This document shows, one piece after another, positions 1 through 64,000 of a stretch of DNA of 64,000 nt. Position numbers and translations under genes: made by a program. The notes below the pieces were generated by a model. It searched no databases. It worked only from the letters and a program-made list of their open reading frames with translations, and was not told where the DNA came from. The stretch comes from a virus (lineage: Duplodnaviria > Caudoviricetes), in IMG/VR virus record IMGVR_UViG_3300021400_000379, positions 35,639-99,638 of that record; one strand, given 5' to 3'. How positions within the stretch are numbered: position 1 is the first letter of the stretch; each line of letters opens with the position of its first letter.

Positions 1-789
1 CGCATCAGTCATAGTCTGCATGACCTCTGGATTCTCATCCAGATCATACATCACCTGTCTGTTACTCCTTGTAAATCCATATTTGGTACCGGGTTTACCG
101 GTGTCGTCATACAGGTACTTCACATATTTCGGGTCTTGGAATAGGAACTCCATAGGGTAGGCGCGGATGAGCTCACCCGTCTCATGATCTACCACATCGC
201 CCGTAATACATACAATATACGCTTGGTTGTTCTGAATTTCAGAATATGCGTATGCAAATACGACATCCAGCAGGGACTGATGGCTGTCGTTGGCTTCCTC
301 CAGGAAGGATTTCCCGTTAGGCCTTCTGAAGTATTCCAACTGGTGGGGGTCGGGCTTTCTTAATTTGGTGCCCCCGCATTTCGGACATTTGTGTGCATAT
401 GTCTGCAACTCATATCCGCAAGAGGGATTCATACACTTCAGATAGAAATTTGGAACCCATGTGAGTCCATATCTCAAAACCTCCCTGGGAATTGTGAGTT
501 CGAGGGAAGATAATGCCGAACATTCACTGGTATACCAGTCCATAAGTGCATAATTGTGCCAGAAACTCGTTACACCGTTATACCTGTACAAGAGGTTGGT
601 CGGACGTTCTCCTCCAACCACGTCAACAGATTGGTGGATCCGAGACCTCGCAACCGCACTATCCAAGTCCGCTCCAAAAGCCTCCTTTGGCGCGCCCATA
701 AAGGATTCAAAAGTGTTCACAGGTGTCGCGGGTGACCTCTCTGCAATAGATGATTTGGATAAACGGCCCGACCCGTAGACTTTTACCAT
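1..789 (-). CDS. Putative portal protein, N-terminal part (runs off the window), with a Zn-ribbon insert
   Basis: Open frame from ATG at 789 (MVKVYGSGRLSKSS...) to the window edge, directly downstream of terL; contains CMNPLC...CPKC. Portal call rests mainly on position. Confidence 0.6.
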   Translation of the reverse strand, partial: MVKVYGSGRLSKSSIAERSPATPVNTFESFMGAPKEAFGADLDSAVARSRIHQSVDVVGGERPTNLLYRYNGVTSFWHNYALMDWYTSECSALSSLELTIPREVLRYGLTWVPNFYLKCMNPSCGYELQTYAHKCPKCGGTKLRKPDPHQLEYFRRPNGKSFLEEANDSHQSLLDVVFAYAYSEIQNNQAYIVCITGDVVDHETGELIRAYPMEFLFQDPKYVKYLYDDTGKPGTKYGFTRSNRQVMYDLDENPEVMQTMTDA

Positions 790-790
790 A

Positions 791-2314
791 TTATCGCCTC
801 ATAATCTGATCATTTCTATTTATAGTGTAACCCAAGCGCTTGCTTTGAGTGACGGTTTGCGGGTCTACCTCTCCGCACACTCTGGGTGTAGTGCGTGCAC
901 CCTCGACAGGCGTCTCCACCGTGCCCAAGACGCGAACAGTGTTCTTCTTTTCCGCTGGAGGAACATAGCTGTCTGAATCCAATGCAGACACGATTCCTCT
1001 GCCCTTCACGAAGAACTTGGCACATGCATACCTAAGAGCGTCCATAGCGTGATCAAAATCCTTCACAGGTTTACCCGTGAATTTTCCATCCTTGTCAACC
1101 TCATAACAGTAGTTATTGAGCTCAATGATTACGTTCCTGCACTTTGGATGTACGATGATGTGGTATGACTGGAGATTCTGGATTCCGTTCATCACCGAAT
1201 CAGGACCCTTGAGTGCGGGCCTGATGCGGGGGAGCTGCCAGTGCACGACCGTGGAATTGACGTCGTCCAACTGTACCTCCTCATCAAATCCGTTTTGGAG
1301 TTCAAAGATGGACTTCGGCTCGGCGGCGTCTGCCCAGATCTCCTCTTTAGCGTATCCCATAGAGGTAAGCTTCTTGGCAATATCGATATTGGATAGGCCC
1401 TTTTCATACAATTCATCGTAGACCCAGATGATATGTTTATTGAGATCGATCAACACTGCTACGAACGCGTTGAAGCTGATCTTATATCCAAAGTCTAACC
1501 CGAATGTGGATTTGACAGTGGGGGATTTCATTATCTCCCATGGGTCGAATTCCTTCTCCTCCCAATCCTCGTAGATGAGTCCTTCCGCAATACCCCAATC
1601 TCCGTCACAGATAACTCTCGCTGCACGAGGATTACGGACGTACATATCCTCGTAACGGACGATATCATCGGGCCCTAGCCATTCGTTACACTTATACGTC
1701 GTGACCTTGGTGAAGATCCTGTCCTTCTCCTTCTCATGTGGATTGTCCCAGAACCTCTCCTTGAGCCAGGTGTGCTCTGACCAGGGGTTGAAGGTCAGAG
1801 TCACCTGCTTCCAAAGGCCTGTCTCAGGGGGCAGATAACCACGAATGGACATGACCAGCTTATCAAAGTCGGCCTCATTGGTGATCTCATATGCCTCTTC
1901 GATCCAGACCCAGCAGAGGTATCCCTTACGTACCGTGATGGACGCAAGCTTCAGAGGGTCATCCATACCTCTGAACAGAATGACTTGCCCTGTCTGGGTA
2001 TTGGTAATCTGCAGAGGATTGACAGAGCATTTCCAATATTGTGTAGTTCCCGTGCGGTCGATTGCCCATTGTAAATCTGTATAGCATGACTGCTGAAGCG
2101 TACCGAAGACCTTACGCACAACCAACGCATTGGCCTGCGGGTATTGCATCATCTTGAGAATCAGGTCTAAGGCAGTAGTCTTGGATTTCTTCGATCCTTT
2201 TGACCCTCTGCATACCCTATAGAACTTTTTGGTGCGGATAAAGTCATTATATCCGCCTCCAAAAAGTGCCCTCAAGCTTGTGACAGGGCGCTCATCCAGA
2301 CTCGTCTGGGTCAT
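791..2314 (-). CDS. terL: Terminase large subunit, PBSX-like
   Basis: Walker A variant GSKGSKKSKT, FRGMDDPLK, Walker B WIEEA, LTFNP, nuclease motifs GLDFG and DHAMDALRY. Confidence 0.95.
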   Translation of the reverse strand: MTQTSLDERPVTSLRALFGGGYNDFIRTKKFYRVCRGSKGSKKSKTTALDLILKMMQYPQANALVVRKVFGTLQQSCYTDLQWAIDRTGTTQYWKCSVNPLQITNTQTGQVILFRGMDDPLKLASITVRKGYLCWVWIEEAYEITNEADFDKLVMSIRGYLPPETGLWKQVTLTFNPWSEHTWLKERFWDNPHEKEKDRIFTKVTTYKCNEWLGPDDIVRYEDMYVRNPRAARVICDGDWGIAEGLIYEDWEEKEFDPWEIMKSPTVKSTFGLDFGYKISFNAFVAVLIDLNKHIIWVYDELYEKGLSNIDIAKKLTSMGYAKEEIWADAAEPKSIFELQNGFDEEVQLDDVNSTVVHWQLPRIRPALKGPDSVMNGIQNLQSYHIIVHPKCRNVIIELNNYCYEVDKDGKFTGKPVKDFDHAMDALRYACAKFFVKGRGIVSALDSDSYVPPAEKKNTVRVLGTVETPVEGARTTPRVCGEVDPQTVTQSKRLGYTINRNDQIMRR

Positions 2315-2705
2315 TGTATATCACTGCGTTCTGAATTATAGACTCATCCTCAAGATCCTCTTTGGACTCGTGCTGTACATCCAGCGGTTCACCGAGTTCA
2401 TCATCGCCCAAGTCATCCACGAAAACAGGTGTCTCCAAGGACACTTGGGACTCCTTGATTGGTTCCAGTCCGCCATATTTCATGAGGAATTCCGCAGCTC
2501 CGCGCTCACCGTTGCACGCCTGAAGGGCTTGAACGGATATGATACGGGTCTTGACGTCGGTGTTCTTCCCCTTGAGGTCTTCAAGGCTCATATTCTCCGC
2601 CAGCTCTACAAGCGCCTTTTTCTTGGTGTTGTTGATCGGTGTATCAAGCACCATCCTAATCAGGCGTTGCATATCTTGGCGGTCTTTGGTCGGTGTGACC
2701 ATCAT
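2292..2705 (-). CDS. Putative terminase small subunit
   Basis: 137-aa helical protein overlapping the terL start; acidic C-terminus. Confidence 0.5.
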   Translation of the reverse strand: MMVTPTKDRQDMQRLIRMVLDTPINNTKKKALVELAENMSLEDLKGKNTDVKTRIISVQALQACNGERGAAEFLMKYGGLEPIKESQVSLETPVFVDDLGDDELGEPLDVQHESKEDLEDESIIQNAVIYNDPDESG

Positions 2706-2711
2706 CTCACC

Positions 2712-2927
2712 TCAGATAATATATCCTGGGTCAAGAGCACCCTCATATTGAGGATTCTTTTTAGTTTCGGTCACTTCTACCGATTTATAAATCAGGCGGA
2801 AACGATTAGCGAGTACCTCTGCATGCTCGTCGGGTGCTTCTGCGAGAAGTCTATATGTAGCAGTCTTCTTAGTACCATTTTTTGTGATGGCATTGGTGGA
2901 TTCTACACCGTATATATACTTAGTCAT
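2712..2927 (-). CDS. Hypothetical protein
   Basis: 71-aa ORF after TATA-like TTTTTATTATATA; co-oriented with terminase genes. Confidence 0.65.
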   Translation of the reverse strand: MTKYIYGVESTNAITKNGTKKTATYRLLAEAPDEHAEVLANRFRLIYKSVEVTETKKNPQYEGALDPGYII

Positions 2928-2954
2928 GATTACGAAATCACGCTACTATATAAT

Positions 2955-2989
2955 AAAAAGTTCCCCCGTTAGGGGGTTTTAAAAGGTTT
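2955..2989 (-). terminator. Hairpin/T-tract terminator
   Basis: AAAACCTTTTAAAACCCCC-TAAC-GGGGG-AACTTTTT after the stop at 2990; the same AAAACCTTTTAA motif follows the gene ending at 63904. Confidence 0.6.
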
Positions 2990-3658
2990 TCAGAGTCCGA
3001 GAAGCTTAGCGATGGCTGCTTTCTGCTCATCGCTCAGAGCCTTGGAGGAAGCTTCCTCAGCCACAGGCTCAGCAGACTTATGAAACTGGTCGACGATTGC
3101 CTCCTCGAGGGGATCCACGACCTTTGCCTTGAATGTACCATCTGCGATGGGACGTCCGAAGAAGCGGTCGAAGATTGCAAAGACGACAATCTCAGTCATA
3201 ACTGCGTAGAAGCAGCTTGTGTAGACGTTGGAAAAGTCAACGACAGTTCCAACGCCCGCGACGAGGACAGCGAATGAACCGACGGAAGTGATTGCAATTC
3301 CGAGGAGCATTGCCATCTTATAGATGAAGTGGAATGTTTTGACCCTCTCGATTGCGATCTCATCCTCAGGCTCACCCTTCTGAAGTGCTGCTGCACGCTC
3401 TGCGAGAACCTTGCTTCTCTTGATCTGGTAAGATACGAGGTAGGCTACGAGATACAGTACAACTGCAGTCACGACGATTGCAACTGCAACGGGAATCACG
3501 AAGTCCCCTGGCATATAGACAATAGTATCCATATTACTCACCATTGCGCCAGCATATATCCAAATCCAGATTATAGGATAGACCGTCAGGTACCACAATA
3601 CGAAGATTGCTAAGGGTATCTGGACAACCCCATCGTCTATTTTTGGAATCAGCCGCAC
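2990..3658 (-). CDS. Membrane protein with about 4 TM helices (possible holin-like/lysis protein)
   Basis: Four hydrophobic stretches and a charged C-terminus; function is a guess. Confidence 0.7.
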   Translation of the reverse strand: MRLIPKIDDGVVQIPLAIFVLWYLTVYPIIWIWIYAGAMVSNMDTIVYMPGDFVIPVAVAIVVTAVVLYLVAYLVSYQIKRSKVLAERAAALQKGEPEDEIAIERVKTFHFIYKMAMLLGIAITSVGSFAVLVAGVGTVVDFSNVYTSCFYAVMTEIVVFAIFDRFFGRPIADGTFKAKVVDPLEEAIVDQFHKSAEPVAEEASSKALSDEQKAAIAKLLGL

Positions 3659-3689
3659 AAATGATTAACCGAAATTAATCTATTTAAAG

Positions 3690-4178
3690 TCATATCCTTT
3701 TTAGGACACCATCGCGTTGCATTTCACCCATTGGGGTTAATCTATGACATTTTGAGCACTCCAGCGGAAGCGTTCTCCAAGGCATCATATATCTCTGGCC
3801 ACAAGCACATTTATAGGATCTATTCGGGGGGTCCGGAACAGGTGAGTCGTTACTTCCGTGCCCATAATAGTCAAAATAAATCTTCTCCAGAGATTGGTCC
3901 AGCCCGATTTGTCTGAAATCTGCATGTTTTTCCAATTTTGAGGAGTCTATACGCGTATCACGTGCTCTTTCCATCTGCGCATAATCCTCGGTACGGTGGA
4001 TAAAATGTTTTGTAGAGGAGTCTATCGCGCCATATTGCTTAACAAGGCTCTTTTCCACCACATCTTGGTCAACAACGTGAAGAAGAAGCTCTGTATCCAT
4101 GAGTCTTGCATTTTGATGCAGGTCCGAGAGGAAGGATCTCCTGAGATTCTCCCGGAATTGTTCGGTACTGCGTTTCAT
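3690..4178 (-). CDS. Protein with C-terminal Zn ribbon
   Basis: CACG...CSKC; TATA-like CTTATACC upstream. Confidence 0.7.
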   Translation of the reverse strand: MKRSTEQFRENLRRSFLSDLHQNARLMDTELLLHVVDQDVVEKSLVKQYGAIDSSTKHFIHRTEDYAQMERARDTRIDSSKLEKHADFRQIGLDQSLEKIYFDYYGHGSNDSPVPDPPNRSYKCACGQRYMMPWRTLPLECSKCHRLTPMGEMQRDGVLKRI

Positions 4179-4207
4179 AAGACTACATATGTAGTAATTG
4201 GTATAAG

Positions 4208-4235
4208 AAACCCCCCGAAGGGGGAAGGAGTTTTA
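4208..4235 (-). terminator. Terminator hairpin
   Basis: CCCCC-TTCG-GGGGG-TTTCTT on the minus strand after the stop at 4236. Confidence 0.55.
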
Positions 4236-5432
4236 TCAGAGCCCGATGTCAGGAGTGCTTGTAGGATGTTTGAGTCCGTCGTCTGTGACCGCGGGCTCTC
4301 CTTCCTCGGGCATAACCTCGGAAATCATCTGAAGCAGCTGCTGGGCGCTCTCGGGATTGGCGAGCATCTGCTGGATTTCCTCGGGGGACATGCCAAGAGC
4401 CTGTGCGAGTGCCTGAATCTCCTCGGGAGTAAGGTCACCGCTCTCGGCAGGTGCCTCAGCAGGTGCCTCGGCAGGAGGCATTTCTGCGGGAACATCCTCG
4501 GGCACCTGCTCGGGAGGAGGAGATCCAGCCGCCTCGGACTTGGTAATCGATGCGGCAGGGGCCTCTGGCACGAACTGATATCCGTTCTTGATATCCTGCC
4601 AGCTGGGAATCTCTCCGAACTTGATACTCTTCTTGACGGGGGTAGATTCTGACTTTGCGATAGATGCTGTTGTATTTGTCTCGGTCATTTTATTCACCTG
4701 TGCTGTCTTAGTGATTGTTGTGCGGGTATGCTCTGCGGGAGTAGATGCGTTATATCCAGACCCAGCATGGGATTTCATGTACTCCTCGCGGATCTCTGCG
4801 AAGGACTTGATGGGTGGGAAGGGATCTGCCTCCTCTGGGACGGCCTTCTGGATGGACTCAGAAGAGGTCTCTGCGGGCTCCTCGGACTTCTTGACTTTCT
4901 TTTCGTCCTTCTTGTCCTTGTCATCCTTCTCTTCATCCTCTTTCTTGTCCTTCTCCCCGCCCTCTCCTTCTTTCTTCTCGGGAGCGGGTGCCTCTTCCTC
5001 CTCAACGGGGGGTTCAGCCTCTGGCGTGTTCTCGGCAGGAGCCTCCTCTACAGGTGGCATCTCCTCTGCAGGACCATCGAGAGCGCCCGGATCACCCATC
5101 GGTGCGGGCTCTCCTTCTGCTTCGGCAACTTCCTCAGGCGCGACTCCCTCACCTGCAAGCTCCTTCTGGTGCTCGGTGTTCCTGAAGTATTCGATTACGG
5201 CCTCGGGCGAGTCAAATCCTTCTGCAATTTTCTTAGGAAGTTCTCCTTCCTCTGGGTCTTGGATGATGACGTATGCTTGGCACAGTCCATCCTCATGCAG
5301 TTCGATACCGTAGTTGTTCCATCTGTAAAAGGGATCGGCATGCTCATCAGAGGTGCCGATACCCTCTACAATCTCCATCTCCTCCCATTCCTCAAAAGGT
5401 GGGAAATCCGATTTTTGAATTTGTGTGGGCAT
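4236..5432 (-). CDS. Acidic Pro/Glu-rich protein, possible internal head or scaffold-type protein
   Basis: Likely start ATG 5432 (MPTQIQKS) downstream of TTTATA; low complexity; repeated [IV]xK[ST] motifs and IPSWQDIK. Confidence 0.7.
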   Translation of the reverse strand: MPTQIQKSDFPPFEEWEEMEIVEGIGTSDEHADPFYRWNNYGIELHEDGLCQAYVIIQDPEEGELPKKIAEGFDSPEAVIEYFRNTEHQKELAGEGVAPEEVAEAEGEPAPMGDPGALDGPAEEMPPVEEAPAENTPEAEPPVEEEEAPAPEKKEGEGGEKDKKEDEEKDDKDKKDEKKVKKSEEPAETSSESIQKAVPEEADPFPPIKSFAEIREEYMKSHAGSGYNASTPAEHTRTTITKTAQVNKMTETNTTASIAKSESTPVKKSIKFGEIPSWQDIKNGYQFVPEAPAASITKSEAAGSPPPEQVPEDVPAEMPPAEAPAEAPAESGDLTPEEIQALAQALGMSPEEIQQMLANPESAQQLLQMISEVMPEEGEPAVTDDGLKHPTSTPDIGL

Positions 5433-5491
5433 ATATACCGAAAATAGAATCTGTCTCACGCTATAAATAGGGATACCCTGGCAACGCTACT

Positions 5492-5500
5492 CTTTTATAC
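5492..5500 (+). promoter_or_regulatory. TATA box of the tRNA operon
   Basis: CTTTTATAC about 25 nt upstream of the first structured RNA at 5523. Confidence 0.6.
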
Positions 5501-5522
5501 CTGCTAGATATATAGTTATTCT

Positions 5523-5578
5523 GCAGGCGAAATATACGGCCCTCATAGCCCAATGTACATCTCGTATCTTTTGCCTGC
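5523..5578 (+). ncRNA. Leader hairpin RNA of unknown function
   Basis: GCAGGCGAAA/TTTTGCCTGC and ATACG/CGTAT stems at the predicted transcript 5' end. Confidence 0.4.
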
Positions 5579-5581
5579 GAC

Positions 5582-5656
5582 GCCTCTATGGCCTAACAGA
5601 ATGGCACTCGCCCTGTAAGCGAGCGATTGTGGGTGCAAGTCCCATTGGAGGCTCCA
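5582..5656 (+). tRNA. tRNA-Thr(TGT), C33 variant
   Basis: Acceptor GCCTCTA/TGGAGGC, U73, CCA; anticodon arm CTCGC-CCTGTAA-GCGAG. Confidence 0.85.
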
Positions 5657-5657
5657 T

Positions 5658-5733
5658 GTCCAGGTAACTCAGCTGGTAGAGTGTTCGGCTGTTAACCGAA
5701 CTGTCCAAGGTTCAAGTCCTTGCCTGGACGCCA
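5658..5733 (+). tRNA. tRNA-Asn(GTT)
   Basis: TTCGG-CTGTTAA-CCGAA; T-loop GTTCAAG; G73-CCA. Confidence 0.95.
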
Positions 5734-5735
5734 AT

Positions 5736-5811
5736 AAGGGGGTAGGGAAGAGGTCATCCCACTTGGCTCATAACCAAGAGATCGGTGGTTCAAGTCCATC
5801 CCCCCTTACCA
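5736..5811 (+). tRNA. tRNA-Met(CAT), initiator-like
   Basis: A1-U72 acceptor AAGGGGG/CCCCCTT; CTTGG-CTCATAA-CCAAG; CCA. Confidence 0.9.
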
Positions 5812-5816
5812 CTAAA

Positions 5817-5864
5817 CACAGACAGGTGATCAAACTGCAACTGGGAACTAGGTGCCTGTCTGTG
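5817..5864 (+). ncRNA. Non-tRNA hairpin inside the tRNA array
   Basis: CACAGACAGGT/GCCTGTCTGTG 11-bp stem closing a 26-nt loop. Confidence 0.45.
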
Positions 5865-5875
5865 ACCTTTAATCT

Positions 5876-5951
5876 GGGTTCGTGGTGTAGCTTGGCATCA
5901 CCGTTGCCCTGGGAGCAACAGACTGCGGTTCAAATCCGCACGAACCCACCA
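5876..5951 (+). tRNA. tRNA-Pro(TGG), C33 variant
   Basis: GGGTTCG/CGAACCC; GTTGC-CCTGGGA-GCAAC; CCA. Confidence 0.9.
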
Positions 5952-5953
5952 AT

Positions 5954-6031
5954 GGACGTATAGCATAGTCGGTCCAATGCGCCGTTCTTATAAAGCGGAG
6001 ATCGCCCGTTCGAATCGGGTTACGTCCACCA
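5954..6031 (+). tRNA. tRNA-Ile(TAT)
   Basis: GGACGTA/TACGTCC; CCGTT-CTTATAA-AGCGG; GTTCGAATC; A73-CCA. Confidence 0.9.
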
Positions 6032-6033
6032 AT

Positions 6034-6111
6034 GGGCCTGTATCTCAGACAGGTTTGAGAACCCGCCTTTTAAGCGGGTAGACAGGGGTTCGAATCCCCT
6101 CAGGCCCACCA
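6034..6111 (+). tRNA. tRNA-Lys(TTT)
   Basis: CCCGC-CTTTTAA-GCGGG; GTTCGAATC; CCA. Confidence 0.95.
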
Positions 6112-6116
6112 TAAAC

Positions 6117-6189
6117 AGTCCCGTAGTGTAGCGGTCAAGCACCTCGGCCTTTGGAGCCGATAACCCTGGTTCGAATCCGGGCGGGACTA
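6117..6189 (+). tRNA. tRNA-Gln(TTG), archaeal type
   Basis: AGTCCCG/CGGGACT (A1-U72); TCGGC-CTTTGGA-GCCGA; CCA not fully encoded. Confidence 0.95.
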
Positions 6190-6194
6190 CCTAT

Positions 6195-6270
6195 GCCATC
6201 ATAGGACAGTGACGAAACCGCCCGCTTCGTAAACGGGAGAGCGTGGGTTAGAAACCCACTGATGGCACCA
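6195..6270 (+). tRNA. Atypical tRNA-Thr(CGT)
   Basis: GCCATCA/TGATGGC plus ACCA; CCCGC-TTCGTAA-ACGGG with C-A mismatch; deviant D-arm and T-loop TTAGAAA. Confidence 0.65.
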
Positions 6271-6271
6271 A

Positions 6272-6356
6272 GGGGAGATAGTCTAGCCTGGTAAGGCGGC
6301 AGTCTTGAAAACTGCAGCGACTCGGTCGCATGGGGGTTCAAATCCCTCTCTCCCCG
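6272..6356 (+). tRNA. tRNA-Ser(TGA)
   Basis: GCAGT-CTTGAAA-ACTGC; long variable arm GCGAC-TCG-GTCGC; G73. Confidence 0.95.
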
Positions 6357-6549
6357 CTAATTTTAAAATTTTCGAGCAGAGGTCAAAGGTAGAGTTCCAT
6401 CCCTGGAGTCGGATCCTGTGACATGCTCGACATCCTCACCCCTTGGTTTACCTAGGCCCTCGGGGACTGTTTTCTTGGATGGGCGATATGATTTCTCGTC
6501 ACATTATATAAGCGAAATCGCTATAAATACATACGGATTTCAACTATCC

Positions 6550-6717
6550 ATGAAATCTATCTGTATTTCTACCGAGACTGCTGTTGGTTGCAAAAAAATC
6601 ACCTATGAGGTCCCCGAGATTGTCTTTGACTATGTCGTTAAGGTCCTCGAGGGTGAGGAGCCCGTCCCCTCTGTCACTATGACCGAGGGCGAGCAGGCCC
6701 CTGAGGCAACCTACTGA
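6550..6717 (+). CDS. Small acidic protein (55 aa)
   Basis: ATG 6550 about 25 nt after CTATAAATA; C-ending codon bias. Confidence 0.65.
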   Translation: MKSICISTETAVGCKKITYEVPEIVFDYVVKVLEGEEPVPSVTMTEGEQAPEATY

Positions 6718-6789
6718 AATCATTTACGGGCCTTCATGGCCCGGTATATCTTTTTGATCCGATATGCACCGCGAGGAGTGGTAGCATAC

Positions 6790-7227
6790 TCAAGCATCTT
6801 CTCTTCTGTCCTTGGTTTGCTCTTTCTGCTGTATGTAGGCTCTGTTGACTTCTCTTCTGTAGGCATCTGCGGCCTCCCTGAACCTGTCGTCCTTCATACA
6901 GTACTCCGAGATGACTCTCGACTTCTCATCAGCCATCTTTTTGCGTGCATTTTTGACATCTGGGTCATCCTTGACCGCAGACTCCATCACTACGAACAGA
7001 TCCAGATCCATGGGAGTAGGTTTCTGCCCGTTCTCCTCCAGATTCTTCACCTTGGTCTCGAGTGAATCGAGTTTTTTGATGAGATCTGGGATGTAAATCC
7101 CGTCCGACATCATCTTGGAAAAGGCGGAGTAGTTATCTGCCTGTTGCTGTGTGCTGAGCGTGTTGCCATTGTTGCCGATGGCCTTTAGAATGTTGCTATA
7201 TTGGTTTGTGTCCATGTGTCTCACCAA
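6790..7227 (-). CDS. Hypothetical coiled-coil protein
   Basis: 145-aa helical ORF downstream of the CCC-motif gene. Confidence 0.75.
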   Translation of the reverse strand: MVRHMDTNQYSNILKAIGNNGNTLSTQQQADNYSAFSKMMSDGIYIPDLIKKLDSLETKVKNLEENGQKPTPMDLDLFVVMESAVKDDPDVKNARKKMADEKSRVISEYCMKDDRFREAADAYRREVNRAYIQQKEQTKDRREDA

Positions 7228-7312
7228 CGTGAATATATGAAAGGGGTTTGACCCCCGAGGTTTACAGCCTCAGGGGTCGGGGAGGATCAGGTCCTCCCAG
7301 TCGGGGTCGGCC

Positions 7313-8251
7313 TCAAGAAAGAGTACCGGTTCCCGTTCCGGTCCAGGTTCCCGCAGTGGTGTCGAGAGTCCCTTGGATGGTTGTGGCAATGGTGTCCTTG
7401 TTCTGGATAGCTGTGAGGATTGCCTGTGTGTTGGCAGTACTCCTCTGCTGTGCCAGCTGGTCGCGGAGCTGTTGGATCTCCCTCTGGTCCTCACGGTTCC
7501 TGATCAGGCAGAACTGCTCTGCGAGGTATGCGTTCTGATCACAGAAAGCCTTGGTGATCAGGGTGTTCTGCTCGTTGAACAGCTGCTGGTTCTGGTAACC
7601 AGCGGTGGCGAACGCATTGGCCATGGACTGACCGAGGTCAGCCACGGACCTCTGGACTCCGTTGAGTCCCCTCTCGGTTCCGAGCTGGATGGCGTTGCTC
7701 TGGGCCTGCATCTCGGTCCTGATGTTGCAACAGCAGGACTGAATCGCGGACTTGATGTCGCCCCTGTTGATGGCGATCTCCTTGTCCATGGCGGCCAGTG
7801 CCTGATTGATCTGCACCACGTCGGTGTTGAGGTTGTTGGCCAGTGCCTGAACGGCTGCGGTCTGTGCCTGTCCGCTCTGCGTGATAGCCTGCATCATCTG
7901 GTTGAAATTTCCCTCATTGATAATGGTCCTGTCGAGACCGAGGTCTCCGCGGTTGTTGCCCCATCCGAATCCGTTTCCACCCATAAGGATGACAAGGAAC
8001 AGAAGGAAAAGAAGTCCTCCACCGTGTCCGAATCCGTCGTTGTTCTGAAGCATCGCAAGGATGCCTGGGTCAATGCCTTTCTGGCTGAGAAGTCCCGCCA
8101 GCATTCCTGAATCATAAGATTCTCCCATTTTCTCATCTCCTAGCATACGTATGAGACTATCTGTATCGTGTCCTATATGCTCTAATTTATCGTGCTCCCA
8201 TTTCTGGTAGCTCGACCAATCAAAGCTATCGGATTTGACCTCTTCGTCCAT
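7313..8251 (-). CDS. Gly-rich/TM plus coiled-coil 'CCC' protein resembling a common gut-phage family
   Basis: GFGHGGG-LLFLLFLVILMGG-NGFGWG followed by Q/N-rich coiled coil with QSCCC; alternative start ATG 8128 with GGAG RBS. Confidence 0.8.
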   Translation of the reverse strand: MDEEVKSDSFDWSSYQKWEHDKLEHIGHDTDSLIRMLGDEKMGESYDSGMLAGLLSQKGIDPGILAMLQNNDGFGHGGGLLFLLFLVILMGGNGFGWGNNRGDLGLDRTIINEGNFNQMMQAITQSGQAQTAAVQALANNLNTDVVQINQALAAMDKEIAINRGDIKSAIQSCCCNIRTEMQAQSNAIQLGTERGLNGVQRSVADLGQSMANAFATAGYQNQQLFNEQNTLITKAFCDQNAYLAEQFCLIRNREDQREIQQLRDQLAQQRSTANTQAILTAIQNKDTIATTIQGTLDTTAGTWTGTGTGTLS

Positions 8252-8320
8252 ATTATTTCCTGCCCATGTGGGCAGAATATTAACTGCGATGAAGGTTAAT
8301 AAAGAAAATTTTGAATATCC

Positions 8321-8488
8321 TTATATACTAAATATCGCAGATTTCAGTCTGGGTCTTCCTCTTTTTCTGTCAGAATACTGATAGGGATTCAATTTGCGTT
8401 CACATCTTGCGATGTGTTTGCGGATGTACTCTTTGGTGTAGAGTGAAAGATTCTTCTTGCAAAACGGGCACCTGGCATCATCTGACAT
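8321..8488 (-). CDS. 55-aa C2HC Zn-finger plus AT-hook microprotein
   Basis: MSDDARCPFCKK...RKHIARC...KRGRPRLK; below the ORF-track cutoff. Confidence 0.7.
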   Translation of the reverse strand: MSDDARCPFCKKNLSLYTKEYIRKHIARCERKLNPYQYSDRKRGRPRLKSAIFSI

Positions 8489-8550
8489 GCGCAAATATCT
8501 TTATCTGGGTATATGAAACGCACTATCATTTTTCAATACAGTTGGATTAG

Positions 8551-9192
8551 TTGAAATATATCTATTGCGATTATTCAATCCCACCCCTTCTGGCGCAGGA
8601 GTTCTATGAAACGGGCTTCCAACAGGAGGAAAATAATTTTACCTTGGTTCAACCGGATCATCCGGCCGGCCAAGGGCTGAAACTGTTTAAAGGGGGCGCA
8701 AGCCCCTACTTTTTATATCTTGTTCATCATTTTACTACTATGTTAGGTATAACCAATGCGACATATTTTGATAACACACGTATTCAGATAACAAGTAAAA
8801 CTCTCGGTTCGTCACTAACAATGTGGGGATCGTTAGAATATCTTCGTATTGCACCAAAAAAAGGATTGTTGAATGGTTGTATTCACATTCCCCCCAATTC
8901 TTCTAATACCTTCCCTGTTACCACCCTCGATATTCTTGGAAATCTTTTAGGTATCTCTATCAAAAAACCTTCCGCGTATTATCAGACAGGAAAATGGTCT
9001 GCTCACGGAGGAAATAACTCATATTTGCAATATTGTGAATACGGAACTTATGTAAACATCTATCCAGAGGGTGCTGTTCAATTTGGAAGATTTTATTATA
9101 ATTCAGATAATATTTTGACTGGAGATTGGACATTAAGTGATATGTCTGACGCCCATATACAATTTTGGGATGTATATATAGAAGAAAATTGA
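8551..9192 (+). CDS. Hypothetical protein (AT-rich, opposite strand)
   Basis: 213-aa open frame; aromatic/Asn-rich; start uncertain. Confidence 0.6.
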   Translation: MKYIYCDYSIPPLLAQEFYETGFQQEENNFTLVQPDHPAGQGLKLFKGGASPYFLYLVHHFTTMLGITNATYFDNTRIQITSKTLGSSLTMWGSLEYLRIAPKKGLLNGCIHIPPNSSNTFPVTTLDILGNLLGISIKKPSAYYQTGKWSAHGGNNSYLQYCEYGTYVNIYPEGAVQFGRFYYNSDNILTGDWTLSDMSDAHIQFWDVYIEEN

Positions 9193-9216
9193 GGGGGATA
9201 TTCCCCCTCAATCCTC

Positions 9217-10845
9217 TTAATTAAGTATATACCCGATATGAAATGTCATCTCCTCAAGTTCCTGTTGAGTATATTGCTTCTTAGCATAGATGATGATTTT
9301 ATCTGTATCTGTTGACGCAATCGGGGCCCAAATTCCTTTTGCAAGTTCATCCATTCCAAATGTCACTGTCGGGATATGATATATATTGGCACCCGTAACT
9401 GTAAACCAATATTCATAATACCCTGATACTACCGTAGATGCATCCCCTCCGAAGATGGCTCTGGATTGCACTTCACTCGATAAATCATTTCCAGAAAGAT
9501 TGATCCATCTTGATCCATCACTATATACGATATCTCCGGGAGCAATCGTGCAAGATCCTGCAACTACCTCGGGGTGCGCGGAGCTACTACCACTCCCTCC
9601 TCCGCCACCGCTAATTGGATGATTGGCAACGTACGCACGCGATATTGTTGCAACGTCCTTCTGAGTCCACGAGAGAGAGGCCCTGATTTCACTTATATAA
9701 TATTGATTTTTAGTTGATGCGTATGGTATCGATAAAGAGACTGTTGAAGTAGTGATTTGTCCCATATATATCATATTCTGGGTGCCTATCAAATCCCACT
9801 GTGTACCGTTATATACCAACAAGCACAATCCATTGAGGAGCATTCTATCACTACCGCTCCCTATTATTACTCCGCGATACCGTATAGATTTGGCTCCCGT
9901 ACCATTGATATTCAATGTAGGGGAATTTGCTGTATTAACATAACTAAAGTTCACATACACCGTAAGCCCCTTACTAAGTATCGGTGTTCCAGTGGTTATG
10001 GTTGCAGTTTTGGCTGCCGTAGTCGAAGTGGTAGTACATGATGCGTACCTATTAAGTGTCCCACTTACATCAGAGGTAATTGAGTCCATATTGTTGATAT
10101 CATGCTTACCGACTAACTCCCAATGTGAGTCAATATATATGAAATCGCATACACCTGCAATAAGTGATTTATTTAATCCAGAGGTTATTTTTGATCCCTT
10201 GTAATAGATATTTTTTGCACCACTGCCATTAACATTCAGTGTAGGTGTACTTGCAGTATTCGGATATGAGAAATTAATGGATACCCTTATGCCTGTCTCT
10301 GCGGAATTAAGTGTGGGGAATGTACCCCCCTTGATAGTGGCCGTCTTCGCAGCAGTAGCCGCGGATGTATTACATGATCCGTACCTATTAATTGTCACAC
10401 CTGTGATGCCATCCTGTTTGATGGCCTGAAGATCTGCGTTCTTCGCATAGTTCGTGTCAATCCTCACGCCGTTACCATCGCGGATAGCAGAGTCGACCTG
10501 AACCTTGTTGCCGTTCAGGAGGATGTGTTCGTAATCCACAGGAGACACACCAGTACCATCGACTACATATAGCTCGGCATAATTATTCGAGGTTACGGAT
10601 TTGTTGATTGTTGCCCCATTGGTATATGTTGCTGTATCCGCATTTGCTGATAAAGAGAATCCTGTAAATGTTCCGCTTCCATTATAGGTATATATTGTAG
10701 TAGTAGTTGATGCGCCATCAATATTCTTTATTCCGTCAAGACCCGTAGATGTAACCTTATAACTACTATATGCCGTAGGCCCGTCGAACACATAGAGCTC
10801 GGTCTGACCATCATTAGAATATATCTTTATTCCATACGTAGCCAT
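9217..10845 (-). CDS. Tail fibre / receptor-binding protein
   Basis: Thr/Ser-rich; two tail-fibre-type repeats (TAAKTATI...F.Y.NTA..PTLN.NG.GAK.I); VDSAIRDG motif. Confidence 0.75.
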   Translation of the reverse strand: MATYGIKIYSNDGQTELYVFDGPTAYSSYKVTSTGLDGIKNIDGASTTTTIYTYNGSGTFTGFSLSANADTATYTNGATINKSVTSNNYAELYVVDGTGVSPVDYEHILLNGNKVQVDSAIRDGNGVRIDTNYAKNADLQAIKQDGITGVTINRYGSCNTSAATAAKTATIKGGTFPTLNSAETGIRVSINFSYPNTASTPTLNVNGSGAKNIYYKGSKITSGLNKSLIAGVCDFIYIDSHWELVGKHDINNMDSITSDVSGTLNRYASCTTTSTTAAKTATITTGTPILSKGLTVYVNFSYVNTANSPTLNINGTGAKSIRYRGVIIGSGSDRMLLNGLCLLVYNGTQWDLIGTQNMIYMGQITTSTVSLSIPYASTKNQYYISEIRASLSWTQKDVATISRAYVANHPISGGGGGSGSSSAHPEVVAGSCTIAPGDIVYSDGSRWINLSGNDLSSEVQSRAIFGGDASTVVSGYYEYWFTVTGANIYHIPTVTFGMDELAKGIWAPIASTDTDKIIIYAKKQYTQQELEEMTFHIGYILN

Positions 10846-10846
10846 T

Positions 10847-11686
10847 TTAATCTACCTCCATCAGGGACACTATCGTACTCGTTATCGTCGGTACGGTCGC
10901 ACTGATTGTATTGCCTGTAATCGTGATATTCGTTCCTGCTGTAAGCACAGGGGTCTTGAACACTACCGACTTGCCACCAGCAGTAAGTGTGTATGCCGTG
11001 TTATGTGCAAGGTTGACTGTGGCAGTACCGCCTGAGGCCAGAGATATATCATGAGTATGTCCTGCTGTTGCATAGGCAGTACTTGCAGTATATGCTGCAG
11101 AGCCGAGTCCTTTCACATCCACATTCGTACCAGCGATTTTCACCTGTCCGTTAGAATCACCTGTGGCGAGAGTTATAGCGTGTTTATGGTCTTTTCTGGC
11201 GTAACTTGTACTAGTTCCTGATGCACCCGTACCATTGCTGTTATATATGATTGCCAGGGCATTATCGGACGATGCATATGACTCATCAACTACTTTCTTG
11301 CTGCCCTCATTCTGATAGAAGAATCCGTCGATCTGTACGGACATCTGCCCGCCCTTGGATGCGATGGCCAAATCTGACCCCTGATCACCATGAATACCTG
11401 CAACATGTGCATACCCATTCGCGGATTTTAACGTACCCCAGTTAGAGATTGCGGTATTATTGGTTGCACCGTTGTACAATTTGATGTAGGCTGTATCATG
11501 ATCATGATTTGCTGCGGCTTTACCATCCAGTGTGGTCTGAAGATTGGTAACATCAGAGATTGCGTGAGTGTGTCCTTTCAGAGCATATGTATCCGCGATG
11601 ACCTTTCCGCTGCCGTCCCTAATCGCACTCTCGACTTGTACGGGTTTGCCATCGTATGTGACCTTCCTAGCTTCCGTATTAACCAC
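10847..11686 (-). CDS. Tail fibre protein
   Basis: GTG start after GGTGA; GHTH/NHDH/DHKH metal-knuckle motifs, DVTNLQTTLDGK, GLGSAAY. Confidence 0.75.
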   Translation of the reverse strand: MVNTEARKVTYDGKPVQVESAIRDGSGKVIADTYALKGHTHAISDVTNLQTTLDGKAAANHDHDTAYIKLYNGATNNTAISNWGTLKSANGYAHVAGIHGDQGSDLAIASKGGQMSVQIDGFFYQNEGSKKVVDESYASSDNALAIIYNSNGTGASGTSTSYARKDHKHAITLATGDSNGQVKIAGTNVDVKGLGSAAYTASTAYATAGHTHDISLASGGTATVNLAHNTAYTLTAGGKSVVFKTPVLTAGTNITITGNTISATVPTITSTIVSLMEVD

Positions 11687-11690
11687 AGTA

Positions 11691-12017
11691 TCACCATGCC
11701 GTAATATGGCACGTCCAAGTCTGATTTGCAACGGTGCCTATCAGATTATATGTTATTTGCGTAGATGTCATTGTGATGTCGGCGCCAACCTCGTTGCCAT
11801 CGGCATCGAAGATCTGTATGATGCGCGGCGTCTTCCCGCCTAATCCCAAGTCAGCAACCATCACATTCCCAGATGTCGTGGTTGCAGTTGTGGTTATAGT
11901 GAACTCCGCATGTCTTGTGTAGGTAGTGTTAATCTGCAGACCAGTCCCGTCACGGATGGCTGACTCCACCTGCACAGGTTTGTTATCATATGTAATCTTC
12001 CTAGCTTCCGTAGCCAT
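11691..12017 (-). CDS. Small tail-associated protein
   Basis: N-terminus MATEARKITYDNKPVQVESAIRDG nearly identical to the neighbouring gene. Confidence 0.75.
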   Translation of the reverse strand: MATEARKITYDNKPVQVESAIRDGTGLQINTTYTRHAEFTITTTATTTSGNVMVADLGLGGKTPRIIQIFDADGNEVGADITMTSTQITYNLIGTVANQTWTCHITAW

Positions 12018-12021
12018 GGTA

Positions 12022-13653
12022 TCACATATCCGCGAGAGTCACGTTGGTCGCTGCAATCAGAGGAGAGGTTATCGTGATCTTACCATTCGCGTCACACTTA
12101 ACCGTGGTCCCGCCTGATCCTACAATATTATGAGAATTGCGGACTGTGTTATCTTCAATAAGATTAAGGAATATGCTATTGGTTGTTGTATTTGCCGCAT
12201 TGCTCGTGGAATTATTCGCGGGACCCGTGATCAGATTCGCGGTGTAATGGGTATTGTCGCTTGCAGGGATTGTCACAGTCTTCGTGCTTGCCGCAGTAAG
12301 ACGACCTTGTGCATCAACGGTGAAATATGGTACATTGAACGTCTTGCCGTACCCGGGAGTGGCATTGGCAGATGGGCCGTAGCTTCCAGCTGTGACGGCT
12401 GTATTAGCCAGACCAATGGTTCCTGACCTTGTGATAGCATCACCATTACTACCTGGGTTGAGATTGGTGGTAGTGAGGCCAGTCCCGGGAGTGACTGTAG
12501 TCACAGTACCGCTGGGTTCATCACCTGAAGGGACGACCGTCCACGCGGAACCATTAGAGATGAGTGTGTCCCCTACCTTATACGCGGGGTATACGGGGTT
12601 CGTACTAGATGCATGTGCTGTAATGGCCTTGTACGTGAATCCCTCGTTGGCCGCAGCGGCCGCAGGGAGTGTGGTAATCGTTCCACCCTCACCAACGGTA
12701 CCCTTGAACAACATGGGCTCAGGGAGGTTATCAATGGCTGTTTTAACGAATTTGGTTGTAGCAATCTGGTCAGTATTCGTTCCCGCAGCCGCGGTAGGTG
12801 CCGTAGGTGTGCCAGTTAATGCAGGAGAGTTCAATTTTGCATATGTTGTCTTGATCGCATTCCCATCTACATCCTGTGTGGCCTTGGTTGCAGAGGTTGC
12901 ATTTCCTGAAAGCGACGCCTTGATCGTGGCAGGGAGTTTCAGCGTAAAGTTGGCAGATCCGTCGATACTGTTCGTTGCCTGTGTATTGGTACCGTCATTG
13001 TCTGATATGGTGATATTCCGGGCAGTACCCCATTTCGAAGTCGTTATGTCTGCAGACCCGTCAAAGCTAGTTCCATTGATTGATCTAGCCGTAGCTAAGG
13101 TAGTGGCGGTAGCGGAATTACCAGAACACGCACCAGAAGTTATGGCAGATTGGTTTACCCATACACCCTGACCGCTTCCGTCGGATTTCCACAACTGACC
13201 GTTCGTACCTGCCGAAGTAGGAGGGTAGATCGTCACTTTATCGATACTGATGACGCGTCCATAGGTGTCTACCTTGACCTTTGGTACCTCTGTGGCTGAC
13301 CCAACCACTGTAGTTCCGATCGTTATACCTGTACCAGCAGTCACAACCCCGCTTTTCTGTTTGAATTGCGTTCCGTCAAGAACTATGGTGGTACCATCGG
13401 CTGTGTAGACCTTACCTGTGATAGCAAAATCATCATTATCCGATGGAGAGTCGACTTTACATAGGTACACTAGCCCATTATTTGTCAGGACAAGGGATCC
13501 CTTATAGTAAGTTGTTCCCGATACATAGGGGGTGGCACTAGCCACTACTATAGGGTTAAAGGTACTGTATTTAACAACATCATCGGCGTTAGTACCCTGT
13601 GCTGCCTTCTGGGTTATCTTTCCGTGTACATTAAGGTTTGAATACTGCTCCAT
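12022..13653 (-). CDS. Tail fibre protein
   Basis: SPALTGTPTAPTAAAGTNTDQIATTKFV, ARSINGTSFDGSADIT and VTAGSYG...VDAQGRLTAA fibre repeats. Confidence 0.85.
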   Translation of the reverse strand: MEQYSNLNVHGKITQKAAQGTNADDVVKYSTFNPIVVASATPYVSGTTYYKGSLVLTNNGLVYLCKVDSPSDNDDFAITGKVYTADGTTIVLDGTQFKQKSGVVTAGTGITIGTTVVGSATEVPKVKVDTYGRVISIDKVTIYPPTSAGTNGQLWKSDGSGQGVWVNQSAITSGACSGNSATATTLATARSINGTSFDGSADITTSKWGTARNITISDNDGTNTQATNSIDGSANFTLKLPATIKASLSGNATSATKATQDVDGNAIKTTYAKLNSPALTGTPTAPTAAAGTNTDQIATTKFVKTAIDNLPEPMLFKGTVGEGGTITTLPAAAAANEGFTYKAITAHASSTNPVYPAYKVGDTLISNGSAWTVVPSGDEPSGTVTTVTPGTGLTTTNLNPGSNGDAITRSGTIGLANTAVTAGSYGPSANATPGYGKTFNVPYFTVDAQGRLTAASTKTVTIPASDNTHYTANLITGPANNSTSNAANTTTNSIFLNLIEDNTVRNSHNIVGSGGTTVKCDANGKITITSPLIAATNVTLADM

Positions 13654-13664
13654 GTTATCACCAT

Positions 13665-14015
13665 TCAGATCAGAGACCTCACAAGCAACTCCAGATCTTC
13701 GCCACCCTCGGGGAGCTCTATGAAGGAGATTACTATCTGTGTAGCCGTGACTGTTATATCCGCTTCTATCCTCTCGAGGGTCTCGAGCCCTGCGGGATTC
13801 TCCGGAGGATGGACCACGTATAGGGACACTGCGACAGGTGCATTATGCAGGCCGTGCGAGATCACAAGATGTTTATTGCCTGCTGGCCTGGCCCTGATAT
13901 CTATCTTCTTAGGGTAGGTCGTAGCGATCCTGTATCCATCTCCGTCACGGATCGCAGAATCGACCTGTATCTTGTTATCACCATGTGTGAAATATTCGTA
14001 CGCAGCGTCAGTCAC
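13665..14015 (-). CDS. Small tail-associated protein
   Basis: QVDSAIRDG motif; ISHGLHNAP motif. Confidence 0.7.
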   Translation of the reverse strand: MTDAAYEYFTHGDNKIQVDSAIRDGDGYRIATTYPKKIDIRARPAGNKHLVISHGLHNAPVAVSLYVVHPPENPAGLETLERIEADITVTATQIVISFIELPEGGEDLELLVRSLI

Positions 14016-14763
14016 TATAGCTCACCTCTGCTTCATAATATTCGCGTTCATCTATATCAAAAGGTACGGAGAAATTCCCGGACATCGCATACCAGACCTT
14101 CTGTCCGTCTTTGATATAGAGTTTATACCATGCGCCTGTGTCAAGCGCGACCGCTGTGTCTCCTGATTCTGCGTCGCCCGTATACTCTGGATTATTCAGG
14201 TCCGCCTCGGTAGGCACCTCGAAATGGTCCTCCGCAAGGTCGCTGAGTCCGATACTGAAGACTGAATCATCCACACGGGTGAATGTGAATGTGGATGTAC
14301 TGTCATCATATGACACGTCCTTGATGACGCTGGATACCGCGGGCAGCTCGACCGCAAGTCCCTCCCTGATCAGTAACGCATCGATGAAGGAGTGAGGCAT
14401 TTGCAGGGTGTCCAACGCAGATTGCTCGATTATGAGCTCTGGGTCCTCCCCGTCTACCGTGAATGCGAGAACATAGCGGAGTTTGTTCTGGGTCGCACGC
14501 CTGGATACCGCATACGGTATAGGGAATGTATATCCGTTGAAGGCGGGGCGGGTGACGGGGGAGAAATAGATCCTCTTCCCTCTATCATCGAAGACATCGA
14601 ATACGATGAATGGGACACGACCGTCCAAATACCCCTGCTGGGTATATGTGAAATGCAAAATCACGGAGCTCTCGTCCTCGGTCGTTCCGCCAGCGCCTCC
14701 GGGAGATTTAATACTCAATTTCCTGGTCTGGGGGTCGTATTCCCTGAAGATATGTGTGGTCAT
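14008..14763 (-). CDS. Baseplate-upper (BppU-like) protein
   Basis: Beta-rich N-domain paralogous to 14760-15239 (REYDPQTR...GYLD...IPY...TQNKL). Confidence 0.55.
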   Translation of the reverse strand: MTTHIFREYDPQTRKLSIKSPGGAGGTTEDESSVILHFTYTQQGYLDGRVPFIVFDVFDDRGKRIYFSPVTRPAFNGYTFPIPYAVSRRATQNKLRYVLAFTVDGEDPELIIEQSALDTLQMPHSFIDALLIREGLAVELPAVSSVIKDVSYDDSTSTFTFTRVDDSVFSIGLSDLAEDHFEVPTEADLNNPEYTGDAESGDTAVALDTGAWYKLYIKDGQKVWYAMSGNFSVPFDIDEREYYEAEVSYSD

Positions 14764-15239
14764 GCTCCGCCTCCGGCCTGATCCTCCAAAGCCGTGACCC
14801 TCGCCTCCAAATCGGCCAGGGTCTGCCTGAGTGCAGTCAGTTCGACAGCTGCTGGCACAGGGCTATCGGCCATACCTTGTGGATCTTGGATGGACCGTGA
14901 GAACTGTGCAACGTCGATCACGCTCTGTTCGACATAATTGAGATTGGTCTTGCCGATGAGTATGAGCTGGTACTCAAGCTTATTCTGGGTCACCTTCGAG
15001 GTCACCTCGTAAGGTAATGCGATGGAGCAGGAGCTGAAATCGTACCAATATGGCTCATATGTCTCGGGATCGAGCACATTGAACGCGATGAACGCGTCCT
15101 TATCGTCCAAATACCCCTGCGGGAAGTCTACGATCAGGACTGTGGACTCGGAGTCGTTCACCACTCCTCCTGTGTTGCCTGATTTGGCTCTGAAATCCCT
15201 CGTCTGGGGGATGTATTCGCGACGGATTACGGTCGACAT
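14760..15239 (-). CDS. Baseplate-upper (BppU-like) protein paralogue with C-terminal coiled coil
   Basis: REYIPQTR...GYLD...LPY...TQNKL; LADLEARVTALE. Confidence 0.55.
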   Translation of the reverse strand: MSTVIRREYIPQTRDFRAKSGNTGGVVNDSESTVLIVDFPQGYLDDKDAFIAFNVLDPETYEPYWYDFSSCSIALPYEVTSKVTQNKLEYQLILIGKTNLNYVEQSVIDVAQFSRSIQDPQGMADSPVPAAVELTALRQTLADLEARVTALEDQAGGGA

Positions 15240-15291
15240 GTGCTCACGATAGTCACATATCTCAACCGAGGTTATTAAATGCTCTCCTTTC

Positions 15292-17730
15292 TCAGCTATT
15301 ATTGAGCTGCGAGACAGTATTGGCCAAATCGAGCTGTTTGCTGATACCGAATGAGTATTTTGTACGCCCAGAGGGGTATTCTCTTGAATATTTTGACAGT
15401 GCCAGCTTCTGCGGATAGTATCTGCTGGGGAATTTCAGCCCCATCGCGGATACTGCGAGGTCCTGTTCGATATCGGTGAACTGTTTGACCGAGCTTACCG
15501 CGGGGAACAGCGCAGACCAGTAAGAATCAGGGCTGGTCTCGCCGTATGACCCGGAATTACGCTCGTTCGCGGTGAATGAGACCGATGTTCTGGTCTCTCC
15601 CCAATAGGCGAGCACCATATACAGCACCTTTCTGGCATAATACTCGGGCAGGACTGCGAAATACTGTGTCAGGTCAAGAGTATACAGCCCAGGGCCTTCC
15701 CCGATATCCTTGATGGACTGCTCAGCCATGTCGCGGATGCTCGCATACTCGGGATTTTCCGAAGATACGGAGTATTTTACGCATGGGCCGTCTCCCGAAA
15801 GGGGAGAGATCCATTCTCCGATGATAGGGTCGCTCAGGTCGTCCGCTTTATACCTGCCGAACTAGATCGTACGGGTCTTGACGGCCTTTTCCAGGCTCGT
15901 ATATACGTTATATTTCACCGCGACCGTGTTATATGTCGTGGTAGAACCCTGTGCGTCCTGAGATACAGTCCCGTAAACCCTTCCCATCAGACGGTCATAT
16001 GTACGTTCGCTGTGCAACTCGACGGAATCCAGAGTAGCCCTCCAGTCCTCGGGGCTCATTTCAATTGCCTGGATGTTTCCCATCGCCTCGTCCCACCCGA
16101 ATGATGGGTTGCTGCCCATATCAAGACCTGATCTCACGATGAGCCTGTTGAACGCTGTCCTCTTACGCTCGTCAGACCAGTCCTCGGATGCGGTACTGGG
16201 TATGTTCTCTGGCACTTCATCTGCCAATTTGGTATAATCTATGATATAAGCCCTGCTGTTCGCGAAGAATATGCGTGCGTTGCATATCATCGCGCATATC
16301 TGGAGGGTCGTCCAGATGTTCGCCCCCTTGATTATGGGGATGAACTCATCATGTGCGCTACCGAGCACGTCTAGAGTCATATCCTTCACGACGTCCTCAT
16401 CGGTATGGATTGGTGCAGACCTGACCGCATTCACGGAAATCTTCGACACGTCCACGTTGGATATGATCTGGTAAGGCAAGTAATAGTACCGTGAGTACAG
16501 CCCCGTACCGATGATATCCAGGATCATCGACAGCGGATCGGTCCAAGTGATGTTTGACGTGAATTTCATACCGCGGATTTCGCTGATTCCGCAATATGCG
16601 ATCATATCGTAGGAATTATCCCGCAGGGCACACTCAGTCACGATATATTCCCCCCTGCCTACGGCATTTATCTGCAGCTTGCTCTCACCGGGCTGGATTA
16701 TCGCGATTACCTTATCAGTCTGCATGTTCACATTCCCAGCCAGTTCGGGATATGTTCTCATGAATGCCCTTTTGGATAATTTTAGGGACACGTGCTCAAA
16801 AGGCTCCTCCAGTCCGCCGGTCATTGTATATGAGCTCACCAAGTCAAGACCCATATACCCTCCGTGCGAGGGGTCTGGTTGACCCTGTCTCGACCCGATG
16901 GTCAACGCGTATTCGGGAGTCTGTATCAGCACCCCGTTCAACTTCTTGACCGCCCTGACCTTGATGGACGTGTCCCTGGTGAAATACCACTCGTTATACT
17001 CGTTATACGCATTGTAACAGCTTGCGGTATTCAGATTGTCATAGATGGGGATATATCTGAGGGCGGGGTTCTTCTCATATAGCTCCCTAGGAATTGCCTC
17101 ATACTCTCCGTCTATGTGAGTGAAGAGCACACTATCCTCGTGCCCCTCGGACAGTTTCTCGGTCAGCCTGCCGCCTACCACTACGACCATGGACCCCGTG
17201 AGGTATTCCGAGTCTCCGCAGTTCAAGTCGATCTCCACTTCTTGTACGAAGATGTTCACCGCATGGCTGGAAGGTAACATCAGAGTTTGAGGGATGAATG
17301 TCTCTGTATCCTTTGTGATGTCCTCTGCATTCTTGGTATTGATGAACATGGTGTAACCGTCGGTCTTGATCTGCCACCTGTTTGCCAAGGACATGAGCGC
17401 GTCGCACCATTTGGCATTAGTCCATTTCCAAGAGGTCTTATCATAGTCGTCATCGTACACATAGGTCATATATGTGCCGTTAGGCAACTTTTTCAAGGGG
17501 TTCTTGCGGGCAAATGTGAATGTATAACTGTTCGAGGTGTTGGATTCCAGCGCGTATGTCGAATCTGTAGGCAGATTAGGGATGGGGATTGCGGTAATAG
17601 CCTTGTTCAGTGTGTCTGTAATCCCTGTCACTATCCCCAGATCATACATCGTTCCTGAATTCGTGCTGAAGCCCGTCCTTATCTGGATTAGTCCATATTC
17701 ATCCATATATTCACCCGTTGTTAATGACAT
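15292..17730 (-). CDS. Putative baseplate hub / tail-tip protein, 812 aa with in-frame TAG at codon 623 (probable pyrrolysine)
   Basis: TAG at 15862-15864 is followed by 44 sense codons that run in frame into the 145-aa ORF 15292-15729; located in the tail module. Confidence 0.75.
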
Positions 17731-20700
17731 CTCCGAGGAATTCTATAATTATTACTCCGTCTGCTCCAGCTCCACCAGGCGTGGTATATGTGCAAGCCCC
17801 ATAATCTAAGGCCTTGTGAACATAATTCACTGTATAATTCACAGTGTTAGTCACAACGCCTAGTGCCGCCTTCCATGTGTTTATATTGAACGCATTAATT
17901 ATGGCGCCCCCTGGGGAAAATGCATGCATCTGTTGTTCTATCGGTACTTTGACTACCTCCACCATTTCTTTGATGTTCAGGTCATAATCCTGCCACCTGA
18001 GCTTAGAGCATCCGCCTCCGCCGTACCTTGCGTTGCCTGCAGAGGAGGTTACAGTACATGTCGGGTCCTTGGTAGAGGTGGCTGTTTGACTTAAGATGCA
18101 CCCCCCGAGACTTCTGATGAGCTTCGCCTGAGCTTGCCTGCCGGAGAATTCTGCGTCGCCTGTCGCAGACCTGCCAGAAACGACCCAGATATTGGAGCTG
18201 GCCCGATAATGCCTATTAATGTTCGCCGCAGCTCCCCCAGAACTCGGATATACAACAGGATTGTTGTTCGGGTATGCCCCGTATCCCATACCTCCCCTGA
18301 TAGAGTCGGGATCAGCCTCGCCCGTAGAGCTGTTCTTCGATAATTCTCCATCTGTGGGGGACCCCTGGGACCCTTTGATGGCCTCTCCCGAGTCCCATCT
18401 GAGGTCCACATCCTTGCTGGTGGAGTTCTCCCCTCCGTTATAGGCTCCTGTACCTCTTTTATCTCTGCCACCGGCCTCTCCGCCTCCGGCACTGACGATT
18501 AATGCACTGCCATATCTGATTTCAGAGCTCTCACCATTGATTTCCGACGCTCCGCCCGCACCCAAGGTCAACGAGAATTCCCTGATACCCTCTTTGGAGA
18601 TATGCACGGTCCTGGCAACGGTAAATCCGCTTCCGCCGCCCCCGCCGACCATGAATGACGCGAGCTTGAACCTTATAATGTCATTCCCGCCAGTGATTTT
18701 CTCACCTGTGGCATAGCTGGAGCCGCCACCTCCGCCTCCGCCTACGGCGATACATTTAGCATATGCGTGGGTGTTTCCCTCCAATATCGTATTCCACAAG
18801 GTATCATGAGGGATTCTGACCTCGTAGGATCCGTTCACGGGGGCCTCGAAGACTACTACACCCAAGACCCGCCTGTATTTTATCGTGAACACCTGAGTGG
18901 AATCGATGTCTTGACCCTCCTCCTTGATGGTTTGCAGAGTAATCGGAAGCTCATCCCCGGGATAGGCATACCTTGTCACGGTCTTCTTCTCCATCACGGT
19001 AGACCCTTCCGACACGGGCGCACTCTCTTCTACGGTATATGCCCAGCATGCGGGCTCAGTACCCTCTTCTTGGAGCACGTCCTCAGGGAACTGGGGGGCG
19101 ATATAGACCCCATTGTAGGTTTCAAGCGTGATTCCTTTAACTTGTCCATCACGGTTGACATATCTGAATACGATCGACTGCTTCTTGATTGCGTTCCTTC
19201 CGCGCATGGATGCGACGGTAAACTGGAGGGTAAGTGTTACGCCTGCCCTGTTATATGGATACTGGAGCGGTGCAGAGAGGAACACGTTCTTATCGATCTT
19301 GGGGTACCCGTTATAGGATATGAGCGGGTCGAGGATGAGATTGTACCCTCCGCTCCTTTCCTCCTTGACGTCGTAGTTGGAATTCTGCCACTGGTCGAAG
19401 AAGGTCTTGACATATTTCACCCATTTGTTCGTCGACCAATCCGCGGGATTATGGCTCCTGTCATTAGGTTTGGCAGGTGGGGTGCGGGTGACGGTGATTA
19501 TGCATGTCTCCAAATTACCCAGATCTATGATATAGTTGAACTCCGAGGATTTTGTGAGCATCGGCGATTGATTCAGCTGCACCCTCACCTTTCTGCGGAC
19601 GTTGGTGATTGCCAGGTTAGGCTGGGTCTCCGTGGACAGGTATAACTTCTGCATATCCTCCTTGTGTTTCGTAGGATATTTGGTCACTACACACAGCGGG
19701 GCAAGGGGCAGTTCATCCAATATCTTCAGCAGGAGCACATTGTGCTTCTCCTTCGGACTCTCGCCTTGTACCGCCTCTGGGTATGTGACGAAATCCACCG
19801 CATAGAGTCCTTCATCAGCCCTTTCGGACACGAATGTTGCCCCGAATGTCTCCACCGACACATACTGAGTCGTAGCACCCTGCACTCTTGCCTCGAAGTG
19901 TTGGGTCTGTTTGCCCGTGGCCGCCAGCCATGACGCATATATCTCGTTGAATATCCAGTATCCGCTGGAATCCGTCACGAGCTTATACGTTCTGATCTCG
20001 GCAGGCTTCTGGGGGAGCCTCATATCCAGAGTATGCGCATATTTGTTAGATAATACAATCCAGTTTCCTGTATTGTCCATGTCCGAGCGGACCTGGGTAT
20101 AACTTGCGTCCAATATGCTGACTCCCTTGGTCTCGGTAAGGGATGGCGTGAGCAGGGTATAATCTGGGTTGGTCGGGTCCACATATATCCTGACTGTCTC
20201 TCCAGGAGTAAGTGTCAGGGTGACCTGTGTCTCACCAGATCCATTGATTGGTATCAACTCCGACGAAGGATCGGACGGGTTGCTGAACCTGTACATGAGT
20301 CCAGTAACGTAACCCACTCCCGCCTGGAATATCACTTTCGGGAACTGGGAGAAGGGAATCGTCACATCCAGCGACTCGCCGGGAATCACAAACGACTTGG
20401 CCCATAACGGATTCGCAATAGCCATCACATACAGCTCCACGGTCGCTTGGTTCCCGTAGGGGATCGCCAGGTCGGTGACATGAGAGATAACATTGTCCTG
20501 GGTATTGAACGCGATTGCTCTCACGGTGTCGGTAGTCTGGTCAATCCAACTGACCGCGGGAGTGATATCCAAGTACTCGTAGGTCTCATGGTCCTCGGTC
20601 TCCCACGCTACCGGGCCGATACAGCTATATTCTGTGCTGGCCCAAGCCCATTCAAGGTTCTTTGGAGACCATACCGCGTGTACAACGATTGCTCCAGCTC

Positions 20701-23700
20701 TAGCAGGAACGCTATACCCTACGACTTCACCCGCTTCCTCGGTCGGAACGATGCCCTCTCCCTCCCATGCGGACCATGTGCGGGTCTCCATCAGCGGGAC
20801 GATATTCGTCAATTGAATGGTCTGCCCCGTATAATCGGTATAATACCTGCGGAGATTCGCGGGAGTCGTACCCGTCGGCCAAACGCCCCCGTCCAAGTCG
20901 TAGACAAGGTCTGTGGTCCATGCCGCATATAGCGTCTTGCTCTCGGTAGCATTTGCGGCCAGTGTGACAGCGGACTCCAAAGCCCCGTTCTGGGTAAGAG
21001 TCCATCCTCCGTGTATATGCTGACTGTCTCCGCTGGCGGCTCTGTATCCGCCGAGTTGCCAAGTTCTATCCATCACGGTCTCGGTAGATCTCCTGATCCA
21101 ATTTATCCTAGCGGGAAGGATGACGTTGTTCCCCGCGGTGGCGTCGGTGTTCTCGAACGAGATGGTAGATAGTTTGAACTGTATCTGAGAAGATGGGACG
21201 ACTCCGCTGGAGGCGTTTATATTAATCGGCTTGAAGGTGAATGAATATGTGCCAGCGTCACATTCGCTGAAATCCAGTTCTACCGTAGATACATTGGAAT
21301 TACGGGTAATCCTGACGGGGACCGATCCCGTAGACGCCTGCGAATCGAGCACTATGGTCGGATTGGCCGCGTCCGTCGGGGTCGCAATATATCTGATGGT
21401 CACCTTGTCTGGGCCGATTTCCACTCCGCTTTCCGTAAGGGTCGTGACGAACTTACCCCAGGTGGCATAGAAAACCACCTGGCTATTCTCCTCAGGATAT
21501 GCACCCAACGCGTTGAGATATGTGCCGTAATAGTCTATTCCTGCGGAATATTCAGGAGTGCCGTCGATTGTCCTTGCAAATCCCATGAACGAGTTGTGTC
21601 CGCCATCCTCCAGGGCCACGATCTGTTCGCTGGTAGCGAAATCAGAGATGTCCAACACATTCGACTCGCCATAGGTCACAGGCATGATATAAGTCTCCGG
21701 CGCAGTGGCGTCGTTAGCACCTTTGTTGACCAGGAGTCTATATGTGGAATGCCTGCACTCCGCGAACAGACGGATGGTTGCGGAGCCTCCGGGTATAGAG
21801 CTCGCCTGGACTGTCGCGACCAATCCATCGTTCTCGGGGGTGTACACGATTGGTCCTGTGGAAAGATTAACTCCGTCTGGGTCATATGTCTGCCCAAGAT
21901 ATATCTTCGAGACATGCCACTTCGCTTGGGTCTCGGCAGACACATATTCCTGATCCGTCGGAATTCCGAGCTTGGACACGGCGTTAATGGTGATGGTGTT
22001 TCCGAAGTCCGCTACCCAAGGTCCGAAATATCTAGGCTTGTAATTGTCCTCAGGGATTCCGTAGTACAGCATCAGCGTATACTGCGTGGTCCAGTCTGCG
22101 ACATATTTAGGTGTGGCCGTTGTAGCTGCGAATGTATTGAATGCCACAGGGGTCTCTGCACGGCCACCTGCGTCAATCTCATGCGCAGGAGTATCAATGT
22201 CATCCCATCCGTTGAATACTCCTCCTCCCGTAGGCGTGAGGGTAGTCAGCGAGTACCTGACCTCGAAGGTGTATCCAGTCATGGCGGTACCGCTCATCGA
22301 AGGTACGAACCAATAATCCGCGGAGGGGGTCTGGCTCGGAGTAGTGTTATCGACACGAGAGTAATCTCCCGCATCTATCGGGCCCACCACGGTCTTGACC
22401 GGTTCTCCATCCTCTACGAATACCACATTTTGGACAGATGATGTGTAGGAGGTGTAGTAGGATACTTCTACCGTGAACTTGGGAGAATATATACTGTAGA
22501 CTGTTCCAGAGACCGTGGTCGTCAGCGTGACTTTATCCTTGGAATATGCCTGCACCTCCAGATTAGACGCGCTCCACCCTCTGAAGGTGTATCCCTCTGT
22601 CGGACGGATGGCGTTCAGCATAGAGGTCAGAGCGACGGGTGACTGTCCCGCAGTGGTGCAGGTCCATACTCCCCCGACCTTCTCTATCGTCCAGATAGTC
22701 CCAGAATTTTGAATGGTCCAAGTGATTCCTGTGTCAGCTTCATGCTTCCTGGGCAGGGCGGAGGGGGCGATGTACGCGCCATTCTCCCTGATCGTCGCCT
22801 CGAAAGCTCCTACCAGAGTCTTCTTCATGGACATCGTGCATCCCTGTGCGATCAGGAAGGAGATCGTACGGGTGTACATCCTCTCCCTCTCTACTGTCAG
22901 AACGATCTTCTGTCCGGGTTTGACCGCGATTGTAGTGTAAGTCCCTGTTGCAGAATAGATAACGGAGCTCCCGCTAATGACCCAGCCGTCGAAATACCAG
23001 CCGTCCACCTGCGTACTGCGCCCGCTCTCGTCCACATATGTGCCCGCTTCCAATACAGGTACATTGCTGATGATCTGGTGTTGCATGTTGCTGCCGATAT
23101 ACCCTGTGAGAGTTATCGTCGTCTCCTCGGGTGTGTCATTGGGTGCCCAGCTCTCTCCTCCTCCGTTGCGGTTGGGATCCAATACATATGAGACTGTGCC
23201 CTGTCCCTTCCAGACCGCGTAATAGATATAGTCTGCCCCAATGTCTACGGATGAGCCAGCAGCATGGATTACGCCCGTATCATCGATTGTAGGGCCGTAT
23301 CCGATGAAGTTTCCGTTCTCGAACAAAGCCGCCGTAGTCCAGCCGTGATAGGTGTATTGAAGCCCGTCTTTGGTCCAGCCCGGAATTGCGGCTGGCGCTG
23401 TTCCAGAGAGGTGTGTCGTAGCTTTCACCGTTGAATACGCCGTCCAAGCGGGAGACCATACGGTCACGGTGGAGAATGTGCTGGAATTCTCTCCAGCGGG
23501 GCGACGATCGTCATAGAACTTAGAGTCGTATCTACGCTTATATTGTTCCGAACGGACATACTGGAGGTCCAATACCGTGTTTGCAGTGAATGTATACTGG
23601 GTGCCAAAGGAATATTCCGTAGACCCGCCTTGCACTTTGTATTTATTCGGCGTGAGTGTGGTCTTGGCCTGGGCGGTGAACGCATCCTCTGTGGCGTATG

Positions 23701-25846
23701 CGACGCTTGTCTTGACGATCTCGGTATATCCGCTGGAGGGGATGGTATAGTGCCATTGGACCCTGTGCGTCAAGCCCACGGTAGTTGAGGTATATCCGCC
23801 TACGGATAGGGTCTCGGATTCTGTCGCATGATGTGCGGGGACGATGGTAACGGCATCTGGGTCATACGCTCTGAGCGTGAGTGTGACCTTTAAGAACGGT
23901 ACCGCATACAAAGTCAGGTTCTGCATATCCGTGATGTTCAGTATCGTCCTCTTCCCGGACTCATATGCGAACGCCCAGTATTTCGCGGTATCCTCCGCGT
24001 CTATGGTATAGCTGGTCTCAGTACCAACGGTCGTACCCTGTGTCCAAGTAGGGATTGTGGTCCTGGAGGTTTGGGTTGCAGAGAGGTGCCACCCCTCATA
24101 GGTGTCTGTCGAGGTATCTGCTGGGTCATATGCAGAGACCCATTCGATTATCCAGTCATTCGCGTCTCCAAACCCGCTTACCGTGTCCTTATATGCGTTG
24201 CTGGCGGTATCATTCTTCTTCTTATACAGTGTCAGGGTGTGCGGGACGAGTGTATACGTTGCGGTCGCAGTAACACTCTGCGCGGGCATAGTGTTATTAG
24301 AAGAAGTCCAAGTATAAGTGTGACCGTAGGCGTATGCTACCGTATGATTCGGATCCATTCCCGCGCTGGCAATGTTTGTGGATATATTGGACCCGTAGGG
24401 GAATTTCTTGGTCTTGGATCCGGACACATTCACGCGCCTATAGACCTTTGTCACGTCCAACGACCATTGTATGGTAAGATCATACCAATCCAGCCTGTAT
24501 TTGGCATAAAGTGTGATGTTTCCGTATGCTCCGCCTGTCGCCGTCGAGATCTGTGCCAAGGTTATAGTGAACGACGCGGGTTTTGAGGAATCCGACTCCC
24601 CGGACGCAGTATCATCCGATACCTGTGTGAAGCCCCACCCTGTACATGTATATCCCGTGCGCCCCGTTGCTGCATAAATAGTCAAACTAGCGGTCTCTAC
24701 AGTATAGTACGTCGGATTTCCAGTAGATGCTGTACCTTGCCCCGCATTGTATGTAATCGTATACTTATGCGGAGTCCAGTAAGCATATAGCGTGAGATTT
24801 TGATGTTCTGACGCAGGGGTGATTGTGGTGACTTTATTAGCGAAGCTATCCTCCCGATACCATCCCTGGAAATCATAATGAGCCCTCCGTGTGGCTGCTT
24901 GTGTCTCAAGATCGATCTGGGAGGATTCTACCGTGTACGTTATTGGTGATACCGCAGAACCACTGTTGGTCTGGAAGGTGATTGTATATGTTATAGGGGT
25001 CCATTTCGCCCAAATCTCTACGTCACCTATTGACCCCGCAGGAATTCCTGTTATCTGGGTCGTACCTTGTGCGTCGGTGTACCACCCCGAGAAGTTGTAA
25101 TAACTTCTCGAAGGGTCGGCAAAGGTGATTGCACTGGACTCAACCGTATACTTTAACGGATTCGCTATCGCGTTGATCCCAGGAGAGACATGGTATGTGA
25201 TGGTGTATTCAATCACACCCCATTTCGCGTATAATGTCAGATTACGGGCGGTCTCCGAGGGAGTGATCGCAGTCAATGGGTCTCCCGAATACTCCGCATT
25301 GTCATACCATCCCGCAAAGGTGTACCCCCTCCTTGTGGATATTGCACTGGTTGCAAGATCAATCTGGGAGGATTCTACCGTGTACGTTATTGGTGATACC
25401 GCAGATCCGTTCACGGTATCGAACGATAGAGTATATTGTATCGGTGTCCAGGTCGCGGTAAGGGTCATTCCCGTTTCCGAGACTGTATCCTCGGAAGCTT
25501 GCCACGCCAGAGAATATCCTGTCTTAGTTACGGTCTGGGCAAAGTCGGCCAACACGTCTGCTTTGGCCATTCCAAGCGGAAAATCTTTGGTATATCCTCC
25601 TTGTATAGGGGTCCATCCTGCGGGAGCGGAGGGCACCGTCCCCCCACTGAGAAGTACTCTGGCAAATCCCGCGCCGGTTACAGTGTATTGGTCGGGAACA
25701 AGTACAAGCGAATAACTCTCGCGCTCCGTAGTATTCGGAATATACAATAATTCCTCTACTGGGGAGAAGACGAGTGAGTAACTGGTACGCTCAGTGGTAT
25801 TCGGGAGCGAATCCCCCGCGTTAATATATTCTGTCAGTATCTCCAC
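17711..25846 (-). CDS. Giant adhesin-like tail protein (Listeria-Bacteroides/InlB B-repeats, tail domain, Gly-rich C-terminus)
   Basis: Repeats ending RRGYTFAGWY...LTLYAKW; C-terminal domain similar to the N-domain of the hub gene; IAVGGGGGGG Gly-rich domain. Confidence 0.85.
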   Translation of the reverse strand: MEILTEYINAGDSLPNTTERTSYSLVFSPVEELLYIPNTTERESYSLVLVPDQYTVTGAGFARVLLSGGTVPSAPAGWTPIQGGYTKDFPLGMAKADVLADFAQTVTKTGYSLAWQASEDTVSETGMTLTATWTPIQYTLSFDTVNGSAVSPITYTVESSQIDLATSAISTRRGYTFAGWYDNAEYSGDPLTAITPSETARNLTLYAKWGVIEYTITYHVSPGINAIANPLKYTVESSAITFADPSRSYYNFSGWYTDAQGTTQITGIPAGSIGDVEIWAKWTPITYTITFQTNSGSAVSPITYTVESSQIDLETQAATRRAHYDFQGWYREDSFANKVTTITPASEHQNLTLYAYWTPHKYTITYNAGQGTASTGNPTYYTVETASLTIYAATGRTGYTCTGWGFTQVSDDTASGESDSSKPASFTITLAQISTATGGAYGNITLYAKYRLDWYDLTIQWSLDVTKVYRRVNVSGSKTKKFPYGSNISTNIASAGMDPNHTVAYAYGHTYTWTSSNNTMPAQSVTATATYTLVPHTLTLYKKKNDTASNAYKDTVSGFGDANDWIIEWVSAYDPADTSTDTYEGWHLSATQTSRTTIPTWTQGTTVGTETSYTIDAEDTAKYWAFAYESGKRTILNITDMQNLTLYAVPFLKVTLTLRAYDPDAVTIVPAHHATESETLSVGGYTSTTVGLTHRVQWHYTIPSSGYTEIVKTSVAYATEDAFTAQAKTTLTPNKYKVQGGSTEYSFGTQYTFTANTVLDLQYVRSEQYKRRYDSKFYDDRRPAGENSSTFSTVTVWSPAWTAYSTVKATTHLSGTAPAAIPGWTKDGLQYTYHGWTTAALFENGNFIGYGPTIDDTGVIHAAGSSVDIGADYIYYAVWKGQGTVSYVLDPNRNGGGESWAPNDTPEETTITLTGYIGSNMQHQIISNVPVLEAGTYVDESGRSTQVDGWYFDGWVISGSSVIYSATGTYTTIAVKPGQKIVLTVERERMYTRTISFLIAQGCTMSMKKTLVGAFEATIRENGAYIAPSALPRKHEADTGITWTIQNSGTIWTIEKVGGVWTCTTAGQSPVALTSMLNAIRPTEGYTFRGWSASNLEVQAYSKDKVTLTTTVSGTVYSIYSPKFTVEVSYYTSYTSSVQNVVFVEDGEPVKTVVGPIDAGDYSRVDNTTPSQTPSADYWFVPSMSGTAMTGYTFEVRYSLTTLTPTGGGVFNGWDDIDTPAHEIDAGGRAETPVAFNTFAATTATPKYVADWTTQYTLMLYYGIPEDNYKPRYFGPWVADFGNTITINAVSKLGIPTDQEYVSAETQAKWHVSKIYLGQTYDPDGVNLSTGPIVYTPENDGLVATVQASSIPGGSATIRLFAECRHSTYRLLVNKGANDATAPETYIMPVTYGESNVLDISDFATSEQIVALEDGGHNSFMGFARTIDGTPEYSAGIDYYGTYLNALGAYPEENSQVVFYATWGKFVTTLTESGVEIGPDKVTIRYIATPTDAANPTIVLDSQASTGSVPVRITRNSNVSTVELDFSECDAGTYSFTFKPININASSGVVPSSQIQFKLSTISFENTDATAGNNVILPARINWIRRSTETVMDRTWQLGGYRAASGDSQHIHGGWTLTQNGALESAVTLAANATESKTLYAAWTTDLVYDLDGGVWPTGTTPANLRRYYTDYTGQTIQLTNIVPLMETRTWSAWEGEGIVPTEEAGEVVGYSVPARAGAIVVHAVWSPKNLEWAWASTEYSCIGPVAWETEDHETYEYLDITPAVSWIDQTTDTVRAIAFNTQDNVISHVTDLAIPYGNQATVELYVMAIANPLWAKSFVIPGESLDVTIPFSQFPKVIFQAGVGYVTGLMYRFSNPSDPSSELIPINGSGETQVTLTLTPGETVRIYVDPTNPDYTLLTPSLTETKGVSILDASYTQVRSDMDNTGNWIVLSNKYAHTLDMRLPQKPAEIRTYKLVTDSSGYWIFNEIYASWLAATGKQTQHFEARVQGATTQYVSVETFGATFVSERADEGLYAVDFVTYPEAVQGESPKEKHNVLLLKILDELPLAPLCVVTKYPTKHKEDMQKLYLSTETQPNLAITNVRRKVRVQLNQSPMLTKSSEFNYIIDLGNLETCIITVTRTPPAKPNDRSHNPADWSTNKWVKYVKTFFDQWQNSNYDVKEERSGGYNLILDPLISYNGYPKIDKNVFLSAPLQYPYNRAGVTLTLQFTVASMRGRNAIKKQSIVFRYVNRDGQVKGITLETYNGVYIAPQFPEDVLQEEGTEPACWAYTVEESAPVSEGSTVMEKKTVTRYAYPGDELPITLQTIKEEGQDIDSTQVFTIKYRRVLGVVVFEAPVNGSYEVRIPHDTLWNTILEGNTHAYAKCIAVGGGGGGGSSYATGEKITGGNDIIRFKLASFMVGGGGGSGFTVARTVHISKEGIREFSLTLGAGGASEINGESSEIRYGSALIVSAGGGEAGGRDKRGTGAYNGGENSTSKDVDLRWDSGEAIKGSQGSPTDGELSKNSSTGEADPDSIRGGMGYGAYPNNNPVVYPSSGGAAANINRHYRASSNIWVVSGRSATGDAEFSGRQAQAKLIRSLGGCILSQTATSTKDPTCTVTSSAGNARYGGGGCSKLRWQDYDLNIKEMVEVVKVPIEQQMHAFSPGGAIINAFNINTWKAALGVVTNTVNYTVNYVHKALDYGACTYTTPGGAGADGVIIIEFLGDVINNG
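24907..25405. repeat. 52-bp direct repeat (24907-24958 and 25354-25405, one mismatch)
   Basis: Both copies encode SAVSPITYTVESSQIDL; spacing 447 bp. Confidence 0.9.
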
Positions 25847-27588
25847 CTCTGGATAGTATATAAGTATGTACGGGGCCCAATCTCGGTCTGAACCTCTTTA
25901 GAATACTGTATCTCGGGCACCGCGATGGACTCACCGGGCTGGACAGTATATGTCCTCAGAATGTTGCCGTCTACGTCCTGGAGCTGTACTTGAAGGTCAT
26001 CCTGGACCAGCGTGGTCGCATAATATGCAACTTGTCCATAAGATGTTGCACCTTTTGTGAACACCAAGGAAGATTGATTATACACTGTAGTGAGCGAAGT
26101 GCAACCGCGGAACGCATACATTTCGATAGAGGTGACCGTGGATGGAATAGTGATTGTTGTGAGTGAAGTGCATTCGTAGAACGCTTCGTTTCTGATGATT
26201 TTTACCGAGTTGGGAATGGTGATGGAGGTCAGCGAGGCGCATTTGCGGAACGCAGCGGATCCGATGTCCGTGACCGAGTCGGGGATGATGTATAAGGCGT
26301 TATTCTTCCCCACAGGGTATAGGATCAATGTTGTCTTGGCCTTGCTGAACAGTACTCCCTCCTCAGAGGAATATGTGGTATTGGATTCTGCAACGGTAGT
26401 CGATTCCAGAGAAGTGCATCCGTAGAACGCTTGGACCCCCATGTACGTCATCGAGTTACCTATAGTCACAGATGCGAGCGATGTACAGTAGTAGAATGCT
26501 TGGATTCCGATTGACGTGACTGAGTCGGGGATGGCGACCGAGGTCAGTGAGGTACAATTCCTAAACGCATAGGGTCCGATGGTCGTGACCAAGTTGGGAA
26601 TGGTGATGGAGGTCAGCGAGGCGCAATAGGAAAACGCACTACTTCCGATGGTCGTTACCGAGTCGGGGATGGTGACGGATGTGAGGGAGGTGCAACCGTA
26701 GAACGTACCAGGTTCAATGGACGTGACCGAATCGGGGATAGTGACGGATGTGAGGGAGGTGCAGCCGTTGAAAGCATTTGTTCCGATAGATATGACCGAG
26801 TTGGGGATGGTGATGGAGGTCAGCGAGGTGTATATGTAGAACGCACGCGTATATATCTCATAGTTCCCTCCGTTGATAGTCTCCGGCAGGATCACGGATG
26901 ATTCGTTCCCGATGTACTTGATGAGATAATTCGTCCCTGCACTTCTCCCGTAGACGAACTTTCCGTTGAGGACCCCCACAGTGGCATCATCGACCGAGGT
27001 GAACACGTTCATCGCATGATACGCGACAGATCCGTTATCCGAGGAACCTTTCGTGACGGTAAGACCGCTGAGATTGATAACTTCAAAGAGCGAAATGCAA
27101 CCGGTGAACGCGTAGGTTTCGATGGTCGTGACTGAGTTGGGGATGGTGATGGAAGTCAGTGAGGTACAATCGTGGAACGCCCAGCCTCCAATGGATGTTA
27201 TCCCTGGGTTACCTCCGGATGTATCACTATTAAAGTGTACTGCGGAAATCTGAGTTTTATAATCAATCCATGGCGGATCACTTGCATTAGGCCAATTCGT
27301 CATCGCGCCGTACCCACTGATTGTGAGTACTCCCTGATCGTCCAAGTCCCAGGTCAAATTATCTCCGCATGTTCCGTTCGCGACTGAAGTCATGTTATTA
27401 TCCTCTTGGGTATCTATTGCTGGCTCGGGCGGTACAGGGTTCGGAACCACCACCTCTGGCTCGGGCTCAACATAGGGCCCTGTCTCGACATATGGGTCAG
27501 ACCCAGCCAGTATTTCGTATCCTACTATTCCGCCCGCGGCTATTGCGCAGACTGCGATAATCCCTATTATCGCGTGGATACTGTTCAT
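25834..27588 (-). CDS. BspA-like leucine-rich-repeat (LRR_5) surface protein with N-terminal membrane anchor
   Basis: Repeated CTSLTSITIPxSVTxIGxxAF; GTCGDNLTWxL cap; hydrophobic N-terminus. Confidence 0.92.
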   Translation of the reverse strand: MNSIHAIIGIIAVCAIAAGGIVGYEILAGSDPYVETGPYVEPEPEVVVPNPVPPEPAIDTQEDNNMTSVANGTCGDNLTWDLDDQGVLTISGYGAMTNWPNASDPPWIDYKTQISAVHFNSDTSGGNPGITSIGGWAFHDCTSLTSITIPNSVTTIETYAFTGCISLFEVINLSGLTVTKGSSDNGSVAYHAMNVFTSVDDATVGVLNGKFVYGRSAGTNYLIKYIGNESSVILPETINGGNYEIYTRAFYIYTSLTSITIPNSVISIGTNAFNGCTSLTSVTIPDSVTSIEPGTFYGCTSLTSVTIPDSVTTIGSSAFSYCASLTSITIPNLVTTIGPYAFRNCTSLTSVAIPDSVTSIGIQAFYYCTSLASVTIGNSMTYMGVQAFYGCTSLESTTVAESNTTYSSEEGVLFSKAKTTLILYPVGKNNALYIIPDSVTDIGSAAFRKCASLTSITIPNSVKIIRNEAFYECTSLTTITIPSTVTSIEMYAFRGCTSLTTVYNQSSLVFTKGATSYGQVAYYATTLVQDDLQVQLQDVDGNILRTYTVQPGESIAVPEIQYSKEVQTEIGPRTYLYTIQRWRY

Positions 27589-27624
27589 GCGTCTGTATCT
27601 GTATCCCTAAATAAATAACCGCGG

Positions 27625-28827
27625 TCAAGATACGTATGTTTCGCTGAGCATAAGGTGGCCCGGCGCATTACAAACGATCCTGTCAGTACTTGGATCCTGA
27701 TAGATCATGACGTACTCCTCTGGGTGAGTAAGGTCCTCGACCTTGATATTGAGCTCGCCTCTCACATTCTGGGACAAGTCATATCTATACGGTACCAAGT
27801 TCTCTACCACTATCGAAATGGACGTACAATCGACACTATCCAGTTTATCCACTAAAACGGTGCTGTCCGCGTCCCAGCCCATGGACCTTACAACAACATC
27901 TGTGACCTTGAACTGGATATTCGATAAGTTCCTATGTATCTGCTCATCCTCGGTACTGGCACTAGACCTCATGGTAAGCTCTGGCAGGGGCAGGGACATC
28001 TCGTTATAAGATGAGTTCCCATACTGGTAGCCCCCCGTGAAAACTCTCTGCCTGAAGGTCTTCGAATCCTTTGCGAATACCGTACACGAGAACGTATTGC
28101 TTGACTCCTCTTCCGTATATGTCCTCGCTACAGCCAGTAATATGCCATGTTTGAGCACGACCGTGTTCTTCATCTGTACCGATAGTGCCAGCACATCGGA
28201 AATCGGCTCATCCCCGATATACAGGCAGGAATATTGGACAGGATTAGGAATCCGCTTCCGATAGTCCGTCCCGTTCAGGATGCCTGTGACCAGCCCCGCA
28301 GAAATACCCAGCTTCTGGTCGGCGAACACCCCGCTCAGATGTACCATCGCCTGCGAGGTCCCGCTCTGTATAGAGACTTTGCATGCCGTTACAAGACAGC
28401 CGTATATCTCGTCGATCAGGTCTTCGTCCGCGCCCACGGGCCGATACATGGTTTTGCGCCTCACACAGAATGACGGGGTCACGCCTCCATCCGTACGCTT
28501 GAATATGTGCCTACCATATGTCGCATGGTCATTCCCATCTGCCACAGGTACGAAGGTGTATGAGTCATACACGAACATGAATATCTCCATGTAATCATAA
28601 TCCAGCGGGAACTGCATGGACCAAGACCCAGAGACCTTTCCGTAATTCATCTCCGTCCAAGTCCTAGCAGATACCGGACGGAGTTTAGTACCCTCTCTGG
28701 TATATGTGCTGGAGAATTTCGCCCCGGGGGGAGGCTCATACCAATATCCAAACATATCGGTAACATCCTGTCCCCCTCCGTATTCAAGTTCTCTGGCGAA
28801 TACGAACGATTGTCTCCAGTCGCTCAT
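27625..28827 (-). CDS. Tail-tube-like protein (paralogue of the major tail protein)
   Basis: Colinear similarity to 30564-32039 (EIYG/EVYG, TFRQRVFTGG/TFRDRVFTGG). Confidence 0.65.
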   Translation of the reverse strand: MSDWRQSFVFARELEYGGGQDVTDMFGYWYEPPPGAKFSSTYTREGTKLRPVSARTWTEMNYGKVSGSWSMQFPLDYDYMEIFMFVYDSYTFVPVADGNDHATYGRHIFKRTDGGVTPSFCVRRKTMYRPVGADEDLIDEIYGCLVTACKVSIQSGTSQAMVHLSGVFADQKLGISAGLVTGILNGTDYRKRIPNPVQYSCLYIGDEPISDVLALSVQMKNTVVLKHGILLAVARTYTEEESSNTFSCTVFAKDSKTFRQRVFTGGYQYGNSSYNEMSLPLPELTMRSSASTEDEQIHRNLSNIQFKVTDVVVRSMGWDADSTVLVDKLDSVDCTSISIVVENLVPYRYDLSQNVRGELNIKVEDLTHPEEYVMIYQDPSTDRIVCNAPGHLMLSETYVS

Positions 28828-29939
28828 CAGAGTCCGCTCCTGTACTGAGAATTGGAGACCTCTTCGTGGAGCACATCCCTCACGATCTGCTTGACCTCCT
28901 CAGTGGTGAATCCATTGATTGTCGTGTAATACGTATTTCCTCCGCCATATCCACCTGACAGTAGTTTGGACTTGGGCATTACGACCTCGTCCTCGTGCTC
29001 TGCTACCCTTATAACCTGTCCCCCGGATACGTGAGCGTACTCACCGCCATCGGCATTGCTGAACAAGGCAGATCCTGCCGCGAAGCCCACTGCCGCGCCT
29101 GTCGCAGCAGCTGCCGCTCCCCAAATCGGGCCTGCCGCCGCGCCTATCGTCGCTGCGATTTGTGCGGCCTGATATGCGATGATGAGCGGGATCCAGATAT
29201 GCATATTGTCGGCGAATACCTTGAAAATCTTGAATAATGTCTCTAGGATTCCAGCCAGTTTTCCGCTCTCCAACAACCCGCCGAGCCAATTGAACAAGCT
29301 TCCCACGGACTCCAGGAGCGTGTCACCCGAATCGGTAAAAATCTTACCGATATCCTTCAGATATTCTCCGATAAGCTGGAGACCCTCTGACATCACCAGA
29401 CTGATAATGCTCTTAAGGTCTCCCTGTCCCGCATACTGTTCGAATCTGGACCATAACTTCAGAACGTTATCGACCAAATCTATCGTGCTGGGCAGAATCA
29501 CCTCTGCAATGGCATTGCCGAGGGGCATCAGCAACAGTGTCACGGCGAGGTTGAACAGATTCTCTACCGCAGCGAGGAATGCAGAGGACTGTTTCACCCT
29601 CGCATGAATTTCCTTGATAATTCCGAAAATTCCATTGAAGGTCTGTTGCGCAAGGTTAAATCCTGTCTTGGCGATCGTACCTACCGCACGGATTGTAGCT
29701 ATCTTTTTGGACTCGTCTCCGGTCTTACCAGTCTTTGGTTTGTCGCCAGAAGACTCGTCGCCACTACTAGTTGTACTAGACTGTCCCTTATTCTCTCCGT
29801 TCGTAGTACTGAACGAAATCTTGCTCTCCCCAAGTGCTGCGGTCACCGCTTGTTTGATCTGCTGGGTAAGCGCGTCGATATCCAACTTAGGGGTAATCTT
29901 GATTGCCAGTGTCTTCTCTACGCTTCCCTCAGCCATCAT
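28827..29939 (-). CDS. Short tape measure protein
   Basis: Ala/Leu-rich helices; C-terminal ADGG...VAE..DEVVMP motif; follows the chaperone pair. Confidence 0.75.
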   Translation of the reverse strand: MMAEGSVEKTLAIKITPKLDIDALTQQIKQAVTAALGESKISFSTTNGENKGQSSTTSSGDESSGDKPKTGKTGDESKKIATIRAVGTIAKTGFNLAQQTFNGIFGIIKEIHARVKQSSAFLAAVENLFNLAVTLLLMPLGNAIAEVILPSTIDLVDNVLKLWSRFEQYAGQGDLKSIISLVMSEGLQLIGEYLKDIGKIFTDSGDTLLESVGSLFNWLGGLLESGKLAGILETLFKIFKVFADNMHIWIPLIIAYQAAQIAATIGAAAGPIWGAAAAATGAAVGFAAGSALFSNADGGEYAHVSGGQVIRVAEHEDEVVMPKSKLLSGGYGGGNTYYTTINGFTTEEVKQIVRDVLHEEVSNSQYRSGL

Positions 29940-30189
29940 CCTCACTTCCGAACATTCCCGCAATCATCTTGGATAGGTCTATGAGCTCCTTCTTCTTGGT
30001 TCCTGTATACGCTATGAGCATTATCTGGATGTCCGTATAGGACAGGCTCATGAATCCCTCAGGAGTCCCGCCGTTCGCGAGGTAGATACCGTAAGCATAC
30101 AATATCGCGGACTTGCCCCTGAGGTCATCATGGATGATGGCATCCTCAAAGACATACGTTCCTATGTCCTGATCTCCGTCCGGACTCAA
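29929..30189 (-). CDS. Tail assembly chaperone, frameshifted (gpGT-like) C-terminal part
   Basis: In the -1 frame relative to 30186-30554; TPEGFMSL motif. Confidence 0.7.
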   Translation of the reverse strand: MSPDGDQDIGTYVFEDAIIHDDLRGKSAILYAYGIYLANGGTPEGFMSLSYTDIQIMLIAYTGTKKKELIDLSKMIAGMFGSEDDG

Positions 30190-30554
30190 CTCTCCAAAGG
30201 GCTGGGTTGGCCGAGAACCTCCTGAACCGCGCTCTGCATCTCCTCGAACAGCTTCAGACTGGCTCCGGGGGTCACCTCTTCGAGAGTGTCACAGTATTTC
30301 ATGAACGAGTCATATGTCTGACTGAATGGCGCCTTCCTTACATATTTCAGCACCATGATAATCTCGAGGTCGCCCGCGTCAATATGCTCCTCGTATTGGG
30401 CATCTGTTTCCTCCCCCTCCATCTTGACCTTTACCATCCTGCGGCTGACCTCATTCTTGGTGATAGCCTCGTTTCTCAGCGAGACGTCCCCGCAAATCAC
30501 AACTTGTCCGTTTCCTCCGTACTTGCTCAGGTCAATATATTTCATGTTGGTCAT
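30186..30554 (-). CDS. Tail assembly chaperone (gpG-like)
   Basis: Lies between tail tube and tape measure genes; ends in slippery C-CCT-TTG. Confidence 0.7.
   Translation of the reverse strand: MTNMKYIDLSKYGGNGQVVICGDVSLRNEAITKNEVSRRMVKVKMEGEETDAQYEEHIDAGDLEIIMVLKYVRKAPFSQTYDSFMKYCDTLEEVTPGASLKLFEEMQSAVQEVLGQPSPLES
30195..30201 (-). promoter_or_regulatory. -1 ribosomal frameshift heptamer CCCTTTG
   Basis: X-XXY-YYZ pattern just before the stop; the -1 frame is open into the next ORF. Confidence 0.75.
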
Positions 30555-30563
30555 GTGTCTTCC

Positions 30564-32039
30564 TCAGTTATTCCGTAATGCCTCGTTCTTGTTCCCGGTC
30601 TTTCTCCAAATCATATTATCTGGTTTGATGTTCAGGTTATACCTGCTGTCCGCGGGAGTCTCATAATCCTCCACGTCCGAGAGAACCTCCAGCCACATCT
30701 CTCTGCATTCTGCGGATGTAAGGTTATCCATCAGTTTGGAGGAATCTCCTCTCTCCAAGGACATCTGTTTGAATACGACGTCATCCACCATCAGGGAGAA
30801 TTTGAAATCAGCCTCTTGGATGGTAGATCCTAAGTCTTTTCCAGCTTCGATGTCCCTACAGGTATCATAGGATACGATAGATGCTTGGTCCATCGGATAC
30901 AGATTCTTACATAGGGGAGTCTTCAGGTATCCATAGGGCCCTTTGGCTGTCGCTCCGGGTGTACTTGGGTCAACGACCATGCCGTACTCATTCTCGTATA
31001 TCGTCACGGTATCGTAATTCGGCATCCACTCGGCCGCTTTCTGACCTCCTGTGAATACTCTATCCCTGAATGTAGCGTCCTTTGAATAGAGGTTCACGGT
31101 CAGCTCGTAGTCTGATTTCCCTTCCTGGTAATTGGTCATAACAGGCCCACAGGTACTGTAGACCTTTGTAGCATTGTTCTTGATGTTCGCCCTAAGTGAC
31201 TGGACGTCAGAGATATATGTATCCGTTCCTGCGGTCCAACTGTCAAACAGGCAGGCATACATGACGTGCTCCCCATTATAGGCGTTGTATTCGGTGGTAT
31301 CCAGGAAAGGTACCAACTTCTTGAACGGTTTATATGCGAAGCCAGACATATTGACTTGTATCTGCGACGCGCCCGCGGTAGCGGAGATTGCCCATTCCGT
31401 GCAGACCGCACCATAGACCTCAAGAATCTCATCACCGTGCTTACCTCCAACCTGATGATTGAGCTGGAGCCTGCGGAAACACATAGTAGGTACGCGCTTG
31501 ATATCGCTCTTCTTAAAGGTGTGCTTGTAGATCTTCTTGATCTCCACAGGGGTTGACAGAGTCGTGTCCACGCCTCCCTCGGATGCGACCGTCACCTTAT
31601 ATTTGGTCCCGTCCTTTACCACAGTCACCCCGTAACTCTCTCCTGTATCAGAAACATGGTTGAAGGACCCGACATAGGGGTCTTCCTCTTGAGTATACTT
31701 CTCGGACAGTAACAGAAAACGGGTCTTGTAATTATTCGGGTTGACATATGAAAATCCGTAGCTTGCATGCTCATAATGCTCAAATGCGCCGAGGAACATC
31801 TCAAGCATCTCATAGTCCGCGGTGAATGTCGCGGACCAGTTCACATAATGCCCTCCGTATGCGATATAGTCGAATCTCTTCGTACCCATCGCGTCCATCC
31901 TGTTAGTGGAGCGGATAGGGGTAATCGTGATGAAGAAGTTAGGTGGGCAAATGAGCCACCCATTTGTTTTAGTTGGCCCTTCTCCGGGTTTGTTCTCAAA
32001 CCCGAATGCCGAACCTAATCTTATCCCGGACATGTTCAA
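30564..32039 (-). CDS. Major tail tube protein
   Basis: 491 aa; typical position; N-terminal FGFE..PGE motif. Confidence 0.7.
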   Translation of the reverse strand: MNMSGIRLGSAFGFENKPGEGPTKTNGWLICPPNFFITITPIRSTNRMDAMGTKRFDYIAYGGHYVNWSATFTADYEMLEMFLGAFEHYEHASYGFSYVNPNNYKTRFLLLSEKYTQEEDPYVGSFNHVSDTGESYGVTVVKDGTKYKVTVASEGGVDTTLSTPVEIKKIYKHTFKKSDIKRVPTMCFRRLQLNHQVGGKHGDEILEVYGAVCTEWAISATAGASQIQVNMSGFAYKPFKKLVPFLDTTEYNAYNGEHVMYACLFDSWTAGTDTYISDVQSLRANIKNNATKVYSTCGPVMTNYQEGKSDYELTVNLYSKDATFRDRVFTGGQKAAEWMPNYDTVTIYENEYGMVVDPSTPGATAKGPYGYLKTPLCKNLYPMDQASIVSYDTCRDIEAGKDLGSTIQEADFKFSLMVDDVVFKQMSLERGDSSKLMDNLTSAECREMWLEVLSDVEDYETPADSRYNLNIKPDNMIWRKTGNKNEALRNN

Positions 32040-32545
32040 TCACCTGTGGTATTGTTCGCTAAATTGTCTAAAGCTTTATTAATCCTATCGCCAAATCCTG
32101 CCGACCTGATTGGCTTGTTGTATCTGGTCATCTTTACATCAAAAGTTGTGACGTAGTACGCGGTAAGGTCGTTGGACTCTCTTTCTCCCTCAACCTCCAG
32201 GAACAGATAGTCTCCTAACGCGGGATGGTGCCTACGATTGGCAAGGAGAATCCTATATACTTCTTGGCACCACCTGATATGGTTCTCCCTCTTAGGATTG
32301 GAAACTCTTATCCCAAGATGGGAGTCTCTCTGTACCGCCTGATAATCTACTGCGGAAATCCTATTGGTCCCAGAGATCCTATACACATAAATCCCACCCG
32401 TACGAGTCGACATATAGAACCCATGAGGGTCATATTCTACATTAGGTGAATTCTGGGGGCCGAGAGACCACTCTTTCTTGATCAGGTCTGCAAGTATCTT
32501 CGCCTCGTCATAATAGAATGGCTGTTCCTCCACGGGGTCCATCAT
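32036..32545 (-). CDS. Putative tail terminator/completion protein
   Basis: Size and position between the neck and tail tube genes. Confidence 0.55.
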   Translation of the reverse strand: MMDPVEEQPFYYDEAKILADLIKKEWSLGPQNSPNVEYDPHGFYMSTRTGGIYVYRISGTNRISAVDYQAVQRDSHLGIRVSNPKRENHIRWCQEVYRILLANRRHHPALGDYLFLEVEGERESNDLTAYYVTTFDVKMTRYNKPIRSAGFGDRINKALDNLANNTTGD

Positions 32546-32549
32546 AGTC

Positions 32550-33500
32550 TCACCTCATCAGAGAATAGACCGATCCGGGCCTCTGGTACGACGCGTAAAT
32601 CGTATTCTCCTCTTCCTTCCAACCCGTAAGCATAGCTTCCTTAATCTTGGATATATCTCCGCCCGTGCCAAGCCTGACATTATATGCCTGCATATTGAGT
32701 ACCTGGGCTGCAGTCATGATACATGCCAGCCTATTGATTGCGGGTGGGAGCTCATCGGGAGGTGCCCCCCACCTATAGGAGATTTTCATCGCTTGAGCCG
32801 CTGGCATATACACACGCCTCTTGATGAACAGCCTTCCGTTAGGCCTGTCAATCCAGAATGTATTATTGAGTACATCGGCGGCAAGCAGGTTATCGAAGGT
32901 CCAGATGGAGTCTGAGTCTGAATCTTCTCCGATCATAGTGTCCTGATCTATATTCTGCCAGGACATATCATACCAAATGTTGTTATGGGTACGGACGAGC
33001 AATTTGTCTCTGTAAATGACCTCTCTTCCGGTAATCGGAATCTTACCCTCCGCGTCCCTTACTCCGATCTCATCTATGAAATACTCTTTCCCGTTGTGTA
33101 TGCCGACCCGACCTACTGCCAGCTTCTTGATGTCCTCGACGTACCATGTCTCGGATTCCTCTTTACATACTGGGGTGGGGTCCCAAGGGAGTATATCTTT
33201 TCTTAGCTGGACATAATTTCCGCCTTGACGGTAATACTCCATGCGCCAAGCGTTCTCGTCTTGCCAATATTTAGGGATGTTCAACGTGCGGTCTTTAACA
33301 TAATTGACTCTCCACGACCTTTTCAAACGCCTGTCGATGATGTCTTCATTAGAACAAATCATCCTACAGACTTGCTTGTAGGATGGATGAGTCATATCTG
33401 TGAACGTGAAATAACCATAATTGTCATCGGGGTCGGATGGGAGGTCTAGCGTCTCCGCAACCTCGTCCGGTGTACAATAGGTCGGTTCCATATCTATCAT
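32550..33500 (-). CDS. Head-tail adaptor (neck) protein
   Basis: N-terminal YCTPDEVAE and ISYRWG...LPPAINRLACIMTA. Confidence 0.7.
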   Translation of the reverse strand: MIDMEPTYCTPDEVAETLDLPSDPDDNYGYFTFTDMTHPSYKQVCRMICSNEDIIDRRLKRSWRVNYVKDRTLNIPKYWQDENAWRMEYYRQGGNYVQLRKDILPWDPTPVCKEESETWYVEDIKKLAVGRVGIHNGKEYFIDEIGVRDAEGKIPITGREVIYRDKLLVRTHNNIWYDMSWQNIDQDTMIGEDSDSDSIWTFDNLLAADVLNNTFWIDRPNGRLFIKRRVYMPAAQAMKISYRWGAPPDELPPAINRLACIMTAAQVLNMQAYNVRLGTGGDISKIKEAMLTGWKEEENTIYASYQRPGSVYSLMR

Positions 33501-33531
33501 AATTATGATAGTGTGGTCTTAATATATATTA

Positions 33532-33717
33532 TCAAAGTGTTTTTATGGTGAAAATGCGACCATCCGGGCAGGAGACTGTGGTTATACCATCAATCTCCTG
33601 CAGGATGCAGTTCTGCCCAAATAATGCTTCGGCGACTATGAATGAGTCTTCGATATCAAGGTCTACTTTTCTTATAGCATCGGCGCTTCCCGTTGCGGGG
33701 CATATTATCCAGATCAT
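33532..33717 (-). CDS. Hypothetical protein
   Basis: 61-aa ORF filling the end of the operon. Confidence 0.45.
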   Translation of the reverse strand: MIWIICPATGSADAIRKVDLDIEDSFIVAEALFGQNCILQEIDGITTVSCPDGRIFTIKTL

Positions 33718-33946
33718 CAGTAATAATCACAAATCCCTCTGACCCTGCCTCATGTTTAGCCATCTCAAATAATATCTCATTTAACATATCTTTAATTGAG
33801 ACCAATTGATTTCTGGTCAGCAGGATGCAGATCTTCTTACCTTCCTTGTGGAAGATTAAGTTACTCCTATATCCTTCTTTCTTTGTCCAAGTACTCTCTG
33901 CGGTTACTGCAACCACGTTCTTCATCTTAACATTCTTCTTACTCAT
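33656..33946 (-). CDS. Hypothetical protein
   Basis: GAGGA RBS; overlaps the upstream stop. Confidence 0.6.
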   Translation of the reverse strand: MSKKNVKMKNVVAVTAESTWTKKEGYRSNLIFHKEGKKICILLTRNQLVSIKDMLNEILFEMAKHEAGSEGFVIITDDLDNMPRNGKRRCYKKSRP

Positions 33947-34091
33947 CTTGCATTCCTCTCAAAAGTTCCTCTATAATTTCCCTGATATCCCACATTGCTT
34001 CTGAAAGGTCTGTATACCCTTCAATGCTGTCATCGGCAATTTCTTGTATCCTGACCAAGCTGGCATAATGGGATTTTTCTGAATTATTCAT
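33939..34091 (-). CDS. Small hypothetical protein (50 aa)
   Basis: MNNSEKSHY...GMQDE; fills the gap and overlaps the next start. Confidence 0.55.
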   Translation of the reverse strand: MNNSEKSHYASLVRIQEIADDSIEGYTDLSEAMWDIREIIEELLRGMQDE

Positions 34092-34119
34092 ACGTCGTAA
34101 TATCCTTCACAGTATATCA

Positions 34120-34413
34120 TCAATCGCTCTCGTCAAAGCCCTCGACTGACTCGAGTACTTCTCTGACATCCTCGGCGGAACGGGCTACTATGTATATTCC
34201 GCCAGCTTCACGTATCTCTCTCATCCGTCTTTTTTGTATAGGGCTTTGAACTCCCGTGGGAGTTTTGCCTTCGATGGCAATATACCTCCCACGGAAGCAG
34301 GCTACTATGTCTGGGTCGCCTGGTTTGCTGTATCCGCCACCAGTCACAGCAGACCAGAACGCACCCACGGATTCAAGGTACTTCTTGATCTCCTTCTTTA
34401 TATCCGACTCCAA
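34120..34413 (-). CDS. VRR-NUC / Holliday-junction-resolvase-like nuclease
   Basis: ESDI, GDPDI, IEGK, SPIQ PD-(D/E)xK motifs. Confidence 0.9.
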   Translation of the reverse strand: MESDIKKEIKKYLESVGAFWSAVTGGGYSKPGDPDIVACFRGRYIAIEGKTPTGVQSPIQKRRMREIREAGGIYIVARSAEDVREVLESVEGFDESD

Positions 34414-34669
34414 GGTCTCCCCTCGGAACTACTTCCAGCTCTACTGCATCACCCTTCTCGAAGCCCCAGATCTTATCAAGATAAATCATGGTAGCTCCGT
34501 TACAGTTCACCACTTTCTTAGTGGTGACCACTGTATGTGTGGGGTCATCCGATGCAGTAATCCTCACTTGTACGAGATCTCCCGCGGATAGGCCATATAA
34601 CCTATTGAGGAAGACGCACAGTGCGTGCCCGTTCACGGTGACGATTTTGGTGTCTCTATATGGCTCCAT
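34373..34669 (-). CDS. Tandem AbrB/SpoVT-like DNA-binding protein
   Basis: Two repeats (KIV...YGLSAGDLVQV and KVV...WGFEKGDAVEL). Confidence 0.65.
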   Translation of the reverse strand: MEPYRDTKIVTVNGHALCVFLNRLYGLSAGDLVQVRITASDDPTHTVVTTKKVVNCNGATMIYLDKIWGFEKGDAVELEVVPRGDLGVGYKEGDQEVP

Positions 34670-34670
34670 C

Positions 34671-35216
34671 TCATTCGTCCTTGGGTTCCTCTGTGGAGTT
34701 GAGGTAATTTACTGCTTCATCATCACAGCCCTCGTAGTACTGATCTATCTTCGAGAATTCAACCACGAAGTCTACGGGAGCAGGGGCGTACTCCTTGATT
34801 CCGTATGCAACGCCGGGCTCACCGTTCTGCTTGGTGTAGTTCCTGGCTTCAACGATTCCGACAACGACTCCGCCGACGATATTCTCGGGATTGGGGAGTT
34901 TACCGCTGGCACGGAATGCAGGCCCTGCAAGCGCAGCTCCGAGAGAGATGAGGGTGTCTTTGGTAAACTTGTTAGGGAAACGGGAGCCGGTGCTCTTGCT
35001 TTTAGAAGTCAGGTGATATTTGTTGGAGACGTATGCCCCGCCCTGGATATCCCTAAGCACAACCCTATAGATCGGGTCGTCAGGAACAGACTCATCAATC
35101 TCCGCACCGGTAATCATCATGAACCTGTTTCCGGGGGTGGGCTCTACATAATCTTCGTTCTCAATATTCTCGTATTTCCAACTTGTGTGTGTATACATTG
35201 TCATTGCCTCTTTCAT
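34671..35216 (-). CDS. Putative ssDNA-binding protein (DUF669-like)
   Basis: PTPG...ITGAE N-terminus, acidic tail, located next to recombination genes. Confidence 0.5.
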   Translation of the reverse strand: MKEAMTMYTHTSWKYENIENEDYVEPTPGNRFMMITGAEIDESVPDDPIYRVVLRDIQGGAYVSNKYHLTSKSKSTGSRFPNKFTKDTLISLGAALAGPAFRASGKLPNPENIVGGVVVGIVEARNYTKQNGEPGVAYGIKEYAPAPVDFVVEFSKIDQYYEGCDDEAVNYLNSTEEPKDE

Positions 35217-36325
35217 TGAGTAATATGTTTTTTGGTAGACTTGAACGAGAAGGCATAGCTGGTCTTCTCAGTCTTGTATTTGGCAGGGTCGATACCATCC
35301 GAGATCATCTTTCCCTCGTCCCACCCGTAGGTGGTTCTCTGGGAGATGGTCGCCTTGTATTGGTGGACATCGTCAACCTGTTCAAGTATATTATTGGAGA
35401 CCATGAAATCCTTCATGTACTCCTTCATTGCCTTGATGTGCTCTTCCAATGCGTCGATACCGTACTTGTATCTCTTGGCCTCGAGGTCAGCTTCCGCAGT
35501 TGCAAGGTCGGCCATCATCTTCTCTCTCTGCTGGGCGTTCGCTGCCAGCCTGACAAGATGGTTATAAAGTTCGATGTCTTTTGCATTGGTAGGATCATAG
35601 TCGGGAGTGACGCCATTTTTGATATAGGTATCATACCACGCCCTGATCTCCGCCATTTTGTTCTTGACATCGTCCTCATCGATGGGTTCCTCGAAGATGA
35701 AGCAATTATCCTCGGTCGCAACCCACGTCGCGGGGTTCTTATCGGTCTCCTCATTAGATATACCCAACACGAAGTATACCCTATCCTTCTTTGTCAGGAA
35801 GTAATTGTAGATTGCTACCTGCCAATAGTAGTACTCGGGCACCCCATTCTCCCAAGACTCGGTATTGATTGTCGTCTTGACCTCGAGAATGTAGTCTCCG
35901 TCGTCCTTCAGTACAATGCCGTCCACATGCCCTGCGAAGACATCATCCTCGAAGTCAGAAGCCCAACTGTCGTGGTCTCCTTCACGCTTCTCGAACACTT
36001 CTTCCGCAGAGAGGAACGCTCCGATGTCACTCCACTTCTGATCCGCATACGCGATGATCTTGGGCTCAAGAATCTGTCCGCGTTTGACAGACTTCTTGAA
36101 GGATATATCCTCTCTTGCAAGCCCAAGCAGTTCACAGGCAATCTGGAATGGGGTCTTCCATGGCGAGCAATTGAGAATGCCCGCCATTGATGTACCGGTA
36201 ACCTTCTTGGCTACGGACTTATCGGTGACAAGGTGCATTCCCTCGACCGTGTATCCGCATTCTGGCGCTTTGAACATAATATCACATTGCGAGTTTGCGG
36301 TATTTGATGATGAACATGTCTGCAC
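35213..36325 (-). CDS. YqaJ-like viral exonuclease/recombinase
   Basis: TGTSMAGILNCSPWKTP, GQILEP, HVDG, LEVKT, VPEYYYWQV. Confidence 0.9.
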   Translation of the reverse strand: MQTCSSSNTANSQCDIMFKAPECGYTVEGMHLVTDKSVAKKVTGTSMAGILNCSPWKTPFQIACELLGLAREDISFKKSVKRGQILEPKIIAYADQKWSDIGAFLSAEEVFEKREGDHDSWASDFEDDVFAGHVDGIVLKDDGDYILEVKTTINTESWENGVPEYYYWQVAIYNYFLTKKDRVYFVLGISNEETDKNPATWVATEDNCFIFEEPIDEDDVKNKMAEIRAWYDTYIKNGVTPDYDPTNAKDIELYNHLVRLAANAQQREKMMADLATAEADLEAKRYKYGIDALEEHIKAMKEYMKDFMVSNNILEQVDDVHQYKATISQRTTYGWDEGKMISDGIDPAKYKTEKTSYAFSFKSTKKHITQ

Positions 36326-37112
36326 TGCGCTTATCCGTGATGGTGCCCATCGCGGCTTTCACTTCATCATACTCTTCAGCGGCAATCTCGCCCTTCTTAT
36401 TCTTGGCCTCAAGCTTTTCAAGGAGGTTTGCGAGAATCCTGGCGGTAGTTTCAGGAATATCTGCTGCATATGTGGACTCGGGAGCCGGTTCCGGGGCGAC
36501 GGGTTCGGGAGTTGCAACTTCATCCGCTTTGGGTGCAGGTGCAACGGGTGCAGGAGTAGGAGCAGGAGCAGCAGGTGCTGGTGCAGGGGCAGGGGCAGGG
36601 GTGGGTTTAGCCTTCACGGCAGCCTCTTTTACCTTAGCCACGGACGCCACCTTCTCGGCAGGTGTGCGGAGAGGTACATATGTTGCACCGGAATTATCCA
36701 TATCTGCCTCGTCGGGGTTAGTTCCGTCGGAGTTCAGGAACACGGTACTGAAGAAGCACTTCTCCGCAAAGGAGGCTGCAAAATTCAGCTTAGCATGAGT
36801 ACCATAGTAGTCGTATTCTTTATACTCATCAGAGTCCACATCCTCGATGACGATGTTCAGGTGCACGATCCATGCAGAAGGTGCAGATGCGGATCCGAGG
36901 GGTGTGGGGGGATCCATAGTAGGTGTGAAAATCAGTCTGTTCTTAGCAAACAGGGGGTTGAACACTGCTTTCATCTGGTCGAGCGTGATATAGAGGTATG
37001 TTGATTTACCCATATCCACGACTCCTTGCTTGGTCCAATCTGCGCGAGACGCGTCGTCACGCAGATTATTCAATTTTTCTTTAAAACTCAACACATTGTC
37101 AGTTTTTGTCAA
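36282..37112 (-). CDS. ERF-family ssDNA-annealing protein
   Basis: YLYITLDQM...PLFAKNRL, SFAEK; Pro/Ala linker; paired with YqaJ. Confidence 0.7.
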   Translation of the reverse strand: MTKTDNVLSFKEKLNNLRDDASRADWTKQGVVDMGKSTYLYITLDQMKAVFNPLFAKNRLIFTPTMDPPTPLGSASAPSAWIVHLNIVIEDVDSDEYKEYDYYGTHAKLNFAASFAEKCFFSTVFLNSDGTNPDEADMDNSGATYVPLRTPAEKVASVAKVKEAAVKAKPTPAPAPAPAPAAPAPTPAPVAPAPKADEVATPEPVAPEPAPESTYAADIPETTARILANLLEKLEAKNKKGEIAAEEYDEVKAAMGTITDKRSADMFIIKYRKLAM

Positions 37113-37173
37113 TATTTCACCTCACGTATAGTGATTGTATAGAGTATATATGAGTATGTATTAATAGATTTGG

Positions 37174-38547
37174 TCAGAAGCCCTCTTCTGCCCACTCTTT
37201 GATCATGTCTTCTGTATAGCTTAGACCATTACGGACCGAGTCCCATGCCTTCATCTCCACGGTCTTAGGAGTGTTGAAGATATAGTATATACACTTCTCC
37301 TTCTGGCCGGTACGGTATATCCTGCGTTTTGCCTGGGAATATGCTTCTGCTGATGGATTGGGCTCGTACATGATCATGTAATGTGCTTTATACAGATTCA
37401 GTCCCGCTCCGCCCGAGAGATACTGACAGATTATCGTATCCGCAGTACCGTACTGGAATTTCTCCCACTCAGAATCATCTTTGGTACGGCCATCTATAAT
37501 TACGGGGTGTCTACCATGCTTCTTGCAGATTGCATTCACCCTATCTATACTGGCTCTGTAATTACAGAATATTACAAGAGAACTATCCATCTCCTCGAGG
37601 ATTTCCTCTAACTTATCATCCTTAGAGGTTCTGAAGGTTAAGGTGTCATTGGCGCGTTTGATACTGCCTGAGCATATCTGCATGAGCTTGGTCCATACTG
37701 CTCCGCCGGTGTTGATGTCCACTCCATACTTCTCCACATCCATGTCCTTGAAATCTTTGTACACCTTGGATTCAACAAGCGGGCAGTCCACGGTTATCTC
37801 TGTCAATCCAGGTAGGTCTACACAATCCTCAAGCCTGCACACGATAGCATACTTCTCGAGAAGCCTCTTACATTCCGGCTCATTGTACTTCTCTATCTTA
37901 TGGAAGCGCGGATTGATCCTCGTGACGTACCTCTGCAGGAACTGGGTCCATGTAATCCACTTGAAGGGGTCCAATACCCTGATCTGCCCGTATAATTTAG
38001 AGTAATCCGGTCCTCCGCCACCGCCATGTACCGGGGTACCGGTGAATAAGAAGCGCTCCGTGGATTTCTTAGCGATCTCCCACGCGGCTTTCGACTGGAC
38101 TGAATTATGTGCACCCACATGTTGGGACTCGTCTATACATAGGATATCCCAATGTCTATCCACTTCAGGTCTGAGGGGGCGCACCTTCTTGGCATACTGG
38201 CGCCCGTTACGCTTCACTATCTCCTGCTCGGTCTTGTACATCTTCTGGTAAGTCACGACCGTCACGGCTTTCTTCAGAGCTGCAACTCCAGCCTTGGTCA
38301 CACCGTCAAACAGCAAGAGCTCGTCCATGCCCCCATACCAGTTGGCCATAATATTTTTCGGACAGACGATTAATACCTGAAGACCTGCCTGGCGTTGGAG
38401 CTTCTCATAGATATACATCAGTGCAATGGTTGTCTTACCGGTACCCATGTCGTAGAATATCCCCAAGCTGTTGGTATTCCACATCATGCCAAGAGCCAGT
38501 TCCTGATGCGCCATCAGCTTACGCTTTTCTGTCGGCATTGTCTTCAC
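37174..38547 (-). CDS. SNF2-type superfamily 2 helicase
   Basis: DMGTGKT, DESQ, TGTP, GLNL, QAKRRIYRTGQ. Confidence 0.92.
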   Translation of the reverse strand: MKTMPTEKRKLMAHQELALGMMWNTNSLGIFYDMGTGKTTIALMYIYEKLQRQAGLQVLIVCPKNIMANWYGGMDELLLFDGVTKAGVAALKKAVTVVTYQKMYKTEQEIVKRNGRQYAKKVRPLRPEVDRHWDILCIDESQHVGAHNSVQSKAAWEIAKKSTERFLFTGTPVHGGGGGPDYSKLYGQIRVLDPFKWITWTQFLQRYVTRINPRFHKIEKYNEPECKRLLEKYAIVCRLEDCVDLPGLTEITVDCPLVESKVYKDFKDMDVEKYGVDINTGGAVWTKLMQICSGSIKRANDTLTFRTSKDDKLEEILEEMDSSLVIFCNYRASIDRVNAICKKHGRHPVIIDGRTKDDSEWEKFQYGTADTIICQYLSGGAGLNLYKAHYMIMYEPNPSAEAYSQAKRRIYRTGQKEKCIYYIFNTPKTVEMKAWDSVRNGLSYTEDMIKEWAEEGF

Positions 38548-40015
38548 CGGATCTGGACTTGAGTCTGAATACAGACATTGAGGTACTCTTACCCTCGGGG
38601 GTCCTATACGGCTTACCCACAGAGTAAAGATTCAGTTCATTCCTGAAATACTCCAAGAAGTCATGATGTCTCAGCGGGTGTACATATCTGGCTCTGCAAT
38701 ATATCTCGTATTTTGCATAAAGCTCAACGGTAGACCGCCCGTCAATATCCGACGCGAGTCTGCTGCGGTCCTTGATCTGTCCGAATTCCTCGAGGAGGAA
38801 CTCGGATATGGGGTCTTGAAGTGCAAAGTGGGCAGTCTCCTCGTTCATATCTTCGGACATGGGGGCTTTACATCCGTCAGCGAGGAAATCAAGGTATGCG
38901 TCAAAAGTTCTGTTAGCGAACCACGTCAGCGCAGTGGGGTCAAGAAGTTTATCCCTGATCTGGTCGTCCCAGCTCTGCTTGACACGGCAAGGGAAAATAT
39001 ACAGACGTCTGAGCATTCCCGAGGACCGGTCTCCGAAATCGGGCATACAATTGGTACAGAACCATAGTTTAGCGGTGGGTACGATGTGTTGCGGATTCTG
39101 GTATTTACGCTGAATCAGCACCTTCTTGCTGCCCTCTGAGATGTCCTTGATCATACTCCCCGCAATCTTGGTCTCCTTGCTGGGTCTGTTATCAGCCTCA
39201 CCGCAGAAATTGGCACGTTTGCCCTCGAGCATGGCGGGAGCATACTTGTCAGCCATGTCCGTCATAGATAATGCAGAGAAAGAGTGCTCGCTCATAAGCG
39301 TGGTCAGTACCATCTGCAGAGAGGTCTTACCTGTCTCTCCCCCTCCGTATAAGATGAATATGCCCGGAATCTTCAGGATCTCGGAATACATCGTGTATCC
39401 TGCAATACGGTAGAATGTCTCTCTGGTCGCGTCGTCGGGGATGATGTTCTTATAGACCTGCTCAACAGGGTGTTCTTTGAGGTTTGGATTGTACATGGCG
39501 TGTATCTGGAAGGATACGAAAACATAAGGGGTAAAAGGTAAAAGTTCCAAGGTGTCCATGTTAAGGACGCCGTTCTTGAATGCGATAAGTCCCATTTCCG
39601 AACTGTAGACACCTATGTCCTGATCATCGGGGGGCAAGGGTATATCCTCCACCCCATGGGTGTTGCGGTACTGTTTGAGCAGGTCCTTGAGCATACTGTC
39701 CTTCAATAGGGGCTTGTCGTTCCCCGAGAATCTGGAGGTTGCGTCATTGACAGCTCTGTATAACAGCTGCTCGATACCCTCTTCCGAGATCTGCACGTAC
39801 ACATATCCATTGAACTGGTATGCGCAGGTGCCTTGGAAGACAATCCAATTATCCTCCATATACCTCATGAGCTCATATGGATCCAAGGATGCTTTACCTC
39901 TGTTGGAGAAGCTTAGGATGTTGTAAGAGCTTGAAACAGGGTAATTTATAGGGTAAGGTACAATTTCTTGCGGGATGCCCGAGGGCATGTCGTCTTGTGG
40001 CGTAGGGTCATTCAT
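38519..40015 (-). CDS. D5/P4-like superfamily 3 helicase (no primase domain seen)
   Basis: IAFKNGVL, YGGGETGKT, FCTNCMP, DRSSGMLRR. Confidence 0.9.
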   Translation of the reverse strand: MNDPTPQDDMPSGIPQEIVPYPINYPVSSSYNILSFSNRGKASLDPYELMRYMEDNWIVFQGTCAYQFNGYVYVQISEEGIEQLLYRAVNDATSRFSGNDKPLLKDSMLKDLLKQYRNTHGVEDIPLPPDDQDIGVYSSEMGLIAFKNGVLNMDTLELLPFTPYVFVSFQIHAMYNPNLKEHPVEQVYKNIIPDDATRETFYRIAGYTMYSEILKIPGIFILYGGGETGKTSLQMVLTTLMSEHSFSALSMTDMADKYAPAMLEGKRANFCGEADNRPSKETKIAGSMIKDISEGSKKVLIQRKYQNPQHIVPTAKLWFCTNCMPDFGDRSSGMLRRLYIFPCRVKQSWDDQIRDKLLDPTALTWFANRTFDAYLDFLADGCKAPMSEDMNEETAHFALQDPISEFLLEEFGQIKDRSRLASDIDGRSTVELYAKYEIYCRARYVHPLRHHDFLEYFRNELNLYSVGKPYRTPEGKSTSMSVFRLKSRSGEDNADRKA

Positions 40016-40029
40016 GCTACCGACTTACC

Positions 40030-40380
40030 TTAATGTCAGGGAGTTATATAAGTCAATCGTAGTAGTCTGATAAGACTATTTTTTGTAGATATTATGCACA
40101 TTGACCAAATGTAGTAAATCCGTATTATCCCATACTACACATTTCTTTAAATACTCTTTATATAGCTTTATATACTCTGCTATTTTTTACATAATACGCA
40201 TATGAGGTAATATACAATATAATACATGTATGAGTATGTATATTACACATAATAAGTATTTGAAAATTAATTTTTACTACAACCTCAAATTGTGTGTATG
40301 GGGTATATAAAATTATTCATGATTTTCTTTATATATAAAATGGTAATAATATTTAAATAACACAATATATATTGTGCAAC
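40030..40380. other. AT-rich non-coding region, candidate replication origin
   Basis: Long AT-rich gap with GTAGTA/TACTAC repeats immediately upstream of the helicase genes. Confidence 0.45.
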
Positions 40381-40445
40381 TAGCCAAAGGTGCATGCTAC
40401 CAATCTTTGGGGGCCCCGAAGGAGACTCGGGGCCGATATTATTTT

Positions 40446-40988
40446 TCAAAGTTCTATGACTTCGCCGCAATGTGGACAGACGATTGTCTTTTTCTCGGTC
40501 TGCTCCTCGGGCTCATATACCTCTGCATCCTCTACGGTATCAGCAGTATCTCCGTTGTCCTCGGCAACCTCGGTATCATCCTCATCCATGATGGGGAACC
40601 ATTCGGCAAGGTCCTCTGCAAGGTCAAGATCCTTGATGATGAATTCTACCTTCTCGAAATCCCATCCCGAGTACTCCGCGGATTTATTGTCAACAAGTCC
40701 ATATTCCACGCTCTGCTTCTCGTTAAGGTGATCCAGGACCTTGACTGGTATCATATCATCATCTTTGACTCCGAGGGCCTTTAAAGCCTCATAGCGGGTA
40801 TGTCCCGCGATGATATTGTTATCCTTGTCAACGGCAATATCCTGGTTCATTCCGTACTTCTTGATTGACTCCTTGACCTTCGGAATACCATCCTCGTTAA
40901 TACGGGGGTTGTCAGGATTGGGTTTAAGATCCCCGAACCTGACTTCCTTGGTCTTGGCGAACACTATGACTGATTTTTTCTTAGCCAT
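40446..40988 (-). CDS. ParB/Srx N-terminal domain protein with C-terminal CPHC
   Basis: LKPNPDNPR, SIKKYG, IIAGHTR, DNKSAE. Confidence 0.85.
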   Translation of the reverse strand: MAKKKSVIVFAKTKEVRFGDLKPNPDNPRINEDGIPKVKESIKKYGMNQDIAVDKDNNIIAGHTRYEALKALGVKDDDMIPVKVLDHLNEKQSVEYGLVDNKSAEYSGWDFEKVEFIIKDLDLAEDLAEWFPIMDEDDTEVAEDNGDTADTVEDAEVYEPEEQTEKKTIVCPHCGEVIEL

Positions 40989-41025
40989 GGTATCAATGAT
41001 TACATTTGTAGTATTTAGTTTCAGA

Positions 41026-44000
41026 TCAAGACTTCTTATTACGGTGCGCAAGGAAATCTTTAGCAGAGTATGTCCTCTTAGCAGGAGGTTTTTCCTCTGG
41101 CTTCGCCTCTGTTTTTGTGTCCTTCTTACCGCCCTTGGTTGAGCGGGGAGTCTTTTTCTTTGTAGTTTTAGGCGCAGATTTATCTTTACCTTTATCCTCG
41201 GCGGGTTTATCCTCTGATTTGGGTTTAGCTACATCTTTGGGCCTGTGGGGATTCATACCTTCTGCGACCCTGTCGTCAGTCCATCTGGCCGTGAACGACC
41301 CCCAATCTGGATTCTTCTTGTCCCGTAATGCGTTAATCAGCATAGGTCCGCTAAGACCATTGTTCTTGTTAAGCATCTCTTGAGTAAATGCGTTACTTAA
41401 TCTATCACGTTCCTCGGGTGTATATTTATCCAGTTCATCCGAGAGGTCTTTACCCACTCTATCCCAGAAGGTCGTATTGAATAGTGTGACAAATGGGTCC
41501 CCAATTTCCGGTGATGTGGGGTCATTCATCATCTTTTCATATTCTGGCTTATACTTCCTCATCATCTGTTCAAGTATGAAATCTCTGACTTTTTTAGGTG
41601 CCCCCTCCATTCTCCCAGGGTCTGCCGACCATACTATGGGATCTACTTTACGTGCTTCCTCGCGATTCTTATTAGCAGAAATCCAGAATGCGCCCGCATC
41701 AGGAGATTTTTCAAGGTCCAATTCATAACTCGATTCTCCCCTAGGCTCATCTGGATTTATGCACTTGAACGCTCCTAACAATATGTTATCTTCGGGCACC
41801 TTCCCAAGGCTTGCACACATCGCTTTTCCCTTCTGACTGGGGGCCATAAGCGGATCCTTGACTCCCGCGCCGGGCCGGAAAGGCGTGTTATGTATCCTGA
41901 TCCCCGTCCAGAACAACTCATCTGCAAGTTTTTCTTTATTCTCTGGGTCTAATTTCCCTGCAATTTTTAAGAGTGACTTGCGTATATCCTTGGTAGCACG
42001 TTCAATCTTACTTGCAGTATCACCCGTTTTACGGTGATTGGGGTCATAATTACCGCCCTCGTTCAAAACTTCTAACAAGGTCTTGTCATTACTAAGTTTC
42101 TCGTTGAATATATTAAAGACTCCCAAATCACCCCCGCTTCCAAGGACACCTTGGCTCTTCAGAAAATCACGTACATCTTTAACACGTGGGATACCATTGT
42201 TAGGTATTGCTGCGCCATCCTCTGCGGGAATCATCTCATTCATGACAAGACTGAATAACGGTGACACCTTACGAATATCTTCTAATACCTTAGAACGGGC
42301 CTCGCCCTCCAACCCCCAAATATTATCGACCCATACCTTCTTCAGGTCATCCGCCTTAGATCCGAAAATTGGTGCGGATTTGTCTATACTTCCAGTCCCC
42401 CCGAAAATACTCCTAATTTTCTTTTTGCCCTCTTCGATTATATCTTCTTCACTCTGGGCCTTAGAGGGCTTTTGTTCTTCTTCTCCGTTACCGCTTGCGG
42501 GCTGGGAAATTTCAGGGGCTGATTCTCCACTGCCTCTCTCGTCCAATTGAAGTGCCCTGAATTTATCCGTGGGAGTCATGCCATAATCGCTGTCAATTGT
42601 AATTGTGCCTCCCTCTCCGCGAACGGGTAATCCAACTGATCCGCTCCTGGATTCGACCAGTATTGGCTTATCTCCGCGAGTGGAATTAAGTGTTTCAACT
42701 GTATCAATCAATCTATTTACATTGACCCGGTCACTGAGTTTTGTATCATTAGTATCCGGCCAGTGAGCATCTAAGCTATTCTTTACCGCTTCCCAACAAG
42801 CAAGATTTAATGTTTTTCCCTCTGTTAACGCCTCATTTACAATATTTTTGGAATTGGTAAACGGCGCAATAGCTTCCGCCACGTCTCCCGTATTATCGGA
42901 GTCTAAATATGAATAGAATTTTTTCAGTACATCCTCTGGAGAGATTAAACTGGATAACTGCTGTACTCCCGCGGTCTCTCTCGCGTACTTAGAGATGACC
43001 TCGGCGACATCTGTACCTGGGTCGAAGAAATTATTATCTGATTTATTCAAGACCCTTCTTGTGATCTCCTGATTGAAGGTATCCTTAAAAGCTCCAGACT
43101 CCAGAACACAGTCTGCCCAAGCAACATTCATGAGATTGCTTACAGCTTTATTGACCAAGCCCTTGGCGTTATCCTCTGCAGCTACCCGTGCTTTGAACTG
43201 TTTAACTACCTCTTCATGACCGGCAATCGGCACATGACGTCCCTTGGATTCATCTGCAATCTTTAAGAAATCATCTACACCATCTGCTCCGAATGGCGTC
43301 AGTCCTAATGTGCTTTGAGTAACATCTTGGTCATTTTCGGGATATAGGTATAACTTCAATGTACCCAGAGCGTCGGTATTGGCCCAATCAAAAGCCGTTT
43401 TATCGTATATTATACCCTGCTTAGCACAAGCTCCGCTGATAATCTGCCTATCATCTATTACTACATCGGGATTCAGATCCGTTACAGCCATGTACCCTGC
43501 GACCAAGTCGTCGTAATATTGATTAGCACCCCTAAGGTTGATATTCCATCTATTCTGGCGCTTAAGCCCGTTATCTACTTGTGTTACATTATACACTTCC
43601 GCATATGCACGGAGCTTAGCCCATTGCGATTTTATCCGTTCCTTCTCCTCGGGCGTGTCTGCCTTAGCATACTCTTCCCGCAATGTCGCGCACTTATTCC
43701 GCATAACTTCAAGATATGTGGTGTTACTGCATTTAGGACAGAATACGTATATTGATCCGGCTCTTGGCGTATCTCCTTTTCTCACGGCCTCGGGCAAACC
43801 GAGTCCTCTTGCGCTGCCGTCTCCAAGAATACTCCTCAGCTCCGGATCGGTATAACACTTAAGTACACCGACAGTGCCCCCATCTTTTTGAACATCATCG
43901 ATATAAGTCTGACAGTATAACTCAAATCCGAACTTCTTGTCGGGATTTGCTGTCTTTTTAGCAGGTGTTTTAACCTTGTCGGATTTTTCTTCCTGGACTT

Positions 44001-47000
44001 TGGGAGGAGTTGTGACAGCGGAGATATACTTATTTAACGCCTTCTTTGCGTACTTATCTCTCCACCAGATGTGCGCGAGAGCCTGCTCTGCCTTCACCCC
44101 CCCGCTTATTGACTGGATATGCTTGTATGACGCCTCCACGGATTTATTGAATACATCCTTGACGGTGACGGGCGGTTTTCCCTCCTGAACAGGATACACA
44201 AGGTCGCAACCCGCCGCAAAACTCCACATACCCTCCTTAGAGGTACGTGCTGTGAGAATATCCATGATTTTATTCTGGCATTTCACTAAACTGCCGTCTG
44301 GCGATATATATCCCAAAGCGGTAAGGTCTTTTAAATCGTCGCAAGCAACAGATATGAACTCGGAGGTAACCTCCGGTCCCAGACCTTTCTTTAAGAGAGG
44401 GCTGTACGCAATCTCGAAATTACCCGTGTGCAAGAACTGGTTCAGCCTGTTGCGCTTTTCTTTGGCATCTTTTGTATTTCCCAGAATCTTGGAGAGTATA
44501 CGGTCCTGGTCCGCGGAAGTATGCTCCACCTTTAACAGATAATCATCGATTTTTGAGGGAAGACGAGCATTGAACATGATCTCGTCTTGGGGCATCCTCA
44601 GCCCGCCCTTGTATTTCTGTTTCAGGTCCACCTCGTTAATCAATCCTGCTTTTAAGAGAATATCATACGGGTTGTCCTTGGCCCTTATTTTGGGGAGTTC
44701 ATTGATAAGTGTATCTACCATCCCTCCATCAATCTTGGGGTTATCCATATTAGACCCAGACGAGGTGTCAAGTGCGTCCCAGTCCAGCCTACCCAGATCC
44801 TTGCTGCATTTCGAATACAAATCTTCGACAATACAACTCTTGATGTACTCCTTTGTATCATTATTGATCCGGTTGCCCGCACTGTCCTTCAGGTCTCCGC
44901 TGACGACCTTTCCCGCGATATTATTAATCGCTAAATCCAGTTCTTGCCTACGTTTAATCTTCTCTAACCGGGTAAGTTCAACACGTTCACTCTGGCTCAT
45001 CGGGGTACCAGAATCATATTTACTGATCAGGTCGACATATCTGGCGTACAGTCCCCCCATCCTGTTCTTCGCAGAGGAACTGTCGGCCAAGTTGGAATCG
45101 CGACGTCTGCCGCTGAATATAGGATTGCCGTGATTATCCTTACCTACTGACCCCTCTATACCTCTGGCGCCCGGGAATAGATTAGCTACGGTGTACGTAT
45201 CCGCGTAGTCTTTAGCTCCCTCTATACCATGGGCTTCCATCCATTCGCGGAGAGAGTCTCTGGCATAGGGGTGGTACTGAACACCCTCTCCCCTCCAGTG
45301 GTACTTGGAGCACTCTTCTTTCTCCCACTCATCGATTTCCGCGTACAAGTCGGCATAATCCGGTGAATTACATACCGCAGATCTCTTCATTTGTGCACAT
45401 TCATGGATATCCATACATGCTAACGCATTATGATTGGTTACCCATGCGGGATCCATTGAAAGGTCCATCTCGGTATATCCGGGATGGTCCTCTGCAATCC
45501 TGTCCATTGCGCTCTCCAACTTATCCCTCTGGGAACGCCCATGCCCGTCCGCAGTATCTTTGGGGACCTCAATCCCCTGCCCAAGGTCATAAGTCTCGAT
45601 AGGGATTTCTGGATTGTTATGATTCAAAGTACGCATCGCGCCGCCGACTGGTTCGCGCTGGTGCTCCATGAGTCTTGACTGCTTCTCTCTGCGACTCAGT
45701 TCCCTCTTGGAAGGAGTGATCATATCCCCTTCCCTGGACCACATGCCTTTTTGATCTTTCAGTACCTCGTCCATGCCTCCAATCGCTTGATTATACAAAT
45801 CCAGCTGTGCTTTTAATGCACGGCGACGTTGAGCAGTCTTCTTATCGACAGGGTGTGTAATCGCTCTACCTGATGAATCTCTGGCGATATTTCCGTCGTC
45901 ATCATACTCGTACTCGTATCCATCGGTCAGGGCCTGCAGTTTCCTCTCTGCCTCGTCACGGAGCTGAACTACGGAATTATAATACCTCTGTGTTGCGTCC
46001 GCGGGATTTGGTACGAATTTTGTTAACTCATTTGCCCCAAGAGCTGCATAATGTGCGGTTAGCTGGGGGTCATTGAGAATTTTGTCCCTATAATGTGTGT
46101 CTATCCTCTGGCCCGTGTCTCCCGCAAGGGCATATTTGGCAAGTGCTTGCGTCGAAGTGTCGTCATACACACCCTTATACATGCATGTGAGTAACGCTGC
46201 TTTATCCTCGGGTGTGAGAAGATCTACTTTTTCATAAACTCCCATCGTGGGATTATATTGATACATCTTCGCATCAATTTTTGACGATATTGCAGATCTC
46301 TCTTCTTTGGGGACTAATTTATTAAATTCATCCCGAGAATACGCATTAAAGTTCTGCTTAAGCCCATAGCTGTACTCACACGCATCCTTCATCTTCTGCA
46401 ACCCTTCGGTAAGCGCAGTAGATGTAAAATGCAAGTCCTTGGTCATCATCGCCTCTTTAAGATTCCCTAGACCTTCAATGACCTTTTGGTCGGGGTCGAT
46501 TCCATATCTCCTTTTCACGGCGTCTTTGAATGAGCCTACTCCGTCTCCGAGAATACGAAGAGAGTTAAACGACGCATCCACAGCCGTTCCAGCCGCACCC
46601 AGCAGATCACCGTTAAGTAGCTCATGGACTTGGCTCCTGAGTGAACCCAGTGCACGGGCTAGATTTGTATCGAGATTTGAATTCGCAAAAGTTTCCGCGA
46701 GAGTTACACCTGCGGTTTTTACTTTATCCCACGTACTTGTAGACTCCGTCTTATACTCTGGGTCCTTCTCGACATCATCAACTACTTCTTCAGAGGAGTC
46801 GCCCTTCTCCTTGTAACTCTCCCCCTCTAGATAATAATCCGCCCCGCCAGTATTGACTTTCTTCCTCCTGGATGCGTCTACCTCCGGCCCAAACTCGGGA
46901 GTGTTCTCCTCTTTTGGTTGTAAATCCTCCTTGGTAGGGTATACCCCAGTAGCTGAGCCCGCACCGGTAGTTTTCGCGCCCGACGTAGGCTTAGGCTTAG

Positions 47001-47247
47001 GCTCAGGCTGTTCCTTCTTGTCAGCCGTAGCTTCAGGAGTCTTGCCCGTAGATTTGGGATCGGTATCTACCACTTGTCCCTTAGGAGAAGGTGCGGGGTT
47101 TGGCACCTTAGGATTTGTCGGAGTTTTATCTTTTTCAGATGTTTCATCTAAGACTGACGCTTTTTCAGCTTTTATAATAGCATCTGTGGATTCCTGAACC
47201 TCATCAAGTGCTGGAGAGTTATCTGTTGGTGGAGAGGCATCAGCCAT
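41026..47247 (-). CDS. 2073-aa hypothetical protein, possible internal virion/ejection protein
   Basis: Uninterrupted ORF; charged; low-complexity termini; no motif recognised. Confidence 0.8.
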   Translation of the reverse strand: MADASPPTDNSPALDEVQESTDAIIKAEKASVLDETSEKDKTPTNPKVPNPAPSPKGQVVDTDPKSTGKTPEATADKKEQPEPKPKPTSGAKTTGAGSATGVYPTKEDLQPKEENTPEFGPEVDASRRKKVNTGGADYYLEGESYKEKGDSSEEVVDDVEKDPEYKTESTSTWDKVKTAGVTLAETFANSNLDTNLARALGSLRSQVHELLNGDLLGAAGTAVDASFNSLRILGDGVGSFKDAVKRRYGIDPDQKVIEGLGNLKEAMMTKDLHFTSTALTEGLQKMKDACEYSYGLKQNFNAYSRDEFNKLVPKEERSAISSKIDAKMYQYNPTMGVYEKVDLLTPEDKAALLTCMYKGVYDDTSTQALAKYALAGDTGQRIDTHYRDKILNDPQLTAHYAALGANELTKFVPNPADATQRYYNSVVQLRDEAERKLQALTDGYEYEYDDDGNIARDSSGRAITHPVDKKTAQRRRALKAQLDLYNQAIGGMDEVLKDQKGMWSREGDMITPSKRELSRREKQSRLMEHQREPVGGAMRTLNHNNPEIPIETYDLGQGIEVPKDTADGHGRSQRDKLESAMDRIAEDHPGYTEMDLSMDPAWVTNHNALACMDIHECAQMKRSAVCNSPDYADLYAEIDEWEKEECSKYHWRGEGVQYHPYARDSLREWMEAHGIEGAKDYADTYTVANLFPGARGIEGSVGKDNHGNPIFSGRRRDSNLADSSSAKNRMGGLYARYVDLISKYDSGTPMSQSERVELTRLEKIKRRQELDLAINNIAGKVVSGDLKDSAGNRINNDTKEYIKSCIVEDLYSKCSKDLGRLDWDALDTSSGSNMDNPKIDGGMVDTLINELPKIRAKDNPYDILLKAGLINEVDLKQKYKGGLRMPQDEIMFNARLPSKIDDYLLKVEHTSADQDRILSKILGNTKDAKEKRNRLNQFLHTGNFEIAYSPLLKKGLGPEVTSEFISVACDDLKDLTALGYISPDGSLVKCQNKIMDILTARTSKEGMWSFAAGCDLVYPVQEGKPPVTVKDVFNKSVEASYKHIQSISGGVKAEQALAHIWWRDKYAKKALNKYISAVTTPPKVQEEKSDKVKTPAKKTANPDKKFGFELYCQTYIDDVQKDGGTVGVLKCYTDPELRSILGDGSARGLGLPEAVRKGDTPRAGSIYVFCPKCSNTTYLEVMRNKCATLREEYAKADTPEEKERIKSQWAKLRAYAEVYNVTQVDNGLKRQNRWNINLRGANQYYDDLVAGYMAVTDLNPDVVIDDRQIISGACAKQGIIYDKTAFDWANTDALGTLKLYLYPENDQDVTQSTLGLTPFGADGVDDFLKIADESKGRHVPIAGHEEVVKQFKARVAAEDNAKGLVNKAVSNLMNVAWADCVLESGAFKDTFNQEITRRVLNKSDNNFFDPGTDVAEVISKYARETAGVQQLSSLISPEDVLKKFYSYLDSDNTGDVAEAIAPFTNSKNIVNEALTEGKTLNLACWEAVKNSLDAHWPDTNDTKLSDRVNVNRLIDTVETLNSTRGDKPILVESRSGSVGLPVRGEGGTITIDSDYGMTPTDKFRALQLDERGSGESAPEISQPASGNGEEEQKPSKAQSEEDIIEEGKKKIRSIFGGTGSIDKSAPIFGSKADDLKKVWVDNIWGLEGEARSKVLEDIRKVSPLFSLVMNEMIPAEDGAAIPNNGIPRVKDVRDFLKSQGVLGSGGDLGVFNIFNEKLSNDKTLLEVLNEGGNYDPNHRKTGDTASKIERATKDIRKSLLKIAGKLDPENKEKLADELFWTGIRIHNTPFRPGAGVKDPLMAPSQKGKAMCASLGKVPEDNILLGAFKCINPDEPRGESSYELDLEKSPDAGAFWISANKNREEARKVDPIVWSADPGRMEGAPKKVRDFILEQMMRKYKPEYEKMMNDPTSPEIGDPFVTLFNTTFWDRVGKDLSDELDKYTPEERDRLSNAFTQEMLNKNNGLSGPMLINALRDKKNPDWGSFTARWTDDRVAEGMNPHRPKDVAKPKSEDKPAEDKGKDKSAPKTTKKKTPRSTKGGKKDTKTEAKPEEKPPAKRTYSAKDFLAHRNKKS

Positions 47248-47382
47248 ATTTATCGTGTTGACATGGCATAATGGATATAAAATGTAGCGGATTTAACCCT
47301 CCGCCAGGGGTGGCATCCCAACCAACCAATAGAGTCAATCAAATGGCAAGCCTAGGATGCATATCTAGGATAAAAGAGTTGC

Positions 47383-47838
47383 TCAAGGCTCCGCAACCAT
47401 GATTTCAATGGGAATGGTGCGGACTTTGTCTTGTCCAAGCGCCTCTTTAAGGCGTGCAAGGAAATTCTCGGGGGTTCCGCCCCTGATGTGTGCCTTGTAA
47501 TACTCCCAAGCAATCTTGATTCCTGCTCCATTGGCCAAGATGACCCAGCTTGTTCCGTTTTTCAGCTGGAAAAGGGTTGCTTTACCGGTGATGGGGCCCT
47601 CAAATGGTGCAGGAGGACGCATAACTTGGATCTGGGTAACCCTTTTCTTGAATTCATAGTTGAAAAGTACGTCTTTCTGCTCATCTGTGAGGAAAGGGTC
47701 ATTGGAAATGTTCCAATCCATCTCGGTAATCATGGATTTATCCTCTTTTTCCTCAATCTGTTCGGTTTTCTCGGAAATTTCGGGAGTTTCGTCCTGAGTT
47801 TCCGCATAATTCTCGATATCTGTCTTCCTTCTAGCCAT
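47383..47838 (-). CDS. Hypothetical protein
   Basis: 151 aa; starts 1 nt after the upstream stop. Confidence 0.75.
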   Translation of the reverse strand: MARRKTDIENYAETQDETPEISEKTEQIEEKEDKSMITEMDWNISNDPFLTDEQKDVLFNYEFKKRVTQIQVMRPPAPFEGPITGKATLFQLKNGTSWVILANGAGIKIAWEYYKAHIRGGTPENFLARLKEALGQDKVRTIPIEIMVAEP

Positions 47839-47839
47839 T

Positions 47840-48400
47840 TTACCACTCCACTACGTCGTATTTGATCATCATTGCATCCAGCATGTACCTGAGAACGGCC
47901 ACACCGAGATGGTCTCCCCCCTTATCGAGGTCCAAATATGCCTTATAAAGCTTATCTGCACGCTCTTCAGCTTCTTTATCGTTGGTTGTACCATAAATGT
48001 CCGCTTTTCTGAATACATTCTGGTTCATCCACTGAGGGTCACCGGGGATTTCTGCCAGTACATCGGCAATCACGATGGTATGGTCACCTACGAATACCTT
48101 CGATTTATACACTTTGCCATAAAATCTCGCCAGAACGTTGATGGCGTTCTGCTTGACCATGACTCCCTCGATGTCTCTATTGCCTTTTAACAATACAAAC
48201 TGTACGGTTTTAGCATTTTTCTTCATTTTATCACGTCCCCGCACCGCCAAAGTGCGGATTGTGCTATAAGACTGTCCCGAAATTTCACAAATCTGGGTCA
48301 GATTATACCCTTCTGCAAGACATCTGGTGCAATATGCCTCTCCAGGTGACATCTTGTACACCTTTTGCAGTTGGATTTCTGTGAACCAAGGGTCAGTCAT
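47840..48400 (-). CDS. HTH transcriptional regulator (sigma70 region 4/LuxR-like)
   Basis: MSPGE...AEGYNLTQICEISGQSYSTIRTL; start ATG 48400 after TTTTATAA. Confidence 0.7.
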   Translation of the reverse strand: MTDPWFTEIQLQKVYKMSPGEAYCTRCLAEGYNLTQICEISGQSYSTIRTLAVRGRDKMKKNAKTVQFVLLKGNRDIEGVMVKQNAINVLARFYGKVYKSKVFVGDHTIVIADVLAEIPGDPQWMNQNVFRKADIYGTTNDKEAEERADKLYKAYLDLDKGGDHLGVAVLRYMLDAMMIKYDVVEW

Positions 48401-48451
48401 CAAGATAATTATTGAAATTCTCTTATAAAAATCGTTACATATGTAACGGGT

Positions 48452-48491
48452 TTCCCGTGAGAACCATGCCATGACCCCGTTCTCACGGGAA
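48452..48491. promoter_or_regulatory. 13-bp perfect inverted repeat (operator or small RNA)
   Basis: TTCCCGTGAGAAC-14 nt-GTTCTCACGGGAA between two TATA boxes. Confidence 0.6.
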
Positions 48492-48540
48492 TGAGGTATA
48501 CGCAATGCCTGCGCCAATTATAAAATTGGGATTTTGTTAT

Positions 48541-48786
48541 TTAAACATGCTCATCTAGCTGGCTTTTGAGTACATCTGCAAGGGCTTTGAGCTCATTATC
48601 ATACAGTGTGGTCCCTTTTCCTATGATTTTATGGTCCGGCCCCCACCGCCTGATCTCATACACGGGCGTTTTCCCCTCCCAGCTGACCTTATTAAACTCC
48701 AAAGTCCATCCGCGGGCATCGGTAGAGAGAGTCGCATAGTGCTCCAGTATCTCGAATTTGGCCTCGGACTTGAACTCATCCCTCAT
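48541..48786 (-). CDS. PC4/YdbC-family ssDNA-binding protein
   Basis: GWTLEFNKVSW...YEIRRW.PDH..GKG.TL. Confidence 0.9.
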   Translation of the reverse strand: MRDEFKSEAKFEILEHYATLSTDARGWTLEFNKVSWEGKTPVYEIRRWGPDHKIIGKGTTLYDNELKALADVLKSQLDEHV

Positions 48787-49082
48787 TCCACAATCACCCA
48801 GTCATCGGAAATCATGTCAGTCTGGCTGGCGAGCCACCCACAGAGCCTGGCCCGACGGTCGGATGAATTGGTGGTGTACATATCGATGTGGGGAAGGATC
48901 TCCACATACCCTTGTTCAATCTCTCTGGGGGTCGCAGCTTGTGCTCCGGTGCGGTCAACCCATTGATCCACGGGGATTCTGCGCCCCTCGACCAGATAGA
49001 CATACATTCCTTTACCATTCCACCCAAGGCGGGTCACTTTCTTTCCGGCCTTGAGAAAAGCCATCGCATCTCCGAAGTTCAT
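48783..49082 (-). CDS. tad2: DUF2829 / Thoeris anti-defence Tad2-like protein
   Basis: MNFGDA..LKAGKKV.R.GWNGKGM...W.ASQTD..SDDW. Confidence 0.85.
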   Translation of the reverse strand: MNFGDAMAFLKAGKKVTRLGWNGKGMYVYLVEGRRIPVDQWVDRTGAQAATPREIEQGYVEILPHIDMYTTNSSDRRARLCGWLASQTDMISDDWVIVE

Positions 49083-49324
49083 TCTTCTTCCTCCTCATTA
49101 ATTAATTTATCAAAACGGTTTACTACGACCTTGGCCGCAGACTCGATCTGCTCGGCCACGGGGCACCTCGTACACCTTACGAACTGCAACTCGCTGAAAC
49201 AATAGTAACAATGTTCCGAGGGCAGTTCAAGGGTACCGCAATCAGTGAGCAGTTTGTAACTTACCATAACAGCACCGATAGTAACAGTATCAACTGGATC
49301 ATATGTAATAGTTGGTCTGTCCAC
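49079..49324 (-). CDS. Cys-rich small protein
   Basis: CYYC...CTRCP; ATGA overlap with the downstream gene. Confidence 0.55.
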   Translation of the reverse strand: MDRPTITYDPVDTVTIGAVMVSYKLLTDCGTLELPSEHCYYCFSELQFVRCTRCPVAEQIESAAKVVVNRFDKLINEEEEE

Positions 49325-49692
49325 AGATTGATTACCAGGCGGTTTGCCTTCAAATCATCTATCAGTGCGTGGATTAGGCCCATTATCACAACGACTGCCA
49401 GGGTCGCTGCCAGCGGTAGAGAGATGTCACCCAGGGCCAGGGCGGGCAGTGACACGCAGATACTCCACTCCATCCCGTGCAGGATAAGCACGATTACGTA
49501 ATCATACCTATACTTCGGGGGGAGTTTCGGTGCAGTACCATTGTGTTTCGCCCACTGTTCTGCCCACCAGCTCTTCTGTTTCATATCTGCCATCTTACCC
49601 TGCAGGTGGAAGTCCTCTACTATGTGTGCGAGGGCCGTCAGCAGGATGATCAAGCCTATTGTATCTATCATTGTATCAACCGATATAATCAC
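49261..49692 (-). CDS. DUF3307-like membrane protein
   Basis: AHIVEDFHLQG, HALIDD, DQLLH. Confidence 0.85.
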   Translation of the reverse strand: MIISVDTMIDTIGLIILLTALAHIVEDFHLQGKMADMKQKSWWAEQWAKHNGTAPKLPPKYRYDYVIVLILHGMEWSICVSLPALALGDISLPLAATLAVVVIMGLIHALIDDLKANRLVINLWTDQLLHMIQLILLLSVLLW

Positions 49693-49940
49693 TGAACTAA
49701 TCCCTATAGCTTCAGATTAAGTATAATCCCAAAGATTGTGAACATACCGATTATCGCTATCAAAGATGTCACCCAACCCCAATCTTCTAGGTCCATCAGA
49801 TGTAACGTTGAAGCCCTGAAGTCTAACTCATCCACCCCATGTAAATAGTGTACCCCGAGGCCTATCGCACCTCCAAGGAATACCCAGAGGAATAGTGAGA
49901 GTATACACTTAAGAATAGGCATAACGATTGCGTCAATCAT
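49689..49940 (-). CDS. Two-TM membrane protein, 83 aa with in-frame TAG at codon 79
   Basis: TAG at 49704-49706 then GGA TTA GTT CAG TGA; the TGA overlaps the GTG of the next gene (GTGA). Confidence 0.6.
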
Positions 49941-50014
49941 CCTTCCACACTCATGTACATCGAGACCGCTATCGCTGTCAGATAGAGTCCGAGCAGTATA
50001 ACTTCGGTCATCAT
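49937..50014 (-). CDS. 25-aa hydrophobic peptide
   Basis: MMTEVILLGLYLTAIAVSMYMSVEG; ATGA overlaps at both ends. Confidence 0.5.
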   Translation of the reverse strand: MMTEVILLGLYLTAIAVSMYMSVEG

Positions 50015-50208
50015 CTCTCCATAGGCAGTCCGAGCCCCTGGCGGCACTTGGTACAGGAGATCTCGTACACCCAAATCTTTGCGTTGGGGTCAACGCCCTG
50101 TGGGTAACTCCTGAAGGTGCCATTACCGCACTTGGGGCATTTGAGGAGGATCATGCCTGCATGAGGGACGTACCCCTCCTTCATGGCGCGATCAATCTCA
50201 TCGGTCAT
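50011..50208 (-). CDS. Zn-ribbon protein
   Basis: CPKC...CTKC. Confidence 0.7.
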   Translation of the reverse strand: MTDEIDRAMKEGYVPHAGMILLKCPKCGNGTFRSYPQGVDPNAKIWVYEISCTKCRQGLGLPMER

Positions 50209-50432
50209 TTTCTCACTAGCCTCTTACACTTCACAGTCCACTCGCCGTTATAAAACTCCTCAAGAGCCAGCACTATCGAGGGGTACGGGGTGGCAGTGAC
50301 AATGTTGTCCTCCTCCGACTGCAGAGCTTCGAAAAAGGTCGTCGCCTCGCTCTCCGTTCTGAAATTCTCTCTGAGGAATTCCTCCCCCTCTTTCATAGGG
50401 TATCCGCGTACCCTAAAGTTGATATCTGTCAT
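50205..50432 (-). CDS. Hypothetical protein
   Basis: GGAGGAG RBS; ATGA overlap. Confidence 0.7.
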   Translation of the reverse strand: MTDINFRVRGYPMKEGEEFLRENFRTESEATTFFEALQSEEDNIVTATPYPSIVLALEEFYNGEWTVKCKRLVRK

Positions 50433-50698
50433 TGTTTCTCCTCCTTGTTGGTCAGCCTCTCTCTGCACCAGTAAGGGCTGGAGCATTTGGGACAGACTGC
50501 TGCGAGAGCAGACTTGTTCCTGGGGGCCCATTCATACCCGCACCTGACGCATTTACGCCTGGTGAGCATTTTCTTGCATTTCGGGCAATGATTGTTGAAA
50601 TTGTCGTCTGTACTATAGAAGAAGAAATTCTTCCCCTTGTCGTCGGTGCAATGTTCGCACCATATCATCAACCTACCGCGTTTTCTCTGATTGTCCAT
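50429..50698 (-). CDS. Double Zn-ribbon protein
   Basis: CEHC, CPKC, CVRCGYEW.PR...CPKC.SPYW. Confidence 0.75.
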   Translation of the reverse strand: MDNQRKRGRLMIWCEHCTDDKGKNFFFYSTDDNFNNHCPKCKKMLTRRKCVRCGYEWAPRNKSALAAVCPKCSSPYWCRERLTNKEEKQ

Positions 50699-50702
50699 GA
50701 TA

Positions 50703-51404
50703 TTACTGCTCCTGTATCCAGGGGGCACACATCAGGGTACATACCGTACCGTCTGCTGTGTACTGGAACTTGCATGGGAAATCGTCTCCCATGCTGATCT
50801 CAAGCTCTACCTTATCGGGCATGACGGAGTTCAGCGTTCTGAGAATGGAGATAGGGTACTCTGCCCTGCCATGGCCCGCAATGGCGATACACTCCTCTGC
50901 CCCAAGCTCGAGCTTGCTGCCGGTCCCATCCTCCTTGTAGCCGTCGACTGCGAGACCCTCCTCTGTAACCTCGATATTGAGGCTTGCCAGGTCATCCAGA
51001 ATACGCAGGATCTGTTTGAACCTTGTAGACTCCAGGATGACCGTTGCTGGGAACTCCAACTCCCTGACTCTGTTCTCGGCCTCGATAGGCGCGAGAAGGC
51101 TGAGTCTGGAGGTTATGCCGTTCCCGGACATGACGATCATCCCACCGTCAAGGCTGAACTCTATCTCAGAACCCAGATACTTGATGGCTTTGGCGAGTTT
51201 CTCGGGGTCCACCGTGAAGTTCTCCAGCTCTGTGTAGTCCGTAAAACAGCCCTCGCCAAGGTCTGCCGTGACAAAAGCCACGTGACTGGGATCGACGGCT
51301 CTCAGCTTCCACCCATGCTCCAGACACTCTACTGTAACGTCGGTAATCCTCTGTGTAAGTATCACTGATAGAGCTTGTTTTAGGCTGTTGGCATTGATTT
51401 TCAT
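50703..51404 (-). CDS. pcn: PCNA sliding clamp
   Basis: About 235 aa; LRAVDPSHVAFV, DFPCKFQY, C-terminal CAP.I archaeal PCNA pattern. Confidence 0.85.
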   Translation of the reverse strand: MKINANSLKQALSVILTQRITDVTVECLEHGWKLRAVDPSHVAFVTADLGEGCFTDYTELENFTVDPEKLAKAIKYLGSEIEFSLDGGMIVMSGNGITSRLSLLAPIEAENRVRELEFPATVILESTRFKQILRILDDLASLNIEVTEEGLAVDGYKEDGTGSKLELGAEECIAIAGHGRAEYPISILRTLNSVMPDKVELEISMGDDFPCKFQYTADGTVCTLMCAPWIQEQ

Positions 51405-51421
51405 GATATACCTCATGTAAC

Positions 51422-51442
51422 TATATACCTATTAGGTATATA
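51422..51442. promoter_or_regulatory. Palindromic TATA/operator site
   Basis: TATATACCTA-T-TAGGTATATA upstream of PCNA. Confidence 0.6.
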
Positions 51443-51443
51443 A

Positions 51444-51776
51444 TCAGTTCGTCCCCAATATGTCCTCGAACGCCTTCAGGTCCTCTTTGGCGGACTCGAG
51501 CAACGTCGGGTCGTGGAGGCCCTCCGCGGACCTGATCATCTCAATAGCCGCGGTAAGGGTGTTATCGAGCCTAACGCAAGTGTGCCAAGCTGCTTTCCTC
51601 CAAGTCATCTCCGACGCAGTATCACAAGGGGTCAGGTCCTCGACACGATGCTCGATATATTCGGAAATGCATTCCAGCAACGAGTCCACCGCGTCGTAAA
51701 TCTTCTTCTCCATCTCACCTGCTCTTTCTGCTTCTTTGCGAGCTTTGCTCGAGTTCACCATCGTCATATCTTTCAC
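51444..51776 (-). CDS. Hypothetical helical protein
   Basis: AGGTGA RBS; 110 aa. Confidence 0.7.
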   Translation of the reverse strand: MKDMTMVNSSKARKEAERAGEMEKKIYDAVDSLLECISEYIEHRVEDLTPCDTASEMTWRKAAWHTCVRLDNTLTAAIEMIRSAEGLHDPTLLESAKEDLKAFEDILGTN

Positions 51777-51963
51777 CTTTCATCTCTGCTACAGTCTTAG
51801 TTACTGCGTGTAAATTCTTACGGCAACGTTCAATATCTTTCCATATTTTTGTCAATGCAAATGCCACGGACTCGTCTGGATCGGCCTTGAGGACCGCCAA
51901 GTCCTCCAAGGCCATTTTGAGTTTACTCTCTGCCAGCTCCATCAGATAGAGAGTCCCATCCAT
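51715..51963 (-). CDS. Hypothetical coiled-coil protein
   Basis: GGGAG RBS; start 1 nt after the dut stop. Confidence 0.6.
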   Translation of the reverse strand: MDGTLYLMELAESKLKMALEDLAVLKADPDESVAFALTKIWKDIERCRKNLHAVTKTVAEMKGERYDDGELEQSSQRSRKSR

Positions 51964-51964
51964 G

Positions 51965-52432
51965 TCAGACTCTCCCTGTGGATCCGTGTCCGCCGTCACG
52001 GGTCGCGGTCGGCTCTTCCTCGAAGAGGTCATAACAAGCAGGGATGAACACACCCTGCATGAATCTCTCGCCTTTCTTCAAGGACAGAGGAACATCTACC
52101 ATGACCTTGGCACTGATGTGGTGGTCTATGTAATCTTTATCGATGACACCGACAGTATTCGCCAGTCTGAATCCGTACTTATACCCAAGCGAGGACCTGG
52201 GCATAAGCTGGATATACCACTGTCTGGGGAAGATCCTGATGTTCTCGGGCTGTCCAGCCAGCATCACGCAGTCCAGGTAAGGCTTCTCCCTACCGTTCAG
52301 CGCAATCTGTGTATCAATCGTATACCACTTTCCCGGTTCCATATCAAGATCATAGGGCATATAGAAGTCATACCCCGCGGATTCCTTGGTCTGCCTCTTG
52401 GGCCTCGGTGTGCTGTCATCTGAATACATCAA
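51965..52432 (-). CDS. dut: Trimeric dUTPase
   Basis: SAGYDF, PRSS, GVIDKDY, RFMQG, RDGGHGSTG. Confidence 0.95.
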   Translation of the reverse strand: MMYSDDSTPRPKRQTKESAGYDFYMPYDLDMEPGKWYTIDTQIALNGREKPYLDCVMLAGQPENIRIFPRQWYIQLMPRSSLGYKYGFRLANTVGVIDKDYIDHHISAKVMVDVPLSLKKGERFMQGVFIPACYDLFEEEPTATRDGGHGSTGRV

Positions 52433-53004
52433 TCTTCCTCCTCTAACTTGTTTGCAATCCTTGCCAGACTGTCGCTAATCTCGGACAGTGCCTCCCTAAT
52501 CTCGATTAATATATCCAGCTCGGGCGTACGAGATTCAGGCATCTCATCCTTGGTGTAGTCTATACTGATTTCTACCCAATATGCTGGATCAACCGCAATA
52601 TCACAGTATTCGTAGACCTTGTATCCGTCCTGCGCTTTACGGTGTGTCTCTGTGACAGAGTCATCATACACCGACTCGACAATATGGTCGATATCTTCTG
52701 CAAAACCTCCTTCACGAGTCCATACGTCCTCACACTCGCCCTTGGACCTGATCAAGAAACGCTTGTAATCCACTCCGATAGTATCTGTGAGGAAGTCTAC
52801 AATCTCATTCACATATGGTGCATGGTTGATAGAGAAATACATCAGATATTGGGTATCATCGAACTGGGCAGACTGCTCATGCATCCATACGAGGTCCGGC
52901 CTCTGCAACTCTGCATCATCCCAAGATGTCTTCTTCCAATAGCTTATCAACCTGTCACAAGTTAGTTTATCACATTCCAGTACGAATTCAGTATAGTAAC
53001 TCAT
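52429..53004 (-). CDS. Hypothetical acidic protein
   Basis: ATGA overlap with rtcB. Confidence 0.75.
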   Translation of the reverse strand: MSYYTEFVLECDKLTCDRLISYWKKTSWDDAELQRPDLVWMHEQSAQFDDTQYLMYFSINHAPYVNEIVDFLTDTIGVDYKRFLIRSKGECEDVWTREGGFAEDIDHIVESVYDDSVTETHRKAQDGYKVYEYCDIAVDPAYWVEISIDYTKDEMPESRTPELDILIEIREALSEISDSLARIANKLEEED

Positions 53005-54263
53005 TCACTCACCCTCCTATTCTTTTTCTGGTCGTCCGGGCTATCGGAGGACTTGAAGTTGTATACGGGTTTCAGGATACTGATGACCTCTGCGGTAGGG
53101 TCGATATTGTCCAAGATATTCTCAATGGGCTTGTATGCCATAGGCGCTTCATCCAATGTGGCTGTGGATACAGAGGTGGTATAAATTCCCTCCATAGTCT
53201 TCTTGTACTCGTCCATGGACAATTGCTTAAGAGCCTGTTTACGCCCGATGAGCCTTCCTGCGCCATGCGGAGCAGAACAGTTCCAGTCAGGATTTCCGCG
53301 ACCTTTGCACACTAATGTACCGTCACGCATATTGATCGGGATCAGGAGTTTCTCTCCGTAATTGGCGGACGTAGCGCCCTTGCGCAGGATCATATCACTC
53401 ATGTTGATGAAGTTATGAATGGAGTCGATTTCCTCCCAAGGCGTCCACTTGGGCTTATCGAGAATCGCGTCACGCATCGCGCGCCTGTTCTGTGCAGCAT
53501 ACTTCTGTGCCAGCCTCATATCGTGGATATACTCGTCATATAAGTCGTCCGTAACGTAGCAGAGCTCATCCGCAAGTTGGGATTTCTTAGGGATTATCCT
53601 CGCTAACGCTGCGCCGATCTCCTTCTCCCTCCCGGTTGCTTTGTATTCCTCGATAATCTTTTTCCTGAGGAACTCTGTATCTACATTGCTCTTACATTGC
53701 TCGATTGCCCTCTTCTGGTAGTAATTGGCGATTTCCAGTCCAAGGTGCCTGGATCCGGAGTGGATCACGAGGCTGTACTCATCTTTCCCGACACAGCGGT
53801 CAAGCTCGATGAAGTGGTTGCCCCCGCCCAATGTTCCGAGAGAGCGTAATGCTTTCTCTTTGTCGATGGGCGCGATATAATCCCAATCCAGTTCGTACGC
53901 TGCGCTCAGAGGTTTGGCGCGGATACTGAATCCCGCAGGTACCTGTTCGTGGACGATCTTGTCCAGCTCGGGGAGGTCCATGCATTTAGGTCCGATATTA
54001 GTGGCGAGCATTCCGCACCCGATATCCACACCTACCAGATTAGGGCACACCGCTTTATGGGTAAGCTTAATCGTAGTTCCGACGGTGCATCCCGCGCCCG
54101 CGTGGATGTCGGGCATCATGCGGACCTGCTGTCCGTCGATGAATTCGCAGTCCATAAGGGTCTGCACCTGCTCAAGTGCTGCATCTTCTACCATGTCGGT
54201 AAAAATCTTTGCTGTTCCGTAGTTTCCAGTTACCATTTTCATATTCTCAACTCCTAATGTCAC
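53001..54263 (-). CDS. rtcB: RtcB RNA ligase (bacterial/phage-type)
   Basis: MPDIHAG, GVDIGCG, GTLGGGNHFIE, HSGSR, HNF..RKGA, HGAGR, DEAP.AYK. Confidence 0.96.
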   Translation of the reverse strand: MTLGVENMKMVTGNYGTAKIFTDMVEDAALEQVQTLMDCEFIDGQQVRMMPDIHAGAGCTVGTTIKLTHKAVCPNLVGVDIGCGMLATNIGPKCMDLPELDKIVHEQVPAGFSIRAKPLSAAYELDWDYIAPIDKEKALRSLGTLGGGNHFIELDRCVGKDEYSLVIHSGSRHLGLEIANYYQKRAIEQCKSNVDTEFLRKKIIEEYKATGREKEIGAALARIIPKKSQLADELCYVTDDLYDEYIHDMRLAQKYAAQNRRAMRDAILDKPKWTPWEEIDSIHNFINMSDMILRKGATSANYGEKLLIPINMRDGTLVCKGRGNPDWNCSAPHGAGRLIGRKQALKQLSMDEYKKTMEGIYTTSVSTATLDEAPMAYKPIENILDNIDPTAEVISILKPVYNFKSSDSPDDQKKNRRVSE

Positions 54264-54529
54264 TCTTTTTTCCAGGCTCTGATTTCCTCTTTCACGTAAT
54301 CAGGGATCTCGTTGATGTACTCGATTTCGAATTCATCGGTATTCTCGTACACCAAGGAGAAATCATTGCCGTGCATACACAGATCATCCGCGTGACCATA
54401 GTGTCTGCGGAAGAAGCTGTCAATCTCGTCCTTGTCCTTCGATATATACCACGGCCCTCCGAAGTGTTTGCCGAGGAATATCGCCTTGCCGCATCCGTTG
54501 CATTTCAGATACATTCTATTGTTTGCCAT
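54260..54529 (-). CDS. Zn-binding hypothetical protein
   Basis: CNGC...H...C. Confidence 0.7.
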   Translation of the reverse strand: MANNRMYLKCNGCGKAIFLGKHFGGPWYISKDKDEIDSFFRRHYGHADDLCMHGNDFSLVYENTDEFEIEYINEIPDYVKEEIRAWKKE

Positions 54530-54627
54530 TAGTCTTCCTCCTCCTCTTCCTCATCATCTATCAAACATGGGTTCTGCGGGTGTTTCTCGCAGAGCTCACG
54601 GTATTTGCATGTCCTGCAGTCAGTCAT
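54529..54627 (-). CDS. 32-aa Cys-rich acidic peptide
   Basis: MTDCRTCKYRELCEKHPQNPCLIDDEEEEEED; TAATG coupling. Confidence 0.55.
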   Translation of the reverse strand: MTDCRTCKYRELCEKHPQNPCLIDDEEEEEED

Positions 54628-54817
54628 TGTGCTTACCTCTTTTGAATTTAGACTTGAGCCACCCTTTGATATCCGGGGGCCAAGCCAGGATTATCGTGAA
54701 GATTATGAATATTGCGCAAACAATGGCAATGGGTGCCACAATGCTGTACACTACCCAATCCCATACGCTGATGTCTCCATTCAGTAAGAGAATATCCCAT
54801 ATCGATAATTTAGTCAT
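54620..54817 (-). CDS. Single-TM small protein
   Basis: Hydrophobic IVAPIAIVCAIFIIFTIILAW and basic tail. Confidence 0.6.
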   Translation of the reverse strand: MTKLSIWDILLLNGDISVWDWVVYSIVAPIAIVCAIFIIFTIILAWPPDIKGWLKSKFKRGKHND

Positions 54818-55007
54818 TCTCGTACGCTCTCCTGTTCCAATCCTCAATGACTTTGGATTTATCATAGCCATTGGCCCATTCGGACTTGGAAAATCTCATT
54901 ACGCAACCCGTACACCATATCATATACTCATTATCCCCTTGTATACTGTTTCTTACGGATAATTCAACATCCGCATTGCAGAATGGACATGGTTTTAATC
55001 CATTCAT
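54810..55007 (-). CDS. Lar-like restriction-alleviation Zn-finger protein
   Basis: LKPCPFC...C..C...IEDWNRR. Confidence 0.8.
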   Translation of the reverse strand: MNGLKPCPFCNADVELSVRNSIQGDNEYMIWCTGCVMRFSKSEWANGYDKSKVIEDWNRRAYEND

Positions 55008-55258
55008 TCTCTCTCCTCTTTATGTTCAGGTGGCACTCTAAGTATTAAATCATACTCTACTCCGGTTGTAATTTCCTGAGGTTGCCAATTGATCCGCGTA
55101 TCATCTGTTGAATCAGATACTGTATTCCAAGATGGCGCCCTGCCCTCTCTCATCATCCATCCGCACCTGCTGCACTCGACAACAAGTATGGGTGGGTTAG
55201 AGGTAAGGGCAGTATGAATGAGTGCGTGTCCGCAGTTCGGACAGTAATTGAAATTCAT
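55004..55258 (-). CDS. Zn-ribbon protein
   Basis: YCPNCG...CSRCG. Confidence 0.65.
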   Translation of the reverse strand: MNFNYCPNCGHALIHTALTSNPPILVVECSRCGWMMREGRAPSWNTVSDSTDDTRINWQPQEITTGVEYDLILRVPPEHKEERE

Positions 55259-55590
55259 TCTTTCTCCTCCTTCCACATCGCCTTCACATCATCAGGAACC
55301 ATCTTCTCCAACACTTCGAGAGGGATTTCATCGACATAGTACGTCGCCCTGAATACCTCATCGGTACACGGATAAACCCCGCCTTTTACGTCACGACATA
55401 CCCAATCTCCACGACTCACTCCCCCACTTCCGTTTGGGGTCTTGATGGAATATCTCTTCACCTCTTTTGAATGGATATCCTCCATATACCCGTTTATATT
55501 TTCTTCGCCTACGAATTCCTCTAACTGCTTCCAATTATCCCCCGTGAATTGAATCGCGTCGACATAGTTGATCTTACGCTGATACCTCAT
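55255..55590 (-). CDS. Conserved phage protein (YRKK..AIQF...GDW...YPC...F..TY family)
   Basis: MRYQRKINYVDAIQFTGDN...GDWVCRDVKGGVYPCTDEVFRATY. Confidence 0.8.
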   Translation of the reverse strand: MRYQRKINYVDAIQFTGDNWKQLEEFVGEENINGYMEDIHSKEVKRYSIKTPNGSGGVSRGDWVCRDVKGGVYPCTDEVFRATYYVDEIPLEVLEKMVPDDVKAMWKEEKE

Positions 55591-55914
55591 TCACTCACTC
55601 TCCACATACCTCTTGAACTCTTGAGCGTTATTGGGTACGGTGACTTGAGACAAATCCATGATGCCATAGATTCTTATGTCCTGTTGGCCCTCATCCCAAT
55701 CCCAATCCCATACCCACACATCTCTACTTTCATCGTATTCTATGTGGCAGCATATGCTCTCCCACTCTTCATCAGACTCCCAGCTATACTTGGCCTCGAA
55801 ATCCAAGAGCACGTAGTTGGAGAGGAACCCATCGGACAGGTTGAGATGTTCTTTAAAATAGGCGTTGATGAAGTCATCTAACTGTCCTCTGGTCACTTGC
55901 AGATATTCACTCAT
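55591..55914 (-). CDS. Acidic Trp-rich hypothetical protein
   Basis: 107 aa with operonic overlaps. Confidence 0.7.
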   Translation of the reverse strand: MSEYLQVTRGQLDDFINAYFKEHLNLSDGFLSNYVLLDFEAKYSWESDEEWESICCHIEYDESRDVWVWDWDWDEGQQDIRIYGIMDLSQVTVPNNAQEFKRYVESE

Positions 55915-56048
55915 TCTTCCACCTCAATCTCATACTTCTTTTTGCCTTGTCTTTTCATATATTCAACTGCTTCTTCCCAACTATCGCAACGTTGGGTCTC
56001 TCCCCAACATTCGTAGTCGTCGTACTCATCCCAATGTACCCAAATCAT
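55911..56048 (-). CDS. 45-aa hypothetical protein
   Basis: GAGGAGG RBS; MIWVHWDEYDD...; ATGA overlap. Confidence 0.6.
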   Translation of the reverse strand: MIWVHWDEYDDYECWGETQRCDSWEEAVEYMKRQGKKKYEIEVEE

Positions 56049-56075
56049 TCAATCTTCCTCCTTTATCCAGCATCT

Positions 56076-56276
56076 TCATCTGAAAGCCCATATTGTACTG
56101 AATCCGTAATCGAGTAGGATGGTGGCCATGTCAGATGAATCCTATACAGCAATCTCGGTTCTGAACCTATGTCTGACTATGAACACGGTATAGCCATCGC
56201 CTACTTTTCTCCACTTGATTATCTTCCATTTACGGCCTATGGCATCACGATAGGTCTTACCGATAATGAAGGTCAT
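56076..56276 (-). CDS. 66-aa protein with in-frame TAG at codon 45
   Basis: TAG at 56142-56144 then DSSDMATILLDYGFSTIWAFR-TGA, which fills the intergenic gap. Confidence 0.6.
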
Positions 56277-56455
56277 ACTTTCTTCTCCATTTTCGCTATG
56301 AGTGCTTGCTTTACAGTTGCCCAGCAGTCTGGGCACAAGTCCATTACACTGTTGCGATCACCCATGTTCACTAGGCTCAGGTCGCATTTGATCCAACCTA
56401 ACATACGGCAATCCTCAATCCTTCCGCAACCATCACATTTAATCAGATGGGTCAT
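56273..56455 (-). CDS. Zn-finger protein
   Basis: CDGC...DLCPDC. Confidence 0.7.
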   Translation of the reverse strand: MTHLIKCDGCGRIEDCRMLGWIKCDLSLVNMGDRNSVMDLCPDCWATVKQALIAKMEKKV

Positions 56456-56820
56456 TCCTTCGCCTCCCAGCAACCTGATCCCATTGTACTGCCTTTTGTA
56501 CAGCCAGCCTGCACATCTTCAAACTCCTCATCCATCAATATACCGATTACAGGGGAGTAGTATTTACAGGTCTGACAGACATGCTAGGGACTATACCTAT
56601 CGCATCTATCCCAGGTACGCCAATTTGGCGGAGCACCATATTCGCGAACAACCTTATTGTTGACCTTACAGTACACATTGGCTCCATAATACACATTCTC
56701 GCAATGCTTACAAGAGTGGGGCTTATCCACGGGGTATGGAAGAGTCCTCTCCTTAGGTTTAGCCGCAAGGGCAAGTTCCGGGAAACAGTCTGATGGCTTC
56801 TTCTTATGGAACATGCTCAT
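56452..56820 (-). CDS. Tandem Cys4 protein, 122 aa with in-frame TAG at codon 79
   Basis: After TAG at 56584-56586: HVCQTCKYYSP...GC...GCWEAKE-TGA, overlapping the next ATG. Confidence 0.75.
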
Positions 56821-57647
56821 TGATATCCTCCTCCTCTGTAATTATAGCCGGCTTGGTTACGTGTCTTCTTCTTTTTCTTCTTGGTCATATCCTTATTTTC
56901 CCTTGGCACTGGCGCATCAGGCACTTTCTCGCCAATCCGCTCGAGGAACTCCCGGTACATTTTCTCCACAGTAGCCTTGTATTCCTCACTCTCGAACGAG
57001 TCGCACAGAGTATATTTGCTCCCAGTGAACAGCCTGTAGGCCACATCCATCCCAATGTTGCTATTGACCACGGTGTGCTGTTCAAGAGCATTGGCCCAGT
57101 CCGGTACATACGTGTCGTCCTCCAGCCACATCTCACTTACATCGAACACCGAATATCCGAAAGGGCCCTGACGCATCTCGTCCTCGTCCAACCCGTTCAC
57201 TTTACAGTACTCGGTGATACACACCTCCATTGCGTCGAGGAATACTGTCCCCTTCCTTGTGAGCCAAGGCCATACCACGGTAGTGCCATGCTCGGTGAGG
57301 CCCATGGAATCAAGAGTCTTGGCCAGGAACTCGGGAATCGGTTCGTGAGGGAAGCCCCATCCATTGTATGGGCTGCGCTGATCCTCTCCCCAATACATGG
57401 GGCCGCTACCCTCGGTCATATATTGCCTTATGCACTCATCCGGCTCCTTGACCCTGCCGTCTATCGCATTTAATAGGTGGTAGATAATGCCCCATTCCGC
57501 ATCAGTTCCGCACCCACAGTATCCACCCAAGGATGTGTTCCCTACTCCAGTGATCACCAACGCGGCTTTGTAGAACTTATTTGAATAGTGAGTCTTCTTT
57601 CCCGCATACATTTTGTCTTCGTTCTGGTCCCATTCATCTCTGTTCAT
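56817..57647 (-). CDS. Hypothetical protein (CGCG and LTEHG...WLT.KG motifs)
   Basis: GGAGGTGA RBS before ATG 57647. Confidence 0.75.
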   Translation of the reverse strand: MNRDEWDQNEDKMYAGKKTHYSNKFYKAALVITGVGNTSLGGYCGCGTDAEWGIIYHLLNAIDGRVKEPDECIRQYMTEGSGPMYWGEDQRSPYNGWGFPHEPIPEFLAKTLDSMGLTEHGTTVVWPWLTRKGTVFLDAMEVCITEYCKVNGLDEDEMRQGPFGYSVFDVSEMWLEDDTYVPDWANALEQHTVVNSNIGMDVAYRLFTGSKYTLCDSFESEEYKATVEKMYREFLERIGEKVPDAPVPRENKDMTKKKKKKTRNQAGYNYRGGGYQ

Positions 57648-57838
57648 TGTGTTTTCACCTCCTTCTGAGTCTTTTCCATATTCTGACGAACTCCGATGAG
57701 CCATGTTATCATGATGTCGAGTTCCTCGAGAGAGATCTGCTTGAAATCCCTCCCTGTGTTGCTCTGCAACTGAAACTGACCCCCACCATAATTGAAGGTC
57801 ACATAATCTCTTCCTAAATTGAGTGTAGTATTAGTCAT
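57644..57838 (-). CDS. Hypothetical protein
   Basis: 64 aa; ATGA overlap. Confidence 0.6.
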   Translation of the reverse strand: MTNTTLNLGRDYVTFNYGGGQFQLQSNTGRDFKQISLEELDIMITWLIGVRQNMEKTQKEVKTQ

Positions 57839-57966
57839 TCCTTCATCCTCTTATTCCATATTTTTACAGTACCCTTTTCCAGGTCATTCACCGATTTCCG
57901 CTATGTTCAGATTGATGTACGCAATCCCCCAAAGACAGACGATTATAATCAGATCAAGGACGCTGA

Positions 57967-59136
57967 TCATTCGTCCTTCCCCCAGTATCCCATGAACATA
58001 TTCAGCGCATCCTCCTTTGTGATGGATCCGCACCACACCTTGCACTGAGGGCATCCAACCTTACATGATATAGGATCTCTCCCAATCACTAACGGATCAT
58101 CTTCTATGACGAGCCAGCTCCCGCATCTGGGGCAGCAGGGCATGTCAGGCTTCTCGACCACGGATTTCGCCACAGCGACCGCGTCCTCCGCTCTCTCCTT
58201 CTGCCGGGCCAGGTCCTCTTTGGTCGCAATAGGTATGGTGTTGTGATTTGTCCATTCGTTGAACATTTCCCCCGCAATCCGTCCGGGAACATATGTCGAA
58301 GTCGTATCAGTCGGTAACGCGACTATGGGTATCGCGTCGCAGCGCTCCATAGCAACTCTGACCTTCTTTGCTATCTCCTTGATCTGCTCGGGGGTATATT
58401 CAGGCATGATAATGGTTCCCTTTTCATACTTTAATGGGGTATCAAGGGGCGCTCTCCTCCCGCAGCCCTTGTGCTCGGGGCAGTAGCCCAGCTGCTCGCA
58501 CTGGGGTCCGAGGCTGAAGTGCCTGAACAGCTCGGGGCATGCCTCCTCAGCTGCCTGTGCCATCTTGTCAGCGACCTCCCTGATCTCCCACTGCGCCCTG
58601 GTGCACCTGCGGAGTCCGCAGAAGTGCTGGAGCTCACGGGCGTTCATGGTCACTACAATAGAGGTCGTAACACCCTGGGGAATAAGATAACGTGCATCCT
58701 CCTCGGGAACACCCTCCTCAAGAAGTGTTCTGTATAAGCCGTTAAGTATCCACATAACTTTGGCTACTCTCTTATTCTCGTAATATTTGGTATTCTTAAT
58801 ACTTTCAGGAATAACACATTGGAACAGAGGAGTATATTCAGACTGCTCGAGCGGGCTTTCACCACAGAGAGGCTTGACGTACCTCTGGCTCTGCTGGCTG
58901 TAACTGGCCATCCTGTGCCTGACCAGCTGGTGGCTGGTGACACGGCTGATCCCGGAGATGCTGAACGTGAACACGGCGTGCTCGTAGCAGGATGGGTGGA
59001 TGACCTCAAGGGTGTGGTCGACATCCTTGGGGTCAAGCACGATGTCGCTTGCGGGCATCGGAGAATAACAACCCTTGCCTGCGACGGCAACGGTATCTGC
59101 TGGGTTGGTGGTGTGGGCTATAAGTTTCACTTCCAT
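57967..59136 (-). CDS. thyX: FAD-dependent thymidylate synthase ThyX with C-terminal Zn-finger extension
   Basis: HPSCYEH, RHRMASYSQQSQRY, EDARYLIP, MNAREL, AQWEIR; extra CPRC...CPQC domain; start ATG 59136 with GAGGT RBS. Confidence 0.95.
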   Translation of the reverse strand: MEVKLIAHTTNPADTVAVAGKGCYSPMPASDIVLDPKDVDHTLEVIHPSCYEHAVFTFSISGISRVTSHQLVRHRMASYSQQSQRYVKPLCGESPLEQSEYTPLFQCVIPESIKNTKYYENKRVAKVMWILNGLYRTLLEEGVPEEDARYLIPQGVTTSIVVTMNARELQHFCGLRRCTRAQWEIREVADKMAQAAEEACPELFRHFSLGPQCEQLGYCPEHKGCGRRAPLDTPLKYEKGTIIMPEYTPEQIKEIAKKVRVAMERCDAIPIVALPTDTTSTYVPGRIAGEMFNEWTNHNTIPIATKEDLARQKERAEDAVAVAKSVVEKPDMPCCPRCGSWLVIEDDPLVIGRDPISCKVGCPQCKVWCGSITKEDALNMFMGYWGKDE

Positions 59137-59189
59137 AACTATATACCTCAAATAGGGAGATGAGGTCTATAGATATATAGTTATGGAAG
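59130..59189. promoter_or_regulatory. 16-bp inverted repeat spanning the thyX promoter and start codon, with an inner stem over the RBS
   Basis: CTTCCATAACTATATA / TATATAGTTATGGAAG plus inner ACCTCA/TGAGGT. Confidence 0.75.
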
Positions 59190-59201
59190 GATGGAAAATG
59201 T

Positions 59202-59477
59202 TTAATCGTCCTTTTTACCGAGATATGGGGCGAGCTTATCCTCCAGCGCGGTCAGCCTGGAGTTTATATCGTCCACATACTTCATCTTGGTATTGACCTC
59301 ATCGATATCCTCGAGGAGGGACTCGACGAGCACATGGGTGCTGAGGTCGACCTCAGTGCGGGGCTCGATACGGAGCTCGGCCCAGCCCCTGCGTTTGGCA
59401 TAGAAGAGGAACACGCACGCCGCGATAGCGGTCACCGCGATGCCCGCGAACAGACCTGATACGATTTCTGCGATCAT
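59202..59477 (-). CDS. N-terminal TM plus coiled-coil protein
   Basis: AGGTGA RBS; hydrophobic N-terminus. Confidence 0.7.
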   Translation of the reverse strand: MIAEIVSGLFAGIAVTAIAACVFLFYAKRRGWAELRIEPRTEVDLSTHVLVESLLEDIDEVNTKMKYVDDINSRLTALEDKLAPYLGKKDD

Positions 59478-60778
59478 TGGGATTCACCTATCTCGTTATC
59501 TTTATCGGGATATAGTACTTTTCCGTTGGCTTCGGACTCTTTCGCCGTGTTTTTGTAGGACTCCGAGGGGTCCTCCGCCATCTTCCGAATCTCCTCCCAA
59601 GTGGGGATACGGCGTTCATCCGCCTTGATCACACCGTATTTCCGTGCCAGTTTCCTGGCGGCCCTTACGCCCCTGTTCTCGATCCTCTTTGGCTTCTCTT
59701 TGGACGCCTCCTTGGGCTTCTCCTCCTCGCTCGGCTTATCGCCATTTTCAGGAGTCGCCTCGGGCGCGGGAGAACCTTCCTCTTTTTTGGCCTTAGCGCG
59801 GAGTGTCTTAGGCTTCGGGGCAGGGGTTTCGCTGGGAACATAGGGCGCCTGAACACGGTACTTACCATTCTCATCAAGTGAATTGTTCCTTAACCAACGT
59901 GCTAATCTCAGAAGATACAAGTTATTTTTATCAGGATACATTTGTATAGCCGCTTCGAGAAAGGCATTTTTGCGCCCTGTCGCATTTTTAGCAGCATTCG
60001 CCAATAGATTGTACCATTCTGAATTCAGAGGTACACCCTTCGTATCCACCGACCACGGGGCAAAAGGAGATATGGGCTCATTTATATACCCTTCATAGAG
60101 AGGTATTCCCAACTTACTTTTATCACGGGCATTTACAAGGTATTTGCGTAATAGTGAGGGGCGGAGGCCAAGTGCCCCTGCAAGACTATCTATGTTTTTC
60201 TCGCTGTAGAAGTCCAGGCCGTCATCCTGTCTAATGACGTCTGGTATATCCTCACCGATGTTCAACTCGTCCATACTCTTGATTCTCTCCGGGGTCCAGA
60301 ACGCCTTCGGGTCATCCATAGCTCCCAGCTCGGAGTCGTACCTCTCGCCATACTTGTCAAGCACCGCTTTCCAGTAAGGTGTGGTACGGCCTGATTTGGC
60401 CTTGGCAGACAGATCGTCCGTACTCAGGAGCCTCTTCATCCACAGGAGCGACGCCATCTGGTCGTTCTGTTCGATCCCGCCGCGACTGAGGTGTGGGTCG
60501 ATGGACTTACCTTGTGTCTTGACAGGGTCTCCCGCGACATCGTCCGGCTCAGGGGGCTTATAATCCGGGTTGGCCCGCGGATTATAATCCTGGTAGATGG
60601 TCTCATTCAGTGCCTTGAGCTTGTTGGGACTCTTCGCCTCGTTGATCTGGTCCCTGGTGGTAGCATATGTCTGGTATCCGGACTCGAGGTCCGGGTCGGT
60701 GAACTTGCCCGATTCATCCGACTTGATATTGTTCTTCCAATATTGGGAGTACTTCTCGTCAGACTGCATGGCACTCAC
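59474..60778 (-). CDS. Hypothetical protein with IPTWEEIRK tag
   Basis: 434 aa, charged; VIKADERRIPTWEEIRK. Confidence 0.8.
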   Translation of the reverse strand: MSAMQSDEKYSQYWKNNIKSDESGKFTDPDLESGYQTYATTRDQINEAKSPNKLKALNETIYQDYNPRANPDYKPPEPDDVAGDPVKTQGKSIDPHLSRGGIEQNDQMASLLWMKRLLSTDDLSAKAKSGRTTPYWKAVLDKYGERYDSELGAMDDPKAFWTPERIKSMDELNIGEDIPDVIRQDDGLDFYSEKNIDSLAGALGLRPSLLRKYLVNARDKSKLGIPLYEGYINEPISPFAPWSVDTKGVPLNSEWYNLLANAAKNATGRKNAFLEAAIQMYPDKNNLYLLRLARWLRNNSLDENGKYRVQAPYVPSETPAPKPKTLRAKAKKEEGSPAPEATPENGDKPSEEEKPKEASKEKPKRIENRGVRAARKLARKYGVIKADERRIPTWEEIRKMAEDPSESYKNTAKESEANGKVLYPDKDNEIGESQ

Positions 60779-61836
60779 TGCCTGTTGAGCATGGCTTGCA
60801 GTTTAAGCCTCATATTCTTAAGGGCTGCCGGATCGGCAGCACCCTCCGCAAGCTTGGAGTCCAGGTTGGACTGGGCATTATTCACCCACTGCTGACGGAT
60901 ATCCTCGGAGGGCTGGAAGTCCGGCCTCTGGTCGAAGGGCAGCGAGTCGATCCCGTCCCTGACACTCTGAAGGTCATTCCGGAAATTGTCCCTGCTCTCT
61001 TTGGCGGCCTTGATCCCCTCGAAATCTGCGCCCAATTGCATCTGCGTCTGTGCCTTCCTGATCTCATCCCAGGTGGGGATGTGCTCCTCGCCCTTCGTGG
61101 TCTTCCCGCCGTAACGTGCCTTGAGACGGTCGACGATCTGCTTTGTGTGAGCATAATTGCCGGTCACGTCGCCGAACTCGGACGCTTTCTGGTCTTCAAA
61201 CTTCTTTTCCTGGGCCTTCTTGGACTTGGCATCGGCCTCAGCACGCTCCTCTGCGGGAGAGAGCTTCTTACCGCTGGGTGACACACCGCCATTGGCCCCG
61301 GGACGCTTCTGAGCTCCTTTTCTGATTTCCTCCCAAGTAGGAATGTGCTCTTCTCCTTTTACGACGGAGTCATCTTCCTCGTCCTTCTCGGGCTTCACGG
61401 CTGTGCCGTCGCATCCGTCCCCGCACTTGTTCACGGGTTTAGGGTGCTCGGTGGGGGGGGTGACCGTGGACTCGCCTCCCTTGGTCTTGACGGGAGTATC
61501 CGGTGCATGATAGGTGTCCGATGTGATAGGGGGCTCCTCGCAGCACTCATCCTCATGGGTGACCTTCTCGCAGGGGGTGCCGAGCCCGATACTGATGACC
61601 ATCTTGGCCTTACGGAGCGCAGAGATGGACTCCTCGGACAGGGATTTGGACTTGATCGCGGGTACTGCCCCTACTGTGGGATTCGCTGCCTTGGTCGAAG
61701 GGTCGAGCTCCCCGAGGCCGTTATTATTCTCCTCGCGATTAATCTCGTCTCCGTTGCCGTTAGGAATTCCGCCCTGGTTGGTCTTCTCGGGAGATTCGCA
61801 CTCCCCCTCTTCGATTTTCTGAATGGAATTGTTCAT
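60775..61836 (-). CDS. Acidic low-complexity protein with two KGEEHIPTW(E/D)EIRK tags
   Basis: 353 aa; internal repeat. Confidence 0.8.
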   Translation of the reverse strand: MNNSIQKIEEGECESPEKTNQGGIPNGNGDEINREENNNGLGELDPSTKAANPTVGAVPAIKSKSLSEESISALRKAKMVISIGLGTPCEKVTHEDECCEEPPITSDTYHAPDTPVKTKGGESTVTPPTEHPKPVNKCGDGCDGTAVKPEKDEEDDSVVKGEEHIPTWEEIRKGAQKRPGANGGVSPSGKKLSPAEERAEADAKSKKAQEKKFEDQKASEFGDVTGNYAHTKQIVDRLKARYGGKTTKGEEHIPTWDEIRKAQTQMQLGADFEGIKAAKESRDNFRNDLQSVRDGIDSLPFDQRPDFQPSEDIRQQWVNNAQSNLDSKLAEGAADPAALKNMRLKLQAMLNRQ

Positions 61837-62075
61837 GCGGTGTTATCTTGGTCGAAGTTTATAAGGGATATGGCCTCGACCAGCTTTTTCGCCTCATCAT
61901 CGGACAGAGTGATCCCCTTCCCCATGCGTTTTCCGTCGGGAGACCACTCGCGGATGTCGAACTTCGAGGGGCGGTTGTTCCATGAGATACGGTTCACCTG
62001 CCTGGTCCATCCGTTCTTGGGCGAGGTGGACAGGTCTGCGATGTGCTTCTCGATGGTGTAGGTGATCTGCTTCAT
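61833..62075 (-). CDS. PC4/YdbC-family ssDNA-binding protein (second copy)
   Basis: GWTRQVNRISWN...FDIREWSPD..RMGKGITL. Confidence 0.9.
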   Translation of the reverse strand: MKQITYTIEKHIADLSTSPKNGWTRQVNRISWNNRPSKFDIREWSPDGKRMGKGITLSDDEAKKLVEAISLINFDQDNTA

Positions 62076-62289
62076 GATGGGTGATAGGCGTGTAGATATA
62101 TAGGAGAATGGGTAGGTGGGAGAATTTACCCGGCCGGATTGGGATCCAAGAAAACACACAAGAAACTCGGGGTTCCGGCCGGGCTGCGCCGATTAAGGAG
62201 GAATAACCTTGCAGGGCTGCATATTGGGATAAGAGATTGTGAGATATATAGTTAACGGGTATGTGAGCTAAGCGTCCGTGGGGAGAAGG

Positions 62290-62571
62290 TCAGTCCCATA
62301 CCGAGTCGATTATCTCGAGCGTATCGACGCCGTTCTCAACATAGAGCGCCACCTCCTTATCGAGGAGACGCGCTATCTGCATTATGCCCTCAGCTGACTC
62401 GATCTCCGCCTCTGCCGTATAATACGGATGCCCGAAATTGCTCATATTTTCGAAGAGGGTAACGGTCACGCCGGGGATCTCGGCCGCCTCAATAATAGGG
62501 ATGTAGTCCTGTATGGAGGAGTAGCCTTGGTACGCGAGGGTGGTGGTGAGGTCGAATTTCACCGCGATCAC
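62290..62571 (-). CDS. Hypothetical protein, paralogue of 62568-62825
   Basis: YIPIIEAAEIPG...LEIIDSVWD. Confidence 0.7.
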   Translation of the reverse strand: MIAVKFDLTTTLAYQGYSSIQDYIPIIEAAEIPGVTVTLFENMSNFGHPYYTAEAEIESAEGIMQIARLLDKEVALYVENGVDTLEIIDSVWD

Positions 62572-62825
62572 TCCCTCCAGTCGTTGTAGATCTCGAGGAT
62601 ATTATCATCGAGGAGGATCACGTTGAAGCCGAAGGTGTCTCTGAGCTTCAGCAGGGCGTCAAGGGTCCCGATATCCACATACACATCCGGAAGGCCCCAG
62701 TCATCGTCAAGCCAATCTTCGTACTCCAGTGTGAGATCAGGTATCTTCGCCTCCTCGATACGGCGGACATAGTTGCGGAGGTCGGGCATATAGTGGCTTG
62801 TGCAGGTGAGTCTGAATCTTGTCAT
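62568..62825 (-). CDS. Hypothetical protein
   Basis: YVRRIEEAKIPD...LEIYNDWRE; TATA upstream. Confidence 0.7.
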   Translation of the reverse strand: MTRFRLTCTSHYMPDLRNYVRRIEEAKIPDLTLEYEDWLDDDWGLPDVYVDIGTLDALLKLRDTFGFNVILLDDNILEIYNDWRE

Positions 62826-63012
62826 GGTAATGATAGATATGCTGTGGAGGTATATTATACTAGGTATATAGTTGGGTAAAATCATCAGCTATATTTTCAG
62901 CATATAGTCCCCCTGCGGGGGAACGGCTCACCCAGATCGGGCGGAGTCCGAAATACCCTCATGGTTAGGTATATATACCTACAAATCTAACCCTCATCTG
63001 TCCTTTGGACAA

Positions 63013-63092
63013 TGGTTATGTTGTGTTGTGTAGTGGATATGCTCACGTTACCCAACGTGCGTATAGATGAAACACACAACACAACTTAACCA
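63013..63092. other. 80-nt hairpin/inverted repeat in the divergent control region
   Basis: TGGTTATGTTGTGTTGTGT / ACACAACACAACTTAACCA (18 of 19 paired) with inner CACGTT-ACCC-AACGTG. Confidence 0.7.
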
Positions 63093-63283
63093 CGGCGATT
63101 TTTTCAACGGGGGTTTATAAACACACGATAGTTTTTGGTGTGCGTGCTACGTTTTACGGTGTGCGCCCACCTACGGATAGCCAGCGTGCATACGCTGGAT
63201 TGTATTGCATTCAGCCAATTGTTTTCGGACAATCAACAACACCGACAAACTTTTTTGAACAACTAATCGCAAAGGTGATTAAA

Positions 63284-63904
63284 ATGACTAACGTATCCGT
63301 CAAGGATTTCGCACAGCTGGTCGCAAAGACCAGAACCAGCACTGAACTTATGAACGCCTACATCGCCAACGGACACGAGGTCTGTGCGTATGTGGATGAC
63401 AACGGCAAGATGCACGGCGACCGCGCCACCGTCTGGTTCACGGACAAGCTCTACAACGTGAAGAGTCTGTACGGACGCAATCTGCCCGCCGAAGCGAGGA
63501 ACATCGTGCTGACCGAGAACCGCTACTTCAACTACGCAAAGCTCGGCGCACGCGTGAAGATGTCTGCCAAGGGCGACGCCACCCTCGAACTCATCACTCA
63601 AATCCGTCTGAACTCGGACGCAAAGAACATGAGCGCGGAGATGAAGAACGCACACATCGAGTCCATCGATAGGGACATCATGCACGCCCTCGCCGACGTG
63701 AACGCCATTCTGAACGACCGCGGGCTGTCCAACCCGATTACCTACCTCGCATCCGAGCGTGTGCTCATCTCCGAGGACGACGACCTCAACGACTACCAAG
63801 TCAAGTCCATCGTGGCTGACATCAGCAACGAGCTTCTCGAATACACCACGATGAACGTGAACAAGATTCAGCTCATGATGACTCACGTCTACACTTGCGA
63901 GTGA
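63284..63904 (+). CDS. Hypothetical protein with strong codon bias (likely early, highly expressed)
   Basis: AGGTGA RBS before ATG 63284; TTTATAAA at 63114-63121. Confidence 0.8.
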   Translation: MTNVSVKDFAQLVAKTRTSTELMNAYIANGHEVCAYVDDNGKMHGDRATVWFTDKLYNVKSLYGRNLPAEARNIVLTENRYFNYAKLGARVKMSAKGDATLELITQIRLNSDAKNMSAEMKNAHIESIDRDIMHALADVNAILNDRGLSNPITYLASERVLISEDDDLNDYQVKSIVADISNELLEYTTMNVNKIQLMMTHVYTCE

Positions 63905-63920
63905 GTCGCGGGCTGACTTC

Positions 63921-63957
63921 AAAACCTTTTAAGGGGGCGCGAGCCCCCTTTTTTTTA
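63921..63957 (+). terminator. Terminator
   Basis: AAAACCTTTTAA-GGGGGC-GCGA-GCCCCC-T8. Confidence 0.75.
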
Positions 63958-64000
63958 TCGAAAAATTTTTTCAGCCTTTTTCCCGCCCGACCCGGCGAGC

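Follow-up and report, generated by a model that had tools for sequence, protein, structure and literature searches.

In-frame TAG codons in the complete genome of a sheep-rumen tailed virus and their probable decoding by a pyrrolysine-using methanogen host

Gut bacteriophages with recoded stop codons, in which TAG is read as Gln (code 15) or TGA as Trp (code 4), were reportedly described by Ivanova in 2014 and by Borges in 2022. These phages usually bring a suppressor tRNA or release-factor gene of their own and often follow a code unlike that of their host; they contain hundreds of in-frame stops, and their coding density collapses under table 11. In archaea, decoding of TAG as pyrrolysine (Pyl) across the whole proteome has been shown only recently. 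Proteomics of Methanomethylophilus alvi revealed that all TAG codons are read as Pyl, a code designated "Genetic Code 34" (Kivenson et al., bioRxiv 10.1101/2024.09.30.615893), and a Pyl proteome was predicted for Ca. Methanomethylophilus alvus (Borrel et al. 2014, PMC4153887). TAG makes up ~4-5% of the stops in Pyl+ archaea (PMC12626013). The scope of the Genetic Code 34 preprint is cellular genes together with transposases and casposons, the words "virus" and "viral" being absent from its text (bioRxiv 10.1101/2024.09.30.615893). Smacoviruses assigned to Ca. Methanomassiliicoccus intestinalis avoid amber stops (Diez-Villasenor and Rodriguez-Valera 2019, PMC6336856), and a coding-density screen found no recoded archaeal viruses (AVGD 2026, PMC13465236).

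The genome analyzed here is complete (99.6 kb) and belongs to a sheep-rumen tailed virus; the window is a stretch of 64,000 nucleotides within it. In our view, this is probably a virus of a pyrrolysine-decoding methanogen, with the host tRNA-Pyl decoding the viral TAG codons as in Genetic Code 34. No published description of such a TAG pattern in a virus was found in the literature. The initial annotation had listed four TAG-ending ORFs between positions 15292 and 56820, each open in frame past the TAG, and all four were borne out, as listed here with the corresponding genes and TAG codons:

15862-17730, minus strand, ORF ending in TAG under table 11 (site 1)
15292..17730, minus strand, tail-module gene, 812 codons with the single in-frame TAG read
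15862..15864, minus strand, in-frame TAG of site 1, codon 623; relatives have TAG at the same codon
49704-50123, minus strand, ORF ending in TAG under table 11 (site 2)
49689..49940, minus strand, small membrane-protein gene, 78 aa up to the TAG, 83 aa if the TAG is read
49704..49706, minus strand, TAG of site 2, followed by four codons and a TGA overlapping the next GTG
56142-56336, minus strand, ORF ending in TAG under table 11 (site 3)
56076..56276, minus strand, gene for a 66-aa protein with TAG at codon 45 (family alignment A3)
56142..56144, minus strand, in-frame TAG of site 3, shared by the relative L038
56584-56820, minus strand, ORF ending in TAG under table 11 (site 4)
56452..56820, minus strand, gene for a 122-aa Cys-rich protein with TAG at codon 79 (homologues P0010 and P0011)
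56584..56586, minus strand, in-frame TAG of site 4; relatives have a Tyr codon

All four TAG codons were confirmed in the sequence on the minus strand (15864-15862, 49706-49704, 56144-56142 and 56586-56584). Reading them adds 189 codons at site 1, four at site 2, 21 at site 3 and 43 at site 4, with only the 189 codons at site 1 being significant by length on their own. The extended frames stop 0-4 nt inside the next gene or ahead of it, and none produces a large out-of-frame overlap. The overlap of the new TGA with a downstream start codon, which had been put forward as an argument for read-through, is present at sites 2 and 4 but is weak as stand-alone evidence, and the case is carried by homology. 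Alignment of homologues across each TAG placed three of the four (sites 1, 3 and 4) inside translated sequence, with protein families contiguous across the codon, whereas the homologues at site 2 (P0014 and P0015, with 72% and 65% identity, respectively) end at the TAG.

Under table 11, the tail-module gene is divided into a 622-aa product and a separate 145-aa ORF (15292-15729), which lies in the same frame and runs to the same TGA (15292-15294). The suggestion that this TAG joins two halves of a tail gene is supported: five homologues (P0003-P0007, 844-882 aa) span the site and cover 98-99% of the read-through product, and the homologues in Caudoviricetes sp. vir335 and contig C2 carry the same C-terminal motif within one ORF. 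The codon is also TAG, in the context TRTI-TAG-FGRY, in three relatives (L001, L002 and L003; 52-55% amino acid identity), and the coding sequence beyond it is conserved in the 52%-identity relative (three assemblies keep the TAG). Across the 45 codons from the TAG to the downstream ATG, pN was 0.35 versus a pS of 0.78 with zero indels and zero stops, and the window sequence contains no in-frame start among these codons.

At site 4, the frame of the Cys-rich protein ends at TGA 56452-56454 in an ATGA overlap with the next gene. The read-through product is covered over 100% of its length by P0010 (122 aa, 91% identity) and P0011 (119 aa, 83% identity), and the C-terminal 43 aa past the TAG are nearly identical in both. 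Close relatives have Tyr at this codon (TAC in L006, TAT in L005), the nucleotide differences 3' of the TAG are mostly synonymous, and an identical TAG is found in L041, a separate ENA assembly of a sheep-rumen sample. Judging from these comparisons, site 4 is a recent Tyr-to-TAG change and no conserved switch.

The frame of site 3 reaches TGA 56076-56078, and alignment A3 has Gln at the TAG position in P0016 (83% identity) and Met, Leu or Glu in other members. A C-terminal GF(S/T)TI(W/Y) block past the TAG is conserved, and in the relative L038 this block likewise comes after a TAG at the equivalent codon; two called proteins (P0017 and P0020) end exactly at the TAG. The gene of site 2 is low-scoring in the self-trained codon model, and its frame continues to TGA 49689-49691 with a GTGA overlap at the GTG at 49692. 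In L016 and L017, the upstream coding sequence has diverged, yet the TAG and ~45 nt beyond it are unchanged. This TAG could be a true terminator with the TGA behind it as a back-up, or it may be read through to give the 83-aa product.

Genes were called by a self-trained codon model, and the window counts refer to genes of at least 50 aa. The 65 genes of the window end in TGA (53), TAA (9) or TAG (3), and the interval 15292-56820 contains 40 genes, all on the minus strand (32 TGA, 5 TAA, 3 TAG). Well-scoring genes of the whole genome have 91 TGA, 18 TAA and three TAG ends, the latter being the interrupted genes at sites 1, 3 and 4; the remaining TAG-ending ORFs in the naive longest-ORF set are antisense or low-scoring. 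TAG represents 21.6% of the genomic stop trinucleotides, which gives a binomial P of ~8e-9 for three or fewer TAG ends in 112 genes. The claim of the initial annotation that TAG is almost unused as a terminator is thus valid genome-wide, and the many TAG terminators elsewhere that would contradict it were not seen. Stop usage (TGA/TAA/TAG) in relatives was 71/16/2 in C2, 11/1/1 in L001 and 95/9/3 in the annotated vir335. Taken together, the alignments place TAG within coding sequence that is translated and under selection, and the stop counts show that genes avoid it as a terminator.

Genome-wide, there are ~8 in-frame TAGs; homologue support was not found for the four further candidates outside the window (genome positions 6389, 13557, 15751 and 24458). 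With TAG read as sense, coverage rose only from 0.909 (table 11) to 0.930, that is by ~2 points and not by the >5-10% expected of a code 15 type phage. So small a shift accounts for the failure of density screens, AVGD 2026 (PMC13465236) among them, to find recoded archaeal viruses. Table-11 gene callers split the TAG-interrupted genes in every public record seen. No stable RNA structure was found 3' of the TAGs (z-scores -1.2 to +0.3), which fits context-independent decoding.

The virus has 24 syntenic proteins in common with vir335 (GenBank host Methanomassiliicoccales). Contig C2, from genome G001, shares ~35 proteins with it, and G148:C199, G135:C89 and G150:C127 share many. Two of these relatives have in-frame TAGs in other genes: at C2:61067 inside a 512-aa D5-like primase, upstream of the Walker A motif, and at G148:C199:74291 inside a Tad2-like protein. 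The C2 primase aligns end to end with the primase of the window. Both contigs are in methanogen genome bins with PylS, a host link that rests on metagenomic binning, G001 being named "Dialister hominis" in NCBI. G001 contains McrA, has pylS, pylB, pylC and pylD all above the NCBIfam cut-offs, and carries a cloverleaf tRNA with a CUA anticodon adjoining pylS; its PylS (273 aa) has short N-domain-less PylRS enzymes as the best solved relatives. PylS is present in 160 of the 261 genomes of the methanogen order, including G046, G135, G148, G150 and G168. Five more genomes of the order contain TerL-level relatives, and one of these genomes has a tRNA-Gln 95% identical to the viral one. TerL similarity to Firmicutes phages (~48%) is on par with that to vir335.

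The tRNA genes of the virus form one array:

5582..6357, plus strand, nine-tRNA array (Thr, Asn, Met, Pro, Ile, Lys, Gln, Thr, Ser; ARAGORN, Rfam)

No tRNA(CUA) is among these nine by ARAGORN and Rfam, and a relaxed ARAGORN run added none; the whole viral genome lacks PylS and other pyl genes, so that the absence of tRNA(CUA) and pyl genes noted before for the window extends to the genome. No suppressor tRNA(CUA) was found in C2. Over 75 nt, the viral tRNA-Gln (6117-6191) has 95% identity to G046:C5:6412-6486, from a PylS+ genome, and it matches the tRNA-Gln of all 261 genomes at 80-95% (most 80-88%), both comparisons being within the methanogen order; the tRNA match suggested as a check on the host was thus obtained. 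Order-wide DNA searches with two 20-kb parts of the window, with two candidates scored per genome, gave no spacer-like exact match and surfaced only tRNA, terminase and thyX similarity. Operon heads have TATA-like boxes 25-35 nt upstream of ATGs without a Shine-Dalgarno sequence. Most likely, this is a virus of the order Methanomassiliicoccales: the host order proposed earlier is supported by synteny with vir335, by the PylS+ bins and by tRNA-Gln.

Like the Genetic Code 34 archaea, the virus has internal TAGs, flanked by homology on either side, in ordinary genes other than methyltransferases ("Category 1"), TAG at no more than ~5% of gene ends, TGA-rich stops, no large out-of-frame overlap forced by read-through and no cis recoding element; unlike them, it is viral and without its own pylTSBCD. 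With recoded gut phages it shares viral genes that are readable only when a standard stop codon is translated, but it has no suppressor, ~8 TAGs, a ~2-point density change and a code matching that of its probable host. Smacoviruses are likewise linked to Methanomassiliicoccales with TAG as a rare terminator (4.25% of CDS), which was used as host evidence, but in these small ssDNA viruses, as opposed to a 100-kb tailed virus, there is avoidance only, with no in-frame TAG reported (PMC6336856). The syntenic homologues in vir335 (BK063680 / NC_134205) include TerL (49.5%), portal (41%), protease, the tail module, RecE-like nuclease, helicase, primase and ThyX, and its stops are similarly TAG-poor. 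In contrast to the present virus (49% GC), vir335 has 58% GC and one uninterrupted 641-aa ORF as its tail-gene homologue, and no homology-supported in-frame TAG was found in it.

Since TAG nearly never ends genes and occurs in frame in conserved genes, the host must translate it, and as the virus is without pylTSBCD, decoding must come from the host. Constitutively charged host tRNA-Pyl(CUA) would decode the few viral in-frame TAGs, which in the window lie in the tail-module protein and two small proteins, and insertion of pyrrolysine would yield full-length proteins. Viral genes would end in TGA or TAA because TAG is unreliable as a terminator in a Pyl-decoding host, and a new TAG, such as the one that replaced Tyr at site 4, would be tolerated as missense and not nonsense. 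The initial annotation had read these TAGs as Pyl codons; homology and the host link support their reading as sense, and pyrrolysine is the residue presumably inserted by a host that probably possesses Pyl machinery, with read-through that would be efficient. TAG can be an ambiguous stop/Pyl codon in Pyl+ archaea (PMC12626013), so truncated products may also form.

Regulated partial read-through, in which TAG mainly stops and a minority of ribosomes pass it via Pyl-tRNA or a near-cognate tRNA, would produce short and long isoforms in a set ratio, for example 622-aa and 812-aa tail proteins, with the TAG conserved for that purpose. The Q-beta A1 protein is a precedent for such a read-through isoform. 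Site 1 lies about three quarters along the tail protein, and retention of the TAG by diverged relatives in the same position (sites 1, 2 and 3) is unexpected for a freely replaceable residue, but if Pyl has only one codon, TAG should also be conserved where Pyl is selected. Pyl+ Methanosarcina yields short and long forms from a TAG gene (PMC12626013). We nevertheless consider this explanation quite unlikely: the TAGs are not followed by a stimulatory RNA structure, the recent change at site 4 is not a conserved switch, the tail-protein homologues of other viruses are made as one chain, and the C2 primase TAG precedes the helicase domain, which would make a truncated product useless.

There is very little probability, in our estimate, that the TAGs are ordinary stops in split or decaying genes (pseudogenes or a two-subunit tail protein) or assembly errors. 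Every TAG is a legal terminator, an ATG is available 45 codons past site 1, and the genes stand split by gene callers in all database records; against this, protein-level conservation begins right after the TAG with no start codon before the conserved part, identical TAGs recur in independent assemblies and diverged relatives, the conserved genes that carry TAGs differ among three related viruses, and TAG is otherwise absent as a terminator. Equally improbable is a bacteriophage that infects a bacterium and reads TAG as a standard amino acid (Gln, code 15-like), similar to the recoded phages that are common in gut samples. TerL is ~48% identical to that of Bacillus and Streptococcus phages and the closest genome-collection relative carries the name Dialister, but this "Dialister" genome has McrA and pylSBCD, neither the virus nor C2 encodes a suppressor tRNA(CUA), and ~8 in-frame TAGs with a ~2-point density gain do not resemble such phages. 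The tRNA-Gln matches throughout the 261 genomes (a comparison within the order) and, as a weak inference, the TATA-like boxes without Shine-Dalgarno sequences also argue against a bacterial host.

If decoding by the host tRNA-Pyl is confirmed, viruses of these archaea with TAG inside structural and replication genes would be the first for which a need for the 22nd amino acid is known, and no archaeal virus before them would have had a non-standard code. Internal TAG combined with amber avoidance is a usable signature of a Pyl-decoding host, and the code mismatch should limit the virus to Pyl-decoding cells. Coding-density screens miss the effect, as the change is only ~2 points. It is conceivable, though rather unlikely, that the conserved TAGs (sites 1, 2 and 3; relatives with 52-75% identity) are selected and not merely tolerated, either with Pyl functionally required in virion or early proteins or with UAG sensing the host Pyl-tRNA supply. 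Selected TAGs would make the code also a host-range lock against Pyl-free archaea, and UAG as a sensor would tie completion of the 812-aa tail protein and virion assembly to the methylamine/Pyl state of the host. Viruses of rumen methanogens are of practical interest for methane mitigation.

The virus genome is a single 99,638-bp contig bearing a direct terminal repeat and is therefore complete, with the window as its final 64 kb. It belongs to a tailed virus with a GC content of 48.8%, and the minus strand holds nearly all genes of the window. Besides the features below, the identified genes encode a tail tube-like protein, tail-fibre proteins, a SNF2 helicase, a D5-like primase, a RecE-like nuclease, RtcB and ThyX.

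Features of the window (window coordinates)
791-2314: TerL
5582-6357, plus strand: nine closely packed tRNA genes, tRNA-Ile(UAU) among them
15864-15862, minus strand: site 1, in-frame TAG in the gene for an 812-aa tail-module protein, codon 623 of 15292-17730
17711-25846, minus strand: tail-module giant protein of 2,711 aa, adjoining the BspA-type gene
25834-27588, minus strand: BspA-type leucine-rich-repeat (LRR) protein (PF13306, 293 bits)
48783-49082, minus strand: Tad2-like protein of 99 aa (Pfam PF11195, Thoeris anti-defense 2-like, 82.8 bits)
49706-49704, minus strand: site 2, TAG that ends or interrupts the gene for a small membrane protein
56144-56142, minus strand: site 3, in-frame TAG in the gene for a 66-aa protein, codon 45 of 56076-56276
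56586-56584, minus strand: site 4, in-frame TAG in the gene for a 122-aa Cys-rich protein, codon 79 of 56452-56820
33500-33530, 40040-40050, 47270-47285, 51430-51445 and 62095-62105, minus strand: TATA-like boxes

The BspA-type protein and the adjoining giant look like adhesin-type host-recognition modules, and the homologue of the giant in L001, DNA of a related virus, has Flg_new repeats. The Tad2-like gene is a candidate anti-defence gene of an archaeal virus. Before the window start, a long, well-scoring ORF (genome 33950-34680, minus strand; ~13950-14680 of L040) overlaps, by more than 60 nt, the beginning of a prohead-protease-like gene (32926-34011); the latter may have been assigned a wrong start, or a frameshift may operate in the head module.

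Gene calling relied on a codon model for which the longest ORFs of the same genome served as training set. The 65 well-scoring genes of the window end in TGA (53), TAA (9) or TAG (3), and the 112 genes of the whole genome in TGA (91), TAA (18) or TAG (3). TAG makes up 21.6% of stop trinucleotides genome-wide, and the probability of three or fewer TAG ends among 112 genes is P ~8e-9, which bears out the scarcity of TAG ends reported in the initial annotation. All three TAG-ending well-scoring genes of the genome are those of sites 1, 3 and 4, whereas the small membrane protein gene of site 2 has a low codon score; the four TAG-ending ORFs lie where that annotation had placed them, and their TAG codons were confirmed in the sequence. 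A naive longest-ORF set gave 11 TAG ends, but codon scoring showed the extra ORFs to be antisense or to occupy regions where short same-strand genes score better. Four more in-frame TAG candidates outside the window (genome positions 6389, 13557, 15751 and 24458) were proposed from codon scores; for these candidates (6389, 24458 and others), metagenome scans, an order-wide protein search and a Pfam scan gave no match.

If TAG is taken as a sense codon, the frames of sites 1, 2, 3 and 4 reach a TGA after a further 189, 4, 21 and 43 codons, respectively; the mean extension expected by chance is ~33 codons. Extension length by itself is weak evidence for read-through, and homologues were therefore used as the main evidence. 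The ORF at 15862-17730 is in frame with the ORF at 15292-15729, so that site 1 joins two halves of a tail gene, as described earlier, and at sites 2 and 4 the TGA following the TAG forms a GTGA and an ATGA overlap, respectively, with the next start.

The 812-aa read-through product of site 1 retrieved five proteins of 844-882 aa, which align across the TAG with 98-99% coverage and 39-42% identity. A sixth match of 642 aa stops precisely at the TAG position, and in its DNA, found in three rumen metagenome assemblies, this codon is likewise TAG (context TRTI-TAG-FGRY), with a gap-free alignment to the window over the next 190 codons. Up to the first ATG after the TAG there are 45 codons, which lack an in-frame start in the window and show a pN of 0.35 and a saturated pS of 0.78 with no stop or indel, while the rest of the C-terminal part has a dN/dS of 0.18. 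More distant homologues, in vir335 (a GenBank virus) and in the viral contig C2, are single genes that close with this C-terminal motif. On this evidence, the site-1 gene is translated as one protein across the TAG. The protein has no family in Pfam or PHROGs, and neither its alignment nor that of the site-4 protein retrieved relatives from IMG/VR. An AlphaFold model based on 7 sequences was too poor for use (mean pLDDT of 36). The C2 homologue (L004 9974-12297, ~81.4-83.8 kb of the contig) is split in a different way, with a TGA closing the N-terminal 217 aa and the remainder in another frame; a frameshift is a possible cause, whether programmed or produced by an assembly error.

The site-3 protein has 15 relatives in an exhaustive profile-free search, and the alignment of this contiguous family continues through the TAG position, which is occupied by Gln in P0016 (83% identical) and by Met, Leu or Glu in others. 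The 21 residues past the TAG fit the conserved C-terminal block of the family. Two database proteins end precisely at this position, and the DNA of one of them (L038) retains the TAG followed by the conserved block. Site 4 has two relatives (122 aa, 91% identity; 119 aa, 83% identity), which cover the entire read-through product and have Tyr at the TAG position, encoded by TAC and TAT. The 43 residues past this TAG are nearly invariant, the downstream DNA differences are mostly synonymous, and an independent sheep-rumen assembly in ENA (99,586-bp scaffold) has the identical TAG. Site 4 is a recent Tyr-to-TAG change in a gene still under selection.

At site 2, relatives of 72% and 65% identity likewise end with TAG, and the ~45 nt after it, among them the 4-codon extension and the GTGA overlap, do not differ between the window and both relatives. 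This TAG either terminates the gene, with a back-up TGA close by, or opens a 5-residue extension. The identical block around the TAG and the next start (window 49650-49710, minus strand; L016 2480-2545; L017 765-830) is flanked by coding sequence only 65-72% identical at the protein level, and might serve as a conserved element in translational coupling or regulation.

In related viruses, TAGs spanned by homology were sought by all-against-all comparison of TGA/TAA-delimited segments with a best-frame filter, which replaced six-frame tblastn, where off-frame and antisense alignments dominated; few survived. C2 (90.7 kb) has ~35 proteins in common with the virus (TerL 64%, portal 53%) and contains one such TAG, which occupies residue 190 in the 512 aa of a D5-like primase and comes ahead of the Walker A motif; this primase aligns end to end with the 498-aa primase of the window. 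The 79-kb contig G148:C199 has a TAG within a 96-aa homologue of the Tad2-like protein. TAG is just as scarce among the stops of relatives as in this virus: TGA, TAA and TAG stops number 71, 16 and 2 in C2, 11, 1 and 1 in L001, and 95, 9 and 3 in the annotated CDS of vir335. C2 (CAVICI010000002.1) represents a whole related virus, whose two ends are mutually reverse complements.

The only INPHARED match to the tail protein is vir335, whose recorded host is Methanomassiliicoccales and which has 24 syntenic proteins in common with the virus. In a species-genome collection, the one match was G001, the genome containing C2, which is titled "Dialister hominis". This genome has McrA, and also a pylS-pylB-pylC-pylD cluster whose genes all score above NCBIfam cut-offs; on these grounds a Dialister host was rejected. 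Directly upstream of pylS lies a 71-nt cloverleaf with a CUA anticodon, a 4-nt D loop, a 6-bp anticodon stem and a 3-nt variable loop, which was not called by ARAGORN. The 273-aa PylS has as its best solved relatives 8ifj, 7r6o, 6jp2 and 6ezd, short PylRS enzymes lacking the N-terminal domain, from the Methanomassiliicoccales ISO4-G1 and M. alvus. Thus, McrA, pylSBCD and the tRNA(CUA) identify the bin as a pyrrolysine (Pyl)-using, Methanomassiliicoccales-type methanogen; it is either mislabelled or a mixed, chimeric bin. These observations concern contigs C2, C16 and C6 of G001.

PylS scored above the cut-off in 160 of the 261 genomes of this order, and terminase-level DNA relatives of the virus occur in five further genomes, four of them PylS-positive. 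In the host check by tRNA match, the viral tRNA-Gln shared 95% identity with the tRNA-Gln of G046, a PylS-positive genome of the order, pointing to a recent acquisition from the host lineage. An order-wide DNA search with two 20-kb window parts (best two candidates per genome) found similarity only to tRNA, terminase and thyX, with no spacer match. Stretches of the viral thyX (57967-59151, minus strand) are 80-88% identical in DNA to thyX in many genomes of the putative host order. In several gene runs, the ATG of the first gene is preceded at ~25-35 nt by one of the TATA-like boxes (TTATATA or TATATAYC), with no Shine-Dalgarno sequence in between; this handful of cases gives the impression of archaeal promoters and leaderless mRNAs. 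The putative host of the virus is a Pyl-using methanogen, most likely of the order Methanomassiliicoccales.

None of the nine tRNAs of the whole virus genome has a CUA anticodon, and PylS is absent from the window, as previously stated, and from the remainder of the genome. RNA folding downstream of the TAGs, in four sequences, revealed no significant structure. The simplest account is decoding by the host Pyl-tRNA(CUA), which would read viral UAG wherever present, exactly as in host genes; both Pyl as the residue and the efficiency of read-through are presumed. Proteomics of Methanomethylophilus alvi and Methanococcoides burtonii showed TAG to be Pyl genome-wide, leading to the proposed Genetic Code 34, in a preprint with no mention of viruses (10.1101/2024.09.30.615893). 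For Ca. M. alvus, 16 extra Pyl proteins were predicted and TAG accounts for 1.6% of stops (PMC4153887).

Amber avoidance is known in smacoviruses linked to Methanomassiliicoccales (PMC6336856). A 2026 survey using a coding-density test found an alternative code in none of 3,708 archaeal viral genomes (PMC13465236); reading TAG as sense in this virus adds only ~2 points of coding density, and such a test would therefore miss this kind of recoding. The literature searched, outside the Medvedeva 2023 compendium, contained no paper combining "Code 34", pyrrolysine and virus. In Methanosarcina, TAG may yield both truncated and extended products (PMC12626013), and by analogy the viral TAG genes may also produce short isoforms. 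That diverged relatives keep TAG at sites 1-3 might reflect selection, whether of Pyl itself or of a constant read-through ratio, a reading which is only suggestive because the comparisons are few. The virus would appear to borrow the Pyl code of its host.
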